A DNA stretch of 47,977 nucleotides from Terriglobales bacterium (GTDB lineage: Bacteria > Acidobacteriota > Terriglobia > Terriglobales > Acidobacteriaceae). The DNA lies in NCBI GenBank assembly GCA_035999525.1, contig DASYGR010000089.1, positions 1 through 47,977 of the forward strand. The letters are read 5' to 3'. Positions 1 to 47,977 of this stretch are shown here, piece by piece. A program made the position numbers and the translations under genes. Every line of letters begins with the position of its first letter. Within the stretch, counting starts at the first letter, position 1. The notes under the pieces were generated by a model that made no database searches, had not been told where the DNA came from, and saw only the letters and a program-made list of their open reading frames with translations.

Positions 1-980
1 GGATCCGTGAGCGTGACCACGACCTTGAAGTCCTTCGCCTCCTCGTTCGCGGTGGTCTCCTGCGATGTCGCAACCCCGGTCGAGCGCACAATCGCGTTGT
101 CGCCGATTTCTGAGACGACTCCCTTAAATACTTGGTTCGGCATTGCGTCAATGCTCACTTCTGCCGGCTGCCCCAATTTGACGCTCACAATATCAGTTTC
201 ATCCATCTCCACTTCGGCGGTGATCACCGACATGTTGGAGAGCGTCATGAGCGTGCTGCCCGGGGAATTCTGAATTCCAATGACAACCGTTTCGCCCTCT
301 CTGACGGGAAGATTGGTGATGATTCCATCAAACGGGGCCGCATAAGTGGTTTTTTGCAATACGTCGGTGGCGTGGGTCAGATTCGCACCCGCGAGTGAGA
401 TATGTTTTTCGGCAGAATCTTTTTGGGCCTTCGCCTGCGCAACTTTTGCCTCGGACTGCGCCAAGCCCGCCTCGGCGGTCTGCCAGGTTGCCCTCTGCGT
501 GTCGAAGTCTTGCTTGGCGATGAGAGCGTCCTTGTAGAGCGCTTGCGTCCTGTTCCAGTCGAGTCGCGCGCGTTCGACGGTAGCTTTAGCCTGATTCAAG
601 TCCGCTACCGCCGTGTTGAGTGCCGCTTCGGACGCCATTGCGTCGGTCTTGGCAGCGTCCACTGACGCCACATCCGCATTCACATCGGCGGAGGACTGCA
701 CGTTTTCAAGCTGGGCCAGTAATTGCCCTTTCTTAACTCGATCGCCTTCTTTTACGTAAAGATGCGTGATTTTGCCGAACGCGTTGGCGCCGATGTTCAC
801 GTAAGTCTTCGGCTTGATCTCGCCCGACGCGCTGACTACCGATGCCAAATCAACGCGCGCAGCCTTTCCCGTTTGCACTGTAACCAGGTTCTTATGGCTT
901 TGGTGAACAGTGAAGCCCACGATGCATGCCAGCACGACGATTATTCCGCCGGCAATTGCAAATTTTTTCCAAGTCTTCAT
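1..980 (-). CDS. Efflux-pump periplasmic adaptor / membrane fusion protein (HlyD/MacA family). Partial: the C-terminus runs off the left window edge.
   Basis: Not in the supplied ORF track because there is no stop inside the window. Reverse-complement translation from the ATG at 980..978 reads MKTWKKFAIAGGIIVVLACIVGF (N-terminal membrane anchor). It continues GEIKPKTYVNIGANAFGKITHLYVKEGDRVKKGQLLAQLE (typical MFP lipoyl-like motif), then a long Ala/Gln-rich coiled-coil, then YAAPFDGIITNLPVREGE. The frame stays open to base 1. Confidence 0.8.
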   Translation of the reverse strand, partial: MKTWKKFAIAGGIIVVLACIVGFTVHQSHKNLVTVQTGKAARVDLASVVSASGEIKPKTYVNIGANAFGKITHLYVKEGDRVKKGQLLAQLENVQSSADVNADVASVDAAKTDAMASEAALNTAVADLNQAKATVERARLDWNRTQALYKDALIAKQDFDTQRATWQTAEAGLAQSEAKVAQAKAQKDSAEKHISLAGANLTHATDVLQKTTYAAPFDGIITNLPVREGETVVIGIQNSPGSTLMTLSNMSVITAEVEMDETDIVSVKLGQPAEVSIDAMPNQVFKGVVSEIGDNAIVRSTGVATSQETTANEEAKDFKVVVTLTD

Positions 981-1441
981 GATCTGATTTTAGCTTGCCC
1001 TTCCACGCGCTTGCACGCGGTTAACAGTAAAGCACAACGTAAGTTTTCATGCCACGAAGGGCACCCAAGACTTCATTCCGAGATACGACAGCAGCTACGC
1101 GAAAGTTCCCAACCAAGGCAACGCAGAGGCCCGAACTCAAGGAAAAGAAGTAACCTTAAAATTATACCTTGCAGTCCGGTACTTGGGGTTGAGGCGAACC
1201 ATTAGCCCTTCACCACTTCGACCCAGAAAATCGGGCGTTCAGGGCAGGCGAGTTTGCCAGGTAAAATGGAGGAAGTCATTGAGGCGAAACGTTTTGGCTT
1301 GCTTTGTATGGTGTTCTTGAGTCTACGGCTTTATCGCCTGAAGACGAAGGCGGTAGGTCTGAGGCACCTATACCTTGCATCGCCGCATCCGATAGTCATA
1401 GAATTGGTGTTACCAGAGTTGTTTCCAAGGAGTTCCCCCGA

Positions 1442-3187
1442 ATGTTCCGGTCATATTGGCGAAACCGCCTGATTTTATCGGTACTGTGCGCGCCACTAAT
1501 GAGTTTTGGAATCGTGGCTGCTGCCCAACAAGCCAGCGCGGACACCCAAGATACCCCGAAGGAGCCGGGAGTATCGGCCTCCAATCCTGATCAAACGCAA
1601 AGCGATCCGCTAAAGCGCCCGATCAACGATAAGAAGAAAAAGCAGAATGCCAAGTCCCTCAACCAGGAGCTAAGCAAGACCTATAAGAAGTGGCTGGATG
1701 AGGACGTGGTGTACATCATCACGGACGGAGAACGCAAGGCGTTCAAGCAGCTCTCCAATGACGAAGAGCGCGACCAGTTTATCGAGGCTTTCTGGCAACG
1801 GCGCAATCCTAATCCCGACAGCGAAGACAACGAGTTTAAGGACGAGCATTACCGCCGGATCGAGTACGCGAACGACCATTTCGCTGCGGGCATCCCAGGC
1901 TGGCGGACGGATCGTGGTCGTATTTACATAAAGTTTGGACCTGCCGATGAGGTTGATTCTCACCCCTCCGGTGGAACCTACCAGCGTCCAATTGACGAAG
2001 GAGGCGGCGAAACTTCTACATTCCCATTTGAAGACTGGCGTTATCGCCATCTGGATGAAATCGGCGAACAGGTTGAAATCGAATTCGTGGACACGTGCCA
2101 GTGTGGCGATTACCACATGACCATGGACAAGAACGAGAAAGACGCCTTGCTGCACACCCCCAATGCGGGCCTCACAATCTATGAGCAAATGGGAATGACT
2201 TCCAAGGCGAACCGCATAGACAACGGTATCTTTTCCACTGGCATGGATCCAATGGATCCCCAGCAGCAGAACACCAAAGAATTCGACATTCTCGAACAAT
2301 ACGCGAAACTGAACGCACCCCCGCCGGTGAAGTTCAAAGACCTGGAAGAAGTGGTAAAGACAAGAATTAAGTACAATCTGATGCCGTTCGATGTGCGGGC
2401 AGATTTTGTCAAAATTACCGGTGATACCGTTCTGGTTCCAATCACGATCCAGATGAAAAACCGCGACATCACGTTTGTGAACAAGGATGGTGTCGAACTG
2501 GGGACTGTGAACATATTCGGCAGAGTTACGACTTTAGCCGGCCGCACGGCCCAGACTTTCGAGGATACGGTACAAGTGGACGTCCCGGCGGAATTGCTGC
2601 CAAAGTCGGCGGAAAATTCATCGGTCTATTGGAAGGCCCTACCGCTTCGTCCCGGTCGCTATCGCTTCGACATCGTAGTGAAGGACGTGAACGGCGACCG
2701 CAAGGGCACTTGGAGCAAGGGTTTGGTCGTGCCCGATTTTGCGGATGATCGGCTTGACACTTCAACACTCATCGTGGCCGATCAAATGGAACCGGTGGCT
2801 TCAAAAAACGTCGGCACCGGGAGTTTTGTAATTGGATCGACGAAGGTTCGTCCGAGAGTCGCTCCGTCAGACGGTAAGCCGGTGAGTTTTAAGCGCAACC
2901 AGAAACTGAATTTCTGGATGCAGGTATATAATCTTAGCCTTGACGATAAGACCCATAAACCGTCGGCCACTATTGAATACAACGTAGTTGACGCGGCGAC
3001 GAACAAGAATGTAATTCATACCGTGGAATCTACCGAGCATATGGGGAACATTGGCGACCAGATGACTCTGCAGAAGACGCTCTCTGCGTCCAATCTTCCA
3101 CCGGGAATTTATCGGATTCAGATTAAAGTGAATGACAACCTGTCAAAGCAAACAGTGGACCCCTCGGCAACCTTCTCGGTCGAATAG
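1442..3187 (+). CDS. Secreted GWxTD domain-containing protein of unknown function
   Basis: ORF 1304..3187. I prefer ATG 1442 because MFRSYWRNRLILSVLCAPLMSFGIVAAAQQASA is a signal peptide and AAGGAG lies about 10 nt upstream. The literal GWRTD motif (GIPGWRTDRGRIYIKFGPADE) is encoded at 1898..1912. Confidence 0.8.
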   Translation: MFRSYWRNRLILSVLCAPLMSFGIVAAAQQASADTQDTPKEPGVSASNPDQTQSDPLKRPINDKKKKQNAKSLNQELSKTYKKWLDEDVVYIITDGERKAFKQLSNDEERDQFIEAFWQRRNPNPDSEDNEFKDEHYRRIEYANDHFAAGIPGWRTDRGRIYIKFGPADEVDSHPSGGTYQRPIDEGGGETSTFPFEDWRYRHLDEIGEQVEIEFVDTCQCGDYHMTMDKNEKDALLHTPNAGLTIYEQMGMTSKANRIDNGIFSTGMDPMDPQQQNTKEFDILEQYAKLNAPPPVKFKDLEEVVKTRIKYNLMPFDVRADFVKITGDTVLVPITIQMKNRDITFVNKDGVELGTVNIFGRVTTLAGRTAQTFEDTVQVDVPAELLPKSAENSSVYWKALPLRPGRYRFDIVVKDVNGDRKGTWSKGLVVPDFADDRLDTSTLIVADQMEPVASKNVGTGSFVIGSTKVRPRVAPSDGKPVSFKRNQKLNFWMQVYNLSLDDKTHKPSATIEYNVVDAATNKNVIHTVESTEHMGNIGDQMTLQKTLSASNLPPGIYRIQIKVNDNLSKQTVDPSATFSVE

Positions 3188-3212
3188 GGGCGAGCAGAAA
3201 GGCGGGATTGGC

Positions 3213-4889
3213 ATGCTTCGTAAGCTTGGCTGTTTTCTAATTGCCTGTGGCCTTGTGCTCCCGGCGTACGCTGCGGACAGGTCCGGTTCCATATCTGGGT
3301 ACGTGCGAAGTTCTGCGGGTGCGCCCCAGATGGGTGCCGTCGTGGAAGTGATTGGCTCGGCGATGCAAAGCTTGAAAGTGTTCACTGACGAGAAGGGGTT
3401 TTACTCAGCCGCTGGCTTACAGCCCGGCTTCTATAGCATTAGCGTTTCCGCGCCTTCTTTCCTTACCGCCGAACATCAAGAGGTCGGGTTGCGTGCGGGC
3501 TCAATCTTGATACTGAACGTGACTTTAAGCACACTATTCGATTCGGTTCGCTTGGCTCCTAGACGAGGCGCCAGCGACCAAGACGATTGGAAATGGGTTC
3601 TGCGCTCGGCGGCGAACCGTCCGATTCTGAGGGCGTTAGATCCCAGCTCCGGAGCCGTACGCGAGTCGAGCGAGAATCACGATCTTAGCGGCACCTTGTC
3701 ATTCCTGGCAGGCTCCCCCTCAGAAGGTTTTGGCAGTTCTTCCGATATGGGCACCGGGTTCTCTATACAGCGATCTCTTTTCAGCGACGGGACTGTGGCG
3801 TTTCGCGGAAACGTCGGATATGGCCAGGTCACTCCAGCCACGGTCTTGAGGGCATCGTACAGCCGAAAAATGGAAAACGGTTCGGAGCCACGATTGGCTA
3901 TAACGTACCGCAACCTGGCTTCGCCCGATGCACGCTTGCCCGGGGCGGCCTTGCAGGCGCTCGCTCTGACGACTTCGGACAATTTGACTCTCGGCAATCT
4001 GGAACTCAATTTCGGTAGCGAGATGCAGACGGTCCAGTTTATGGGCCGGGTAAGCGTGGTTCGCCCATTCGGCAGCGCTGATTTTCATGTTTCTCCCGAT
4101 ACTGTTGTGGAATATCAATATGCTACTTCGCTGCCGGGCAGTGGAAATGAATTCCGCGATTTTGGCTCTTCACCTGAGGGGCTCGATGATTCCACACCTC
4201 GCATGAGCGTTGCGGGGTTTTCTCCAGCACTCCAACACGCGCATCACCAGGAAGTTTCAGTTTCCCATCGCTCGGGCAAGAATAATATGCAGTTTGCGGT
4301 GTATTCAGATCGAGTGTCTGATCCGGCGCTCATCGGTGTGGGCGACCCCTCTGCCGATAGCGGTCAGGTACTTCCCGATATTCTCTCCGGGACGTTTACT
4401 TATCGCGGCAAAAATCTCGACACTCACGGCGCGCGGGTTGTGTTTCAACGGAAGTTGACCTCGGACGTTACCGCGACGATGGACTACAGTTATGGCGGGG
4501 TTCTTGATTTGGGAGAGAATGCCACACTGGCTGACGCCAGGCAACTGAGCCTGGTTCATAATCGTCACAGCGCGACCATAAAGATGAGCGGGACGGTCCC
4601 TGCCAGCAAGTCGCGTTGGATTGCGTCCTATGGCTGGGTGAGCGGCAGGGCGCTAACGCCGGTGGATTTGTTCAACACATCCGCAGGACGCGCAGATCCA
4701 TTTTTTGATGTATTTTTCCGCCAACCACTGCCTGGCACAGGTTTCATACCTGAACATATTGAAGCGCTGCTTGAAGTGAGAAACCTGCTGGCTCAGGGAT
4801 ATGTCCCTGTCCTCGGAAGCGACGGCAAAACAGTTTATCTGGTTCAATCCGCCCGCACGGTACGCGGCGGTCTTGCGTTCAGCTTTTAG
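3213..4889 (+). CDS. CarboxypepD_reg-like domain protein, probable outer-membrane beta-barrel
   Basis: ORF 3132..4889. ATG 3213 gives the signal peptide [21 protein letters not shown]. The N-terminal segment [22 protein letters not shown]...[12 protein letters not shown] looks like a carboxypeptidase-regulatory fold. The rest is long, Ser/Gly/aromatic-rich and strand-like, and ends in ...GGLAFSF (terminal Phe typical of OM barrels). The gene starts 25 nt after the GWxTD gene. Confidence 0.65.
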
Positions 4890-5044
4890 GTGAGTCATCA
4901 TCCCGCTTATGTTCTTCTCTTCCCTTCCCTTATTCGAAGAGTCCGCCGTTCTGTGATTTGACCGCCACGTCCCTTTCTGGGCTCAAATCGAGATCCGAAA
5001 TCGATAATAATTGCCGAACATCCAATCGGGAGGAAAGTTACAGA

Positions 5045-5392
5045 ATGTTAGTCAAGTTAATGAAATCGAAAATTCACCGCGCAACGGTGACTCGTGCCGA
5101 TCTTAATTACGAGGGCAGCATTGCGATGGATGCTGTGCTCCTGGAGGCGGCCGGCCTTCTGCCGGGAGAAGCGGTTCACGTGTGGAACGTGAATAATGGG
5201 GAACGATTTGAAACCTATGCGTTACCTTTGGCGAGGGGATCAGGCGAAATATGCGTGAATGGTGCCGCATCGCGCCTGGTGCAGTTGGGAGATTTGGTGA
5301 TTATCACTGCTTTTTGCTGGCTCGAAGAAAAAGAAGCTCGCAACTACGTCAGCAAAGTTGTTCTTGTGGATGAAACAAATCGCCCAGCGTAA
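5045..5392 (+). CDS. panD: Aspartate 1-decarboxylase (pyruvoyl-dependent)
   Basis: [29 protein letters not shown]... contains the conserved [10 protein letters not shown] motif and the YEG-S self-processing site. GGGAGGAAAG lies upstream of ATG 5045. The upstream extension of the track ORF (4958) is not needed. Confidence 0.93.
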
Positions 5393-5408
5393 CCGAGCGT
5401 CCCTCCAG

Positions 5409-5428
5409 CGCTAAACTTTTAGCGTTTT
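5409..5428 (+). terminator. Weak candidate intrinsic terminator after panD
   Basis: CGCTAA (5409..5414) pairs with TTAGCG (5419..5424) across a 4-nt loop and is followed by TTTT (5425..5428). The stem is short and AT-rich, and it overlaps the stop codon of the convergent receiver gene. Confidence 0.25.
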
Positions 5429-5784
5429 ACAAGGCTCGCAATCATGCTAAGAAAGTCCTCAACTGGCTCCATCTTGCTCAAGAAACAATTTGCATCCCCT
5501 AAATGTTCAGGCATTACAGCCGAATAGAGGATTATAGGGACCTTGGGCTTAATCTTTCTAATCTCTTTGGCCAATTCTGTCCCACTCGCATCTCCAAGCA
5601 TGTGGTCAGAAATGACCAGAGAAACAGGAGAATGCCGGAGCATGTCGAGTGCTTCAATGCCCGTCGTTGCGCCCAGCACCGAATAACCATTTTGCTCCAG
5701 GACGGCACGTCGCAAGCGAAGATACGCTTTATTGTCCTCTATACACAGGATGACCGGTTTACCGGAATTGAGCGCTACGCGCAT
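5419..5784 (-). CDS. Stand-alone response regulator receiver (CheY-like) protein
   Basis: The 121-aa product has ILCIEDN (acidic pocket), LVISDHMLGDASG (phospho-acceptor Asp context), PIILYSA and SKMEP. There is no output domain. Confidence 0.85.
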   Translation of the reverse strand: MRVALNSGKPVILCIEDNKAYLRLRRAVLEQNGYSVLGATTGIEALDMLRHSPVSLVISDHMLGDASGTELAKEIRKIKPKVPIILYSAVMPEHLGDANCFLSKMEPVEDFLSMIASLVKR

Positions 5785-5947
5785 GGATCACCAGAGCAAG
5801 CCGTGAGTTATCAGTTGGAGGCCAGTCTGGCTGCTGGGCAGCTAATAAGGGACGGAGGCAAACAGTATGTCACCAATCATGACTGATCGTCAAATGCGGG
5901 TGCCATCCAAGGTTCAGCTTCACAGAATTCTGATCCGGAGCGTTTCC

Positions 5948-6640
5948 TTACTTTTCTGCACGCCCCAAGCAGCCTGCGCGAAATGAACGGTCGTCTAACC
6001 GGTGCAGCCTTTTCGCCATTCCGGAAGCGAGCAGCGGGTAGTGATGGATCTCGAATAAATATTCCGCGATGAACCATAAGGGCTTCTCGGTCGTCATCCA
6101 ATGAAAATGGTCGAAGCGCGTGAGATTTACCGGACGCGAAAAAGTGCGTAGCGAACGTTCGCGGCGAAGATTAAAGTAGACATCGAAATAGCTTAGCGCG
6201 AGTTCTCTCAGCGTACGGTAAACAGGTTCCCGATAGCGGCATCCTGTGTAATTGGACTTCGCCACCGCACCCCAGTGACCGCCGGAACGATAAATTGCGA
6301 TCACGTGGTCCGTATCATTTTCAGCCTCGAGATCGAGAATCAGCGGAGGATACCCGTTCGCCCGGAGCGCGGCGGCCGCAAATGTTGCGCCCTCAAAACA
6401 ATGAGCGGTACTTTCATTCAGAACCCGGCGGGGGGACCAGGCTGTATTCGCAAGGTGATAAGGCATGGCGTCAAGAGATCGCTGGATGCCATAGGGGCTT
6501 TTTAGACTGCGGATTTTGCGTAGTTCTGCTGGTGTGAAGGCGGGATGGGAGTCCGTCATTTCTAAAGCAGTGTATCTGATTCGTTGCGCGGGGCGATGGA
6601 GAGACCCGTCACCGTTAACGTTACTCAAATAATTCTGCAA
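5948..6640 (-). CDS. Hypothetical protein with a transglutaminase-like / papain-like cysteine peptidase fold
   Basis: STAHCFEGATFAAAALRANGYPPLILDL....DHVIAIYRSGGHWGAV resembles the Cys...His core of transglutaminase-like enzymes. The start is uncertain. TTG 6640 overlaps the upstream HAD gene by 20 nt. ATG 6559 (MTDSHPAF) is the alternative. Confidence 0.55.
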   Translation of the reverse strand: MQNYLSNVNGDGSLHRPAQRIRYTALEMTDSHPAFTPAELRKIRSLKSPYGIQRSLDAMPYHLANTAWSPRRVLNESTAHCFEGATFAAAALRANGYPPLILDLEAENDTDHVIAIYRSGGHWGAVAKSNYTGCRYREPVYRTLRELALSYFDVYFNLRRERSLRTFSRPVNLTRFDHFHWMTTEKPLWFIAEYLFEIHHYPLLASGMAKRLHRLDDRSFRAGCLGRAEK

Positions 6641-7307
6641 GCTCCTGCGGCTCGTCTACTAGAACGTCGGGCGGAGCAATGCCAAAGGTTTGCGGAGCAA
6701 AGCCATAAGTGACGCCACAGGTCCAGATTCCGGCGTTGCGTCCAGTCACGATATCAACGGACGAATCGCCAATAATGATTGAGTTGCTGGTATTACGACC
6801 CGTCTCTCTCAAAAGAGTGTTTACGCCCAGCGGATCAGGCTTCTTCGTCGTAAAGCTGTTCCCGCCATACACGGCGACGAAGAAATCACCCAATCCGAGT
6901 GCGCTCACGATCGCGCGAGCCGGAAGAACAGGCTTGTTTGTGAGCACTGCCATCTGGCGGGCAGAGCCATTGGAGCTACGAATCTGGCTTAATGCACTCT
7001 TGATGCCGGGGTACTCCACGGTGTAGTCGAGCTTATGCTGGCGATAATAAGAAAGAAAAAATTCCAGGCCCTGCTTGAAAAAATCCTCATCGGCAGGGTC
7101 GCCAAGTGCACGGCGAACCAGCGTGGATACGCCATCTCCAACATAAGAAGCCACAACGTCGCCGGGCAATTCGGCGAGGTTGAAGTGACGCAACATCGCG
7201 TTGACAGAGTGGATCAAATCGAGGCGGGAATCAATTAGCGTGCCGTCCAAATCGAAGATTAAGAGCCCAATCTGGCTGGGATCGAACTTTCGATTAAACT
7301 TGATCAT
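6621..7307 (-). CDS. HAD-superfamily hydrolase, phosphoglycolate phosphatase-like
   Basis: HAD motif I is LLIFDLDGTLIDS. Downstream there are VLTNKP and GDSSVDIVTGRNAG (motifs II to IV). Confidence 0.85.
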   Translation of the reverse strand: MIKFNRKFDPSQIGLLIFDLDGTLIDSRLDLIHSVNAMLRHFNLAELPGDVVASYVGDGVSTLVRRALGDPADEDFFKQGLEFFLSYYRQHKLDYTVEYPGIKSALSQIRSSNGSARQMAVLTNKPVLPARAIVSALGLGDFFVAVYGGNSFTTKKPDPLGVNTLLRETGRNTSNSIIIGDSSVDIVTGRNAGIWTCGVTYGFAPQTFGIAPPDVLVDEPQELAELFE

Positions 7308-7323
7308 TCTTCAATGCGCTGGC

Positions 7324-7351
7324 TTGACCTATACGGCTAATCCAGTATATT
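7324..7351 (+). promoter_or_regulatory. Candidate sigma-70-type promoter for the E1 alpha/beta gene
   Basis: TTGACC (7324..7329), 16 nt spacer, TATATT (7346..7351), about 60 nt upstream of ATG 7413. A GAGGGAG Shine-Dalgarno lies at 7401..7407. This is a pattern match only. Confidence 0.3.
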
Positions 7352-7412
7352 CGGAACCGCCTCGCTAGATTTACAATGCATAAGGTTCGCACTGCACAAT
7401 GAGGGAGCCTGA

Positions 7413-9707
7413 ATGGCTACCATGAAGGCAACTCCGAAATCCGCCGGGATTACCGATGTCGGCGTCACAAACACCGGGACCGCAAGCGCTAGCGTTAAAG
7501 ATGCTGGACTTCCGGGAAATGGAGTTCAAAGCAACGTGCGGCGCATTACAAGAAATTACGAAGGCCTGTCTCGCGATCAGTTGATTGACGCCTACCGGAT
7601 TATGTACACGTCCAGGCGTATTGACGACCGGGAGATCATGCTGAAGCGCCAGCAGAAGATCTTTTTTCAGATTTCAGGCGCAGGTCACGAGGCGGTCGGA
7701 GTTGCAGCGGCGTTTGCAATGAGAGCCGGCTATGACTGGTTCTATCCATACTATCGTGACCGTGCCCTTTGTTTAGCTCTGGGAGCAACGCCATACGAAA
7801 TGTTGCTGCAAGGTGTCGGCGCTGCGGATGATCCCAGTTCTGGCGGGAGGCAGATGCCTTCGCACTGGAGCTATCCGCAGCTGAACATCGTTACCGGTTC
7901 GTCTCCAACCGGGACCCAGATTCTTCAAGCCGTCGGTTGCGCCGAAGTTGGACGGTATCTCTCGACTCATCCCAATGCGGGGAAAAAAGTGAACGGCGAC
8001 TATCGTCAGTTCAAAGAGATTCTGTCTCATGAAGATGAATTGACACTGGTTTCGCTAGGCGATGGCACAACCAGCGAAGGAGAGTTTTGGGAGTCTCTAA
8101 ATACCGCATCGAATCAGAAACTGCCAATCATCTTCCTGGTTGAGGATAACGGATACGCAATTTCCGTCCCCGTAGAAGTGCAAACGCCAGGAGGAAACAT
8201 CTCGCGGTTAGTCGCAAACTTTCCTCATTTCCATTTTGAAGAAATAGATGGCACGGACCCGGTCGCGGCCTATGCAGCCTTTGTTCGTACTGTTAGCTAT
8301 TGCCGGGCCGGCAACGGACCCGCATTTGTCCATGCGCATGTCATTCGCCCGTATTCTCATTCGCTCTCGGACGATGAGCGCCTGTATCGAGCTGACGCCG
8401 AGCGTGAGCGGGACGCAGCTCGCGACCCGGTACCGCAAACGCAACTGTTCCTGATAAGAGAAGGCATTCTCGACGAAAAGGGCATCACTGATCTTGAAAA
8501 GAAAGTGGATGATGATTTGCAAATTGCGGTGGATCGGGCGCTGGGCGCGTCGTTTCCAGATCCCAATACGGTCGAACACTACGTTTATTCGCCGAACATG
8601 GATCCGACTTCGGCCAATTTCGACACTCCGGCAGCAGCGATTTCTTCAGATATCCGGCCGGATGCAAAAAAGCTTGTTCCCAAGACGATGGCCGATCTTA
8701 TCAACACCACGCTGCGCGATGAAATGAAACGGGATGAGCGTGTCATTGTCTTCGGCGAAGATGTGGCGGATTGCAGCCGGGAACAATATTTGAAACAAAA
8801 AATGGTGAAAGGCAAAGGAGGAGTTTTCAAGCTTACGTCCGGTCTCCAATGCGACTTTGGATCAGACCGGGTTTTTAATTCTCCGCTTGCGGAAGCAAAT
8901 ATCGTGGGCCGCGCCACCGGAATGGCAACCCGGGGACTTAAGCCGGTGGTGGAAATTCAGTTCTTCGATTACATCTGGCCGGCGATGATGCAGTTGCGAA
9001 ACGAATTGCCAGTCATACGGTGGCGATCAAACAACGGATTTTCTGCGCCGCTGGTGATTCGGGTCGCGATTGGCGGATATCTTACGGGAGGGGCCATCTA
9101 TCACTCTCAATGCGGCGAGAGTGCTTTTACTCATATTCCCGGTTTGCGGGTGGTTTTTCCTTCGAATGCGCTTGATGCTGCTGGATTGTTACGAACGGCG
9201 ATTCGCTGTGACGATCCCGTGCTATTTCTCGAACATAAGCGGCTATATCGGGAGACCTATGGACGCGCCGTCGATCCGGGACCGGAATACATGATTCCAT
9301 TCGGTAAAGCGCGAGTCGTCCAGGCGGGAACGGATTTGTCCGTCATTACGTATGGGGCGGTTGTCCCGAGGGCTCTTCAAGCAGCGCAAAAGCTGGAACG
9401 GGAGCATGGGATCAAAGTCGAAATCCTCGATCTGCGATGCCTGAATCCTTTTGACTGGGAAGCGATTTCCACTTCCGTACAAAAAACCAATCGCGCACTG
9501 GTAGCGTATGAAGATACTTTGAGCTGGGGATATGGTGCCGAAATCGCCGCCAGAATCGCCGATCAGATGTTCGAACATTTGGATGCCCCGGTTCGGCGCC
9601 TGGCAGCGAAAGACGTATACGTTGCGTACCAGCCCATCCTCGAAAATGCCATCCTGCCACAAGTCTCGGATCTTTATGGCGCAATGAAACAGCTCGCCGA
9701 ATATTGA
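7413..9707 (+). CDS. Thiamine-diphosphate-dependent 2-oxoacid dehydrogenase E1 component, fused alpha and beta subunits (branched-chain/pyruvate type)
   Basis: 764 aa. The N-terminal half has the E1-alpha TPP motif [17 protein letters not shown]...[12 protein letters not shown]. The C-terminal half is E1-beta/transketolase-like (VFGEDVA..., [35 protein letters not shown]). Confidence 0.9.
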
Positions 9708-9715
9708 TGCGTCTC

Positions 9716-9743
9716 AAAAAAAGGCCCGGCGGAAAGCCGGGCC
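9716..9743 (-). terminator. Rho-independent terminator of the Big_2 lipoprotein gene, lying between convergent genes
   Basis: A perfect 8-bp GC stem, GGCCCGGC (9723..9730) with GCCGGGCC (9736..9743), has a 5-nt loop. Read on the minus strand it is followed by T7 (9716..9722). It lies 35 nt past the minus-strand stop and 9 nt past the plus-strand stop. Confidence 0.8.
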
Positions 9744-9777
9744 ATAACCACTCTGCACTAAAATCTGCGCCTGCTTG

Positions 9778-12498
9778 CTAGTTGACCGTAAGCGTTGTGG
9801 TTGTGCTGACGCCGTTAAGCGTAGCGGTAATGGTTGTTGTTCCGGAGCTTGCGCTGGTGGCCAGCCCAACTGTATTGATCACCGCGACATTTACGTCCGA
9901 AGAACTCCAGGCTACTTGTGTGGAAAGATTCATTGTGCTGCCATCGCTGAAGGTTCCAATGGCCACAAAGACTTGGGATGTGCCAAGGGTGATATTGGGA
10001 TTGCCCGGCGTGATGCTAATGGAAGCCAGAGTAGCATTCGTGACCGCGACTCCAGCAGTACCAACCTCTCCGGCAAATACCGCTGAAATTGTGGAAGAGC
10101 CTGGGGCGACTGCCGTTGCAAAACCCCTGGTGCCGGCGGCATTGCTTACCGTTGCCACAGAAGCCGCTGAAGACGTCCAAGTAACCGCCGATGTCAAATC
10201 CTGAAAACTGCCATCGGCGAATGTGCCGATTGCAGTGAAGCCCGCTATGATCTGCCCTGGAATGGTCAGGTTCGATGGGTTCACTGTAATGGAAGTCAAG
10301 GCCGCCGATTCCACCAAAACATCCGCGCTGCTGCTGAATCCTCCGTAGGCGGCGGTAATGGTTGCCAGCCCCGCGGATTGTCCGGTTGCCTGGCCGAAGG
10401 GAGTAATAGTGGCGAGACTGGTGTCGGAAGAACTCCAAGCCACAAGCGTACTCACAATTTGGGTGGTGCCGTCATCATAGCTAGCAGTCACGGAATATTG
10501 CTCCGTGGAGGCAGGTGCCAAGACTGCGGTTGGCGGATTGATTACGATGCTTGTCAGGTTAGCTCCGGAGACGTTCAGCTGAGCAGTGCCCGTAACTCCC
10601 TCGAACGTGGCAGTGATATTGACGCCACCCGTAGCGACAGTGGCAGCAATACCGCGAGTACCCGCGTTGTTGCTGACGGTTGCCACCGTGGTGTCGCTCG
10701 AAGCCCACGTGACGTTGCTTGAAATAACCTGGGCGCTCGAGTCGCTAAATTGACCGGTTGCCACGAAAGTTATCTGTGTTCCCGGGGCCAGAGAGGAAAT
10801 GGAAGGCGTCACCGAGATAGAGACAACGGTTGCATTGGTCACAGTAACATTCGCGGATATGCTCTGTGCGCCGAGAGTCGCCGTTACGGAAGTTGAGCCG
10901 GGATTAATTCCTTGCAGTCTTCCATTCGTTTGAACAGTCGCGGCGGCAGGATTCGAAGAACTCCAGGTTGCCTGCGCGCTCACATCTCTTGTGCTGCCGT
11001 CGTTGAACAAACCAATCGCGTTCAATTTTGAAGTTGTGCCTTGCGCGATTGCCACGCTCCCCGGCTGAATTGATAGAGACATCAAGTTTGCGGCGTTCAC
11101 GGTTAGGGAGGTGCTTCCGTTCACTGATCCCGAGCTTGCAAGAATTGTCACGGTTCCGAGATTACGAGCCGTCGCCGCTCCGCTCACGGTGATGGCCGCC
11201 AGCGCAGGTTGCGAAGAACTCCATGTAACGGTATTGGTGATGTCCTGCGTCGTGCCGTCTGAAAATGTTCCGGTCGCGGTGAACTGCTGAAGCACTCCAA
11301 GCGGAATGGTGCTTGCTGCCGGCGTAACGGAAATGGAAGCCAAAGTTCCATTACTTACGATGAGAGTGTCGGACGCGGAAATAGCTCCGGAGGACGCCGT
11401 CATCGTGCAAGAGCCGGAATGCAGTGCGTGAGCCAATCCGCTGGTCGGTCCGGAATTGCTGATCGTTGCTTTGGTTGTGTCGGACGAACTCCAGTTTACG
11501 GTGCCAGTTACATCCTGCGTGCTTCCGTCGGTGAAAGTTCCAGTCGCTTTGAATTGCTCGCTAGTATTGGCGGCGATGGTTGGAGAAGGCGGGGTAATGG
11601 TTATCGAAACAAGTGAAATTGTGACCGTCAGCGGCGCTGTGCCGGTGATCGATCCCGCCGTCGCCGTAATGGTGGCGGAGCCATTCGATTTTGCTGTAAC
11701 CAGCCCGCCGGAAGAAATGACTACAAGGGCGGAATTCGAGACGCTCCAATTGACTGAACCGGTGAGGTCTTGGGTACTCCCATCGGTATAGTTACCAGTA
11801 GCCGTGAACTGATCGGTGAAACCTACTCCAACCGACGAAGTGGTGGACCTAACGGTGATGGACGCAAGCGATGGGGATCCAACTGTAAGGCTGGCGGTCC
11901 CGGAAATGGTTCCCTGCGTTGCAGTGATTACGACAGCGCCTGTGGCTTTTGAAGATGCGAGGCCGCTGTTTGAAATTGAAGCAACGGCGGGGTTGGAGAC
12001 ACTCCATGTAACCGAGCTACTAAGATTCTGCGTGCTTCCGTCGCTATAGTTTCCGGTCGCGGTAAATTGATCGCTGAGACCCGCGGCAATCGAAGGCGCA
12101 ACTGAACTAACAACTATCGAAGTCAAGACCGGGGCTGAGACGGTCAGGGAAACTTGTCCCGAAAGGTTGGCCTGGGTTGCCGTCACCTTAGATGAACCGG
12201 GCGACAGTGCCTTTGCAACTCCATTAGCAGAAACTACTGCGACGCTGGCGTTGGAGGAACTCCATACGGCTGTGCTGGTCAGGTCTTTGGTCGAGCCGTC
12301 GCTATAGGAACCAGTAGCGGTGAGTTGCTGGCTCAGTCCTGCGGCAAACGACGGATTGTTGGCGACGACCTGAATGGATTGAAGGACGACGCTGGCGTGA
12401 GATCCGGTGCTGCCGGTACTGTTGTTGGAAATCCCGCCGCCGCACGCGGTCATCACCGCAAGAAAGACTAATAAAAAGCATCGCAGAAACTTTGCCAT
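9778..12498 (-). CDS. Surface lipoprotein with ten tandem bacterial Ig-like group 2 (Big_2) domains
   Basis: MAKFLRCFLLVFLAVMTAC is a lipoprotein signal with a lipobox Cys. Ten units of roughly 85-90 aa follow, each with F.ATG.[YF]sDGStqDlT..V.WsSS....A.vs..G...a...G...itAt. Confidence 0.85.
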   Translation of the reverse strand: MAKFLRCFLLVFLAVMTACGGGISNNSTGSTGSHASVVLQSIQVVANNPSFAAGLSQQLTATGSYSDGSTKDLTSTAVWSSSNASVAVVSANGVAKALSPGSSKVTATQANLSGQVSLTVSAPVLTSIVVSSVAPSIAAGLSDQFTATGNYSDGSTQNLSSSVTWSVSNPAVASISNSGLASSKATGAVVITATQGTISGTASLTVGSPSLASITVRSTTSSVGVGFTDQFTATGNYTDGSTQDLTGSVNWSVSNSALVVISSGGLVTAKSNGSATITATAGSITGTAPLTVTISLVSITITPPSPTIAANTSEQFKATGTFTDGSTQDVTGTVNWSSSDTTKATISNSGPTSGLAHALHSGSCTMTASSGAISASDTLIVSNGTLASISVTPAASTIPLGVLQQFTATGTFSDGTTQDITNTVTWSSSQPALAAITVSGAATARNLGTVTILASSGSVNGSTSLTVNAANLMSLSIQPGSVAIAQGTTSKLNAIGLFNDGSTRDVSAQATWSSSNPAAATVQTNGRLQGINPGSTSVTATLGAQSISANVTVTNATVVSISVTPSISSLAPGTQITFVATGQFSDSSAQVISSNVTWASSDTTVATVSNNAGTRGIAATVATGGVNITATFEGVTGTAQLNVSGANLTSIVINPPTAVLAPASTEQYSVTASYDDGTTQIVSTLVAWSSSDTSLATITPFGQATGQSAGLATITAAYGGFSSSADVLVESAALTSITVNPSNLTIPGQIIAGFTAIGTFADGSFQDLTSAVTWTSSAASVATVSNAAGTRGFATAVAPGSSTISAVFAGEVGTAGVAVTNATLASISITPGNPNITLGTSQVFVAIGTFSDGSTMNLSTQVAWSSSDVNVAVINTVGLATSASSGTTTITATLNGVSTTTTLTVN
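9781..12396 (-). repeat. Coding tandem repeat: 10 diverged Big_2 units of roughly 255-270 nt
   Basis: The motif GA[AG]GAACTCCA (antisense of W-S-S-S codons) recurs on the plus strand near 9900, 10428, 10958, 11214, 11483 and 12255. The units are diverged at the DNA level. Confidence 0.7.
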
Positions 12499-13011
12499 AG
12501 ACCTTGCCTCGCATCCAAATCGAATTAAGAGCGCTCCGAAAGGTTTACCGCCCGGGCCAAGGTTACTGCCCGCGGCATGTTCGGCATTACCTTCTCAGAG
12601 CCTGCAAACAATTAAGCAAGGCAGTAGCCAATTGCAAGGTGGTTTAGATTGAGAAGACTGGGCGACTCTCGCGATTGGTGCGCAGGAGAGGCGGAGGCGA
12701 CAGAGGAAATCATTTTCCCTTGAGAGAAAACGATTCGAGCGCCTAACTGCGGGACGTAACGTTACGAAGGTAATCGTGCGGGAGAAAGACGGCGATGGCT
12801 GACAAAAGTGTTACCGACGATCAGAGAAAATCATTCGGATTGCCTCGCAGATGTAAGATTGACAATACAGACGGATCGCGGAACTTTAACGGGGTCATAG
12901 CTCGTCTGCGGGATCTAATTATTGCGCGGAGGTTATTCCCGTCGAACACTTTTATATTTGGAATCGCACGCCATTCGTCGAGATCCCAGAGTGTGCCCCG
13001 CAATACCGGAA

Positions 13012-14385
13012 ATGATGAGATCAGACTTGATAACAGGTAGAGAACCGGTGGCAGCCCCGGCACGACCGTTTACGGTCAACGCTCTTATAACAAGCCAGGA
13101 GCCTTCCAACGCGGCGTTCACGTGGCTTTCCGCTTTTTATGTAGTCTATTGTGCCCGTCCTGAGGATTGGATTCCGGGGTTGAAATACATTCCGCTGGCC
13201 AAGATCTCGGTTTTTTTCGCTCTTGCTGGATTGATGGTCGCGGCGGGAAAAACCAAGCGTAGGTATAAAGATCTTCCAAAGGAAGCCAACTATCTTCTGG
13301 CCTTGATCGCCATATTGTTTGTGTCAGCAATATTCTCTCCCGTCTGGAAAGGCGGAGCGGTTGTGCACACGCTCGATTTCGCCAAGGTTTATGTGGTGTG
13401 GGTGCTCACTTTTCTGGTAGTTACAGATTTCAAAAAATTGAGACGCATAATTTTTGTGCAGGCTGGTTCCGTGGCCGTCATTGCCGTGGTTTCAATCGCG
13501 AAGGGCTATTCTCATCCGCGGCTGGAAGGGGTTCTGGGGGGCATTTACGGGAATCCTAACGATCTCGCCTTTGCGATTGTCCTCTCGCTTCCGTTCTGTC
13601 TCGCTTTCTTGATTAGTGCGAAAGGCGCGCTAAAGAAGTTGTTGTGGGCTCTGGCTATGTTAGTGATGGCAGCTTCTCTGTTTCTGACGGCTTCGCGTGC
13701 CGGATTCATAGATCTGGTTATCGCTGGAACCGTTTGTTTGTGGCACTTCGGAGTCAAAGGCAAGCGTCCATATTTGATTGTGATCGCTCTCGTTCTAGGC
13801 GCGTTGCTGATGGCCGTCGCTGGGAGGCAGTTGAAGGACCGGTTTACGGCAATGTCCGGTGAGGACTTGAACACGAGCATCGAGGGGAAAGCCTACACCT
13901 CCTTCGAAGCGCGCCAGATGCTGATGCGCCGTGCCGTGGAAGGGATCGAGCATTACCCAATATTGGGTGTTGGCGTGAACAACTTCATGAGTATTTCAGG
14001 GGACTGGCACGAGGTTCACATGACCTACCTCGAGATTGCTGTCGAGGGGGGTATTTTTTCGTTCGTCCTTTACCTCATGTTTTTCAGCCGGGGATTTTCA
14101 AACCTCCGAAGACTAAGACGCAGGCGAGACCTCGACACTCAAAGCACGCTATTCGCGGGAGCCCTGCATAGTTCGCTGATTGGTTTTGCCGTTGGCGCCC
14201 TTTTTGCGCCTGAAGCGTATCAGTTCTTCCCCTATTTCGCCGTCGCATATACATCGGTTCTCGCCATCATCATTGAGAACCAATCGAAAGAAGCGCTCAC
14301 TCTTGAACCAGCGGATATGGTTCAACAGCCACTGGATAAATATGCACGTCAACCAAGTCCAAGCTCCCGCATCGCGCGACTCTAA
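13012..14385 (+). CDS. O-antigen ligase / Wzy-type polymerase family (Wzy_C) polytopic membrane protein
   Basis: The protein has at least 10 hydrophobic segments. LTASRAGFIDLVIAG and HEVHMTYLEIAVEGGIFSFVLYLMFF match the characteristic Wzy_C loop and helix motifs. The start is uncertain: the track ORF starts at TTG 12922, and ATG 13012 is chosen here. Confidence 0.75.
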   Translation: MMRSDLITGREPVAAPARPFTVNALITSQEPSNAAFTWLSAFYVVYCARPEDWIPGLKYIPLAKISVFFALAGLMVAAGKTKRRYKDLPKEANYLLALIAILFVSAIFSPVWKGGAVVHTLDFAKVYVVWVLTFLVVTDFKKLRRIIFVQAGSVAVIAVVSIAKGYSHPRLEGVLGGIYGNPNDLAFAIVLSLPFCLAFLISAKGALKKLLWALAMLVMAASLFLTASRAGFIDLVIAGTVCLWHFGVKGKRPYLIVIALVLGALLMAVAGRQLKDRFTAMSGEDLNTSIEGKAYTSFEARQMLMRRAVEGIEHYPILGVGVNNFMSISGDWHEVHMTYLEIAVEGGIFSFVLYLMFFSRGFSNLRRLRRRRDLDTQSTLFAGALHSSLIGFAVGALFAPEAYQFFPYFAVAYTSVLAIIIENQSKEALTLEPADMVQQPLDKYARQPSPSSRIARL

Positions 14386-14471
14386 CTCGCGATCGCCGCA
14401 AAGAAGCTGGATGAATTTGCATTTGTGTTGCGGTGATATCCGGTTTAGGTAAAGGGGAGAATTTTCCGCGG

Positions 14472-15647
14472 ATGAGTATTTCGGTCAAGCTGACTTATGG
14501 CGCCAGGTGGTTGCCTAATTATTTGTGGCAAAGGATGCACCGAAACGCCAATTCCAGACCAGTCCATTTGATCATTGCTCTGGCTGACCACTTTGAGCCA
14601 TCGGTTCTTCCTCATCAGGGCGCCTCGCCCGTTCCGCTCGAAATGCAAGAACGCAAGCTCGAAACTTGGTGCCAGGATTATCCCCAAGCCGTAACTCAAT
14701 GGCGAGACGCCGAGGGCTATCCCCTTCGGCATACTTATTTTTATCCTGCTGAACAATATCACAAGGACTTGATTGATCGGCTGGCTCAACACTGTTCCGC
14801 GGGATGGGGAGAAATCGAGATTCATCTGCATCATGGAATAGGCACTCCCGATAGTTCGGAAAATGTCCGCCGCCAGTTGCTCGAGTTTCGAGACGCCCTG
14901 GCCACCCAGCACGGATCTCTCTGCTACATGGATGGCCACGGTTCTCCGCGCTACGCCTTCGTTCATGGAAACTTTGCCCTGGCTAATTCTGCGAGGGACA
15001 TAAATTGCGGTGTTGATAGCGAAATACAAGTGCTTGCCGAAACCGGCTGCTATGCCGATCTCACGCTTCCGACTGCACCTTTTCATCCGGGTCAAGTTGG
15101 GAAAATAAACTCGTTGTACGAATGTAGCCTTCCGCTGAACACCCGCGCTGCTCATCGCAGAGGCCGCGATTTAGAGCGCGGCAGGACACCCAAGATTTTC
15201 CCGCTGATGGTGCAAGGCCCGCTTCTTCCGGACTTTCATCCGAAGGGCCGACGCTGGCTAAGTATTGAGAATGGCGCTCTGACCAAGCCGAACCCTCCAA
15301 GCCTGCATCGGCTGCGGTTGTGGAAACGGGCAGCCGTTCGGGTGGAAGGCTGTCCAGACTGGCTGTTTATAAAGCTGCACTGCCATAGCATGGATTCGAC
15401 GCAAGAAGATGCTGTATTGGGATCTTCAATGCAACACTTCTTGCGGGAACTGGTGGAAGGGGCGCCGCAGCGAGATGAGACGATTCACTTCGTCACTGCG
15501 CGCGAAATGGTGAATATTGTCCTCGCGGCGTGTGATGGGCGGGAAGGCAATCCTGGGGACTATCGTGAGTATCGCCTGAAAAGAAATGTCGCGACTTCGT
15601 CTTCTGCGGCTGAGAACAAGTCTTCGCAAGCCCTCGTGCGAGGATAG
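14472..15647 (+). CDS. Hypothetical protein, possibly a divergent polysaccharide deacetylase-like (CE4-type) metal-dependent fold
   Basis: The 391-aa ORF has AGGGGAG upstream. ALADHFEP, EIEIHLHHG and FVHGNFALANS resemble the Asp/His metal-binding motifs of deacetylase-type barrels. I cannot place the family without an HMM search. Confidence 0.45.
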   Translation: MSISVKLTYGARWLPNYLWQRMHRNANSRPVHLIIALADHFEPSVLPHQGASPVPLEMQERKLETWCQDYPQAVTQWRDAEGYPLRHTYFYPAEQYHKDLIDRLAQHCSAGWGEIEIHLHHGIGTPDSSENVRRQLLEFRDALATQHGSLCYMDGHGSPRYAFVHGNFALANSARDINCGVDSEIQVLAETGCYADLTLPTAPFHPGQVGKINSLYECSLPLNTRAAHRRGRDLERGRTPKIFPLMVQGPLLPDFHPKGRRWLSIENGALTKPNPPSLHRLRLWKRAAVRVEGCPDWLFIKLHCHSMDSTQEDAVLGSSMQHFLRELVEGAPQRDETIHFVTAREMVNIVLAACDGREGNPGDYREYRLKRNVATSSSAAENKSSQALVRG

Positions 15648-15704
15648 AAGGTACGTGGCGGAGCCCGAAAATTCGACGTTACGCAATCGGGTAGGTAGAG
15701 CTTC

Positions 15705-16676
15705 ATGCTGCGATTCGGAATATTCAAACCGGACCAATACGTACGGGCATGTGACGATAAGCGCATTCCGAGATCGCGCGTGTCTCTCGTATCCTATGAT
15801 CTTCTTAATGTCGGCGATGAGCCTACCGCAGAGCAGATCCAGATCTTCGAGGAAATAAGCCGTACGTTACGAACTTCAAACGGAACCTACCGGACTACCT
15901 TTTCCAACCGATTCCATGATTTGGACGATGTAGCAATCCGGTGGATAAAGAAATCTTTTTCCGGCGCCATTGAACTCCGAGTGCAAGACCGGGCTGCCTC
16001 TCATGCGTTGACTTCCCTGGAGTGGGCTTTAAAACTATTTCCACTTTTCCCCCTAGCCACATTTGAGGCGTCTGACAGTATGTTCAGCCTGGTTAAGCTG
16101 TCGTTGAATACTGGCGGGGCTTATGTTCTTGAGCCTCACGGCCACCCGCTTCAGTATATAAAGTGGCCTTTCGTTGTATCCCTGCAACGCCGGGAGTCCT
16201 GGCGATACCCGATCAACCGTCTCATTGCTGCTGGTGCGAAGCGGCGATTTAACCGGCTTCCGCTGCCCGAGGAGTGGATGGAGTCTACAAATGGAGCGAA
16301 TCATCGAGTCAGTACGATTCCCTTCGTTCATCCCAAAGCGGTGCAATACAGCAAAGAAAATGCCAGGTTCCAGTTGCAGACCCGATCTGTGTTTGAGCAT
16401 CTTCCCGAGTCGTGTCATGTATTACGTACCATGAACATCTTGAACGCGAGTTATTTCTCTGCCGACCAGCTGGTTGAAGGAATCAAGGCAACTTTCGACA
16501 GCCTTAAGCCGGGAGGCATCTGGATTGTTGGGCGAACGCTTGAAGAGGATTTCAGCAATCACGCCACCCTTTTCCTAAAGCAGCAGAGTGGTTGGAGCGT
16601 TTTGGAGCGCCTCGGACGGGGATCAGAAATCGAGGAATTAGCGCTTCGTGTTCCGCCGGAGAATTCGCGCATTTGA
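15705..16676 (+). CDS. Hypothetical protein with a CheR-like / class I SAM-methyltransferase-like C-terminal signature
   Basis: CHVLRTMNILNASYFSADQLVEGIKATFDSLKPGGIWIVGRTLEE resembles the CRNVxIYF...L.PGG.L.xG.sE block of CheR-type methyltransferases. The motif-I equivalent (RVQDRAASHALTSLEWA) is degenerate. Confidence 0.45.
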   Translation: MLRFGIFKPDQYVRACDDKRIPRSRVSLVSYDLLNVGDEPTAEQIQIFEEISRTLRTSNGTYRTTFSNRFHDLDDVAIRWIKKSFSGAIELRVQDRAASHALTSLEWALKLFPLFPLATFEASDSMFSLVKLSLNTGGAYVLEPHGHPLQYIKWPFVVSLQRRESWRYPINRLIAAGAKRRFNRLPLPEEWMESTNGANHRVSTIPFVHPKAVQYSKENARFQLQTRSVFEHLPESCHVLRTMNILNASYFSADQLVEGIKATFDSLKPGGIWIVGRTLEEDFSNHATLFLKQQSGWSVLERLGRGSEIEELALRVPPENSRI

Positions 16677-16696
16677 CGGGGCAACTCACAAACAAA

Positions 16697-18991
16697 ATGG
16701 AAGAAACTATTCCACATCACCTGAACGGTGAAGCGAGTCTAATTGATCCGCCTGAGGCATCTCTTCCTGGTGTCTTCCTGATGAATGACAGTTTTCAAAC
16801 GGGTGGCAGCGAACGTCAGTTCGTCGCGCTCGCTAAGTCTCTCGATTCATCTCTTTTCCGCGTGAATCTTGGCTGCATTCAGAGGCGAGGTGCGTTCCTT
16901 GAAGGGCTCGGGGAAGTGCCGCAGTTTGGATTGGGCGGCAGCCTGTATGGTTTGCAGTCAATCCGTGCACGGTTTAGGCTCCGCCGCCATTTACGTGCAT
17001 TGAATGTTGGCGTCGCCCACGCATTTGATTTCTACACAAACCTGACGCTGATTCCGGCAGCTCGGATCGCAGGAGTCCCGGTCGTGATCGGGAGCCAGCG
17101 TCAACTTGGCGACTTGCTAACTCCCGCGCAGTCCCGAGTTCAAATGGAAATGTTTCGCTGGAGCGACGCCGTGGTTTGTAACTCCCGCGCTACCGCGGAA
17201 ATACTTGTGAAACGAGGTCTTCGGGAAAGTCGCGTAGTGGTGATCGGAAACGGTCTCCATGAATCATGTTTCGCAGAAACCACGCCGGCGATTTCAAAAC
17301 AGCATGGAACTCTACGCGTAGGCATGATCGCAAGAATGAATAGCGTGGCGAAAGGCCACCGGAATTTTATTCGTGCAGCCGCGCAGATTCGGAACGAGCA
17401 TGAACGCGTGGAATTTGTCCTGGCTGGCGACGGTCCCTTGCGTAAAGAACTGGAGCGCTACGCAGATGAACTTGGTCTCGCTGGCAGAATTCTTTTTCTT
17501 GGAGACCGCCGGGACGTTCCAGCCGTACTGGCATCGCTCGATGTTTCCGTAGTGCCTTCGTCATCCGAGAGTTTATCCAATGTAATTATCGAGTCCATGG
17601 CAGCTGGTGTGCCAGTTGTGGCTAACCGGGTGGGTGGAAATCCGGAGTTGATAGATGAAGACCGCGGAATCTTGGTGAATGCTGGCGACGATCAAGCTTT
17701 GGCGAATGCGATCGAGCGATTACTGCGAGATGCCATGATGCGCCGGCATATCACTGAAAACGCGCAGCGGTTCGCAAAGGCAAATTTTACGATTGATCAA
17801 ATGCGACGCCGGCACGAGGCATTGTATTTCGAATTGCTTGAACAAAAGAGCTGGCGCCGTGGTGCACATGGCTTTAAGCGCTCCTCCAAAGTGCAGCGGA
17901 AACGGGTGCGCGTGGGAATCGTCGCTGCATCACTACGTTACGTTGGCGGGCAGGCTGTTCAAGCAGACTTATTGCTGCGAAACTGGCGGAACGATCCCGA
18001 GATCGAAGCCACTCTTATTCCGATTGATCCTGCCTTTCCTCGCGGACTTGCATGGGTGGAACGCTTCCCATTACTCCGCACTATTGTGCGTGAGCCCGCG
18101 TATCTACTAGCGCTTTGGCGGGAATTGAAAAAGGCTGACGTGGCGCATATCTTCTCAGCGTCTTATTGGTCATTTCTAATCGCGCCGGTGCCGGCCTGTC
18201 TTATGGCGCGGGCGCTAGGGAAAAAGGTTCTCATTCATTACCACAGCGGAGAGGCGAGAGATCATCTTCGCCGCTTTCGAACCACAGTTCCGGTTTTGAA
18301 GAAAGCTGATGCCCTGATAGTTCCGTCTGGATATCTGGTGGACGTTTTCCGGGAATTCGGATTGAGCGCAAAAATCGTCCCCAATTTCGTGGACACATCA
18401 CAATTTTCGTTTCGTCTCAGAAAGCCTTTACGCCCTCATCTCGTGTGCACCCGAGGCTTCCATCGGTATTACGGAATTGATGTGGTCGTGCACGCTTTCG
18501 CGGAAATACAACAAGCCTTTCCGGACGCGAGTCTGGACCTCGTGGGTGGGGGACCTCTGGAAACCGAAATCCGGCTTTTGGTAAGGCAATTAGGTATTAC
18601 CGGCATAAATTTTGCCGGGGTGGCATCACGGGATCAAATCGGACGATATTATGAGCGCGCTGACATTTTTATTAATGCTTCCCGCCTGGACAATATGCCA
18701 GTCTCTATCCTCGAAGCATTCGCATCCGGGACGCCGGTCATCAGCACTGCTCCTGAGGGCATGCGATATCTTATTGACCACGAGCGCACCGGATTGCTTT
18801 CAGAGCCAGGCAACCCTCAAACTCTGGCACAAAATGTTATTCGTGTGTTAAACGATTCTGAATTGGCGTCACGATTAGCCGTCAATGCGCATGAGGAGTT
18901 GCAACGCTATTCGTGGGAAGTAGTTCGGAAGCAATGGCTGGACGTCTATTATTTGTTAGGTAGAGAAACCTCGCCGAGCGGACAACGTTGA
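16697..18991 (+). CDS. Tandem GT4-GT4 fusion glycosyltransferase (two complete Glycos_transf_1-type modules)
   Basis: Module 1 spans about 16697..17850. It has NDSFQTGGSERQ and an EX7E motif, ESLSNVIIE, followed by AAGVPVVA. Module 2 spans about 17905..18991. It has RVGIVAASLRYVGGQA and DNMPVSILE (DX7E), followed by ASGTPVIS. ATG 16697 lies 20 nt after the previous stop. The track ORF start at 16592 overlaps the upstream gene. Confidence 0.85.
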   Translation: MEETIPHHLNGEASLIDPPEASLPGVFLMNDSFQTGGSERQFVALAKSLDSSLFRVNLGCIQRRGAFLEGLGEVPQFGLGGSLYGLQSIRARFRLRRHLRALNVGVAHAFDFYTNLTLIPAARIAGVPVVIGSQRQLGDLLTPAQSRVQMEMFRWSDAVVCNSRATAEILVKRGLRESRVVVIGNGLHESCFAETTPAISKQHGTLRVGMIARMNSVAKGHRNFIRAAAQIRNEHERVEFVLAGDGPLRKELERYADELGLAGRILFLGDRRDVPAVLASLDVSVVPSSSESLSNVIIESMAAGVPVVANRVGGNPELIDEDRGILVNAGDDQALANAIERLLRDAMMRRHITENAQRFAKANFTIDQMRRRHEALYFELLEQKSWRRGAHGFKRSSKVQRKRVRVGIVAASLRYVGGQAVQADLLLRNWRNDPEIEATLIPIDPAFPRGLAWVERFPLLRTIVREPAYLLALWRELKKADVAHIFSASYWSFLIAPVPACLMARALGKKVLIHYHSGEARDHLRRFRTTVPVLKKADALIVPSGYLVDVFREFGLSAKIVPNFVDTSQFSFRLRKPLRPHLVCTRGFHRYYGIDVVVHAFAEIQQAFPDASLDLVGGGPLETEIRLLVRQLGITGINFAGVASRDQIGRYYERADIFINASRLDNMPVSILEAFASGTPVISTAPEGMRYLIDHERTGLLSEPGNPQTLAQNVIRVLNDSELASRLAVNAHEELQRYSWEVVRKQWLDVYYLLGRETSPSGQR

Positions 18992-19034
18992 CGAAGATCC
19001 TATCGCAGGCGTGACGCTGAACCTGTTTCTGTTT

Positions 19035-20012
19035 ATGAAACCACCAATTTTCATCGTGGGCTGTCCACGGTCAGGAACGAGTTTTCTTTATCATCTCCTG
19101 CTTTCAGCAGGGGGATTCGCTAAGTTCCACACTCAAATGAATGTCTTCGACGTTCTTGAGCCGGTTTATGGCGATCTCCAACTGATTAAAAATAGAAAAC
19201 AAATGATGCGGGACTGGCTCCAGAGCAAGGCATTTCAGGTTTCTGGACTGGATCGCGATGAGATCGAACGGAAAATTTTATCGGAATGCCGGAATGCGAG
19301 CGACTTTCTTAGAATTGTGATGAGGGAGATCGCACAAAAGCAAGGAGTGGATCGTTGGATTGATTCCACCCCAACGAATGTTCCGCACATGCTGCGAATT
19401 CAGCAGGATTTCCCCGATGCTCTTTTTATTCACATTATTCGCGATGGGCGGGACGCTGCTTTGTCGCTGGATAAACATGGATGGAGCCGACCGCTCCCTT
19501 GGGACAAAAGCAACGGGGTGCTTGCTGCGGGATTGTACTGGGAATGGATTGTACGCAAAGGCAGAGCCTCCGGAACGGCGCTGGGCTCGCATTACATCGA
19601 AATTCGCTATGAAGATCTAGTAGAGAAACCTGCGGAAGAACTCCGGCGATTAGGGAATTTCATACAGCGTGATCTTGATTATGATCGCATTCAACAAGCC
19701 AGTGTAGGCTCCGTCAAGAAGCCTTTGACGTCTTTCAAAGAAGATTTGAACGAGGGCAAATTCGCACCGGTAGGTCGTTGGAAGGTAAAGCTTTCGCCCG
19801 AACAATTAAGTTGGTTCGAAGCCCTCGTCGGCAATTACTTAAAAGAACTTGGATACGTTCTGGGCGGTAAGGCTCTTATCGATCACAGCGGCGCGATCCG
19901 GAGAAAGCGCCTGGTCTATAAGAACTTCTACGAATTTAAGCAGTGGGCGAAGGTAAATACTCCGCTCTCGCGCTGGACGCTCAATTACGCAGCCATCTTG
20001 ATTGATAAATAA
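19035..20012 (+). CDS. Sulfotransferase family protein (PAPS-dependent type), copy 1
   Basis: IFIVGCPRSGTSFLYHLL is a 5'-phosphosulfate-binding-loop-like motif, and LFIHIIRDGRDAALSL is a 3'-phosphate-binding-like motif. An alternative GTG start lies at 19011. Confidence 0.85.
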   Translation: MKPPIFIVGCPRSGTSFLYHLLLSAGGFAKFHTQMNVFDVLEPVYGDLQLIKNRKQMMRDWLQSKAFQVSGLDRDEIERKILSECRNASDFLRIVMREIAQKQGVDRWIDSTPTNVPHMLRIQQDFPDALFIHIIRDGRDAALSLDKHGWSRPLPWDKSNGVLAAGLYWEWIVRKGRASGTALGSHYIEIRYEDLVEKPAEELRRLGNFIQRDLDYDRIQQASVGSVKKPLTSFKEDLNEGKFAPVGRWKVKLSPEQLSWFEALVGNYLKELGYVLGGKALIDHSGAIRRKRLVYKNFYEFKQWAKVNTPLSRWTLNYAAILIDK

Positions 20013-20052
20013 GTCAATCCTTTACTTTTTCGGATTCTACATCCGAGGAATC

Positions 20053-21087
20053 TCAGCGTTCCAGTGCGGATAAATTCGTCATCATTCCTGCTGGAGTGTT
20101 GATTTTCACCCATCGCTTTACGGTAAGAAACGCCGGGAAAGTGTATTTCATGACCTTATCCCCAAGGCGGGGTTCTCTTTGATCAGGAGGTGTTGTCAAA
20201 GAATACCCTGAATTTTGCAGGCAATCTCCCACCAGCGTTTCGATGTCTGCGACTTGCGCGGGCGACAAGCTCTCCTTCCAGCGATTTACCGGATTCTGCC
20301 GGCCCTCCATCTGAAACGATGAATTCGGTTCCCGCAATCTCCCCAATTTCGCAGCCTGAATTCGTTCGTAGTCCAAGTCGTGATCGAGGAAGGCGCTCAG
20401 CTTACGCAGGGCGTTCTGAGGCTCAGCGACAAGTTCCTCGAAGTTCACTTCAATGTAGTCATTTGGGATCGCTTTGCCGTTCTCTCTTCCTGCTTCAACC
20501 ATCCACTTCCAATACAACGCGGTTGCTCTTATGCTGCCGGATTTTCGATTCCACGGGAACGGCCGGAATTCGCCCATTTTCTTTAAGGAAAGCGCAATAT
20601 CGCGTCCATCGCGGACTATGTGAATAAACAATGCTTCTGGAATTTCAGACTTGATTTCGTGCATGTAAAGGACGTTATCCGGATCGTACACACCCCAGCG
20701 GGAAGCATTTTGCGAGCTTGCGATTTCATCCATCACAATACGGATGAATTCGCCGCCATTTTTCGCTCCAGCGAGTAAATTGGTAGATAATTTCCCGGCA
20801 TCAAGCCCGGATCGGCGAAACCCCTTGCTTCGAATCCATGCCTGAATAACACGCTTTCGATTTTGTATCTTGTTCAAGCTGCCGAAGCGCGGGATGAGCA
20901 TCTTATGGATCGGCAAATATCCCCGGTAAATTGCAAACCCGCCCGCAGATAACAATGTGTCATAGAGGAGGTTTGTTCCCGAGCGATGACATCCAACTAC
21001 AAAAACGGGACATCGGCTTCGCGCGCTTGAGAACGAGTTTTGCTGAGAATACATGAATGAGGGTTTTGACAGAGACGTTATAGACAC
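20053..21087 (-). CDS. Sulfotransferase family protein, copy 2 (paralog of 19035..20012)
   Basis: It contains VFVVGCHRSGTNLLYDTL and LFIHIVRDGRDIALSL. By eye it is colinear with copy 1 over the whole length, for example LDYDRIQ/LDYERIQ and VGRWKVKLSPEQ/VNRWKESLSPAQ. Confidence 0.85.
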   Translation of the reverse strand: MSITSLSKPSFMYSQQNSFSSARSRCPVFVVGCHRSGTNLLYDTLLSAGGFAIYRGYLPIHKMLIPRFGSLNKIQNRKRVIQAWIRSKGFRRSGLDAGKLSTNLLAGAKNGGEFIRIVMDEIASSQNASRWGVYDPDNVLYMHEIKSEIPEALFIHIVRDGRDIALSLKKMGEFRPFPWNRKSGSIRATALYWKWMVEAGRENGKAIPNDYIEVNFEELVAEPQNALRKLSAFLDHDLDYERIQAAKLGRLREPNSSFQMEGRQNPVNRWKESLSPAQVADIETLVGDCLQNSGYSLTTPPDQREPRLGDKVMKYTFPAFLTVKRWVKINTPAGMMTNLSALER

Positions 21088-21112
21088 AATTCCAACAGCT
21101 GATCGTGCGTCG

Positions 21113-22918
21113 TCAAACTACTCCAGCAATTGCTTTTTCAATGCCCTCGACGTCGGCACCTATGTTCTTCCCATCCGATCCCTTTGCGAGGGCGGGAGAA
21201 GGCTTATTGCAATCCGCGCCATCGCCTTTTTCGCGACACAAGTGATAATCGCCGCCATGGCCTTCCTTGAAGTCGCGTAGTCCTGCATCGCGAGCATTCT
21301 TAAGGGAGATATTTCCACGTGGCCAAACACCGCCGCCAATGATCAGGTTATTTGTGAATATGGCATTAGAAAAACAATTCTTCAACAGGGAGTCAGGATC
21401 GTCCCGAGGTTGCGCACAGTTGGCAGGCCCTCCTCCTGCGCCTATCATCTGGCGCTCTCCAGCGCCGAAAATACTATTGGAAATCGTAAAGTCCTCGATC
21501 TTTGGTCCTTGGTTGAGTACCGACAAAACAGCGCGCTGCGGAAATGCCGTAACGTGGTCCAGGTGAACGATTTTTAGTGATGGAGCGACCGAAATTATCA
21601 GTGCAAACAACCCTGTGCCGTTGTACTTCTCGCCGTCAATGTCATCCACCAAAACATCGTGGATGCTATACCGTTCGCCATCCGCCGAAGGGGAATTCTG
21701 GCTTCCGGCTACGTTTGCGATGTTGAGCGCGCCGCCAACATGACGAATCAAATTGTAGCGAATGGTGACGTCCGTTACGCGACATTCAGGACAATGCCCT
21801 CCTTGATTGGCGGGAGTGAGGACGATTGAAAAGCCCTTCTGCGTAAAACCTCCCCAGCAGTTCTCGACCAGGTTGCCTTCAAATAGAACTCTTTGAGCAT
21901 TCTTGAGTTCGAAATTATTTTTTACAATGTAAGGATCGCCAGTATAGCCGCCCACAAAATCAGCCGAGCCGGGCTTCCAAATTAAAGGCTTGAAAAGATG
22001 ATTGCCGCGTATTTCTATATCTGCCGGCGTTGTGGTGCCTGGTGCGCCGCCGAACAAGATGCACTCTCCCGACGCCTCGAGAAAATTGTTAACGATCTTG
22101 TACGGGCCGCCCGGGGCGTCCCCTCCTCCCCCATTGATCGCCTGAGCATCCGTGCAGGATCCCTTGCGGGCAATGCAATGGAAATCGCTGAAGTACGAAT
22201 CAACGATCGCAACAAAGGTTGTGCCACTCAGGTGAATACCGCCTTTTGTCTCATCCTGAGGCGTGCCATGCAGCCATAGGCGGTCAAACACCAAGTGGTC
22301 GGCCGTATCCTCCGGATCTTTTGGCTGGATAAGATTGCGCATGTGCAGTTCAGGCTTCGCTCTTGTGACCTCAAGGCCAATCAAGCGGTAATGATTTGCG
22401 TGCGAAAGGAATAAAATCGGTCCCGAATCTCCATCGCCATCAAATTCAATTCTCGACATCACGTTCTGTGCCGAAGCACAGTGAAAATCAGGACGCCCAG
22501 GTAATGACGTTACACCGGCGTAGCAGGGGGAGATTCGCGTTCCTTCTGGGGGCAGGCTTTCATCCGAAGCGCCCGTCCGGATGATGATCCAATGCGAATC
22601 GTCACAAGGCTTGGCGGGCAAGCGAAACAAACCCCGAAAAGTCTTTCCCGCTTCCAGTTTTAGAGTATCTCCACACTTCGCTCCGTCAATCGCTTTTTGC
22701 AGGTCTTTGCTTTCGCGAATGTTAATCACCCGGCCAGACGCAGGGGTGAAACGTAGAGAGCTCTGAACGTACTGTCGGGGAAGTTCCGCCGGGCCATCAA
22801 ATCGGCTTGCGGGTGCCGGATCTTCACCGGCTTGAGCAGAATTCACAACTGTGCCGAGAAGAAGAATCAGACAGGAGAGAATCGCCATGGAGACGCCATT
22901 TCGTAAACTCATATGCAA
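21113..22918 (-). CDS. Secreted right-handed parallel beta-helix repeat protein (pectate-lyase-fold; candidate glycan lyase, hydrolase or epimerase)
   Basis: The signal peptide is MAILSCLILLLGTVVNSAQA. Repeated turns are seen in IVNNFLEASGECILFGG, IRGNHLFK, VKNNFELKNAQRVLFEGNLVENCWGG and IRYNLIRHVGGALNIAN. The gene ends 25 nt upstream of sulfotransferase 2. Confidence 0.65.
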   Translation of the reverse strand: MHMSLRNGVSMAILSCLILLLGTVVNSAQAGEDPAPASRFDGPAELPRQYVQSSLRFTPASGRVINIRESKDLQKAIDGAKCGDTLKLEAGKTFRGLFRLPAKPCDDSHWIIIRTGASDESLPPEGTRISPCYAGVTSLPGRPDFHCASAQNVMSRIEFDGDGDSGPILFLSHANHYRLIGLEVTRAKPELHMRNLIQPKDPEDTADHLVFDRLWLHGTPQDETKGGIHLSGTTFVAIVDSYFSDFHCIARKGSCTDAQAINGGGGDAPGGPYKIVNNFLEASGECILFGGAPGTTTPADIEIRGNHLFKPLIWKPGSADFVGGYTGDPYIVKNNFELKNAQRVLFEGNLVENCWGGFTQKGFSIVLTPANQGGHCPECRVTDVTIRYNLIRHVGGALNIANVAGSQNSPSADGERYSIHDVLVDDIDGEKYNGTGLFALIISVAPSLKIVHLDHVTAFPQRAVLSVLNQGPKIEDFTISNSIFGAGERQMIGAGGGPANCAQPRDDPDSLLKNCFSNAIFTNNLIIGGGVWPRGNISLKNARDAGLRDFKEGHGGDYHLCREKGDGADCNKPSPALAKGSDGKNIGADVEGIEKAIAGVV

Positions 22919-23143
22919 ATCTTTTCGCTATTTGGGCAATCGAAAAGCCGTTAGGCGCATACAACCGACGAAAAGCGATGATATCACCGCAAAATATGCA
23001 CTCGAAACGCCGAATGACTACCTGCCCAAATTGCGGATTCGATACTTGTGATTGTTGTCCTTTACATGCAATTCATATGCTATGATTTTTTCCTACGGTT
23101 GGGACCCCCCTCAGCAACCTTCCAGTAAATCTGCGCATGTCGA

Positions 23144-23989
23144 ATGAGGATTTCAATGAATTCAGCTCGGGCCATTTTTGCCTATACCCTCCTTGTGCTT
23201 TCCACAGCGACGTTCTCGGTGGCGCAACAACTGTACATTGCTAATGAGCCCAAACAAGAACTCATGAAGTTGGATTTAACTACCGGACTGCAAACCAACC
23301 TGTACCACATTGGGGAAGATCCCGATGACCTGATCGTGAACCCCCAAGGGCAGCTCATCTACTCGGTGCCAGGGACAGGAACCGTTTATCGCTATGATCC
23401 GGTGACAAACACGAATACCGTTCTGGTAAGTGGGCTCAGCTATGCCCGTGATTTAGTAATCGAACCGGGCGGTACCAGCATGCTGATTAGCTTGTACGCA
23501 CGAGGCGAGATCGCGCGCTTCAATTTCATTACAGGCACTACAACGATTCTTTCGAAGAAGCTGGGCACAAGTGACGGTATTGCATATGACGCCTCCGGAC
23601 ATTTGTTTGCGATAGCGAATCACAATACGGTTGTTCAGCTTGACCCGATAAGCGGAGCGGTTTTAAAAACTCTGGTGCTGGAGCTTCATCATGGGTCAAA
23701 TGGCGGCGATGGGATGACCTATGATAGCTATACGGGCCAGTTGTGGATTTCTCACGACGAGAAGGCCGAGGGTGGGCTGATCGAAGTTCCGACCGACCTT
23801 TCTGGATTTACTCTCTATCAGACCGGAAAACTCAATTACCCGGACGGAATCAAGTCAGATGGAAAGGGCAATCTATACCTTGGAGTGTTATGGACCGCAG
23901 TTGAGTACAACATCCCAAGCGATAAGATTACAAAAAGCTTTGTGGTGAGGGGCGCGGACGGCGTATCTCTTGTGCCCGGAACTTACTAA
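23144..23989 (+). CDS. Secreted beta-propeller protein (SMP-30/gluconolactonase/LRE- or NHL-like)
   Basis: The signal peptide is ...LLVLSTATFSVAQQ. About six blade-like units of roughly 40 aa follow (DDLIVNPQGQLIYS, ARDLVIEPGG, SDGIAYDASGHLFAI, GDGMTYDSYTGQLWIS, PDGIKSDGKGNLYLG). Confidence 0.55.
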   Translation: MRISMNSARAIFAYTLLVLSTATFSVAQQLYIANEPKQELMKLDLTTGLQTNLYHIGEDPDDLIVNPQGQLIYSVPGTGTVYRYDPVTNTNTVLVSGLSYARDLVIEPGGTSMLISLYARGEIARFNFITGTTTILSKKLGTSDGIAYDASGHLFAIANHNTVVQLDPISGAVLKTLVLELHHGSNGGDGMTYDSYTGQLWISHDEKAEGGLIEVPTDLSGFTLYQTGKLNYPDGIKSDGKGNLYLGVLWTAVEYNIPSDKITKSFVVRGADGVSLVPGTY

Positions 23990-24030
23990 CGCGACTACTG
24001 GCGGAAACATCCACGTTACGGTTGTATTCA

Positions 24031-24061
24031 GCTGTTGCGGCACTTTGCCTGCTGCGACAGC
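24031..24061 (+). terminator. Strong stem-loop downstream of the beta-propeller gene, without a U-tract
   Basis: A 12-bp stem with 2 G-U pairs runs GCTGTTGCGGCA (24031..24042) against TGCTGCGACAGC (24050..24061), with a 7-nt loop. It lies 42 nt after the stop and has no following T run. Confidence 0.3.
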
Positions 24062-24187
24062 CCCGCAGTTCAAATCCTTCCTTGAGTTTCTGGCCTCCGG
24101 GTCAGATTGCGGCAAAGCGGTTACACTATCCTGCTTGCCAATCAATAAAATCCGTAGCAACGTTATGTCGGCTTCGGCGAGGAGCGG

Positions 24188-25231
24188 ATGGACTTTATAG
24201 TTCTTAAGGAATTTCCTGCCGTACACGTTGAGCGTATGTGGCGAGATTGCTTGACGCGCGTCGAATTTCCTTCCCATTACAACGCGCCGGAATATTTTCT
24301 GGTGCCACTCTGGGCCGGCAAAGGACCGTTCGCGGTTCTCGCTTTGGACGGCGAAACAGTAACGGGAGTGCTGACGGGTTTGCGGACGGGAGGGGAGGTC
24401 AGTTGTGGCGTCGCGTCCCGGCCACAGATCAGCGTAGATCCCGAAAAAGATGTGAGTGCCACGCTTGATGCTCTGGCGCGTGGATTGTTGGAGGTCGCAA
24501 CCACCGCTGAGTTGATCACAGTTTATACATGGTCGTCACTGGAACTACCGGCATTCGCGGCGTGTGGGTTCAGGCACCGACGGCTTGAAGGCAGTGTAGT
24601 GCTGGACCTTACCCTCGGAGCCGAAGCGCTCTTCAAACAATTTTCAAAGGACCGGCGCAGAAATATCCGCTTCGCCGAAAAAAATGGGATTGAAGTGACG
24701 CTGGCGACGACGGCGGAAGACATTGCCGCAGCTTACGAAGTGTATGTTGCATGGCGGCAAACCGACAGGAAAACGGTTCAAGGAGAGACCAACACTTTTG
24801 AAGTTTTCGAAAAGTCAGCCCATCTTACCAACCGCATAATGCTGCTGGCCCGGCTCTCTGGAAAGGCAATCGCGATCAACATATTTCGATTTTTTCCGGG
24901 CGGATTGTTTGAGTCCGCGGCGAACAATTCCCTGGATGAATTCTTGCATCTCAAGCCCAATGAGTTGTTGCAGTGGCGCGGGATTGAATGGGCCTGCCAG
25001 CATGGAATGCAACGCCATTCCCTGGGTGGCGCACATCAATTCCTCCGCAGGTTCGGAGGAAATGTTGTCCCCATCTCACGTTACCGTCGCGATCGCACAT
25101 GGGCGCGAAAGCATGATCTGCGCGAGACAGTTCAAGACCTTAGCCGCGATGCCCTGAAGAAAATGCCGGCGCCTCTTGCGAAAACTGTGCGAAGAGCCTT
25201 CGGCAAAGATAAAGGCAAGAAGGACAAATAA
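24188..25231 (+). CDS. FemAB-like / BioF2-like GNAT-fold transferase
   Basis: FSKDRRRNIRFAEKNGIEVTLATTAEDIAAAYEVY and NELLQWRGIEWACQHGMQRHSLGGAH are characteristic of the FemAB-related acyl/aminoacyl transferase family. GAGGAG lies 4 nt upstream of the ATG. Confidence 0.65.
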   Translation: MDFIVLKEFPAVHVERMWRDCLTRVEFPSHYNAPEYFLVPLWAGKGPFAVLALDGETVTGVLTGLRTGGEVSCGVASRPQISVDPEKDVSATLDALARGLLEVATTAELITVYTWSSLELPAFAACGFRHRRLEGSVVLDLTLGAEALFKQFSKDRRRNIRFAEKNGIEVTLATTAEDIAAAYEVYVAWRQTDRKTVQGETNTFEVFEKSAHLTNRIMLLARLSGKAIAINIFRFFPGGLFESAANNSLDEFLHLKPNELLQWRGIEWACQHGMQRHSLGGAHQFLRRFGGNVVPISRYRRDRTWARKHDLRETVQDLSRDALKKMPAPLAKTVRRAFGKDKGKKDK

Positions 25232-25257
25232 GGTCAGCCTAAACGAGCGCATCCCAT

Positions 25258-25300
25258 GCCGCCATTTTCAAGAAATCCTTGAGGCGGTTTATTTCTTCTT
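25258..25300 (+). terminator. Candidate intrinsic terminator after the FemAB-like gene
   Basis: A composite hairpin reads GCCGCC-ATTT-TCAAG-AAATC-CTTGA-GGCGGT (25258..25288). It is followed by the T-rich tract TTATTTCTTCTT (25289..25300). Confidence 0.45.
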
Positions 25301-25438
25301 GGGCGGTTTTTTCTTTTCGCGTTTCGGCGCGTCTTTGTTTCCCATGCCCACAGTTTCCCATAGGATATGAAACTCCGCCAGTCCTCAGATGATTTCTCAC
25401 GCGTTTAATCATGTCATGATAGATTCTTCCATTCGAGA

Positions 25439-26299
25439 GTGTCCCAGGCTCCAGTTATCGGACACAGTCGCATTCGGGGAATTGATGTGACTAAGGTCGG
25501 AGTTTACCTGTATGGCTTCGCGTCAGCCGCTGTCGGCGTCATGGATTTTATCTGGGGCGACTTTGACACCTCCCATCAACCGATCCAGGCGTTCGGGGAT
25601 CACATTCCTGGTCGTGAGATCCTGGCGTATATCACCGCCGTGTGGATGATCGCAGGGGGCGTTGCGATTCTGTGGCGGCGCAGCGCTCGGGCGGGTGCAG
25701 CCGCGCTGGCCAGTATCTATTTCGTTTTTGCGGTGTTCTGGTTGCCGCGATTCTATACTGCGGCTCACTATCTTGGGTTTCGAATTTCCGTCGAAATCGG
25801 TGTCTTCGCGGGATTCGGTTCGCAGCTGATCGCGGTCGCCGCAGGAGCCCTCGTTTACAGCTCCCTGGCAGCTCAGAGTGCTTCATGGCCACGAACGATT
25901 CTTGTCGCTCGCTGGATATTTGGAGTCTGCTCAATAGCCTTCGGCTTGGGACATTTGACTTCCATTCAGGAAAACACCATTTACGTCCCCAGGTGGATGC
26001 CGGGAGGAGAGTTTTGGACCATCGTGACTGGAATTTGCTTCGTACTCGCAGGCCTTGCGATACTCTCCGGAATTTTAGACGTCCTGGCTGCGCGGCTGCT
26101 TGCGCTGATGTTTCTAGTCTTCAATCTAGTCGCATTGCCACCTTTCATCTTCGCCAATCCTCACCGCCATGCTGCCTGGGGCGGCAACGCCTATAACCTG
26201 GCTGCGGTGGCATCCGCGTGGATATTGGCCGCCTCCCTTGCGAATCGCGACACCCTGCCACAAAACGAGGCTAACGAGCAGCTTGCAGGGGTTTGTTAG
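25439..26299 (+). CDS. Hypothetical polytopic membrane protein (about 8 TM segments)
   Basis: The hydrophobic helices are regularly spaced (GVYLYGFASAAVGVMDF, ILAYITAVWMIAGGVAILW, and others). The GTG start is uncertain and I do not recognise the family. Confidence 0.55.
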   Translation: MSQAPVIGHSRIRGIDVTKVGVYLYGFASAAVGVMDFIWGDFDTSHQPIQAFGDHIPGREILAYITAVWMIAGGVAILWRRSARAGAAALASIYFVFAVFWLPRFYTAAHYLGFRISVEIGVFAGFGSQLIAVAAGALVYSSLAAQSASWPRTILVARWIFGVCSIAFGLGHLTSIQENTIYVPRWMPGGEFWTIVTGICFVLAGLAILSGILDVLAARLLALMFLVFNLVALPPFIFANPHRHAAWGGNAYNLAAVASAWILAASLANRDTLPQNEANEQLAGVC

Positions 26300-26318
26300 G
26301 ACATCTCAATATAGCGGT

Positions 26319-27947
26319 TCAGTTTTGTTCGCAGACAACCGTTCTCAACCTGGCCAAAGTCCATGCGAATGCTGCTAACGCGGCGCCCCAAAACAGGAAG
26401 GCAATTTTCACGACCCAGGCGGGAGCTTCGCCGACTCTCTTCAGCAGAAATGGTAGAAAATTCCAGGTGGTTATGTGAATGTAGTCCCACGGGTCTTCGG
26501 CCATGGCGTGGTTGTTCAGTCCCCACGCATCCATTTTGCCGAAGGCGAATGCAGCGATGTTCTTGACGCGAAGTGCGATGACAAACGTAGGATGGCCCAG
26601 AGTTTCCATCTGATAAATTTCCAACGGCAGCCAAAAAGCCAGGGAAGCAGTCTGTATGATCGTGCTCACCGATATGAGCACCATGCCGATTGCCCACACG
26701 AATCTTCCCAGTTCATGCCGGTATCGCAGCAACAGCGGTACCGAGATGAATGCCACCAATTCGGCCGCGGTTGAGACGTAGCGGTCTCCCCATGCGAAGT
26801 CGCCGCTCCACACTGTGTACTTCGCATAAAAGCAGATGTAGGCAAACAGTAGAAAAAATGCGGCGATCAAATACGATTTGATTTGCGGCGGGAATCTCTT
26901 CCAAGCAAGCACTACGATCAGTATCGTAAGCACCACAAGTGGGTCGAAGAGAAATATAGATTTCTCCGGGGCGAACAATGCACCGAAGAATCCAGCATGG
27001 AACGGCGTTTCGAATGGATAGTTCGGAGGGAGCGATGGATCCTGGAGCCGATGTTCCAGAGTGAAATAGTGGACGTAAGTGTTAGTGAACGACCCGAAAC
27101 GGTAGAACTGATAAAGGCGATCAATCAATAAAAATACCGCGTACACCGGCACTGTCGTTTTTAGATAAACAAGAGTTCGCTCCCACCATTGCTTCGAACC
27201 TGTCTGCTCAAAACAAAGGACAGCAATTAGAAAGACTGCTCCCGCAAGCAGATCGAGGCCTGTGGTAAGTCGAGTCAGCAGATTCAAGCCAAACGCTGTT
27301 GACCCAATCACCAGCGCTCGACGATTACCGCCGCGCAACCATTGATATTGAAATGCGAAACCAGTCAGTGTAAGCAGCTGGATGCAATTGTTTTCCATCA
27401 TGTTCTGGGTGTAGTGCAAGTGTGTAGTAGCGAACAGCAGAGCCAGAACTCCGGCAATGGACTGCCTAACACTGAATTCCAGCAGGCGCAGAAAACGGAA
27501 ACAGATCAGCGCGGTCAGTACATTAATCAGAATATTGGTGGTGTAACTGACGAAGATATTCCGAACACTTGGATCGTTGCCGTTATAGGTATCGAATACG
27601 TGCAACTTTTCAATATATGTGCCGATTATGTCGGCTGGCAACATGAGCAGCGGCTGGCCGATTCCATACCAGTCATAGAGCTTGCCTCCGCGGCCATGAG
27701 CCCCGAACTCCGGGTACTCTTGCGGAAAAACCGCTGGCTCCGAAGTAAAAAATGACGTCGCGGTCTGCAGGCGGTGCATAGTGTCGGCGCTGCCAAGTTC
27801 CCCAGACTGAACGACGAATGCGCCAACTGCCGCAGTGAGGCAGAGCAGAATTAAGGGGTCACTCAGCCAGCGGCGCAAAGAAGAAATCATGTGCCCGATG
27901 TTAAAGCACCCACGGCGAGACATCAAAGAACCCTGCAGCGACCGCAC
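26319..27947 (-). CDS. Large polytopic membrane protein, GT-C-type (ArnT/PMT-like) glycosyltransferase candidate
   Basis: The 542-aa product has about 12-13 TM segments with a long first extracytoplasmic loop. That architecture is typical of lipid-carrier-dependent glycosyltransferases, but I did not see a canonical DExxY motif. Alternative starts are ATG 27923 and ATG 27890. Confidence 0.45.
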   Translation of the reverse strand: MRSLQGSLMSRRGCFNIGHMISSLRRWLSDPLILLCLTAAVGAFVVQSGELGSADTMHRLQTATSFFTSEPAVFPQEYPEFGAHGRGGKLYDWYGIGQPLLMLPADIIGTYIEKLHVFDTYNGNDPSVRNIFVSYTTNILINVLTALICFRFLRLLEFSVRQSIAGVLALLFATTHLHYTQNMMENNCIQLLTLTGFAFQYQWLRGGNRRALVIGSTAFGLNLLTRLTTGLDLLAGAVFLIAVLCFEQTGSKQWWERTLVYLKTTVPVYAVFLLIDRLYQFYRFGSFTNTYVHYFTLEHRLQDPSLPPNYPFETPFHAGFFGALFAPEKSIFLFDPLVVLTILIVVLAWKRFPPQIKSYLIAAFFLLFAYICFYAKYTVWSGDFAWGDRYVSTAAELVAFISVPLLLRYRHELGRFVWAIGMVLISVSTIIQTASLAFWLPLEIYQMETLGHPTFVIALRVKNIAAFAFGKMDAWGLNNHAMAEDPWDYIHITTWNFLPFLLKRVGEAPAWVVKIAFLFWGAALAAFAWTLARLRTVVCEQN

Positions 27948-28115
27948 CGTTCAATTCGTTTAAAACTCGGAGTTTGACTCGGAAACTACGCCAAAGAATC
28001 TTCGGCTGAGATGAAGACGCGGTTGGCGTTGTCACACGACCACTGGCAGTTGTACATTAAGTTCGTTAAGGGATCTTCGAACTGGGGTTCGCGGATGAAT
28101 TGAGGAGAATCACCG

Positions 28116-28907
28116 ATGAAGAAACTTTTGCTGGTTGGATTGCTCGCTTCGTTGCTAGCGCCCACTGTCGCAACCGCTCAGAGTATGCTTGACGGCACAT
28201 GGAAATTTGACCTCAGCAAATCACAACTGCCTAAGAGACCTGACGAGTTTCTCTTGCAAAACGGCGTATATGAATGCCTAACGTGCGCTCCCCCGCTTAA
28301 AGTCAAGGCGAACGGTCAGGCTCAAAAGGTGACTGGGGAACCCTACTACGACAGCGTCAGTATAAGGATTGTGGACGACCGGACTATTGAGCAAATCGAA
28401 AAGAAGAATGGGAAGGCTGTTATAGTGGCGAAAACCACCGTTTCCCCGGATGGCAAGACAGCACAATTTGAATTCACCGATAGCAGTGCCACGAATGCCG
28501 ACCCGGTCGAAGGCAAAGGTGAATTAACGCGAGTGGCTAACGGCCCAGCTGGATCGCATGCCATCTCCGGCAAGTGGCGAACGACGAAGCTCGAGAACTT
28601 CTCGGATAACGGGGTCATGGTCACCTTCAAAACCGTGGGCGATACCTTGACCATGGTTAATCCGATCGGGCAGAATTACACCGCGAAACTCGATGGAACG
28701 GAAGCACCCTATAAGGGCGACCCAGGCACAACCACCGTATCGGTAAAGCGAATGGGGAACAATGGTATCGAAGAAACCGATAAGCTCAATGGGACGACTA
28801 CACATGTTTTCCGTATGACCGTAGCAGATGATGGCAAGACCATGACCGTTGCAGTGAATGACAAACTGCATGGAACCACCAGCGAGTATGTTGCCGAGAA
28901 ACAGTAA
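28116..28907 (+). CDS. Secreted hypothetical protein
   Basis: GAGGAG lies 8 nt upstream. The signal peptide is MKKLLLVGLLASLLAPTVATAQS. The mature part is strand-rich (DGTWKFDLSKSQ...). Confidence 0.65.
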   Translation: MKKLLLVGLLASLLAPTVATAQSMLDGTWKFDLSKSQLPKRPDEFLLQNGVYECLTCAPPLKVKANGQAQKVTGEPYYDSVSIRIVDDRTIEQIEKKNGKAVIVAKTTVSPDGKTAQFEFTDSSATNADPVEGKGELTRVANGPAGSHAISGKWRTTKLENFSDNGVMVTFKTVGDTLTMVNPIGQNYTAKLDGTEAPYKGDPGTTTVSVKRMGNNGIEETDKLNGTTTHVFRMTVADDGKTMTVAVNDKLHGTTSEYVAEKQ

Positions 28908-28989
28908 AGGTATTTCTCCCGCAACAGTGGGGTTGGCTTCGGTGTCGCGCTTTCAGGTCTTGTGATGAGTGTTTCCGCCTTAACAGGAT

Positions 28990-29026
28990 GGGCCGCGCCT
29001 TTCTAGTTGGAGCCTTGACGCGGCCC
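28990..29026. terminator. GC-rich inverted repeat between convergent genes (possible bidirectional terminator)
   Basis: GGGCCGCG (28990..28997) pairs with CGCGGCCC (29019..29026) across a 21-nt loop. There is no U-tract on either strand. Confidence 0.25.
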
Positions 29027-29047
29027 GCGGAGCGATCTACGTCATTG

Positions 29048-29428
29048 TCATTTCTGGCATGAGTCACTGACCATCTTTATTGCTGTGATTTTCATGTGGC
29101 CATGTTCAGTATCGCTTTTCGTCATGCCGCTGTCTTTCGCCATGTCTTTCGTGTCTTCTTTCATGTTATGCATCTTCGCATTGGACACCACTCCGGTCGC
29201 GTCTATCGTATGTCCGAGATGATCCGCCAAAGCCACAGCGCTGCTGCGGACTTCCCACGTGCTGCCGTCACTTGTAGTAAGCGTGAACTCGTCTGGACTG
29301 TCGCCTTTCGACAGGCATCCTGTGACTGTCCGTACGTCCGCCTTTGACTTTGCGTGCGCGGGACTGGAAAAGGCACCTACCGCTATCACAAGTGAACATA
29401 CCAGCAATAATCCGATTTTACGTTTCAT
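29048..29428 (-). CDS. Small secreted protein with a Met/His-rich C-terminal tail
   Basis: An AGGAGGAAAC-type Shine-Dalgarno element lies upstream. The signal peptide is MKRKIGLLLVCSLVIAVGAFSSPAHA. The tail reads AKMHNMKEDTKDMAKDSGMTKSDTEHGHMKITAIKM. Confidence 0.6.
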   Translation of the reverse strand: MKRKIGLLLVCSLVIAVGAFSSPAHAKSKADVRTVTGCLSKGDSPDEFTLTTSDGSTWEVRSSAVALADHLGHTIDATGVVSNAKMHNMKEDTKDMAKDSGMTKSDTEHGHMKITAIKMVSDSCQK

Positions 29429-29659
29429 GTTTCCTCCTTGTTGAAATTTCCTTGTCGAAGTAGAAACCTGTCCTGAAGTTGGGGCATCAAGCTAGTCTCA
29501 TGTCCGGGCATTGGATGCAGAAACACCGACCTTCGTTTTCCGTTGTTCCAAAGGATTAGGTTCTGCCGCGCCCTACCGCAAGGAGAAGAGCGCGTAGATG
29601 CATCAAACCCGCCCTGTCGCAAAGGAGCGACAAGAGTGGGGCGCTCTATGCAGGAATGT

Positions 29660-30421
29660 CTATCTAATCTGCGCCCCGCCTCGTCCGCGCTCGGCGCTTT
29701 CGCTGGCTAGAGCGCGTTCAGCTTGTTTCGCGGTGATTGGAACGGTTGGGCTTTGAATAACCGCAAATATACCGGCAGCCACCATCGCCCCGACGACAGG
29801 CGCAACGAGGAATAACCATAGCTGATTGATTGCCCATCCGCCGACGAACAACGCTGGACCGATGCTCCGGGCTGGATTCGCCGACATGTTGGTGATGGGT
29901 ATTCCCACCAGGTTAATCAAGGTGAGTACCAGACCAATGGCTACGCCAGCAAATCCTACCGGGGCTTTATTGTCGGTCGAACCGAGGACGGTGAGCACCA
30001 GGAACATGGTGAGTACAACTTCAGTTATGAACGCAGCGAGAAGAGAATATCCACCGGGCGAGTGCTCTCCGAAACCATTCGCTCCGAGGCCCGCGACAGT
30101 CGGATCGTAGCCGCCAGGAGCTCCCCGCGCAATCATCAGAATTAAAAATGCGGCGATGATCGAACCCGCAATTTGCGCAGCTATATACCCGGTGGCTTTG
30201 CGGGCGGCAATCTTTCGGTGTAGCAGTAGCCCGATAGTTACAGCTGGATTGAGGTGGCATCCAGAAATCGGCCCGATGGTGTAAACCATGGCAAGAAGCG
30301 ACAGGCCAAATGCAAATGCCACGCCCACGACGCCGATTTTGCTTCCTGCGATCACCGCACTTCCCACTCCGCCAAATACCAACACAAACGTACCAACCAG
30401 TTCGGCCAAATATTCTTTCAT
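29660..30421 (-). CDS. aqpZ: Aquaporin Z (MIP family water channel)
   Basis: Both NPA boxes are present (HLNPAVTIG and ANPARSIGPA). The N-terminus MKEYLAELVGTFVLVFGG is typical. AGGAGG lies 5 nt upstream of ATG 30421, so the longer track ORF to 30556 is rejected. Confidence 0.92.
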   Translation of the reverse strand: MKEYLAELVGTFVLVFGGVGSAVIAGSKIGVVGVAFAFGLSLLAMVYTIGPISGCHLNPAVTIGLLLHRKIAARKATGYIAAQIAGSIIAAFLILMIARGAPGGYDPTVAGLGANGFGEHSPGGYSLLAAFITEVVLTMFLVLTVLGSTDNKAPVGFAGVAIGLVLTLINLVGIPITNMSANPARSIGPALFVGGWAINQLWLFLVAPVVGAMVAAGIFAVIQSPTVPITAKQAERALASESAERGRGGAQIR

Positions 30422-30638
30422 GTGGCCTCCTCTAAATTGTGATCTGAAGAAATCGCGAGCAGTATTCACCACTGCCGGCTTTATTGCAACATTTCCCTGA
30501 AAAATTCTAGGGGGAAAGGATGGTGGCATGAGACGATTGACTTCGTTGCGGGCCAAAGTTAGGTTTCGATGGTTCGGATGTCCGGTCAGAATGGCAGGCT
30601 GAGGAGAATTCTTCGATAGGGAAATAAGAAATAAGCTT

Positions 30639-30977
30639 TCAAACGAAAGATTCTACAGCGGCGTTCTCGTCTGGGAAGACTTCGAACAGATTCAAAACTC
30701 CTACAAGGCGCAATACCTGGGCTGCGAATTTGGAAGGATTGACTAACTTCAGACCGCCTCCTCGCTGCTTCGCCGATACCATGTATTTCACGAGAAGACC
30801 GATGCCGCTGGAATCAATATGTGGCACGTCCGCCAGAATGACGACCACCTTGCTTTCGCCGGCCCCAAAAACCTCATCACAGGCGGAGCGCAATTCATCT
30901 ACCGGATCACCCAACCGGAGCGGACCGCGTAGTTGAATCACGCTGACGTCATTGCGCCTTCGGACGTTTATATCCAT
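30639..30977 (-). CDS. STAS-domain anti-sigma-factor antagonist (SpoIIAA/RsbV-like)
   Basis: The 112-aa product contains VIQLRGPL...VVILADVPHIDSSGIGLLV...GGGLKLVNP...VLRLVGVLNLFEVF. The conserved phosphorylatable Ser context is DSSGIG. Confidence 0.85.
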   Translation of the reverse strand: MDINVRRRNDVSVIQLRGPLRLGDPVDELRSACDEVFGAGESKVVVILADVPHIDSSGIGLLVKYMVSAKQRGGGLKLVNPSKFAAQVLRLVGVLNLFEVFPDENAAVESFV

Positions 30978-31221
30978 CGTGTCTCCTTGCTGAATACTTT
31001 CGATTACACTACTACAATTATTGCGGCAATGTAGAGCCGCCTGAGAGTAGCAGCGCGGAGTTTACGTTTCGACGATAATTCTTCATGCTTTGTGCGAGGC
31101 AGCGACATTGAGAACAAGCAAAATGATCTTTATTCCACGGAAACGCCAGCGTCCGTGCGAGGGCCTTGGGCATACGATTTCGCGATTGTCTAGACGGCTC
31201 GTCTGGCCCACAACCTCAGCG

Positions 31222-33000
31222 ATGAGATTGTTGAGTGCTGTGTGCGTATTGGCGGGGCTTGCTTCGGCCGAACCTGCACCCGCCAATCTTATTGCCAATG
31301 TTGCGGGAAGAACTACAACCAGCCTGGACGGTACCTGGAACACAATCGTGGATCCATATGACGGCGGAGTCAGCGCCCGCTTTTATCAGAACGCAAAACC
31401 GCGCAGTAAGAACGATCTGGTCGAATATGATTTTGACGCATCGCAAAAATTAAATGTGCCGGGCGATTGGAATTCGCAGCGCGAGTCGCTGTTTTTGTAC
31501 GAGGGCACGGTTTGGTATCAACGGTATTTTTCCTACTCAAAGCACCCACACAGCCGATTGTTTCTCTACTTTGGCGCGGCGAATTACGTGGCACGCGTCT
31601 GGGTGAATGGAGAAAAAGTAGGGGAGCATGTTGGGGGTTTCACTCCGTTCAATTTTGAGGTTACAAGCAACGTCGTCGAGGGCGATAACAGTGTGGTGGT
31701 TGAGGTGAATGACTTCCGCCAAGCTGACGGCATTCCCGCCCGGAATACGGATTGGTGGAACTACGGCGGCCTTACGAGAAGTGTTGACCTCATCGAAGTG
31801 CCTGAGAATTTTATTCAGGATTATTTTTTGCAATTGGCGAAGAATTCGCAGGACACAATTGCCGGGTGGGTGCGGCTTAATGGAGCATCGCAGGGCACCA
31901 AAATAACCATCGAAATTCCCGAGCTGCATCTCAAAGAAGCGGCCACTACTGATGCGAATGGCCTGGGCGAGTTTAGATTCCCTGCAAAACCACAACTGTG
32001 GTCGCCGGAGAATCCGAAACTCTACAGCGTTGTCGTCTCTGCGGCTGGAGATACTGTAAAAGATGAAATCGGGTTCCGCAGCATTGAAACACGAGGAACG
32101 CAGATAGTGCTCAACGGGAAGCCTATATTTCTTCGTGGGATCTCCATGCATGAAGAGGCGGCATTTCGAGGCGGACGCGCCTCTTCTGAAGAAGATGACA
32201 AGGTGCTGCTGGGATGGGCGCACGAACTGGGTTGTAATTTCGTTCGCTTCGCGCACTATCCTTACAACGAAGCCATGACGCGGCTGGCTGACCGCATGGG
32301 ACTGCTGGTGTGGTCCGAAATCCCTGTTTATTGGAGCATTGCATGGGAAAATCCGGACACGCTGGAAAACGCGAAAGAGCAGCTACGCGATGAAATTGAC
32401 CGAGATCACAATCGCGCATCGGTGATCTTGTGGTCGCTGTCCAATGAGACGCCACCATCCGAGACCGGGCGCACGGAATTTATAAAGTCGCTCGCACTGT
32501 ATGCCCGACAACTCGATCCTACCCGACTGCTAACGTCTGCGCTGAACCATACGGACAGAACGGGCCCCGATATCAGAACACTGAACGACCCCTTGGGAGA
32601 ATATCTGGATGTTTTAGGGCTGAACGAGTATGTGGGCTGGTACGAGGGAAGAGTCGAAGATACGGACCGAATTCAATGGCAAAGCTCCTATCAAAAGCCG
32701 CTAATTCTGAGCGAATTCGGCGCGGGCGCGGTTGCCGGGAAACACGGCGACGCCGAGACACGCTTTACGGAAGAGTATCAGGCGAATCTATTCGACCATC
32801 AGATCAACATGCTGAAGAAAATTCCGTTTTTGGCGGGAACGTCCCCATGGGTTTTAATGGATTTCCACTCCCCACGGCGCATGCTGCCCGGCATTCAGGA
32901 TTTCTACAACCGTAAAGGTTTGATTTCCAATCGCGGTCAGAGGAAAAAGGCCTTCTACGTGTTGCAGGAGTTCTATCAAGCGAAAGAGATTGAAAAATAG
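31222..33000 (+). CDS. Secreted glycoside hydrolase family 2 (beta-glucuronidase/beta-galactosidase-like)
   Basis: ATG 31222 gives the signal peptide MRLLSAVCVLAGLASA. The sugar-binding jelly-roll is marked by YEGTVWYQRYF and VWVNGEKVGEHVGGFTPFNFEV. The TIM barrel has the acid/base motif WSLSNET and the nucleophile motif LILSEFG. Confidence 0.88.
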   Translation: MRLLSAVCVLAGLASAEPAPANLIANVAGRTTTSLDGTWNTIVDPYDGGVSARFYQNAKPRSKNDLVEYDFDASQKLNVPGDWNSQRESLFLYEGTVWYQRYFSYSKHPHSRLFLYFGAANYVARVWVNGEKVGEHVGGFTPFNFEVTSNVVEGDNSVVVEVNDFRQADGIPARNTDWWNYGGLTRSVDLIEVPENFIQDYFLQLAKNSQDTIAGWVRLNGASQGTKITIEIPELHLKEAATTDANGLGEFRFPAKPQLWSPENPKLYSVVVSAAGDTVKDEIGFRSIETRGTQIVLNGKPIFLRGISMHEEAAFRGGRASSEEDDKVLLGWAHELGCNFVRFAHYPYNEAMTRLADRMGLLVWSEIPVYWSIAWENPDTLENAKEQLRDEIDRDHNRASVILWSLSNETPPSETGRTEFIKSLALYARQLDPTRLLTSALNHTDRTGPDIRTLNDPLGEYLDVLGLNEYVGWYEGRVEDTDRIQWQSSYQKPLILSEFGAGAVAGKHGDAETRFTEEYQANLFDHQINMLKKIPFLAGTSPWVLMDFHSPRRMLPGIQDFYNRKGLISNRGQRKKAFYVLQEFYQAKEIEK

Positions 33001-33138
33001 CAGCTTGAACGATTCAGTGAACAATCGCTTTCCGCTGTCCCCATCCTCCCGAAGATTCATCATTTATTAATATCTGCGCAACACTAATGCAACAGCGCTG
33101 TCGCATAATTTTCAGACACACGATTGTGTTTTAGAGCC

Positions 33139-33921
33139 ATGAGCCTTACGGGAATGAATCCCCAAATATTGGACGTAGAAAGAAACACGCTGCGACGAAG
33201 TGTCTTCGTGGTGGAAGACGACCCCGATATTGCCGGGCTGGTTTGTTTCCATTTGAATAGCTCGGGATACGCGACGAGATGGATTTCCAATTCCACGTCG
33301 GTCATCGAGGAAGCCGAGAAGGAGCGCCCTGCATTATTTCTGTTGGACATCATGATTCCCGGCAGTGACGGCATTGAACTCTGCCGCCACATCAGGGCAA
33401 ACAAGCAACTATCAGGAAGCCGAATCATCTTCCTCACCGCAAAAACAGGTGAGGCCGACCGTATTAAGGGCTTTGAACTGGGGGGAGATGATTACATCAC
33501 AAAGCCGTTTTCTCCCCGAGAATTGGTCGCCAGAGTAAGAGCAGTTCTCCGGCGCGCAGGTCAACCGGAACCGCCTGAAGTCCTCAATCTCGGACCAATC
33601 GAGATTGACGCTTCTTCCATGATCCTGCGGGTGGAGGGACGGACGGTTCTCACAACGGCGCGCGAATTCCGATTGCTACACTACCTTGCATGTCATCGCG
33701 CCCGCGTTTTTACACGCGATCAGTTGCTCGATGCGGTGTGGTCCGCTGGATGCTTCGTGACACCGCGATCGGTGGATGTTTATATGCGTCGCCTGCGAGA
33801 GAAGATCGAACCAGATCCGGAAAATCCCGTTTACTTGAAGACCGTGCGGGGAATTGGTTACCGCTTTGACGCTCCCAGAATTGACACGGCCGCTAGAAGA
33901 GGCTCAGGCGCAGCGGTTTGA
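33139..33921 (+). CDS. OmpR/PhoB-family DNA-binding response regulator
   Basis: The receiver domain has VFVVEDDPDI, LFLLDIMIPGSDG, IIFLTAK and ITKPF. The winged-helix domain has LTTAREFRLLHYLACH...VFTRDQLLDAVW...RSVDVYMRRLREKIE...TVRGIGYRF. No histidine kinase is adjacent. Confidence 0.9.
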   Translation: MSLTGMNPQILDVERNTLRRSVFVVEDDPDIAGLVCFHLNSSGYATRWISNSTSVIEEAEKERPALFLLDIMIPGSDGIELCRHIRANKQLSGSRIIFLTAKTGEADRIKGFELGGDDYITKPFSPRELVARVRAVLRRAGQPEPPEVLNLGPIEIDASSMILRVEGRTVLTTAREFRLLHYLACHRARVFTRDQLLDAVWSAGCFVTPRSVDVYMRRLREKIEPDPENPVYLKTVRGIGYRFDAPRIDTAARRGSGAAV

Positions 33922-34134
33922 GGGCGAATCGGGTGCTTTTATTGCGTCAGAGTTCCTGTTCAATGATCCTTCAGTAGTAATCCGAGTGGCTTTCGATATT
34001 TCTTTCGCAATGTTCAGCGCGGACTGATTTGCACGATTTGGTTCGTCTTCAGCGATCACGGAACTCGCCGCGAGCGTAAAAAGCAACGCGTCTTCCTGCC
34101 TGTCGAAATAGAGAACAACTTGACTAGCCGCCAT
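33904..34134 (-). CDS. Small hypothetical protein (76 aa)
   Basis: GGGAGG lies 8 nt upstream of ATG 34134. The ORF otherwise sits in a 430-nt gap. It overlaps the regulator gene's 3' end by 18 nt and shows no recognisable motif. Confidence 0.45.
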   Translation of the reverse strand: MAASQVVLYFDRQEDALLFTLAASSVIAEDEPNRANQSALNIAKEISKATRITTEGSLNRNSDAIKAPDSPSNRCA

Positions 34135-34351
34135 AGTGAAGACCTCCCGCCTGGCGATGGTGATCGAAACTCTTCCCTGTATGATAAGGCCTTCGCAGGA
34201 AAAACCGAGGGTACTCTCTTGGTGCGGCTAACTCAGAAGTACTCTTTAGGGTCGTGGGAGGGGGAAGAAGTTCCGGTGGACAAGCTCAGGAGTTTCCTAA
34301 AAGTAGTGGCGATGCCGAGGAGTGATTCTGGGCTAACGATTCTGCTGGACC

Positions 34352-34717
34352 CTAACGGGCAAATCTCTTTCGCACCAACCCACCCAACATAAGTAAGCCG
34401 GTACCGAACAGAGCAAGAGTTGAGGGTTCAGGCGTCTCAGAAACGACTGGTGGTGGGACGCGCAAACTAAATTGGTGCGGAGCAAAACCAGATGTTTGAA
34501 TCAGCCCAGTTGCACCATGAATTTGGTGATCGCCAAAGCTTGCGCCGTGGCTCTTTAGCGAAGAATTGAAGAGTCCCCCAACGTTGGCTTTAAACGATTG
34601 GGATACTCCGACGGTTCCGCCCACGATAGGGGTTGCACCGGCGGGCATAGCCAGCGCCAGCATTACGAAGGAACTGCAAGCGAGCGAGATCAGGAAACGA
34701 GCCATTTTCCCATCCAT
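34352..34717 (-). CDS. Small PEP-CTERM sorting-domain protein
   Basis: The C-terminus ...VSETPEPSTLALFGTGLLMLGGLVRKRFAR contains a PEP motif, a TM helix and a basic tail. The signal peptide is MARFLISLACSSFVMLALAMPAGA. The start is ATG 34717 or ATG 34705. Confidence 0.8.
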   Translation of the reverse strand: MDGKMARFLISLACSSFVMLALAMPAGATPIVGGTVGVSQSFKANVGGLFNSSLKSHGASFGDHQIHGATGLIQTSGFAPHQFSLRVPPPVVSETPEPSTLALFGTGLLMLGGLVRKRFAR

Positions 34718-34964
34718 ATCTGAATCGCTTCTGCCGGGGATGGGTCCCCTAGGCGAAATACACAATTCAGTGTCAGGAGTGCAGGTTGAAGGCCATTTGC
34801 AATGTATTGCAGGGATTGGGCTTAGGTCTTCGAGCGCATGCGCCTGTGAAATCATCTTCCCTTCCGAGCCAAGAATTGTTCTTACGGTACTGTGGTATGG
34901 ACGACAGGGGGATATGTCCAGTCAAGACCGAAACTTCTGCCGCGAAATGCTACATTGAGAGGTC

Positions 34965-36026
34965 ATGTCGGCCCCCGGTTCCCGTTTTGTCAAAGCTTGC
35001 AGATCCGAGGCAGTTGATCGGACGCCTGTGTGGTTTATGCGGCAGGCGGGGCGCTACATGGCCGAATATCGCGCCCTCCGGAAGAAATACTCTCTAATTG
35101 AAATCTGCAAGAAGCCCGAACTGGCTGCGGGAGTCACGATCACCGCGGCCGAAGCGTTGGGTGTGGATGCGGCAATTATTTTTGCCGACCTGCTGCTCCC
35201 TCTTGAAGTCATGGGCCTGCCATTCCACTTCTCCATAGGCGAAGGTCCCGTGATTGAGAAGCCGTTACGCAGCAAACGTGATATTGGGCGCCTTCAAACA
35301 AATCGAGCGGCCGATCTGGGGTATGTTTCCGAAGCCATCGCCTTGGTGTGCAAACACTTTGGAACCTCACTGCCCGTGATTGGTTTTTGCGGAGCGCCTT
35401 TCACCCTTGCCAGCTACATGATTGAAGGTGGTGGCTCCCGCAGCTATCTCAATACCAAGAACATGATGCACTCCAGTTCCGCGTGGGACGAACTCATGCA
35501 AAAACTCGTGAAGGTTGTTTCCGAATACGCGGCGCAGCAAGTGCGAGCAGGCGCGGACGCAATTCAGGTCTTCGATAGCTGGGTTGGGTGCTTAAGTGTC
35601 GAGGATTATCGCGACTACGTGTTGCCTCGCACCTCTGAACTCATTCATAAATTGCAGAGCAACGGCGTCCCTATCATTTATTTTGGAACTGACAGCACGG
35701 CCTTATTGCCTTGGATGAAGAAGACGGGGGCCGATGTGATTGGACTTGATTGGCGGGTTCCGCTTGATGAAGGATGGCGCAGTCTGGATTTTAAAGGCGC
35801 GGTGCAAGGCAATCTTGATCCAGTTCTTCTCTTTGCGGATTGGAAGTTGCTGAAGTCGCGGGCCACTGGGATTTTGGAACTGGCGGCCGGACGACCGGGA
35901 CATATTTTTAATCTTGGTCACGGCATCCTTCCCGAGACTCCCGTTGAGAACGTGAAGGCACTGACAAAATTCATTCAAGAGACGCCAGTACAGAGTCTTA
36001 GCCGGCATCCTAAGGAGTCGAAATAA
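34965..36026 (+). CDS. hemE: Uroporphyrinogen decarboxylase
   Basis: It contains the conserved DRTPVWFMRQAGRYMAEYR motif, GFCGAPFTLASYMIEGG and NLGHGI. GAGAGG lies upstream of the ATG. Confidence 0.95.
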   Translation: MSAPGSRFVKACRSEAVDRTPVWFMRQAGRYMAEYRALRKKYSLIEICKKPELAAGVTITAAEALGVDAAIIFADLLLPLEVMGLPFHFSIGEGPVIEKPLRSKRDIGRLQTNRAADLGYVSEAIALVCKHFGTSLPVIGFCGAPFTLASYMIEGGGSRSYLNTKNMMHSSSAWDELMQKLVKVVSEYAAQQVRAGADAIQVFDSWVGCLSVEDYRDYVLPRTSELIHKLQSNGVPIIYFGTDSTALLPWMKKTGADVIGLDWRVPLDEGWRSLDFKGAVQGNLDPVLLFADWKLLKSRATGILELAAGRPGHIFNLGHGILPETPVENVKALTKFIQETPVQSLSRHPKESK

Positions 36027-36027
36027 T

Positions 36028-36972
36028 TTGTCGTCTTCAAAACAAAAGGCTGTGATGCTTCTAGCTCATGGAAGCCCGGATTCGGTGGAAGACGTTCCGG
36101 AATTCCTACTGCAAGTGACGCGCGGGCGGGCGCTCCCGCCCGAGGTGGTCGAGGAAGTAAAGCACAGGTACGAATTGATAGGACGCTCTCCCCTGACTGA
36201 GCTGACTATGCGGCAAGCGGAACTGCTATCGGCTGAAGTCGATCTGCGGGTGTATGTGGGAATGCGAAACTGGAAGCCTTTCATTGCCGACACGCTGAAG
36301 GGAATGGCGAAAGACGGTGTTGAACACGCCATCGTGATCTGCCTGGCGCCCCAGAATTCCCGCACCAGCGTGGGCTTGTATCGCTCCGCGCTCGGTCTTG
36401 AAAGCGATCTTCCGTTTAGCGTGGACTTTGTCGAATCCTGGCACGATCATCCTTTGCTCGTCAAAGCCTTCGCGGAAAAACTTTCAGCAGGATTGGCGAA
36501 GGCTCGCGCGGAAAACGGAAGCAGTGTTCCGGTGATCTTCACGGCGCACAGCGTACCGAAGCGCACCATTCTCGAAGGCGATCCCTACGAGCAACAAGCG
36601 AAAGAAACTGCGGAGTTGGTTGCAGCCGAAGCCTCGCTTGCTCGAGAAGATTGGGCATTCGCATTTCAGAGCCAGGGAATGTCAGGCGGCCCGTGGCTCG
36701 GGCCAACGGTTGAAGAATGCATACTCGCACTGAAGGCTCGCGGCCATAGCGGAGTATTTGTTCAGCCCATCGGGTTTCTGTGTGATCACGTAGAAGTTTT
36801 ATTCGACATTGATATCGCGTTCAGAAAGTTTGCGGATGCCGAAGGCATGCCGCTTTGGCGCGCGGGATCTTTGAACGAATCGCCGTTATTGACGGTATCT
36901 CTTGCGGAAATGGTACGGTCGCGCATTGCAAATGCAGCGAACCGCCTCTCCGCTTTCATCCCAGCAAACTGA
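36028..36972 (+). CDS. hemH: Ferrochelatase (proto- or coproporphyrin ferrochelatase)
   Basis: It contains LLAHGSP, FTAHSVP and FLCDHVEVLFDID. The TTG start at 36028 lies 10 nt after AAGGAG and 1 nt after the hemE stop. Confidence 0.9.
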   Translation: MSSSKQKAVMLLAHGSPDSVEDVPEFLLQVTRGRALPPEVVEEVKHRYELIGRSPLTELTMRQAELLSAEVDLRVYVGMRNWKPFIADTLKGMAKDGVEHAIVICLAPQNSRTSVGLYRSALGLESDLPFSVDFVESWHDHPLLVKAFAEKLSAGLAKARAENGSSVPVIFTAHSVPKRTILEGDPYEQQAKETAELVAAEASLAREDWAFAFQSQGMSGGPWLGPTVEECILALKARGHSGVFVQPIGFLCDHVEVLFDIDIAFRKFADAEGMPLWRAGSLNESPLLTVSLAEMVRSRIANAANRLSAFIPAN

Positions 36973-37001
36973 TACTTCATTTCGAAACTCCGTTCAAAAC
37001 A

Positions 37002-38420
37002 ATGAAGCGCATTGCGATTATCGGCGGCGGGATTTCGGGGCTGTCTGCGGCTTTTACTCTGGAACGACAGCGACAGGCGGGACTGCCGCTCGAATTTGTG
37101 TTGTTTGAAACAAGTCCTCGTTTTGGGGGAGTGATTCTTACCGAGCGCATGGAGAATTGCACGGTCGAAGCTGGCCCCGATTCGTTTCTGACAGAGAAGC
37201 CATGGGCTTCTGAACTGTGCCAGGAACTTGGGATAGCCGATCAATTGATTGGATCGAATGACTTCCAACGGCGAACTTACATTTCAGTCAACGGAAAATT
37301 GATTCCAATACCCGACGGGCTCGCCTTTATGGTTCCCACCAAGCTGATGCCTGCTGCTCTTTCACCATTATTTTCTCTCCGCACAAAAATCAGAATGGCT
37401 AGGGAATGGTTCTACCGCCCGGGTGAAATTGGTGCCGACGAGAGTGTTGGTTCGTTTGTAAAACGCCATTACGGTGAGGAAATGGTCGAGCGTTTAGCCG
37501 ATCCGCTTCTTTCGGGGATATATGGAGGAGATGCGAGCGACCTCAGTTTGCGGGCCGTGCTGCCCCGTTTTGCGGACATGCAGGCGCGCAATGGCAGCCT
37601 GGGCAAAACGCTGATCGCAAATCGCAAAGAAGCAATGAACACGGTCGCGCGTCCCGTGTTTACAACGCTGAAAGACGGAATGCGGCAACTGGTTAGCACG
37701 ATCTTAAGTCACCTTTCCGCATCGCGTGTCCGTTCCAACAACGAAATCCGGTCACTGCAAGCGCGAGAGCGTGGATGGTTGGTCTCATCAAACGCGAATG
37801 TTGAGAATTTTGATGGGGTAATCATAACAATTCCGACGCACGCCGCGGCGAGACTTCTGGAGGATTCCCATCCGAAACTTGCGTCCGAGTTGCGGGACAT
37901 TCGCTATAGTTCCTCGGTCACGGTATCTCTTGTCTACGATGAAAAGGTCCGCGCAAATTTGCCTGAGGGCTTTGGATATCTGGTACCTCGGGCTGAGGGC
38001 AAAAGAGTTTTGGCCGCGACTTTTGTGCACAATAAATTCCCTAATCGCGCACCTGACGACCGCGCGTTGATCCGTTGTTTTTTGGGGGGAACTCGAGACG
38101 AGACGGTTCTCGATTTATCGGAGGATGAAATTTTAGGCATCATCCGGGCAGAACTCCGTCAGACTCTCCGCATTGAAGCCGAACCGCTTTTTGCGCGCGT
38201 TTATAAATGGAAAGCGGCAATGGCGCAATACAATGTCGGCCATCTCGAAAGGTTAGAACGGATCGAACGACTGCGCCTGAATGCTCCAGGCTTGTTCCTA
38301 GCGGGAAACGCCTACAAAGGCATCGGCATTCCTGACTGCGTACGTTCGGGCAAGGAGGCGGCGAGCCAAGCCATCGAGGCAGTGGGACTGGGTGATTTCA
38401 AGACTGTTGCAACTTCATAA
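37002..38420 (+). CDS. hemY: HemY-type FAD-dependent protoporphyrinogen/coproporphyrinogen III oxidase
   Basis: MKRIAIIGGGISGLSAAF is the dinucleotide-binding motif. The length and ...FLAGNAYKGIGIPDCV... are typical of HemY/PPOX. The track ORF start at 36855 overlaps hemH and is rejected. Confidence 0.9.
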   Translation: MKRIAIIGGGISGLSAAFTLERQRQAGLPLEFVLFETSPRFGGVILTERMENCTVEAGPDSFLTEKPWASELCQELGIADQLIGSNDFQRRTYISVNGKLIPIPDGLAFMVPTKLMPAALSPLFSLRTKIRMAREWFYRPGEIGADESVGSFVKRHYGEEMVERLADPLLSGIYGGDASDLSLRAVLPRFADMQARNGSLGKTLIANRKEAMNTVARPVFTTLKDGMRQLVSTILSHLSASRVRSNNEIRSLQARERGWLVSSNANVENFDGVIITIPTHAAARLLEDSHPKLASELRDIRYSSSVTVSLVYDEKVRANLPEGFGYLVPRAEGKRVLAATFVHNKFPNRAPDDRALIRCFLGGTRDETVLDLSEDEILGIIRAELRQTLRIEAEPLFARVYKWKAAMAQYNVGHLERLERIERLRLNAPGLFLAGNAYKGIGIPDCVRSGKEAASQAIEAVGLGDFKTVATS

Positions 38421-38540
38421 ACTTTCGCGAAATTCTCAGATCCGTTACCTTGCGGTCGCTACCGTAATCTGTAGTAACTTTCTAGGATTGCCAGAACTAG
38501 TTGGATCGCTCAGGGTTCTACAAGACGGGAGATCACTTTC

Positions 38541-39353
38541 ATGAAACCGGCCATGACAACACTTGCATCGGTCCTGATGTTCGTCCTGTTGGGCTTGTGC
38601 CCGGCGGGGGCGCAGCAACAAGCCTCCCATGGCTCAGGCGATATGTCGAATACGGATATGTCGTCTCACGATATGTCGCATAACAATTCGGCCATGCCGG
38701 GGATGGCGGACACGAACAACGATGGAAGCGCATCCGCGATGCATGCGATGGAAGGCCACATGGACATGGGTCCACACATGGCAATGACGGCATTGCGCAA
38801 ACCGCAACCGGGCGATAAAGAAAGAGCCGACCAAATTGTGGAGGCAGCACGCAAGGTCGCCGAAAAGTATCGGGACTACAAACTTGCTCTGGCTGATGGG
38901 TTTAAGATTTTTTTACCCAACGTCCCGCAAAAGCAATATCACTTCACTAATTATTCATACGCCTTTGAAGCGAGAATGCGTTTCAATCCTGATCATCCAA
39001 CTTCATTGCTCTACCAAAAGAACGGCGACGGCTACAAGTTGATTGGAGTTATGTATACGGCTGCCAAGGACGCCAGTGAGGATGAGCTTGATTCACGCGT
39101 TCCTTTGAGCATTGCGCAATGGCACCGGCACGTCAATTTGTGTATGCCCCCGGCGGACAAGAAGAGCGAGGCAATTGGTCCGAATGCGAAGTTCGGATTG
39201 GCCGGATCTATTGCGTCCCAGGATGCCTGTGACGCCGCAGGCGGGAAATTTATTCCCCAAATTTTCGGATGGATGGTACATGTGTATCCATTCGAAAAAA
39301 ATCCAGAAGACGTGTGGTCGGTTGAGCGCCAGGCTCCCGGTCATATGGATTGA
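38541..39353 (+). CDS. Secreted protein with a Met/His-rich N-terminal region (putative metal, possibly Cu(I), binding)
   Basis: The signal peptide is MKPAMTTLASVLMFVLLGLCPAGA. Residues 30-82 hold 11 Met and 6 His (DMSNTDMSSHDMSHNNSAMPGM...AMHAMEGHMDMGPHMAM). A globular domain that I do not recognise follows. Confidence 0.65.
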   Translation: MKPAMTTLASVLMFVLLGLCPAGAQQQASHGSGDMSNTDMSSHDMSHNNSAMPGMADTNNDGSASAMHAMEGHMDMGPHMAMTALRKPQPGDKERADQIVEAARKVAEKYRDYKLALADGFKIFLPNVPQKQYHFTNYSYAFEARMRFNPDHPTSLLYQKNGDGYKLIGVMYTAAKDASEDELDSRVPLSIAQWHRHVNLCMPPADKKSEAIGPNAKFGLAGSIASQDACDAAGGKFIPQIFGWMVHVYPFEKNPEDVWSVERQAPGHMD

Positions 39354-39419
39354 TTCATTACTCTACGAACCATTTCCCGCAGCAGATGAAGTGTCACGCC
39401 CGTGTAGAATCGCCACTTG

Positions 39420-41099
39420 ATGGCGAATTCCTCTGAAGCTCTTGAACCAGGGCAAACCGGCGGGCTCTGGCAACGTATGCTGCGTCAGCTTCGCCCATCT
39501 CATCAGCACACCGCCTTTTCCGCCACCCTGCTCTTGATGACCACGGTATTGCTGTCGCGCCTCATCGGCTATGTGCGCGAGCTTTATGTAGCGTGGACTT
39601 TCGGAGCGGGAGTGCAGACGGACGCATTCTATGCCGGATTTACCATCCCAGACTTCTTAATGTACCTGGTCGCGGGTGGCGCAACATCCATCACGTTCAT
39701 TTCTATATACACGCGGTTTTTAACCGAGGACAAACAGCAAGATGCGCACGAGGCCTTTTCCGTCGTCATCACGGTCATGACGGCGATCCTGGGCGCTGGG
39801 GTCGTCTTGACGGAAATTTTTACGCCGCAAATCACTCACTGGTGGTTCGACAAATTCAATGCTGAGCAACTCCGGCTCTGTGTGCACATTACCCGGATTA
39901 TTTTGCCGACCCAGATATTCTTCTACATTGGCGGCGTGCTCTCGGCAGTTTTGTACTCTCGGCGACTTTTTCTGCTGCCCTCGCTGGGTCCCATACTGTA
40001 CAACGCGTTCATCATTGCAGGCGGAGTGTTGCTTTCGCGACGGATCGGTGCGTCGTCCCTGGCCTACGGCGCATTGGCTGGCGCGTTCTTCGGGCAGTTC
40101 GTACTTTACGCAATTGGCGCGGCGCGCACGGGAGCGCGCTACAGGATTTCTTTTGATGTGCACAATCCGGCATTTCGCGAATGGGTGCGGCTATCGGTGC
40201 CGCTGATGCTCGGACTCTCACTTGTTACCGTGGATGACTGGTTCATTCGCCGCTTTGCTTCAGGGGGCATCGGAGAGATCGCACGCTTGAGTTTCGCTAA
40301 GAAACTTTTCAATGTGCCGATCGCCATTCTGGGACAGGCAGTCAGCCAGGCTTCTTTACCTTTTTTTGCGCGGCTATTTAACGAGAAGCGGCTTCAGGAA
40401 CTGACCGACATCGTGAACGGCGCTGTGTATCGGACGGTGGCCATCTCGCTACTCGCGACAAGTTTCATGACGGCGGCGGCTCTCCCGCTTATTGATCTCG
40501 CTTACCGCCATGGCAGCTTCAATTTTTCCGATAGCAAAGAAACAGCGGTTTATTTTTTCTGGTTTTCCTTGTCACTGGTCTTCTGGTCGGCACAGGGATT
40601 GTATGCACGCGCATTTTATGCGGCCGGCAATACGCTGACGCCAATGGTCGCAAGCACGCTTATCACAATAGCTTCCTATCCCATGTACGCCGCACTTTAT
40701 CACAAGTATTCAGTTGTCGGTCTTGCGATCGCTTCCGATCTGGGCATCACCGCCAACTGTCTGGCTATGGCCATCTTGCTGAACCACCGTAAATTGATTC
40801 CGATCGCGCAATTGCCCTGGAGGGAATTAGGAAAGGCAACCATAACTGCGGTCATCGCGGGGATTTTGAGCTTTCAAATGGCTCGCACCGTGAGAATCAC
40901 TGGCAGCCGAGTCGCCGACGTTCGGGCAGTGGGTTTAATACTTGTCACCTGGGCGGGAGCAGTCGCGGCGGGTCTTTGGATCACTAGATCGAAATTGCTT
41001 CAGGAGCTGCGGCGGCGAAAAGGACCGATTTATCCCCGAGTAGCCGAACGACAACCGGAGAATCCAGTGGGGGCCTCGAACCATAGCGCCAAGTTGTGA
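39420..41099 (+). CDS. murJ: Lipid II flippase MurJ (MviN, MOP superfamily)
   Basis: About 14 TM segments are present. The N-terminus ...TLLLMTTVLLSRLIGYVRELYVAWTFGAGVQTDAFYAGFTIPDFL is the conserved MurJ signature. The start is TTG 39417 or ATG 39420. Confidence 0.9.
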   Translation: MANSSEALEPGQTGGLWQRMLRQLRPSHQHTAFSATLLLMTTVLLSRLIGYVRELYVAWTFGAGVQTDAFYAGFTIPDFLMYLVAGGATSITFISIYTRFLTEDKQQDAHEAFSVVITVMTAILGAGVVLTEIFTPQITHWWFDKFNAEQLRLCVHITRIILPTQIFFYIGGVLSAVLYSRRLFLLPSLGPILYNAFIIAGGVLLSRRIGASSLAYGALAGAFFGQFVLYAIGAARTGARYRISFDVHNPAFREWVRLSVPLMLGLSLVTVDDWFIRRFASGGIGEIARLSFAKKLFNVPIAILGQAVSQASLPFFARLFNEKRLQELTDIVNGAVYRTVAISLLATSFMTAAALPLIDLAYRHGSFNFSDSKETAVYFFWFSLSLVFWSAQGLYARAFYAAGNTLTPMVASTLITIASYPMYAALYHKYSVVGLAIASDLGITANCLAMAILLNHRKLIPIAQLPWRELGKATITAVIAGILSFQMARTVRITGSRVADVRAVGLILVTWAGAVAAGLWITRSKLLQELRRRKGPIYPRVAERQPENPVGASNHSAKL

Positions 41100-41107
41100 A
41101 GGGGACC

Positions 41108-43579
41108 CTACTGAGGTTCAAGGACGTCGTCCAACGTTACTTTCCCGCCGCGCGTTACCGTAACCACGTGATGAGCTGTCTTGTAGCCTGACAGAGTCAT
41201 GTCAACTACGTAAGTTCCGGGATTGAGATAAAAATCTACCGGCGAAAGTTTTTCCAGAAGCCGGCTGTTGACCGCGATTTGTGCGCCTTTAGGCTGAACC
41301 TTGATGCTGACGATTCCCATGCCAATGGGATCGTTGCTGCCGAAAAACTTCTTTATTTTTCCGACAGTTCTAATGTTGTCGGTATCGCCGAGCGCGATCA
41401 GGGTGGGCGAGTAATGAAAGGTCTGTCCAGGGGCCAGATTTGCGGTCGTGGTTTCATCCAGGTAGCCTGGCTTTTTCACAAGGAGAGTATGGCTGCCAGG
41501 CCTATCCAGCGAGATTTGGGCCGGGGTCACATGTCCGGTGTCTTTGCCGTCCACGAAGATGGAAGCGCCAACTGGAGCGCTCACAAAGAAGACCGTTGAT
41601 GGCAGCTGGTTGAAGTGAACCATAACCGTGGACTTGCCGCCGGAAATAGCATCTATGGTCCGAATTTCTGGAGCAAAACCGGCTTTGCTGATGTAAACAG
41701 TGTGTTGGCCCGGCGGCAGTCCCGAAATGTTGTACGGGGTTATCCAGCTCGGATCGCCTCGGCCATCAATTTGGATCTGTCCTCCGGCGGGGTTGGAATT
41801 CACCATTAACTGCGCCGGGATAACAACGGGCAACGGCTGGGGCGCTTCAACTTTTGCCTTGGCTTTCTTTTTCGCCGCAAACTTGCCTTTTACTGAAACA
41901 TCCGATGAGTCGTTGCTCGGCGACTCAGAAGCAATCGGTAACTGCATTGTTGATTGACGCACAGGCGAGCTCTGGCTGTTACTCGTGGTTGTGGATGCAC
42001 TGGCAACAGAGGATTCAATAGCTGTCCGAGACGTGCTCTGATCATCCGCACTGTCAGAGCGAATCCGAAGGGCAATGATGGCTGAAATTACCAAAATGAC
42101 GGCGACTGCTGCCCCGATCGAGTACAGGAACATCTTCGGCGGAGTCTTTTTAATCTCTACGACAGCTTTTCTTGCTATCTCCCGGACAGGCAGCGCCGCC
42201 GGAGCAGTTTCAGATTTCGCATAAGCACGCGCTGATGGCTCATCCAGCAATATATCCTCGCTACCGCTTGAGGACGCCGGTAGCGGAGGCGGAGGTGAGA
42301 CATACACTTCTTTCAGCGGCGGCAGCTCATCAATTTCCGAGAAGCTGCGGCTCGGAGTGACGCCAGCCTTCCTGCTTTCATCCATCATCGGATCCACAGC
42401 AATTTTCGGCGCCTTAACCTCAGGTTCGAGAGTAGCTGTCGACATTTTCGCCTCAGGTTTTATGACGGCGTCAATGGAGGCTTTGATACAGGTACTGATA
42501 AATTGCTGCGAAGAATCCATCGTTGCCGCCTTCAGAGACTGAAGGGTAGGCGCTGCTGTTTGCGGTGTACCTGCACCTGCGGCTGCAGCGGCCGTCCGGG
42601 CATTTGCAGGAGCCTGGACTTCCACCCGGGGAGCAATTGAAGGAGCACTCTGTGCCTCGCGCTTTTGCTGTGGTTCGGTGGCCACCGGAGCGGGCGGTCT
42701 GCCCTGCGAGGCTTTGACGGCTGCGGCGGGTTGCATCGTCTTGTTGGCCGCTACTGTCTTTACCGGATTGTTCTTGCACTTTTCGAGGTCATTGATGAGT
42801 TCCTGGCCCGATTGATATCGGTCAGATGGGACCTTGGCCAGCGACTTCATGATCACGTCACTCAGAGCCGGATCAATTTTGGGATTAATTTCGCAGGGCG
42901 GTGCAGGCATCATCTCCAGCACCGATTGCTGCACTTGATCCGGATCTTCGCCGTTAAAGGCTTTCTGCTGGGTGACCATCTCATACACGATCGCGCCCAG
43001 ACTGAATAGATTCGAGCTTGCGTCGAGCGGTTGACCCTGGATCTGCTCGGGAGACATGTAATGAAGAATCTTGGGGATGCCCGGACAAAATTCAGCCGCA
43101 GAAACCCCCATCATCGAAACTCCGAACCCAAGCATCTTGACGATGCCGTCCCACTGAACCATCACTTTTCCCGGTTCGAGACTGTAGTGAAGAACTTTGT
43201 TTACCCGCGCATGGTCCAGGCCTTGGCAACATTGACGCGCAATGTCCTGAACATCCCAAATCGAAAAAACCTCTTTCCTCTCCAGCATGGTTTCGATGCT
43301 GTTACCCTGCACGTATTCCATGGTGGCGCAGAACTTGCCCTCAATCTCGCCGGCTCCAAAAAGCATTGCGATGTTATGGGTATTGAGAAGTTTTGAACTT
43401 TCGGCTTCTTCAAGAATGCGCTTTACGACCGGCGCAGCGTTCGCTCCGAAAGGCTTCAAATCCACGACTTTCAAGGCGACGATCTGTCCACCCACGGAAT
43501 CGCAAGCTTTGTTCACCGATCCGGTGAAGGAGCGCGAAATTTCAGCTTGAATTTCGAAGCGACCAATTTTAGTGGACAT
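41108..43579 (-). CDS. Ser/Thr-kinase-like protein with degenerate catalytic motifs (predicted pseudokinase), one TM segment and three C-terminal PEGA domains
   Basis: The kinase fold is recognisable from VALKV, YMSPEQ, SLGAIVYEM and PSDRY. However it has HYSLEPGK instead of HRDLKPxN and GFG instead of DFG. After a Pro/Ala-rich linker and a TM segment (LYSIGAAVAVILVISAIIAL) come three units of the type V.S.P.GA.I.vDG...G.TP......pG.H.v...k.GY. Confidence 0.85.
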   Translation of the reverse strand: MSTKIGRFEIQAEISRSFTGSVNKACDSVGGQIVALKVVDLKPFGANAAPVVKRILEEAESSKLLNTHNIAMLFGAGEIEGKFCATMEYVQGNSIETMLERKEVFSIWDVQDIARQCCQGLDHARVNKVLHYSLEPGKVMVQWDGIVKMLGFGVSMMGVSAAEFCPGIPKILHYMSPEQIQGQPLDASSNLFSLGAIVYEMVTQQKAFNGEDPDQVQQSVLEMMPAPPCEINPKIDPALSDVIMKSLAKVPSDRYQSGQELINDLEKCKNNPVKTVAANKTMQPAAAVKASQGRPPAPVATEPQQKREAQSAPSIAPRVEVQAPANARTAAAAAGAGTPQTAAPTLQSLKAATMDSSQQFISTCIKASIDAVIKPEAKMSTATLEPEVKAPKIAVDPMMDESRKAGVTPSRSFSEIDELPPLKEVYVSPPPPLPASSSGSEDILLDEPSARAYAKSETAPAALPVREIARKAVVEIKKTPPKMFLYSIGAAVAVILVISAIIALRIRSDSADDQSTSRTAIESSVASASTTTSNSQSSPVRQSTMQLPIASESPSNDSSDVSVKGKFAAKKKAKAKVEAPQPLPVVIPAQLMVNSNPAGGQIQIDGRGDPSWITPYNISGLPPGQHTVYISKAGFAPEIRTIDAISGGKSTVMVHFNQLPSTVFFVSAPVGASIFVDGKDTGHVTPAQISLDRPGSHTLLVKKPGYLDETTTANLAPGQTFHYSPTLIALGDTDNIRTVGKIKKFFGSNDPIGMGIVSIKVQPKGAQIAVNSRLLEKLSPVDFYLNPGTYVVDMTLSGYKTAHHVVTVTRGGKVTLDDVLEPQ

Positions 43580-43794
43580 TTTCTTCGAGCCTCGTGCAAG
43601 AACGTCGTCGCATTAAAACGCAGGACTACAACTGTGAGGAGGAGTACAGCTAGGATAATGCGGAGTAACAAATCAAGGGAGTTACGAAAGTGACTCAACC
43701 AGCGAGGCGGGGTTACGTTAGAAACCACACCAGTTAACGCGAGACAATCCGAAGGTCGGCGACAGGGTCAGGTTCAGCGTAGTTCAGGCAGGTC

Positions 43795-46377
43795 CTACTT
43801 CAATCCGGTCACGACATAGGCTTCCGAGAGCTCCCGCCCATATGTATACGCGTATGCCGTGTTACCGGCGGAAAAGTTGGGCGGACCAACATTATTGATT
43901 CCCGCAGCCATTTCTGCGCCGAAGGTTCTCCACGGCTCTATCTTTCCCGTCACTATATTCACCTTGAGCACCTTAGCTACCGTCTCGCTGGCCCGCGTTT
44001 GGAACGCATACACCGACCCGGTATCGGGCGACCAGCCAATCACCAAATAGGTCGAGTCCAGTCCGGGGATTAGACGAATGTCTCGTCCTTCAAGCTGCCA
44101 GATTCCCCACTTTCCATCGGGACCCAGGACAGCAGTACTCGCTCCATTTGGCGAAGGGTGTACGCCGGCAACACCTTCAGGCGTAATGGGCTTTGAGTCG
44201 CCACTGCTTATATCAATGAGGTAGTCCCGCGCAGCATGTCCCGGTTCGATGCCCTGGGCAAGTAAGTGTTTCGCGTCCGGCAGCCACCGAACTGCGGAAT
44301 AGCTCACAGCATCGTGCGTAAGTTGCCTCGCCTCACCTGCTCCCGTAGGCACAAGGTTCAAAGGTCCGCCTCTTGGGAGCTTGCTAATCACCCACTTCGC
44401 ATCGGGTGAAATTGCGAGGGCGAGCCCTTCGCCGACGCGCGCTGGAGGCGAACCATCCGTATCACGCACGAAGACGGTATAGTTGGGGCCGCCACCATTT
44501 CCTTCCTCTTCGAACACAATCTTGCGGCCATCGCGGCTTATGTCGCGCACAATGGACCATCCGAACCATCCCAGTTCGCGCTCTTCTTTTGCGCCAGGCG
44601 CGAGACCCCGAATCCCAATACGATCCTGATGAGTGATCATCAGCGCCGTCCCGCTCCGCATATCTTCCAGCCACATCCCTCCGGGTACATTCGTGATTGC
44701 CCGCTGTTTTCCTGAAAGAGTCACGGCATTCGGATTCGTGGCACTACTGTTACTGGCTGACGTAAACCATATCTCGTCACCCCCAGGAGACCATAGAATT
44801 CCCTCGATCGTTTCCCACCCAGAGGATAGTTTTTTTTCTTTGCCGTCGCCATCCGTGCTGATCACCGCGATTGACCCCTCATCATCACCACTCGGATTCT
44901 CATGATCGGCGAAAGCTACCCACTTACCGTCTGGCGAAATTCTGGGTGCGCTGATCCAGTTAATACTGTCAAACAGTACCTTACCTATTGGGTATTCAAG
45001 CCTCCAGTGATTATTTTCCGGGACGTACCGGACGATCGCCATACTTTCGCCGTCAGCCGCCCAATCTGCGTCCTGCACGTTGTTTAGCACTTCTCGCGGT
45101 GTGCCGCCACTCAGGGGCACCCGAGCCAGCGTTCCGGTTTTCGCGTAACCACCAAAAGTCACGGTATTGAGGCGAACCGCCAGCTCCCCATTCTTGGAAA
45201 TCGCAAGCAGCTCTGCATCTTTCAACCCCAATTCGCGCGCCCCTGGGTCGTCGGTGCGTGACATGTAAAGCTGGTATCCGCCTCCCTCCCACGACGCGCT
45301 ATAAACGATGCTCCCATCCGGGGTAAATCGCGCATTGCCGATGGAGCCAGTGCGAAAAGTGATTTGTTGATACTGGGCCAGCGCGGCGCGACCACTGCCT
45401 TTGCCGAGCCACCACCCGAGGCCGAGCATTATCAATGCGAGCACTACGCCAACCGCGATCCCGGGCAGTAGCCAATTATGTGACCTTGCCGATATGGGCG
45501 GCACAATCTTCGACGTGCTGCCGGAAATTCCAGAAAGATGTTCGAGATCAAAGGCGATATCACTCGCGGAATGGAAGCGTCCCTCAGGCTTCTTCTCCAG
45601 ACAGTGCTGCACAATGCGCTCGAGCGCCGGAGAAACATTGCGATTGGTTTCGTTCAACTCGGGAGGGTCTTCCTTCAAGATCGCACTCATCGTGTCCGCG
45701 GGAGTGTCTCCATGGAATGCCCGCTTGCCCGAGAGCATCTCGTAAAGAATTGCCCCAAAACTAAAAATGTCAGACCGCGTATCCAGAGCAATTCCGCGCA
45801 CTTGCTCGGGCGACATGTAGCCGGCTGTCCCCATCACCGACCCCGCCTCGGTGCCGTGAGTGACTGTTGGCAGCGAGGAATGGGCCGTGGGTTCGTTCTG
45901 GGTCAGCTTTGCCAGACCAAAGTCTAAAATCTTGATACGCCCATCATTCGTGAGAAACAGATTCTCCGGCTTCAGATCACGATGAATGATTCCCTTTTCA
46001 TGGGCTGCCGCCAGTCCATGCGCAATTTGCAAGGCATAGTCCAATGCCTTCCGCAGCGCGATGGGACCGCTGCGCAAGCGCTGGCGGAGAGTCTCTCCTT
46101 CGAGCAGTTCTGAGACAACGTAAGGCGAGTTCTCGCTGGTGCCGATATCGAACACGGCAAGAATATTCGGATGGTTCAGGGCAGCGGTGGCGAGGGCCTC
46201 CTGCTCAAAGCGGCGTAACCGGTCGGAATCAAGCGATAGCGCCTGCGGCAAAATCTTGACCGCGACCTCGCGTTTGAGACGAGAGTCGCGAGCGCGATAG
46301 ACTTCACCCATTCCGCCCGCACCGAGCAGAGCGACAATCTCGTACGGTCCGAGTTTAGTGCCCGAAGCAACAGCCAT
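43795..46377 (-). CDS. Ser/Thr protein kinase with a TM segment and an extracytoplasmic TolB-like (PD40/WD40-like) beta-propeller
   Basis: The catalytic motifs are intact: [44 protein letters not shown] and [13 protein letters not shown]. The TM segment is [21 protein letters not shown]. Repeated SPDG-type blades follow ([45 protein letters not shown]). ATG 46377 is preferred over TTG 46389. Confidence 0.88.
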
Positions 46378-46671
46378 GTGTGGGCGCAATTATAACTTGA
46401 GCCACGTTGTGCGACGAATGGGAATCCTCTGAATGCTTCTTCGGATCAAACAATGACATTTGTCATCACGCTTACGTGACGATCTCCACTACTTTGTTGC
46501 CCGCCAATCGGTGACGATCATATTGGAAGCGGTGGTTGTCCACTTTAACGGCATCGGCTATTCTGGTTGACAATCATTCGGGTTAACCGTCCATTCGTAG
46601 GCGATAATCGGGGCGGCTTTTTGGATTTCCTGAGCTTGTAGCAGTAGTGAGTCGGTCACTGGAGTTTTCCT

Positions 46672-47814
46672 ATGACACTGGTCAGTTTCGTTCGCAAGAA
46701 CTCATTCCGCAATAAGCGCCGTAGCATTTTGACCGTACTTAGCATTGGTGGCTCGCTGCTTCTGCTGACTTTCCTGATTACGATCTGGCGCAGCTTTTAT
46801 GACAGCAAGCCGACCGAGATGTCCGCACAGCGCCTGATCGTTCGCAATAAGGTTTCACTCGTTTTCAATTTGCCGAGCTCATACCGCCAGAAGATTCAAG
46901 CCATCCCAGGGGTGAAAGAAGTGGTAAACCAGCAATGGTTTGGTGGGCAATATATAGACGACAAGCCGGAACACTACTTCGCCCAGTTCGGAACGGATCC
47001 GCAGGAACTGTTCAAGGTGTACCCGGAATTTAAGATTCCCGCCGATCAACTGGCAGCGTGGCAGCGCGATCGGGCCGGCGCAATCGTGGACGTGGGATTG
47101 GCCAACAAGTTTCACTGGAAAATTGGTGACCGGCTCAACATTACAGGCAAGATTTTCCCTGTCAACCTGGAGTTGACGATTCGGGGAATTTTCACGCCGC
47201 CCGATCCAACCCAGTCAATCTACTTTAATAAGGACTATATAGACGAAGGTTTCCCCAATCTAAAAGGCAGCGATGGATTCTTCGCGGTTTTAGCCGATTC
47301 ACCGGAATCTGTTCCCAAGGTCGCTGGAGCGATTGACGAACAGTTTCGCAATTCTGATCGCGCCACAAAGACTGAGAGCGAGCACGCTTTTCAGCTGGGC
47401 TTTATTGGGATGCTGGGGAATATCAAGGCCTTTATCATGAGCATCTGCTTGGCGGTGGTCTTTACCATCCTGCTCGTGTCTGCGAATACGATGGCGATGT
47501 CCATTCGTGAACGCACGCGGGAAGTTGCTGTGTTAAAGACTCTGGGTTTTACTCGAAACAGTATTCTCGGTTTATTCGTCGGCGAGGCGGTTTCACTTTC
47601 GCTTGTAGGCGGCCTGATAGGAACGCTGCTCTGCTTTGCCATCGTGACGGGGATGGCAAGCCAGGGAGGCTATTTCACTGGAATGAAGGTCACTGCACTC
47701 ACCATGGCGGCAGCGCTGCTCATAGCGGCGGTCGTGGGGTTCGTCAGTTCGTTTGTCCCGTCGTATCATGCTGCGAAGGTCAATATTGTGGATGGCTTAC
47801 GTCACATCGGGTAA
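46672..47814 (+). CDS. ABC transporter permease, FtsX/MacB-like (4 TM segments with a large periplasmic domain)
   Basis: SFRNKRRSILTVLSIGGSLLLLTF is the N-terminal TM segment. A periplasmic domain of about 200 aa follows, then the FtsX core ...MSIRERTREVAVLKTLGFTRNSILGLFVGEAVSLSLVGG. Confidence 0.85.
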   Translation: MTLVSFVRKNSFRNKRRSILTVLSIGGSLLLLTFLITIWRSFYDSKPTEMSAQRLIVRNKVSLVFNLPSSYRQKIQAIPGVKEVVNQQWFGGQYIDDKPEHYFAQFGTDPQELFKVYPEFKIPADQLAAWQRDRAGAIVDVGLANKFHWKIGDRLNITGKIFPVNLELTIRGIFTPPDPTQSIYFNKDYIDEGFPNLKGSDGFFAVLADSPESVPKVAGAIDEQFRNSDRATKTESEHAFQLGFIGMLGNIKAFIMSICLAVVFTILLVSANTMAMSIRERTREVAVLKTLGFTRNSILGLFVGEAVSLSLVGGLIGTLLCFAIVTGMASQGGYFTGMKVTALTMAAALLIAAVVGFVSSFVPSYHAAKVNIVDGLRHIG

Positions 47815-47847
47815 AGAAGGTACAGGATTAGAAGGCAGGAAGAATAA

Positions 47848-47977
47848 ATGGCAATCCCCCTGAGCTATAACGTGCGTAATCTGCGGCTGCGTAAGAGCCT
47901 GACCATCATGACTGCGCTCGGCATCGCACTCACGGTTGCAACCGCAGTTTTTATCATGGCGCTTCTGGCGGGGCTTG
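47848..47977 (+). CDS. Second FtsX/MacB-like ABC permease. Partial: it runs off the right window edge.
   Basis: Not in the ORF track. The ATG at 47848 follows [49 protein letters not shown] matches the N-terminal signature of FtsX-type permeases. Confidence 0.6.

Follow-up and report, generated by a model that had tools for sequence, protein, structure and literature searches.

We analysed a Terriglobales bacterium contig (DASYGR010000089.1, assembly GCA_035999525.1; 47,977 nt, hereafter the window), focusing on positions 12922-27947. The initial annotation had described this region as 13 contiguous genes in four transcription units; its coordinates and the four strand blocks were reproduced, but 11 ORFs were counted there. 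These ORFs, together with one gene to the left and one further off to the right, are as follows.

9778..12498, minus strand: Big_2-repeat lipoprotein, 906 aa, Ser/Thr-rich, conserved left flank (PF02368, 10 stretches)
12922..14385, plus strand: Wzy_C-family membrane protein, polymerase or ligase (PF04932; approximately 10 TM segments; likely true start 13012-13048)
14433..15647, plus strand: U404, cytoplasmic, predicted NodB/CE4-GH38-GH57-type (beta/alpha) barrel of an unnamed family (likely start 14472)
15705..16676, plus strand: U323, predicted CheR-like class I SAM-methyltransferase fold (stop overlaps the GT4-GT4 start)
16592..18991, plus strand: GT4-GT4 fusion glycosyltransferase (approximately 765-772 aa from the likely start at 16673-16697)
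19011..20012, plus strand: ST1, PAPS-type sulfotransferase, probably cytoplasmic (likely start 19035; PF13469, PF00685)
20053..21087, minus strand: ST2, a paralogue of ST1 with 44% identity (PF13469), grouped with the beta-helix gene in a minus-strand module
21113..22918, minus strand: secreted right-handed beta-helix protein, 601 aa, nearest to PL6 polysaccharide lyases (signal-peptide-like N-terminus)
23144..23989, plus strand: secreted SGL/strictosidine-synthase-like beta-propeller, accessory (PF08450)
24188..25231, plus strand: FemAB/GNAT-like (Acetyltransf_6) transferase, final gene of the conserved block (PF13480, PF02388)
25439..26299, plus strand: DoxX-like multi-TM protein, earlier called '8-TM' (PF07681 (DoxX), 26.7 bits)
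26319..27947, minus strand: 542-aa polytopic membrane protein of unassigned function (approximately 8 hydrophobic segments)
34352..34855, minus strand: PEP-CTERM-tailed secreted protein (PF07589, 23.4 bits, cut-off 20.7; C-terminus PEPSTLALFGTGLLMLGGLVRKRFAR)

Most of the gene families named initially held up. The Wzy_C/O-antigen-ligase-like protein passed the PF04932 threshold (57.7 bits, cut-off 31.7), both halves of the 765-aa GT4-GT4 fusion passed Pfam thresholds (PF00534, PF13692 and PF13439 each matched two stretches), and both proposed sulfotransferases passed PF13469, ST1 with 94.9 bits (41 bits for PF00685) and ST2 with 85.5 bits (20 bits for PF00685, narrowly below the cut-off of 22). 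The secreted beta-propeller was likewise above the PF08450 cut-off (28.4 bits against 26.3). The FemAB-like transferase passed PF13480 (41.6 bits) and scored 26 bits with PF02388, but the suggested comparison with TIGR03019 gave no match at E <= 0.01. The secreted beta-helix protein had no Pfam match; the profile of its family matched alginate lyase 6kfn (E 3.5e-9), as well as BcAlyPL6 and AlyGC, in the N-terminal region only, consistent with its description.

The two ORFs left without a family were examined at the level of predicted structure, and in both the fold fits the one first suggested. U404, a CE4-like unknown in the initial annotation, had no match in Pfam or NCBIfam, and its family comprises 1147 representatives at 50% identity, relatives of which carry fused Beta_helix, CE4 (PF01522), GT2 and hexapeptide transferase domains. 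In the PDB, the AF2 model of U404 (pLDDT 90.6) best matched a CE4 enzyme, chitin deacetylase 5z34 (E 4e-5), with GH38, CE4 and GH57 enzymes next. Among 40 aligned sequences, H40, H121, E184 and D196 were invariant, and D39, H120, H165 and H305 were conserved in at least 90%. U323, which has 596 homologues and no Pfam match, gave an AF2 model (pLDDT 88.9) with 293 Foldseek structure matches at E <= 1e-3. Nearly every one of the best 50 of these 293 was a SAM-methyltransferase or an enzyme with that fold, CheR1 (5xlx) among them, but query-normalised TM-scores were low, about 0.3. In two distant loci, L170 and L171, U323 is likewise followed immediately by a GT4 gene, and the two reading frames overlap by 4 nt.

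Comparison with relatives (MAGs and metagenome contigs) revealed a conserved block of nine genes, from Wzy_C to the FemAB-like gene (12922-25231), which is kept together with its left flank on at least four independent Terriglobales contigs. The order of all nine genes is identical in L006/L007, and most of them are present in L089 and in L169 (approximately 70-86% identity). The window and L169 share the E1 dehydrogenase and Big_2 genes on the left; L006, L169 and L172 each have a Big_2 orthologue (66-70% identity) at the corresponding position, where it adjoins the E1 dehydrogenase gene in L169 and L172. The Big_2 lipoprotein gene, whose translation begins with a lipobox-like N-terminus (LAVMTAC), is the left flank and not a biosynthetic gene. 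The right flanks of L006 and L169 are unlike that of the window. Outside the window's own organism the DoxX-like and 542-aa genes were not found, and both are missing from L006 and L169; the 542-aa protein had no Pfam match and only a weak NCBIfam match to the LA_3751/3752 'putative glycosyltransferase' (29 bits, cut-off 200). These two genes, initially placed within the locus as 8-TM and GT-C-like proteins, were rejected as members because relatives do not keep them with the block, so that the expected synteny holds for 12922-25231 but not for them.

Could the remaining genes also be unrelated neighbours with no common pathway? The two rightmost genes of the original claim truly are such neighbours, and the window is without several functions needed for a complete pathway. 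However, this explanation is contradicted by the nine-gene synteny at 64-86% protein identity on independent contigs with differing right flanks, by the reading frames from Wzy_C through ST1, which overlap or nearly abut, and by the co-occurrence of the gene families across dozens of loci, and we regard it as highly improbable. The initial proposal of one glycan-biosynthesis unit was borne out, the block being syntenic in L006/L007, L089, L169 and the intermediate L172. These comparisons support the view that 12922-25231 is a real, conserved glycan-biosynthesis unit in which two intact sulfotransferase genes are embedded.

In the window we found neither a priming transferase gene nor genes for Wzx, OPX/PCP or PAPS synthesis. 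In most Terriglobales relatives, the Wzy_C, U404 and GT4-GT4 orthologues sit inside an exopolysaccharide (EPS) locus of the XrtA/PEP-CTERM type, which holds an export protein, chain-length determinant, tyrosine kinase, ATPase, priming transferase, amidotransferase, UDP-sugar dehydrogenase and Wzx. Wzy_C was found in 41 related loci, and the GT4-GT4 gene is fused in 23 and represented elsewhere by two separate GT4 genes. Wzy_C, the amidotransferase and GT4 are carried by 32 U404-anchored loci, 20 of which have at least three of five upstream genes (export protein, chain-length determinant, ATPase, tyrosine kinase and TIGR03013 priming transferase). Downstream, the related loci carry a heparinase II/III-like gene, UDP-sugar dehydrogenase, sulfotransferase, FemAB-like gene and MOP flippase. 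Because most relatives hold the missing genes contiguous with Wzy_C, U404 and GT4-GT4, a split pathway is the simplest account of their absence. L172, an intermediate form at the same chromosomal site, keeps Wzx, Wzy_C, U323, an AsnB-type amidotransferase, two GT4 genes, a sulfotransferase and two beta-helix genes, and on this gene content it connects the window type with the complete type. Thus, of the two options offered initially, a pathway split across the genome or one unlike textbook Wzy systems, the former agrees with the relatives' contiguous loci and the latter does not: the window appears to be a rearranged, split-off half of an XrtA/PEP-CTERM-type Wzx/Wzy locus, and its composition, first called non-canonical, is less exotic than proposed.

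Members of PF04932 include Wzy, WaaL and PglL alike, so the Wzy_C protein might instead be a WaaL/PglL-type ligase or oligosaccharyltransferase, with no free polymer made and a short sulfated, decorated oligosaccharide put on lipid A-core or on surface proteins such as the PEP-CTERM protein or the Big_2 lipoprotein. The top NCBIfam match of Wzy_C is indeed TIGR03097, the exosortase-A-associated 'putative O-glycosylation ligase', but its score of 72 bits falls short of the cut-off of 188. The window is without Wzx or chain-length genes, and a PEP-CTERM protein is encoded nearby; the Big_2 lipoprotein is kept beside the locus in three relatives, although this adjacency may merely mark a rearrangement breakpoint. 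Against a ligase, most relatives join the Wzy_C orthologue with a chain-length determinant, a tyrosine kinase and a Wza-like exporter in one locus, a combination typical of polymer export. We consider the ligase explanation unlikely and favour a polymerase.

ST1 has 3566 homologues. Neither ST1 nor ST2 has a hydrophobic segment, so both are probably cytoplasmic. The PAPS motifs GCxRSGT and HIIRDxRDxxxS were invariant among 18 aligned sulfotransferases 40-72% identical to ST1, as expected if the PAPS-contacting residues are intact. The pair of an ST2-like gene and a beta-helix gene recurs in L006, L169 and L040, and also in L037 by tblastn. An EPS context was found for 46 of 80 ST1 orthologues, and in 43 of 44 related loci the sulfotransferase adjoins the FemAB-like gene. 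In some loci (L020, L022 and L051) the FemAB-like gene is present but no sulfotransferase gene accompanies it, suggesting that sulfation is an optional decoration.

The sulfotransferases may be merely co-located, with an acceptor elsewhere (for example tyrosine in a protein or peptide, or else a lipid or small molecule). In profile searches their closest solved relatives were the protein-tyrosine sulfotransferases TPST1 and TPST2 (E 6.5e-10), a CurM-type PKS sulfotransferase and Stf1, and no carbohydrate-sulfotransferase family was matched; moreover, 27 of the 80 ST1 orthologues lie in a conserved neighbourhood (L008 type) unrelated to polysaccharide genes. On the other hand, PF13469 is broad and also includes known glycan and glycolipid sulfotransferases. 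In the 46 EPS loci the gene is tightly placed between GT4/UDP-sugar dehydrogenase and FemAB-like/Wzx genes, all five window-type loci have a sulfotransferase, and the second, ST2-type paralogue is paired with a PL6-like beta-helix gene. An acceptor elsewhere therefore seems quite improbable, and we infer that ST1 and ST2 sulfate the glycan of this locus.

Members of the beta-helix family are encoded in 21 related loci, and the beta-propeller gene is present in L006 and L007 and missing from L169. FemAB-like orthologues are 75-86% identical in L006, L089 and L169, and the window protein shares 31% identity over its C-terminal 211 residues with the FemAB-like family adjacent to sulfotransferases in related loci.

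With moderate confidence, we interpret 12922-25231 as the repeat-unit assembly and decoration half of an XrtA/PEP-CTERM-type Wzx/Wzy-dependent exopolysaccharide pathway, parted from its priming and export half and lying beside the E1 dehydrogenase and Big_2 genes; we infer that the missing genes lie elsewhere in the genome. A TIGR03013-type transferase encoded there would make a polyprenyl-phosphate sugar primer, which the GT4-GT4 fusion would lengthen at the cytoplasmic face. The lipid-linked unit would be sulfated in the cytoplasm by ST1 and ST2 with PAPS as donor, and may receive a methyl group from U323, coupled to GT4. The NodB-like barrel of U404 probably de-N-acetylates or otherwise hydrolyses it, and the FemAB/GNAT-like enzyme probably acylates or aminoacylates it. 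After flipping by a Wzx encoded elsewhere, the units would be polymerised by Wzy_C and exported via a Wza-like/PCP/kinase set, again encoded elsewhere, and the secreted PL6-like beta-helix and beta-propeller proteins may process the extracellular polymer. On genomic grounds, the two intact sulfotransferases suggest sulfated slime in common soil bacteria; to our knowledge, such slime has so far been genetically proven mainly in cyanobacteria.

XrtA/PEP-CTERM (EpsH-type) EPS loci are defined by TIGR03013, TIGR03007, TIGR03015, TIGR03018, TIGR03027, TIGR03087/03088/04063, TIGR03097, TIGR03108 and TIGR03019. Wzy_C and both GT4 halves of the window match families of this system best (the N-terminal half is nearest to TIGR03088 (stp2) and the C-terminal half to TIGR04063 (stp3), both under cut-off), related loci unite export, chain-length, ATPase, kinase, priming, amidotransferase and FemAB-like genes, and the PEP-CTERM protein in the window is context evidence for an exosortase system in the organism. 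Unlike the defined loci, the window holds the repeat-unit half only; most matches to XrtA families were best matches under the curated cut-offs, which TIGR03013 alone reached, in a relative and not in the window (450.6 bits, cut-off 393). The related loci, viewed with 10-kb flanks, showed no exosortase gene, and the sulfotransferases, U404, U323 and PL6-like beta-helix lie outside the XrtA-system models matched here.

Rhizobial NodH, LpsS and KpsS and mycobacterial Stf enzymes use PAPS to sulfate glycan or glycolipid precursors in the cytoplasm (for Nod factors, LPS, K-antigen and trehalose lipids), and are not part of XrtA-type EPS loci. ST1 and ST2 bear the same two PAPS-binding motifs and show a weak profile match to Stf1 (2zq5), but have no close sequence relationship to these enzymes (NoeE, a partial match only, 26.6 bits). 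The putative sulfated glycosaminoglycan-like EPS cluster of Pontiella sulfatireligans F21 has a PF13469 sulfotransferase among GT2/GT4, methyltransferase and flippase-like genes; a dye assay revealed a sulfated polymer in that organism, and its link to the cluster is correlative, without a genetic test (PMC7356697). That cluster is without the Wzy_C, U404 or FemAB-like core and without XrtA-type relatives, but resembles the window in that the sulfotransferase sits among GT genes and a methyltransferase, and in the correlative link to a polymer. The synechan xss cluster of Synechocystis PCC 6803, of Wzx/Wzy type with several glycosyltransferases and two sulfotransferases of distinct subfamilies, is nearly complete (Wzx, Wzy, PCP, a priming glycosyltransferase and its own regulators), and sulfation of synechan is chemically proven (PMC8205485). 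The window, from another phylum and with other gene families, has Wzy alone among Wzx, Wzy, PCP and the priming glycosyltransferase, and its sulfation is predicted from genes. As in xss, where one essential export gene (OPX) lies elsewhere in the genome (PMC8205485), two sulfotransferase genes stand beside glycosyltransferase genes.

The stretch from 12922 to 27947 contains 11 open reading frames (ORFs) of at least 100 amino acids, two fewer than the 13 genes counted in the initial annotation, and these fall into four strand blocks, in line with the four transcription units proposed there.

Open reading frames of the stretch 12922-27947, in order
Block 1, plus strand: Wzy_C protein
Block 1, 14472-15647, plus strand: U404, barrel protein of an unnamed family
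Block 1, 15705-16676, plus strand: U323, methyltransferase-fold protein of an unnamed family
Block 1, plus strand: GT4-GT4 fusion protein
Block 1, 19011-20012, plus strand: sulfotransferase ST1
Block 2, 20053-21087, minus strand: sulfotransferase ST2
Block 2, 21113-22918, minus strand: 601-aa protein
Block 3, 23144-23989, plus strand: propeller protein
Block 3, 24188-25231, plus strand: FemAB-like protein
Block 3, 25439-26299, plus strand: DoxX-like protein
Block 4, 26319-27947, minus strand: 542-aa protein

The window is a contig from a metagenome, assigned to Terriglobales (Acidobacteriota), and an identical FemAB-like protein is found on the contigs Ga0373489_0000049 (JGI 3300035694; 48,239 bp) and JANRHI010030552.1 (GCA_025450795.1). 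The nearest named relatives of the window are metagenome-assembled genomes of Terriglobales, Acidobacteriaceae and Ca. Sulfotelmatobacter. All nine genes from Wzy_C to the FemAB-like gene occur in the same order, with 64-76% identity, in the related loci L006/L007 (from a 1.15-Mb contig of GCA_963849315.1, in which a window-type locus spans 370758-391735 of CAWKGT010000001.1), most of them occur in L089 (69-86% identity), and L169 has the nine-gene block without the propeller gene (69-86% identity). The synteny suggested as a check on the block was thus found, and it excludes the possibility that the genes are unrelated neighbours. The left flank, with an E1 dehydrogenase gene and a Big_2 lipoprotein gene, is common to L169 and a further locus, L172, and the Big_2 gene is likewise placed in L006, while the right flank varies (ClpB in L006, acyl-CoA dehydrogenase in L169, the DoxX-like and 542-aa proteins in the window). 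These differing right flanks indicate that the block stops after the FemAB-like gene at 25231, and the DoxX-like protein (described earlier as an 8-TM protein) and the 542-aa protein (described as GT-C-like), both previously included in the locus, are by synteny neighbours only. The Big_2 lipoprotein of the window (9778-12498, minus strand; 906 aa), which is divergent from the locus, has about 10 Big_2 repeats and is very rich in Ser/Thr; its position is kept in L006, L169 and L172, and it may serve as a target of glycosylation or may just mark a rearrangement breakpoint.

Both sulfotransferases passed the threshold of PF13469 (ST1, 94.9 bits with a cut-off of 27; ST2, 85.5 bits), and ST1 also passed that of PF00685 (41 bits), which ST2 narrowly missed (20 bits with a cut-off of 22). 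The two proteins are paralogues with 44% identity. The two PAPS-binding motifs pointed out earlier, GCxRSGT (the 5'-phosphosulfate loop) and HIIRDxRDxxxS (the 3'-phosphate motif), were unchanged in all 18 sulfotransferases compared, whose identity to ST1 is 40-72%, and in the alignment they line up with the corresponding motifs of 4gox and TPST1. The closest solved structures were protein-tyrosine sulfotransferases (E = 6.5e-10), the CurM-type PKS sulfotransferase, Stf1 and cytosolic SULTs, with no carbohydrate sulfotransferase among the matches. Since the nearest structures are of the TPST or PKS type, the sequence by itself does not name the acceptor, and the same similarity would favour a non-glycan acceptor; we regard such an acceptor as improbable, because the sulfotransferase recurs among exopolysaccharide (EPS) genes. 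A metagenome scan with ST1 yielded 80 orthologues with 67-79% identity, of which 46 lie among EPS genes and 27 in another conserved neighbourhood, the remaining seven being on contigs too short for classing. It is this genomic context that points to a glycan as the acceptor.

The EPS-class sulfotransferase gene is directly beside a FemAB-like gene in 43 of 44 loci and beside a UDP-sugar dehydrogenase gene in 23, and the pairing of an ST2-type gene with a beta-helix gene on the opposite strand, as in the window, recurs in L006, L169, L040 and L037 (the last by tblastn). The FemAB-like gene is present without a sulfotransferase gene in L020, L022 and L051, suggesting that the sulfotransferase is a frequent yet optional decoration module. 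The GC content of positions 18001-24000, which cover the sulfotransferase, beta-helix and propeller genes, is 0.495-0.513 vs 0.52-0.56 in the remaining window, and this dip over the sulfotransferase and beta-helix genes is compatible with an accessory cassette. The orthologues outside EPS loci, a third of the total, are stand-alone genes with about 83% identity among themselves and about 70% to ST1 (for example L008:10001-10981, and 27 metagenome loci such as L090, L096, L107, L121 and L160). To one side, their neighbours encode PntAB, a HAD hydrolase and an S1/P1 nuclease; to the other side are genes for amino-acid permeases and for two proteins of 151 aa (without annotation) and 241 aa. The sulfotransferases encoded by these stand-alone genes might modify EPS in trans, or might have quite a different acceptor.

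To place the block among related EPS loci, we scanned genomes with the U404 alignment, which gave 80 loci, and clustered the ORFs within 10-kb flanks and annotated the recurrent families. The following order is usual in Terriglobales.

Usual gene order of the related Terriglobales loci
First: Wza-like export protein (TIGR03027-like), then a protein of about 500 aa without family match
Second: chain-length determinant (TIGR03007-like), ATPase (TIGR03015-like), tyrosine kinase (TIGR03018-like)
Third: priming glycosylphosphotransferase (TIGR03013), GT2, GT4 (stp1-like)
Fourth: Wzy_C (at times with a methyltransferase), U404, amidotransferase (TIGR03108-like), GT4-GT4 fused or split
Fifth, variable: second amidotransferase, heparinase II/III-like protein, UDP-sugar dehydrogenase, sulfotransferase, FemAB-like protein, MOP flippase, beta-helix proteins

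Wzy_C, amidotransferase and GT4 genes occur together in 32 loci, and at least three of the five export and priming genes are present in 20 of these 32. The sulfotransferase gene lies inside the 10-kb flank in eight loci by this U404-anchored count, while a further 13 end, as far as families were recognised, with the amidotransferase, heparinase-like protein or dehydrogenase, upstream of the usual sulfotransferase position, and may carry the gene as well. Two recurrent families of the canonical EPS loci remained unmatched in Pfam and NCBIfam: the one of about 500 aa, which in 22 loci follows the export protein and precedes the chain-length determinant, and one of about 460 aa with a signal-peptide-like N-terminus (examples of the two are L010:769-2433 and L021:14291-15676).

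The only XrtA-system model that the relatives matched above its cut-off was TIGR03013 (450.6 bits, cut-off 393.35), with TIGR03015 (304 vs 324.5) and TIGR03108 (689 vs 817) near their cut-offs; the XrtA-system matches of the window (TIGR03097, TIGR03088 and TIGR04063) were the best NCBIfam matches of their proteins, yet below cut-off. A gene for the exosortase XrtA/EpsH was absent from the window ORFs and from the gene families of the 80 related loci with their 10-kb flanks. The window encodes a secreted PEP-CTERM protein of 167 aa with a canonical sorting tail (34352-34855, minus strand; PF07589, 23.4 bits with a cut-off of 20.7), so that an exosortase is to be expected elsewhere in the genome. 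ORF and family searches also bore out that the 48-kb window has no Wzx flippase, priming phosphoglycosyltransferase or OPX/PCP export proteins; in related loci these genes are contiguous. The usual order in relatives therefore suggests that the window type is the repeat-unit half of an XrtA/PEP-CTERM-type EPS locus after compaction and relocation, rather than the non-canonical organisation supposed earlier. The locus L172 (1-20999), at the same chromosomal site in another Terriglobales metagenome-assembled genome, contains genes for Wzx, Wzy_C, U323, a frameshifted AsnB-type amidotransferase, two separate GT4 proteins, a sulfotransferase, two beta-helix proteins and another sulfotransferase, without U404. 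It is an intermediate form still bearing the flippase, and in its changing gene content the site resembles a variable surface-glycan locus. Taken at the level of gene content and order, the reading of the block as part of a putative Wzx/Wzy EPS locus of the XrtA type, equipped with modules for sulfation and other decorations, is well supported genomically.

The remaining proteins were compared with family models. The Wzy_C protein, annotated as Wzy_C/O-antigen-ligase-like, indeed matched PF04932 (57.7 bits), with TIGR03097 as its best NCBIfam match (72 bits, cut-off 188), and scored 19 bits against the repeat-unit polymerase model TIGR04370 (cut-off 40). Because PF04932 is common to Wzy polymerases and to WaaL and PglL ligases, the protein might be a ligase acting onto LPS or surface proteins, which we consider unlikely, though less so than a non-glycan acceptor for the sulfotransferases. 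The two GT4 modules of the fusion protein were recovered with Pfam and NCBIfam, the N-terminal half being nearest stp2 (TIGR03088; 222 bits, cut-off 409) and the C-terminal half nearest stp3 (TIGR04063; 164 bits, cut-off 442). The FemAB-like transferase matched PF13480 and PF02388 but not TIGR03019, the NCBIfam family that had been suggested for it, and it is only a distant paralogue (31% over 211 residues) of the FemAB-like family adjacent to the sulfotransferases. The 601-aa protein, regarded as a secreted beta-helix, holds up at the fold level; its family profile matched PL6 alginate lyases (6kfn, E = 3.5e-9) over the N-terminal 40-110 residues only, and Pfam gave nothing for it, or for the 542-aa protein, even at E <= 5. 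The propeller protein matched SGL (28.4 bits), and its N-terminus reads as signal-peptide-like, although the hydropathy scan did not flag it. The same scan found about 10 hydrophobic segments in Wzy_C, eight in the 542-aa protein, five in the DoxX-like protein (DoxX, 26.7 bits), an N-terminal one in the 601-aa protein and none in the enzymes.

The U404 family has 1147 representatives at 50% identity (members P0129-P0258). It matched no Pfam or NCBIfam family, Pfam being empty even at E <= 5, and sequence and profile searches of the PDB gave nothing significant, so a fold search was needed. The AlphaFold2 model (pLDDT 90.6) had Bombyx chitin deacetylase 5z34 as its best match (E = 4e-5, TM about 0.5), with GH38, CE4 and GH57 structures next, and on this model the predicted fold is that of the NodB/GH38-type barrel superfamily. 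H40, H121, E184 and D196 are invariant in the alignment, and conservation is 90% or higher at D39, H120, H165 and H305, a pattern pointing to a putative metal-dependent hydrolase or deacetylase. The CE4-like character attributed to U404 therefore stands for the fold but not for the family: PF01522 was unmatched even at E <= 5, and the five CE4 (NodB) motifs TFDD, H(S/T)xxH, RxPY, DxxDW and LxH do not match the U404 pattern DHFEP, HLHH and HGNW. Relatives in other bacteria are fused with Beta_helix/NosD, CE4 (PF01522), GT2 or hexapeptide-transferase domains, and the fusion to a true CE4 domain suggests a polysaccharide-associated domain separate from CE4. The family is a candidate for a new carbohydrate-active enzyme family.

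U323 has 596 homologues and carries no annotation, and no Pfam or NCBIfam match above threshold was found; at relaxed E only NNMT_PNMT_TEMT appeared in Pfam (E = 0.21), and the PDB profile match to 1wzn was not significant (E = 0.057). Among the best 50 of 293 Foldseek matches of its model (pLDDT 88.9) to the PDB at E <= 1e-3, nearly all were class I SAM-methyltransferases or of methyltransferase fold, including CheR1 (5xlx/5xly), with low query TM-scores (about 0.3) owing to large insertions. The proposed CheR-like methyltransferase fold was thus upheld by structure, with membership of the CheR family putative at the sequence level, and the CheR-like stretches RAASHxLTS and MNIxNxxYFS were read off the alignment consensus. 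In the distant loci L170 and L171 (both 10001-10939; 59% and 53% identity, respectively), U323 overlaps the start of the GT4 gene by 4 nt, as in the window, suggesting that the two genes are a conserved pair with coupled translation. U323 is not a diverged copy of the 325-340-aa methyltransferase encoded between Wzy_C and U404 elsewhere (BLASTP E = 1.6). One homologue (P0321) bears hexapeptide-repeat domains (PF00132/PF14602), and the copy in L173 adjoins a transposase fragment with no glycosyltransferase nearby. U404 and U323, the barrel and the methyltransferase-like partner of GT4, are two sizeable polysaccharide-linked families without a Pfam or NCBIfam model.

On the reading as an EPS locus, a repeat unit would be assembled in the cytoplasm on a polyprenyl-phosphate primer, the primer transferase being presumably encoded elsewhere, with two glycosyl residues added by the GT4-GT4 fusion. 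Still in the cytoplasm, the lipid-linked unit might then be sulfated by ST1 and ST2 with PAPS, methylated by U323 with SAM, de-N-acetylated or hydrolysed by U404, and acylated or aminoacylated by the FemAB/GNAT-like protein. Flipping, polymerisation by Wzy_C and export by the Wza/PCP/kinase half would follow, and the secreted PL6-like beta-helix and the propeller may trim or modify the polymer. PL6-type lyases have uronic acids as substrates, and the UDP-sugar dehydrogenase of related loci fits an acidic polymer. A bolder reading, which we think very improbable, is that Terriglobales commonly make a sulfated, uronic-acid-containing, glycosaminoglycan-like exopolymer; the NodB-like U404 and a sulfotransferase would then form an N-deacetylase/N-sulfotransferase-like pair, the beta-helix would be a lyase or C5-epimerase, and the UDP-sugar dehydrogenase and a heparinase II/III-like enzyme would be contributed by related loci. 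Sulfated EPS would in that case be a widespread soil trait, and an organic sulfur pool new to science.

To our knowledge, very few sulfated bacterial exopolysaccharides have been defined genetically. The closest proven analogue of the putative window pathway is the synechan xss locus, a cluster of the Wzx/Wzy type that has two sulfotransferases and relies on an exporter gene at another site in the genome (PMC8205485); a comparable putative cluster of Pontiella is linked to its product by correlation (PMC7356697). In the literature searched, we found no paper tying acidobacterial EPS or PEP-CTERM-type loci to sulfotransferases. In the present comparison an intact sulfotransferase family recurs, in a tightly defined position, within the main Terriglobales EPS locus type. 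Terriglobales are dominant in acidic soils and peat and are among the most abundant soil bacteria. If the polymer is sulfated, acidobacterial slime would need a fresh assessment of its charge and of how it binds metals and holds water; soils would contain an overlooked organosulfur pool, and sulfatase-bearing neighbours would have a substrate; and the locus would offer candidate genes for the 'sulfated glycoconjugates' found chemically in environmental biofilms.

Just downstream of the block are genes for an aquaporin (MIP; 29660-30556, minus strand), a STAS-domain protein (30639-30977, minus strand) and a GH2 glycoside hydrolase (31090-33000, plus strand), which show no conserved linkage to the locus in relatives. 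Further on are a heme-biosynthesis run (34965-38420, plus strand) of URO-D-type hemE followed by hemH-like and protoporphyrinogen-oxidase-like ORFs, a MurJ-like MOP-family flippase (39417-41099, plus strand) and two large Ser/Thr kinase-like proteins (41108-46389, minus strand), of which URO-D has Pfam support and the remainder were read from translations.

Follow-up and report, generated by a model that had tools for sequence, protein, structure and literature searches.

The window that we analysed is a stretch of 47,977 nucleotides from a Terriglobales bacterium (GCA_035999525.1, DASYGR010000089.1:1-47977). It contains the gene for a membrane protein that joins a cytoplasmic kinase fold lacking catalytic residues to three extracytoplasmic PEGA domains, surrounded by housekeeping genes (hemEH with a protoporphyrinogen-oxidase-like gene, MurJ and an ABC exporter). 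We named the family of this protein PSK-A, and its features are collected in Table 1.

Table 1. Coordinates of the PSK-A gene, the parts of its product and the neighbouring features, counted from the first letter of the window
Feature	Coordinates	Strand	Basis or remark
First FtsX/MacB-type permease, divergent ABC exporter operon	46672..47814	+	Pfam FtsX, MacB_PCD; NCBIfam
Distal non-coding block, palindrome, GTGGAGATCGTCA ... GATGACAAATGTCAT	46453..46492	-	other part of the older intergenic region
Canonical Ser/Thr kinase with PD40/TolB-like beta-propeller	43795..46389	-	lineage-specific insertion
Upstream non-coding block ACTTTCGTAACTC...TATCCT	43652..43691	-	73-112 bp before ATG; 28 orthologous intergenic regions
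Whole PSK-A gene	41108..43579	-	ATG start, 823 aa, single-pass membrane pseudokinase
Cytoplasmic pseudokinase domain, aa 1-270	42770..43579	-	Pfam Pkinase, 5e-30
Degraded Gly-rich loop ISRSFTGSV, aa 14-22	43514..43540	-	motif inspection, family counts
Beta3 Lys37 (VALK), kept	43469..43471	-	120/120 homologues
AlphaC Glu58, kept	43406..43408	-	119/120 homologues
AlphaD-region invariant patch, aa 97-108	43256..43291	-	set against 120 canonical PEGA kinases
Catalytic loop LHYSLEPGK, aa 130-138	43166..43192	-	PknB alignment, family counts
GFG replacing DFG, aa 151-153	43121..43129	-	PknB alignment, family counts
Asn190 at the alphaF Asp position	43010..43012	-	counts in family vs canonical sisters
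Cytoplasmic linker, aa 271-484, largely disordered	42128..42769	-	AF2 pLDDT, dN/dS
Linker motif DPMMDE, aa 396-401	42377..42394	-	family vs canonical sisters
Linker motif RSFSEIDELPPLKEVY, aa 411-426	42302..42349	-	contains ELPP; family vs canonical sisters
Juxtamembrane helix, C-terminal KKTPPKMF, aa 465-484	42128..42187	-	AF2 helix 465-478
Single TM helix, aa 485-507, N-in/C-out	42059..42127	-	sole hydrophobic segment, flank charges
Extracytoplasmic spacer, Ser/Thr/Lys-rich, aa 508-590	41810..42058	-	sequence
PEGA beta-sandwich module 1, aa ~589-655	41615..41815	-	Pfam PEGA + CarboxypepD_reg, AF2
PEGA beta-sandwich module 2, aa ~661-723	41411..41599	-	best Pfam PEGA stretch 664-726, AF2
PEGA beta-sandwich module 3, aa ~755-819	41123..41317	-	one of three Pfam PEGA stretches, AF2
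MurJ lipid II flippase, convergent	39417..41099	+	Pfam MurJ, 9e-65; end 8 bp from pseudokinase stop

The product matched the Pfam kinase model PF00069 over residues 19-256 (105.2 bits, above the gathering cutoff of 31.7; E = 5e-30) and the PEGA model PF08308 in three stretches (105.8 bits against 20.8, E = 1e-30). AF2 modelled the kinase domain with a pLDDT of 80-95, and the top Foldseek matches of this model were PknB, PknA and Stk1 (TM ~0.8, 25-27% identity), which together show a bilobal kinase fold. The linker was modelled with pLDDT values below 50 at residues 272-392 and 432-460, and the charges flanking the transmembrane helix (+4 on the N-terminal and -3 on the C-terminal side) follow the positive-inside rule. 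The ectodomain formed three beta-sandwiches (pLDDT 92.8), whose Foldseek matches were limited to beta-sandwiches of generic adhesin, pilin and carboxypeptidase-regulatory type and hence gave no clue to a ligand. An earlier note, made from the sequence alone, had called this protein a pseudokinase with three PEGA domains, and sequence, family conservation and predicted structure all uphold that call. Its coordinates for the catalytic loop and for GFG are exact, and the VALK, YMSPEQ, SLGAIVYEM and Gly-rich loop motifs that it listed are all present in the ORF.

Alignment of the 41108..43579 product to M. tuberculosis PknB showed that HRDVKPAN is replaced by HYSLEPGK and DFG by GFG; five catalytic residues (Ser133, Glu135, Lys138, Gly151 and Asn190) are swapped relative to both PknB and canonical sister kinases. 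The family sample comprised 120 full-length database homologues and 80 species-level loci, all homologues deriving from uncultured MAGs; a genome scan yielded at least 584 confirmed stretches, the best 80 of which were examined. The position of the HRD Asp (133, Ser in the query) was occupied by Ser, Thr or Ala in 120/120 homologues and by Asp in 0/120, and this Asp was missing from every resolved motif in the 80 examined loci. The Lys of HRDxK was Glu135 in all 120, the catalytic-loop Asn was Lys138 in 119/120, and the DFG Asp (151, Gly in the query) was Gly, Ser or Ala in 119/120, with a single Asp (1/120). Position 190 in alphaF was Asn in 119 of the 120 homologues as opposed to Asp in 120/120 canonical sisters. 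The P+1 'GT' has become 'LH', and the Gly-rich loop follows the pattern [AST]-x-S-x-x-[GS], with the first glycine replaced by Ala, Ser or Thr, the second by Ser and the third kept in 76/120.

Other parts of the nucleotide pocket, which we judged by residue identities, are preserved. The hinge reads EYV in 120/120 homologues, the beta2 Val, beta3 Ala and beta7 Met of the adenine pocket are canonical, and the HRD His, the DFG Phe and APE are retained. The activation segment has its full length (28 residues, 151-178), and contrasting the family with 120 canonical PEGA kinases revealed no conserved Ser/Thr in the activation loop. [quoted passage not shown] By the bioinformatic definition, at least one of the VAIK Lys, the HRD Asp and the DFG Asp is absent from a pseudokinase and its orthologues; here, two of the three are absent from the query, the HRD Asp from all 120 homologues and the DFG Asp from 119 of them as well. 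The fold has lost its catalytic base, its two metal ligands and the alphaF Asp to which the catalytic loop is anchored, and its Gly-rich loop is degraded; from the sequence, we predict that it is unable to perform canonical Mg-ATP phosphotransfer. The earlier note had proposed scoring the catalytic residues against PF00069 and looking for the substitutions in orthologues: the alignment to PknB found the HRD Asp, Lys, Asn and DFG Asp missing, and the substitutions recur in 120/120 homologues and the 80 examined loci. The loss of the alphaF Asp, the P+1 change and the invariance of Glu135 and Lys138 had all been overlooked in it.

Because the substitutions recur in this way, they are not due to chance or sequencing error. 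A decaying kinase gene or an assembly artefact has nothing in its favour except the absent motifs themselves, and an intact reading frame, identical substitutions in every homologue examined and a kinase-domain dN/dS of 0.03-0.05 leave this explanation virtually no room. Within the protein, constraint is strongest in the kinase domain, with higher dN/dS ratios in the linker (0.17-0.20) and in the transmembrane helix and spacer (aa 485-590, 0.16-0.27). PSK-A is a selected pseudokinase family, not a product of decay; its clade is monophyletic, and it appears to be widespread among the soil Acidobacteria of the order Terriglobales, which is a major group of bacteria in soil, and to be inherited vertically.

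Several surfaces outside the active site are specific to the family. The alphaD patch contains the family-specific invariant residues T97, M98, R101, E103, F105, S106, I107 and W108. In the linker, DPMMDE was found in 114/120 members and ELPP in 120/120, as opposed to 0/119 canonical sisters for either motif, and Ser412 and Ser414 are invariant. The juxtamembrane region has the invariant residues A469, A472, E475, T479, P480, P481 and F484, among which Thr479 is the sole invariant Thr of the linker.

The kinase-TM-3xPEGA architecture is also found in canonical paralogues from Terriglobales, Ca. Koribacter and Ca. Angelobacter (P0165 and P0291 among them), whose co-occurrence with PSK-A was established at the level of the order. 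They share 34-39% identity with PSK-A in the kinase domain, 32-40% in the ectodomain and 51 invariant positions. In contrast to PSK-A, they have GxGxxG, HRD[IV]KPAN, DFG and the alphaF Asp intact, and they lack both DPMMDE and RSFSEIDELPPLKEVY. The substitutions in PSK-A are therefore not a lineage-wide quirk, as the earlier note had maintained on the strength of the adjacent kinase. In five of five cases, the gene for the canonical PEGA kinase was followed by one for an FHA-GAF-cyclase.

FHA domains read phospho-Thr, usually with a hydrophobic or acidic residue at +3. Active Hanks kinases could phosphorylate the linker or juxtamembrane region of PSK-A and so recruit FHA proteins, the kinase fold being a docking substrate only. 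The long, disordered, Ser/Thr-rich linker with its invariant Ser412, Ser414 and Thr479 would suit such a phospho-adaptor, FHA effectors exist in the lineage beside the canonical PEGA kinases, and M. tuberculosis MviN provides a precedent (PMC12599244). We nevertheless consider it unlikely: no FHA gene was found in the window or at any of the 80 examined loci, the adjacent kinase is not conserved, and the sole invariant linker Thr lies in KKTPPK and lacks the usual +3 residue. Nor does this model explain why the nucleotide pocket, Glu135 and Lys138 are so strictly conserved.

The genomic neighbourhood was compared across the same loci. The propeller kinase at 43795..46389 keeps the canonical catalytic motifs and YMSPEQ, as the earlier note had reported; the partnership that the note implied for the two proteins fared differently. 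In favour of a dedicated allosteric partner or substrate of this kinase, both genes lie on one strand with 215 bp between them, and no terminator-like site was found in that gap on this strand; at two further loci (L023 and L036), the orthologue also has a homologous propeller kinase nearby, in differing arrangements. However, adjacency of this kinase to the pseudokinase is confined to L001-L003, the three closest relatives (at least 86% identity), and another kinase lies within 8 kb at 11/80 loci and at none of the remaining 69. Moreover, of the two conserved non-coding blocks, the one at 43652..43691 is still directly upstream of the pseudokinase ATG and the one at 46453..46492 is now beyond the kinase gene. 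Because these blocks have been split, the kinase gene must have been inserted later into an older intergenic region between the pseudokinase and its divergent neighbour. Synteny and intergenic blocks thus rule out the kinase as a conserved partner, and we regard a dedicated partnership as very unlikely.

MurJ adjacency is likewise restricted to L001-L003; at the other 77 loci, tblastn detected no MurJ in the flanking DNA. The proximity of the MurJ end to the pseudokinase stop (Table 1), together with the MviN precedent (PMC12599244), could suggest a regulator of MurJ, as a split version of the mycobacterial fusion. MviN is degraded in a different pattern, however, and was absent from the top 50 Foldseek matches of the pseudokinase fold; with adjacency so confined, the analogy was ruled out and such a role is extremely improbable.

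The most conserved neighbour of PSK-A is the ABC exporter permease, which was syntenic at 42/71 to 43/66 loci (~60-65%) and missing at ~35-40%. Because this operon is divergent and not operonic with PSK-A, the synteny could be inherited gene order. The upstream block at 43652..43691 is likely the promoter or operator region of the pseudokinase gene itself. In the ~500-bp intergenic region between FtsX and the pseudokinase, no small conserved ORF was common to more than 8 of 28 loci, and a promoter and terminator scan gave nothing exceeding the shuffled background. An anti-phage defence context was also considered; the PADLOC kinase-domain HMMs PD-T4-6, Mad6 and PglW matched the pseudokinase (1e-50). 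As these models match the canonical neighbour much more strongly (5e-90), the matches reflect generic kinase homology, and with housekeeping genes all around and apparently vertical inheritance, this context seems unlikely.

Taken together, a scaffold, sensor or allosteric partner is the most likely functional class of PSK-A. More specifically, we think it rather likely that PSK-A is a non-catalytic N-in/C-out receptor pseudokinase that probably binds nucleotide in a metal-free manner, as STRADalpha does, and acts through protein contact. The three PEGA modules would face the periplasm and the PknB-like fold the cytoplasm. By analogy, the pseudokinase domain most likely still binds nucleotide without a cation, because the adenine pocket, hinge, Lys-Glu pair, HRD His and DFG Phe are kept and Lys138 occupies the metal-Asn site. 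The nucleotide-occupied, active-like conformation would then serve as a switch or docking platform, with the alphaD surface, DPMMDE and RSFSEIDELPPLKEVY as candidate contact sites for the output. Candidate partners are the canonical PEGA receptor kinases found in this order and coupled to an FHA-GAF-cyclase, in a HER3/EGFR-like pairing, and the MacB-type ABC exporter, which diverges from the shared conserved intergenic region. Two observations speak against parts of this proposal. Loss of two of the three Gly-loop glycines could weaken or abolish ATP binding, and two of three residues of what we take to be the PknB back-to-back dimer signature, which includes Asp76 and Leu33, are not kept (alignment and family contrast gave Gly75 for Asp76 and Gly/Ser for Leu33).

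The near-invariance of Glu135, Lys138, Lys37 and Glu58 (119-120/120) around an unobstructed adenine pocket, in the domain under the strongest constraint, would also fit an atypical enzyme, since it suggests constraint beyond the obvious needs of a scaffold. Glu135 could act as base or nucleotide ligand and Lys138 could replace the metal in Mg-independent phosphotransfer, AMPylation or glutamylation; CASK is active without cations (PMC4718504), and SelO and SidJ are repurposed kinase folds (PMC12599244). [quoted passage not shown] We therefore hold enzymatic activity of this kind to be improbable, and it is quite improbable that Glu135 and Lys138, with the Lys37-Glu58 pair and the open pocket, form a rewired site of a PEGA-controlled enzyme with metal-independent or non-phosphotransfer activity such as AMPylation or nucleotidylation. 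If this reading were true, PSK-A would represent a novel form of catalysis by the kinase fold in bacteria; if it is merely a scaffold without unusual chemistry, it is one further pseudokinase family of moderate interest.

Bacterial pseudokinases are almost unexplored by experiment (PMC12599244). PSK-A is distinctive in that the Lys, the Lys-Glu pair and the adenine pocket are kept and the phosphotransfer and metal residues have been exchanged for other near-invariant ones (Glu135, Lys138 and Asn190, at least 119/120). It further stands out by its complete receptor architecture and by canonical paralogues of the same architecture that are wired to FHA-GAF-cyclases. PSK-A thus offers a bacterial test case for whether receptor kinases and pseudokinases pair as in eukaryotic HER3/EGFR and BIR2/BAK1, for whether cation-independent nucleotide binding serves as a switch outside eukaryotes, and for what PEGA domains sense. 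The literature that we searched contained no description of a PSK-A-like family among pseudokinases with PEGA and no report of a PEGA ligand; a PEGA domain is mentioned in just 18 papers, with none of the listed titles or abstracts dealing with its function. The pseudokinase review (PMC12599244) and the atlas preprint make no mention of either PEGA or Acidobacteria.

Among known kinases, PknB, PknA and Stk1 are the best matches in sequence and fold (phmmer 4e-28). PSK-A shares with the PknB type the layout of N-terminal cytoplasmic kinase fold, linker, one transmembrane helix and extracytoplasmic repeats, as well as the VAIK Lys, alphaC Glu, HRD His, DFG Phe and APE. It differs in the replaced catalytic Asp, loop Lys and Asn, DFG Asp, alphaF Asp and two Gly-loop glycines, in lacking an activation-loop Thr, and in having PEGA instead of PASTA repeats.

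The HRD Asp of the human pseudokinase STRADalpha is Ser as well. This eukaryotic, soluble protein, whose homology to PSK-A is limited to the kinase superfamily, resembles it in its substitution pattern only, with a basic residue at the metal-ligand Asn position (Lys138 in PSK-A); the DFG+2 residue is Gly in PSK-A and Arg in STRADalpha. STRADalpha binds ATP without a cation, its metal ligands being replaced by the basic residues His200 (catalytic-loop Asn position) and Arg215 (GLR for DFG), and in its active-like state activates the partner kinase LKB1 (PMC4718504).

MviN (ActPs3) of M. tuberculosis sits in the membrane, as PSK-A does, with its pseudokinase in the cytoplasm and a further domain on the extracytoplasmic side. 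It lacks the VAIK Lys (VALT), HRD and DFG, its activation loop carries a deletion and its pocket is occluded by aromatic residues (PMC12599244; atlas preprint), and it binds neither ATP nor Mg (PMC12599244). In PSK-A, by contrast, the Lys is kept, the activation segment has full length and the pocket is made up of canonical residues. MviN is fused to MurJ, whereas MurJ is a separate gene here, adjacent in 3/80 examined loci; PSK-A thus shows neither the activation-loop deletion, nor the occluded pocket, nor the MurJ fusion of the MviN/ActPs3 type. EssB/YukC, a non-catalytic scaffold of type VIIb secretion (PMC12599244), likewise crosses the membrane once and has its pseudokinase at the N-terminus, in the cytoplasm. 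All three motifs, the Gly-rich loop and the activation loop are degraded in EssB, which is encoded in Firmicutes T7SS loci; unlike for EssB/YukC, no secretion-system genes were found near the PSK-A gene.

Seven families of bacterial Ser/Thr pseudokinases have been described (ActPs1-3, GLW, DLHK, CP1 and DYD), all with a substituted VAIK Lys (atlas preprint). PSK-A sequences may sit unremarked in one of the 35 canonical families of that preprint, such as 'Myxo2'; this family carries a related C-terminal domain (atlas preprint). [quoted passage not shown] Judged by their descriptions and by its own residues, PSK-A fits none of the seven.

The window's member of PSK-A, a family of membrane pseudokinases, is encoded by an 823-aa ORF, the start of which is the earliest ATG past an upstream stop codon. 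Homologues of 766-897 aa aligned along the full PSK-A length, and both the start and the end of this ORF are therefore credible. Pfam identified a Pkinase domain (aa 19-256, E=5e-30) and three stretches of PEGA (E=1e-30), and AlphaFold2 with the family alignment gave a confident kinase fold (aa 1-270, pLDDT 80-95) followed by a mostly disordered linker (aa 272-460) and a juxtamembrane helix (aa 465-478). The top structural matches of the kinase fold were PknB, PknA, Stk1 and PknE (TM ~0.8), and the MviN pseudokinase was absent from the top 50. A single hydrophobic segment (aa 485-507) carries flanking charges of +4 before and -3 after it, which predicts a cytoplasmic kinase fold and an extracytoplasmic position for the PEGA modules. 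The ectodomain was modelled as three beta-sandwich modules plus one long loop (pLDDT 92.8); its PDB matches were generic adhesin, pilin and carboxypeptidase-regulatory domains and so gave no ligand clue, and the titles and abstracts of the searched literature yielded nothing on PEGA domain function.

In a residue-level alignment of PSK-A with solved PknB structures, HYSLEPGK lies opposite HRDVKPAN and GFG opposite DFG, which confirms the motifs on which an earlier note had based its pseudokinase call and for which it had given exact codon coordinates. Canonical catalytic residues have been replaced throughout 120 homologues (see table), and in the Gly-loop the first glycine is Ala, Ser or Thr and the second is Ser. 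Lys37 (120/120), Glu58 (119/120) and the hinge Glu-Tyr-Val (120/120) are canonical, as are the beta2 Val, beta3 Ala, beta7 Met, HRD-His and DFG-Phe, and the residue identities at the pocket positions of these homologues revealed no bulky residue filling the adenine pocket. At the level of sequence, the domain is thus shown to be without the residues needed for canonical Mg-ATP phosphotransfer and to keep a canonical adenine pocket with the Lys-Glu pair. The main rival to a non-catalytic reading, though a less probable one, is that PSK-A is a rewired enzyme; a plain scaffold would not readily explain why Glu135 and Lys138 are invariant.

The homologue search covered 5.8 billion proteins and reached full-length homologues down to ~45-50% identity; those listed all carry Pkinase + PEGA, come from Terriglobales and other Acidobacteriia, and are publicly annotated as 'serine/threonine protein kinase' or 'PEGA domain-containing protein'. 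Scanning of species-representative genomes identified at least 584 stretches encoding a relative, and both scan patterns (L172/H173 and the alphaD patch) proved PSK-A-specific. The best 80 of these loci were examined. All are from Acidobacteriota except for one orthologue, L072, whose contig (DATKEV010000060.1) is labelled Candidatus Udaeobacter (Verrucomicrobiota), through horizontal transfer or else mis-binning. In pairwise comparisons with close relatives, dN/dS was 0.03-0.05 for the pseudokinase domain, 0.05-0.07 for the PEGA region and 0.17-0.20 for the linker, so that within PSK-A constraint is strongest on the 'dead' domain. The domain is under strong purifying selection, and PSK-A is a selected family rather than a product of decay.

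Contrasting the family with 120 canonical sisters, the Pkinase-TM-3xPEGA kinases with canonical motifs, revealed 35 family-specific invariant positions, many of them grouped closely at helix alphaD and its surroundings (T97, M98, R101, E103, F105, S106, I107, W108). The family-specific changes include replacement of the P+1 'GT' by Leu172-His173 and loss of the activation-loop Thr. Two linker motifs, ELPP (120/120) and DPMM (114/120), were each found in 0/119 canonical sisters.

Motifs extracted from the matches of a profile search against 1.84 billion cluster representatives resolved three Pkinase-TM-3xPEGA groups, namely PSK-A, a second pseudokinase group and fully canonical kinases. In the second group (P0142, P0148, P0159, P0191 and others), the beta3 Lys is replaced by Arg and the HRD Asp by Asn, DFG or DYG is retained, the alphaC Glu is variable, and the kinase-TM-3xPEGA architecture is kept. 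Some representatives (P0262, P0252, P0232, P0256) carry tandem kinase-like domains, including three pseudokinase domains in P0262 (963 aa; VLIR / HTLLGPSR / GFG) and, in P0252 (2573 aa), six kinase-like domains of which four are degenerate. A neighbour-joining tree of kinase domains recovered PSK-A as monophyletic (20/21 leaves in its clade), adjoined by a small 'HRRLQPAN + GFG' intermediate group. Canonical PEGA kinases also occur in Terriglobales, Ca. Koribacter and Ca. Angelobacter; in 5/5 independent assemblies, a gene for an FHA-GAF-class III nucleotide cyclase of ~545 aa follows on the same strand, 6-116 bp 3' of the kinase gene. This pairing looks like a conserved two-gene kinase-to-cyclic-nucleotide module in these three lineages, and no FHA-GAF-nucleotide-cyclase gene was found in the window or in the 80 PSK-A loci.

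Unbiased clustering of flanking ORFs identified a divergent operon as the most conserved PSK-A neighbour (42/71 to 43/66 loci with enough flank), encoding two or three FtsX/MacB-type permeases, an HlyD/RND-type adaptor and a LolD/MacB-like ATPase; on the downstream side, no gene cluster exceeded 23/71 loci. In 28 loci, the intergenic region between this operon and the PSK-A gene measures 307-657 bp and contains conserved DNA blocks but no conserved small ORF. These blocks include the palindrome TGACAAATGTCA, likely the operator of some regulator. In the window, the blocks are split around the propeller kinase gene, whose product is a canonical kinase (GxGxx loop kept) with a PD40/TolB-like propeller. 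This arrangement shows the gene to be a recent neighbour that entered, by insertion, a divergent intergenic region older than itself. While the pseudokinase call and functional class proposed earlier were sound, the implied partnership with this adjacent kinase did not hold, its adjacency being confined to loci L001-L003, and we rejected it as a conserved partner. Only 11/80 loci have another kinase within 8 kb of the PSK-A gene. In three loci, an opposite-strand canonical kinase of ~1000 aa (HRDLKPAN) lies downstream, converging directly on the PSK-A gene in L008 and L012 and lying ~2.6 kb off in L058, an association that is lineage-specific and separate from that of the window's kinase.

Mycobacterial MviN is a MurJ-pseudokinase fusion (PMC12599244). 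Because MurJ is adjacent to PSK-A only in L001-L003, a functional link between the two was rejected by synteny. Another gene, likewise conserved only in L001-L003, encodes 270 aa without a Pfam match; the N-terminus of this protein resembles a signal peptide, a stretch of it is rich in Met and His (…DMSSHDMSHNNSAMPGM…HAMEGHMDMGPHMAM), and it could bind metal (copper?) in the periplasm. Other window genes include envelope/polysaccharide genes and a haem biosynthesis cluster of uroporphyrinogen decarboxylase, ferrochelatase and an Amino_oxidase-family flavoprotein, which is probably a protoporphyrinogen/coproporphyrinogen oxidase. Because the listed third ORF of this cluster runs into the second, it probably begins at a start codon downstream of the listed one.

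Features of the window, of related loci and of the kinase domains
Feature	Position	Strand	Details
Envelope/polysaccharide genes	9778-18991		906-aa protein, ten Big_2 domains; Wzy_C (O-antigen ligase-like) membrane protein; 799-aa double GT4 glycosyltransferase
Haem biosynthesis cluster	34965-38420	+	
Met/His-rich protein gene	38541-39353	+	
MurJ lipid II flippase gene	39417-41099	+	converges on PSK-A gene, 8 bp between stop codons
PSK-A ORF	41108..43579	-	
Promoter-proximal block	43652-43691		ACTTTCGTAACTC...TATCCT, directly upstream of PSK-A ATG
Propeller kinase ORF	43795..46389	-	
Distal conserved block	46453-46492		past propeller kinase gene, adjoins FtsX
~1000-aa HRDLKPAN kinase	L008:10541-13627; L012:10491-13442; L058:12832-15789		
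Canonical PEGA kinase + cyclase loci	L081:8001-11775; L082:8001-11730; L084:8001-11895; L086:4001-7643; L087:4001-7789		
PSK-A group			VALK, alphaC Glu, HxSLEPxK, [GS][FY]G
Second PEGA pseudokinase group			VA[IL]R, HxNLxPxN, D[FY]G
Canonical PEGA kinases			LGKGAMGVV, VALK, HRD[IV]KPAN, DFG
HRD Asp, 120 PSK-A homologues	133		Ser 77, Thr 41, Ala 2, Asp 0; canonical Asp
HRDxK Lys, 120 PSK-A homologues	135		Glu 120/120; canonical Lys
Catalytic-loop Asn, 120 PSK-A homologues	138		Lys 119/120; canonical Asn
DFG Asp, 120 PSK-A homologues	151		Gly 105, Ser 11, Ala 3, Asp 1; canonical Asp
alphaF Asp, 120 PSK-A homologues	190		Asn 119/120; canonical Asp

We infer that the PSK-A domain probably binds nucleotide without a cation, for which STRADalpha offers a precedent: there, the Asn position and the DFG-replacing motif carry basic residues that stand in for the metal, and ATP binding favours an active-like conformation, which activates LKB1 (PMC4718504). 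The same review cautions that nucleotide binding is not reliably predictable from sequence. The cation-free, nucleotide-bound state would then act as a switch or docking platform, with output via the alphaD patch and the linker motifs. Some evidence points to each of two candidate partners, the divergent MacB-type exporter or a canonical PEGA kinase, which would link PSK-A to the FHA-GAF-cyclase. The residues present make no obvious case for a heterodimer formed by a PknB-type back-to-back interface; at the equivalents of Arg, Leu33 and Asp76, which we take to be the interface positions in PknB, PSK-A keeps Arg7, has Gly or Ser in place of Leu33 and has Gly75 in place of Asp76, the last being Asp in 99% of the canonical sisters.

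A 2025 review (PMC12599244) and its underlying atlas describe >300,000 bacterial Ser/Thr kinases in 42 families, seven of which are pseudokinase families, and according to the atlas preprint the VAIK Lys is substituted in all seven. Because PSK-A keeps this Lys, it belongs to none of them. Neither PEGA nor Acidobacteria is mentioned in the two texts; the atlas is built on RefSeq and UniProt, whereas every PSK-A homologue seen comes from a MAG or metagenome. PSK-A is predicted to be a family of bacterial receptor pseudokinases whose active-site pattern is conserved and distinct; the family is large and well defined, and apparently no one has described it. The canonical atlas family 'Myxo2', which carries a related C-terminal domain, may correspond to the canonical PEGA sisters. 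That receptor kinases can have pseudokinase paralogues is well established as a concept; PSK-A, with its predicted function, offers testable hypotheses.
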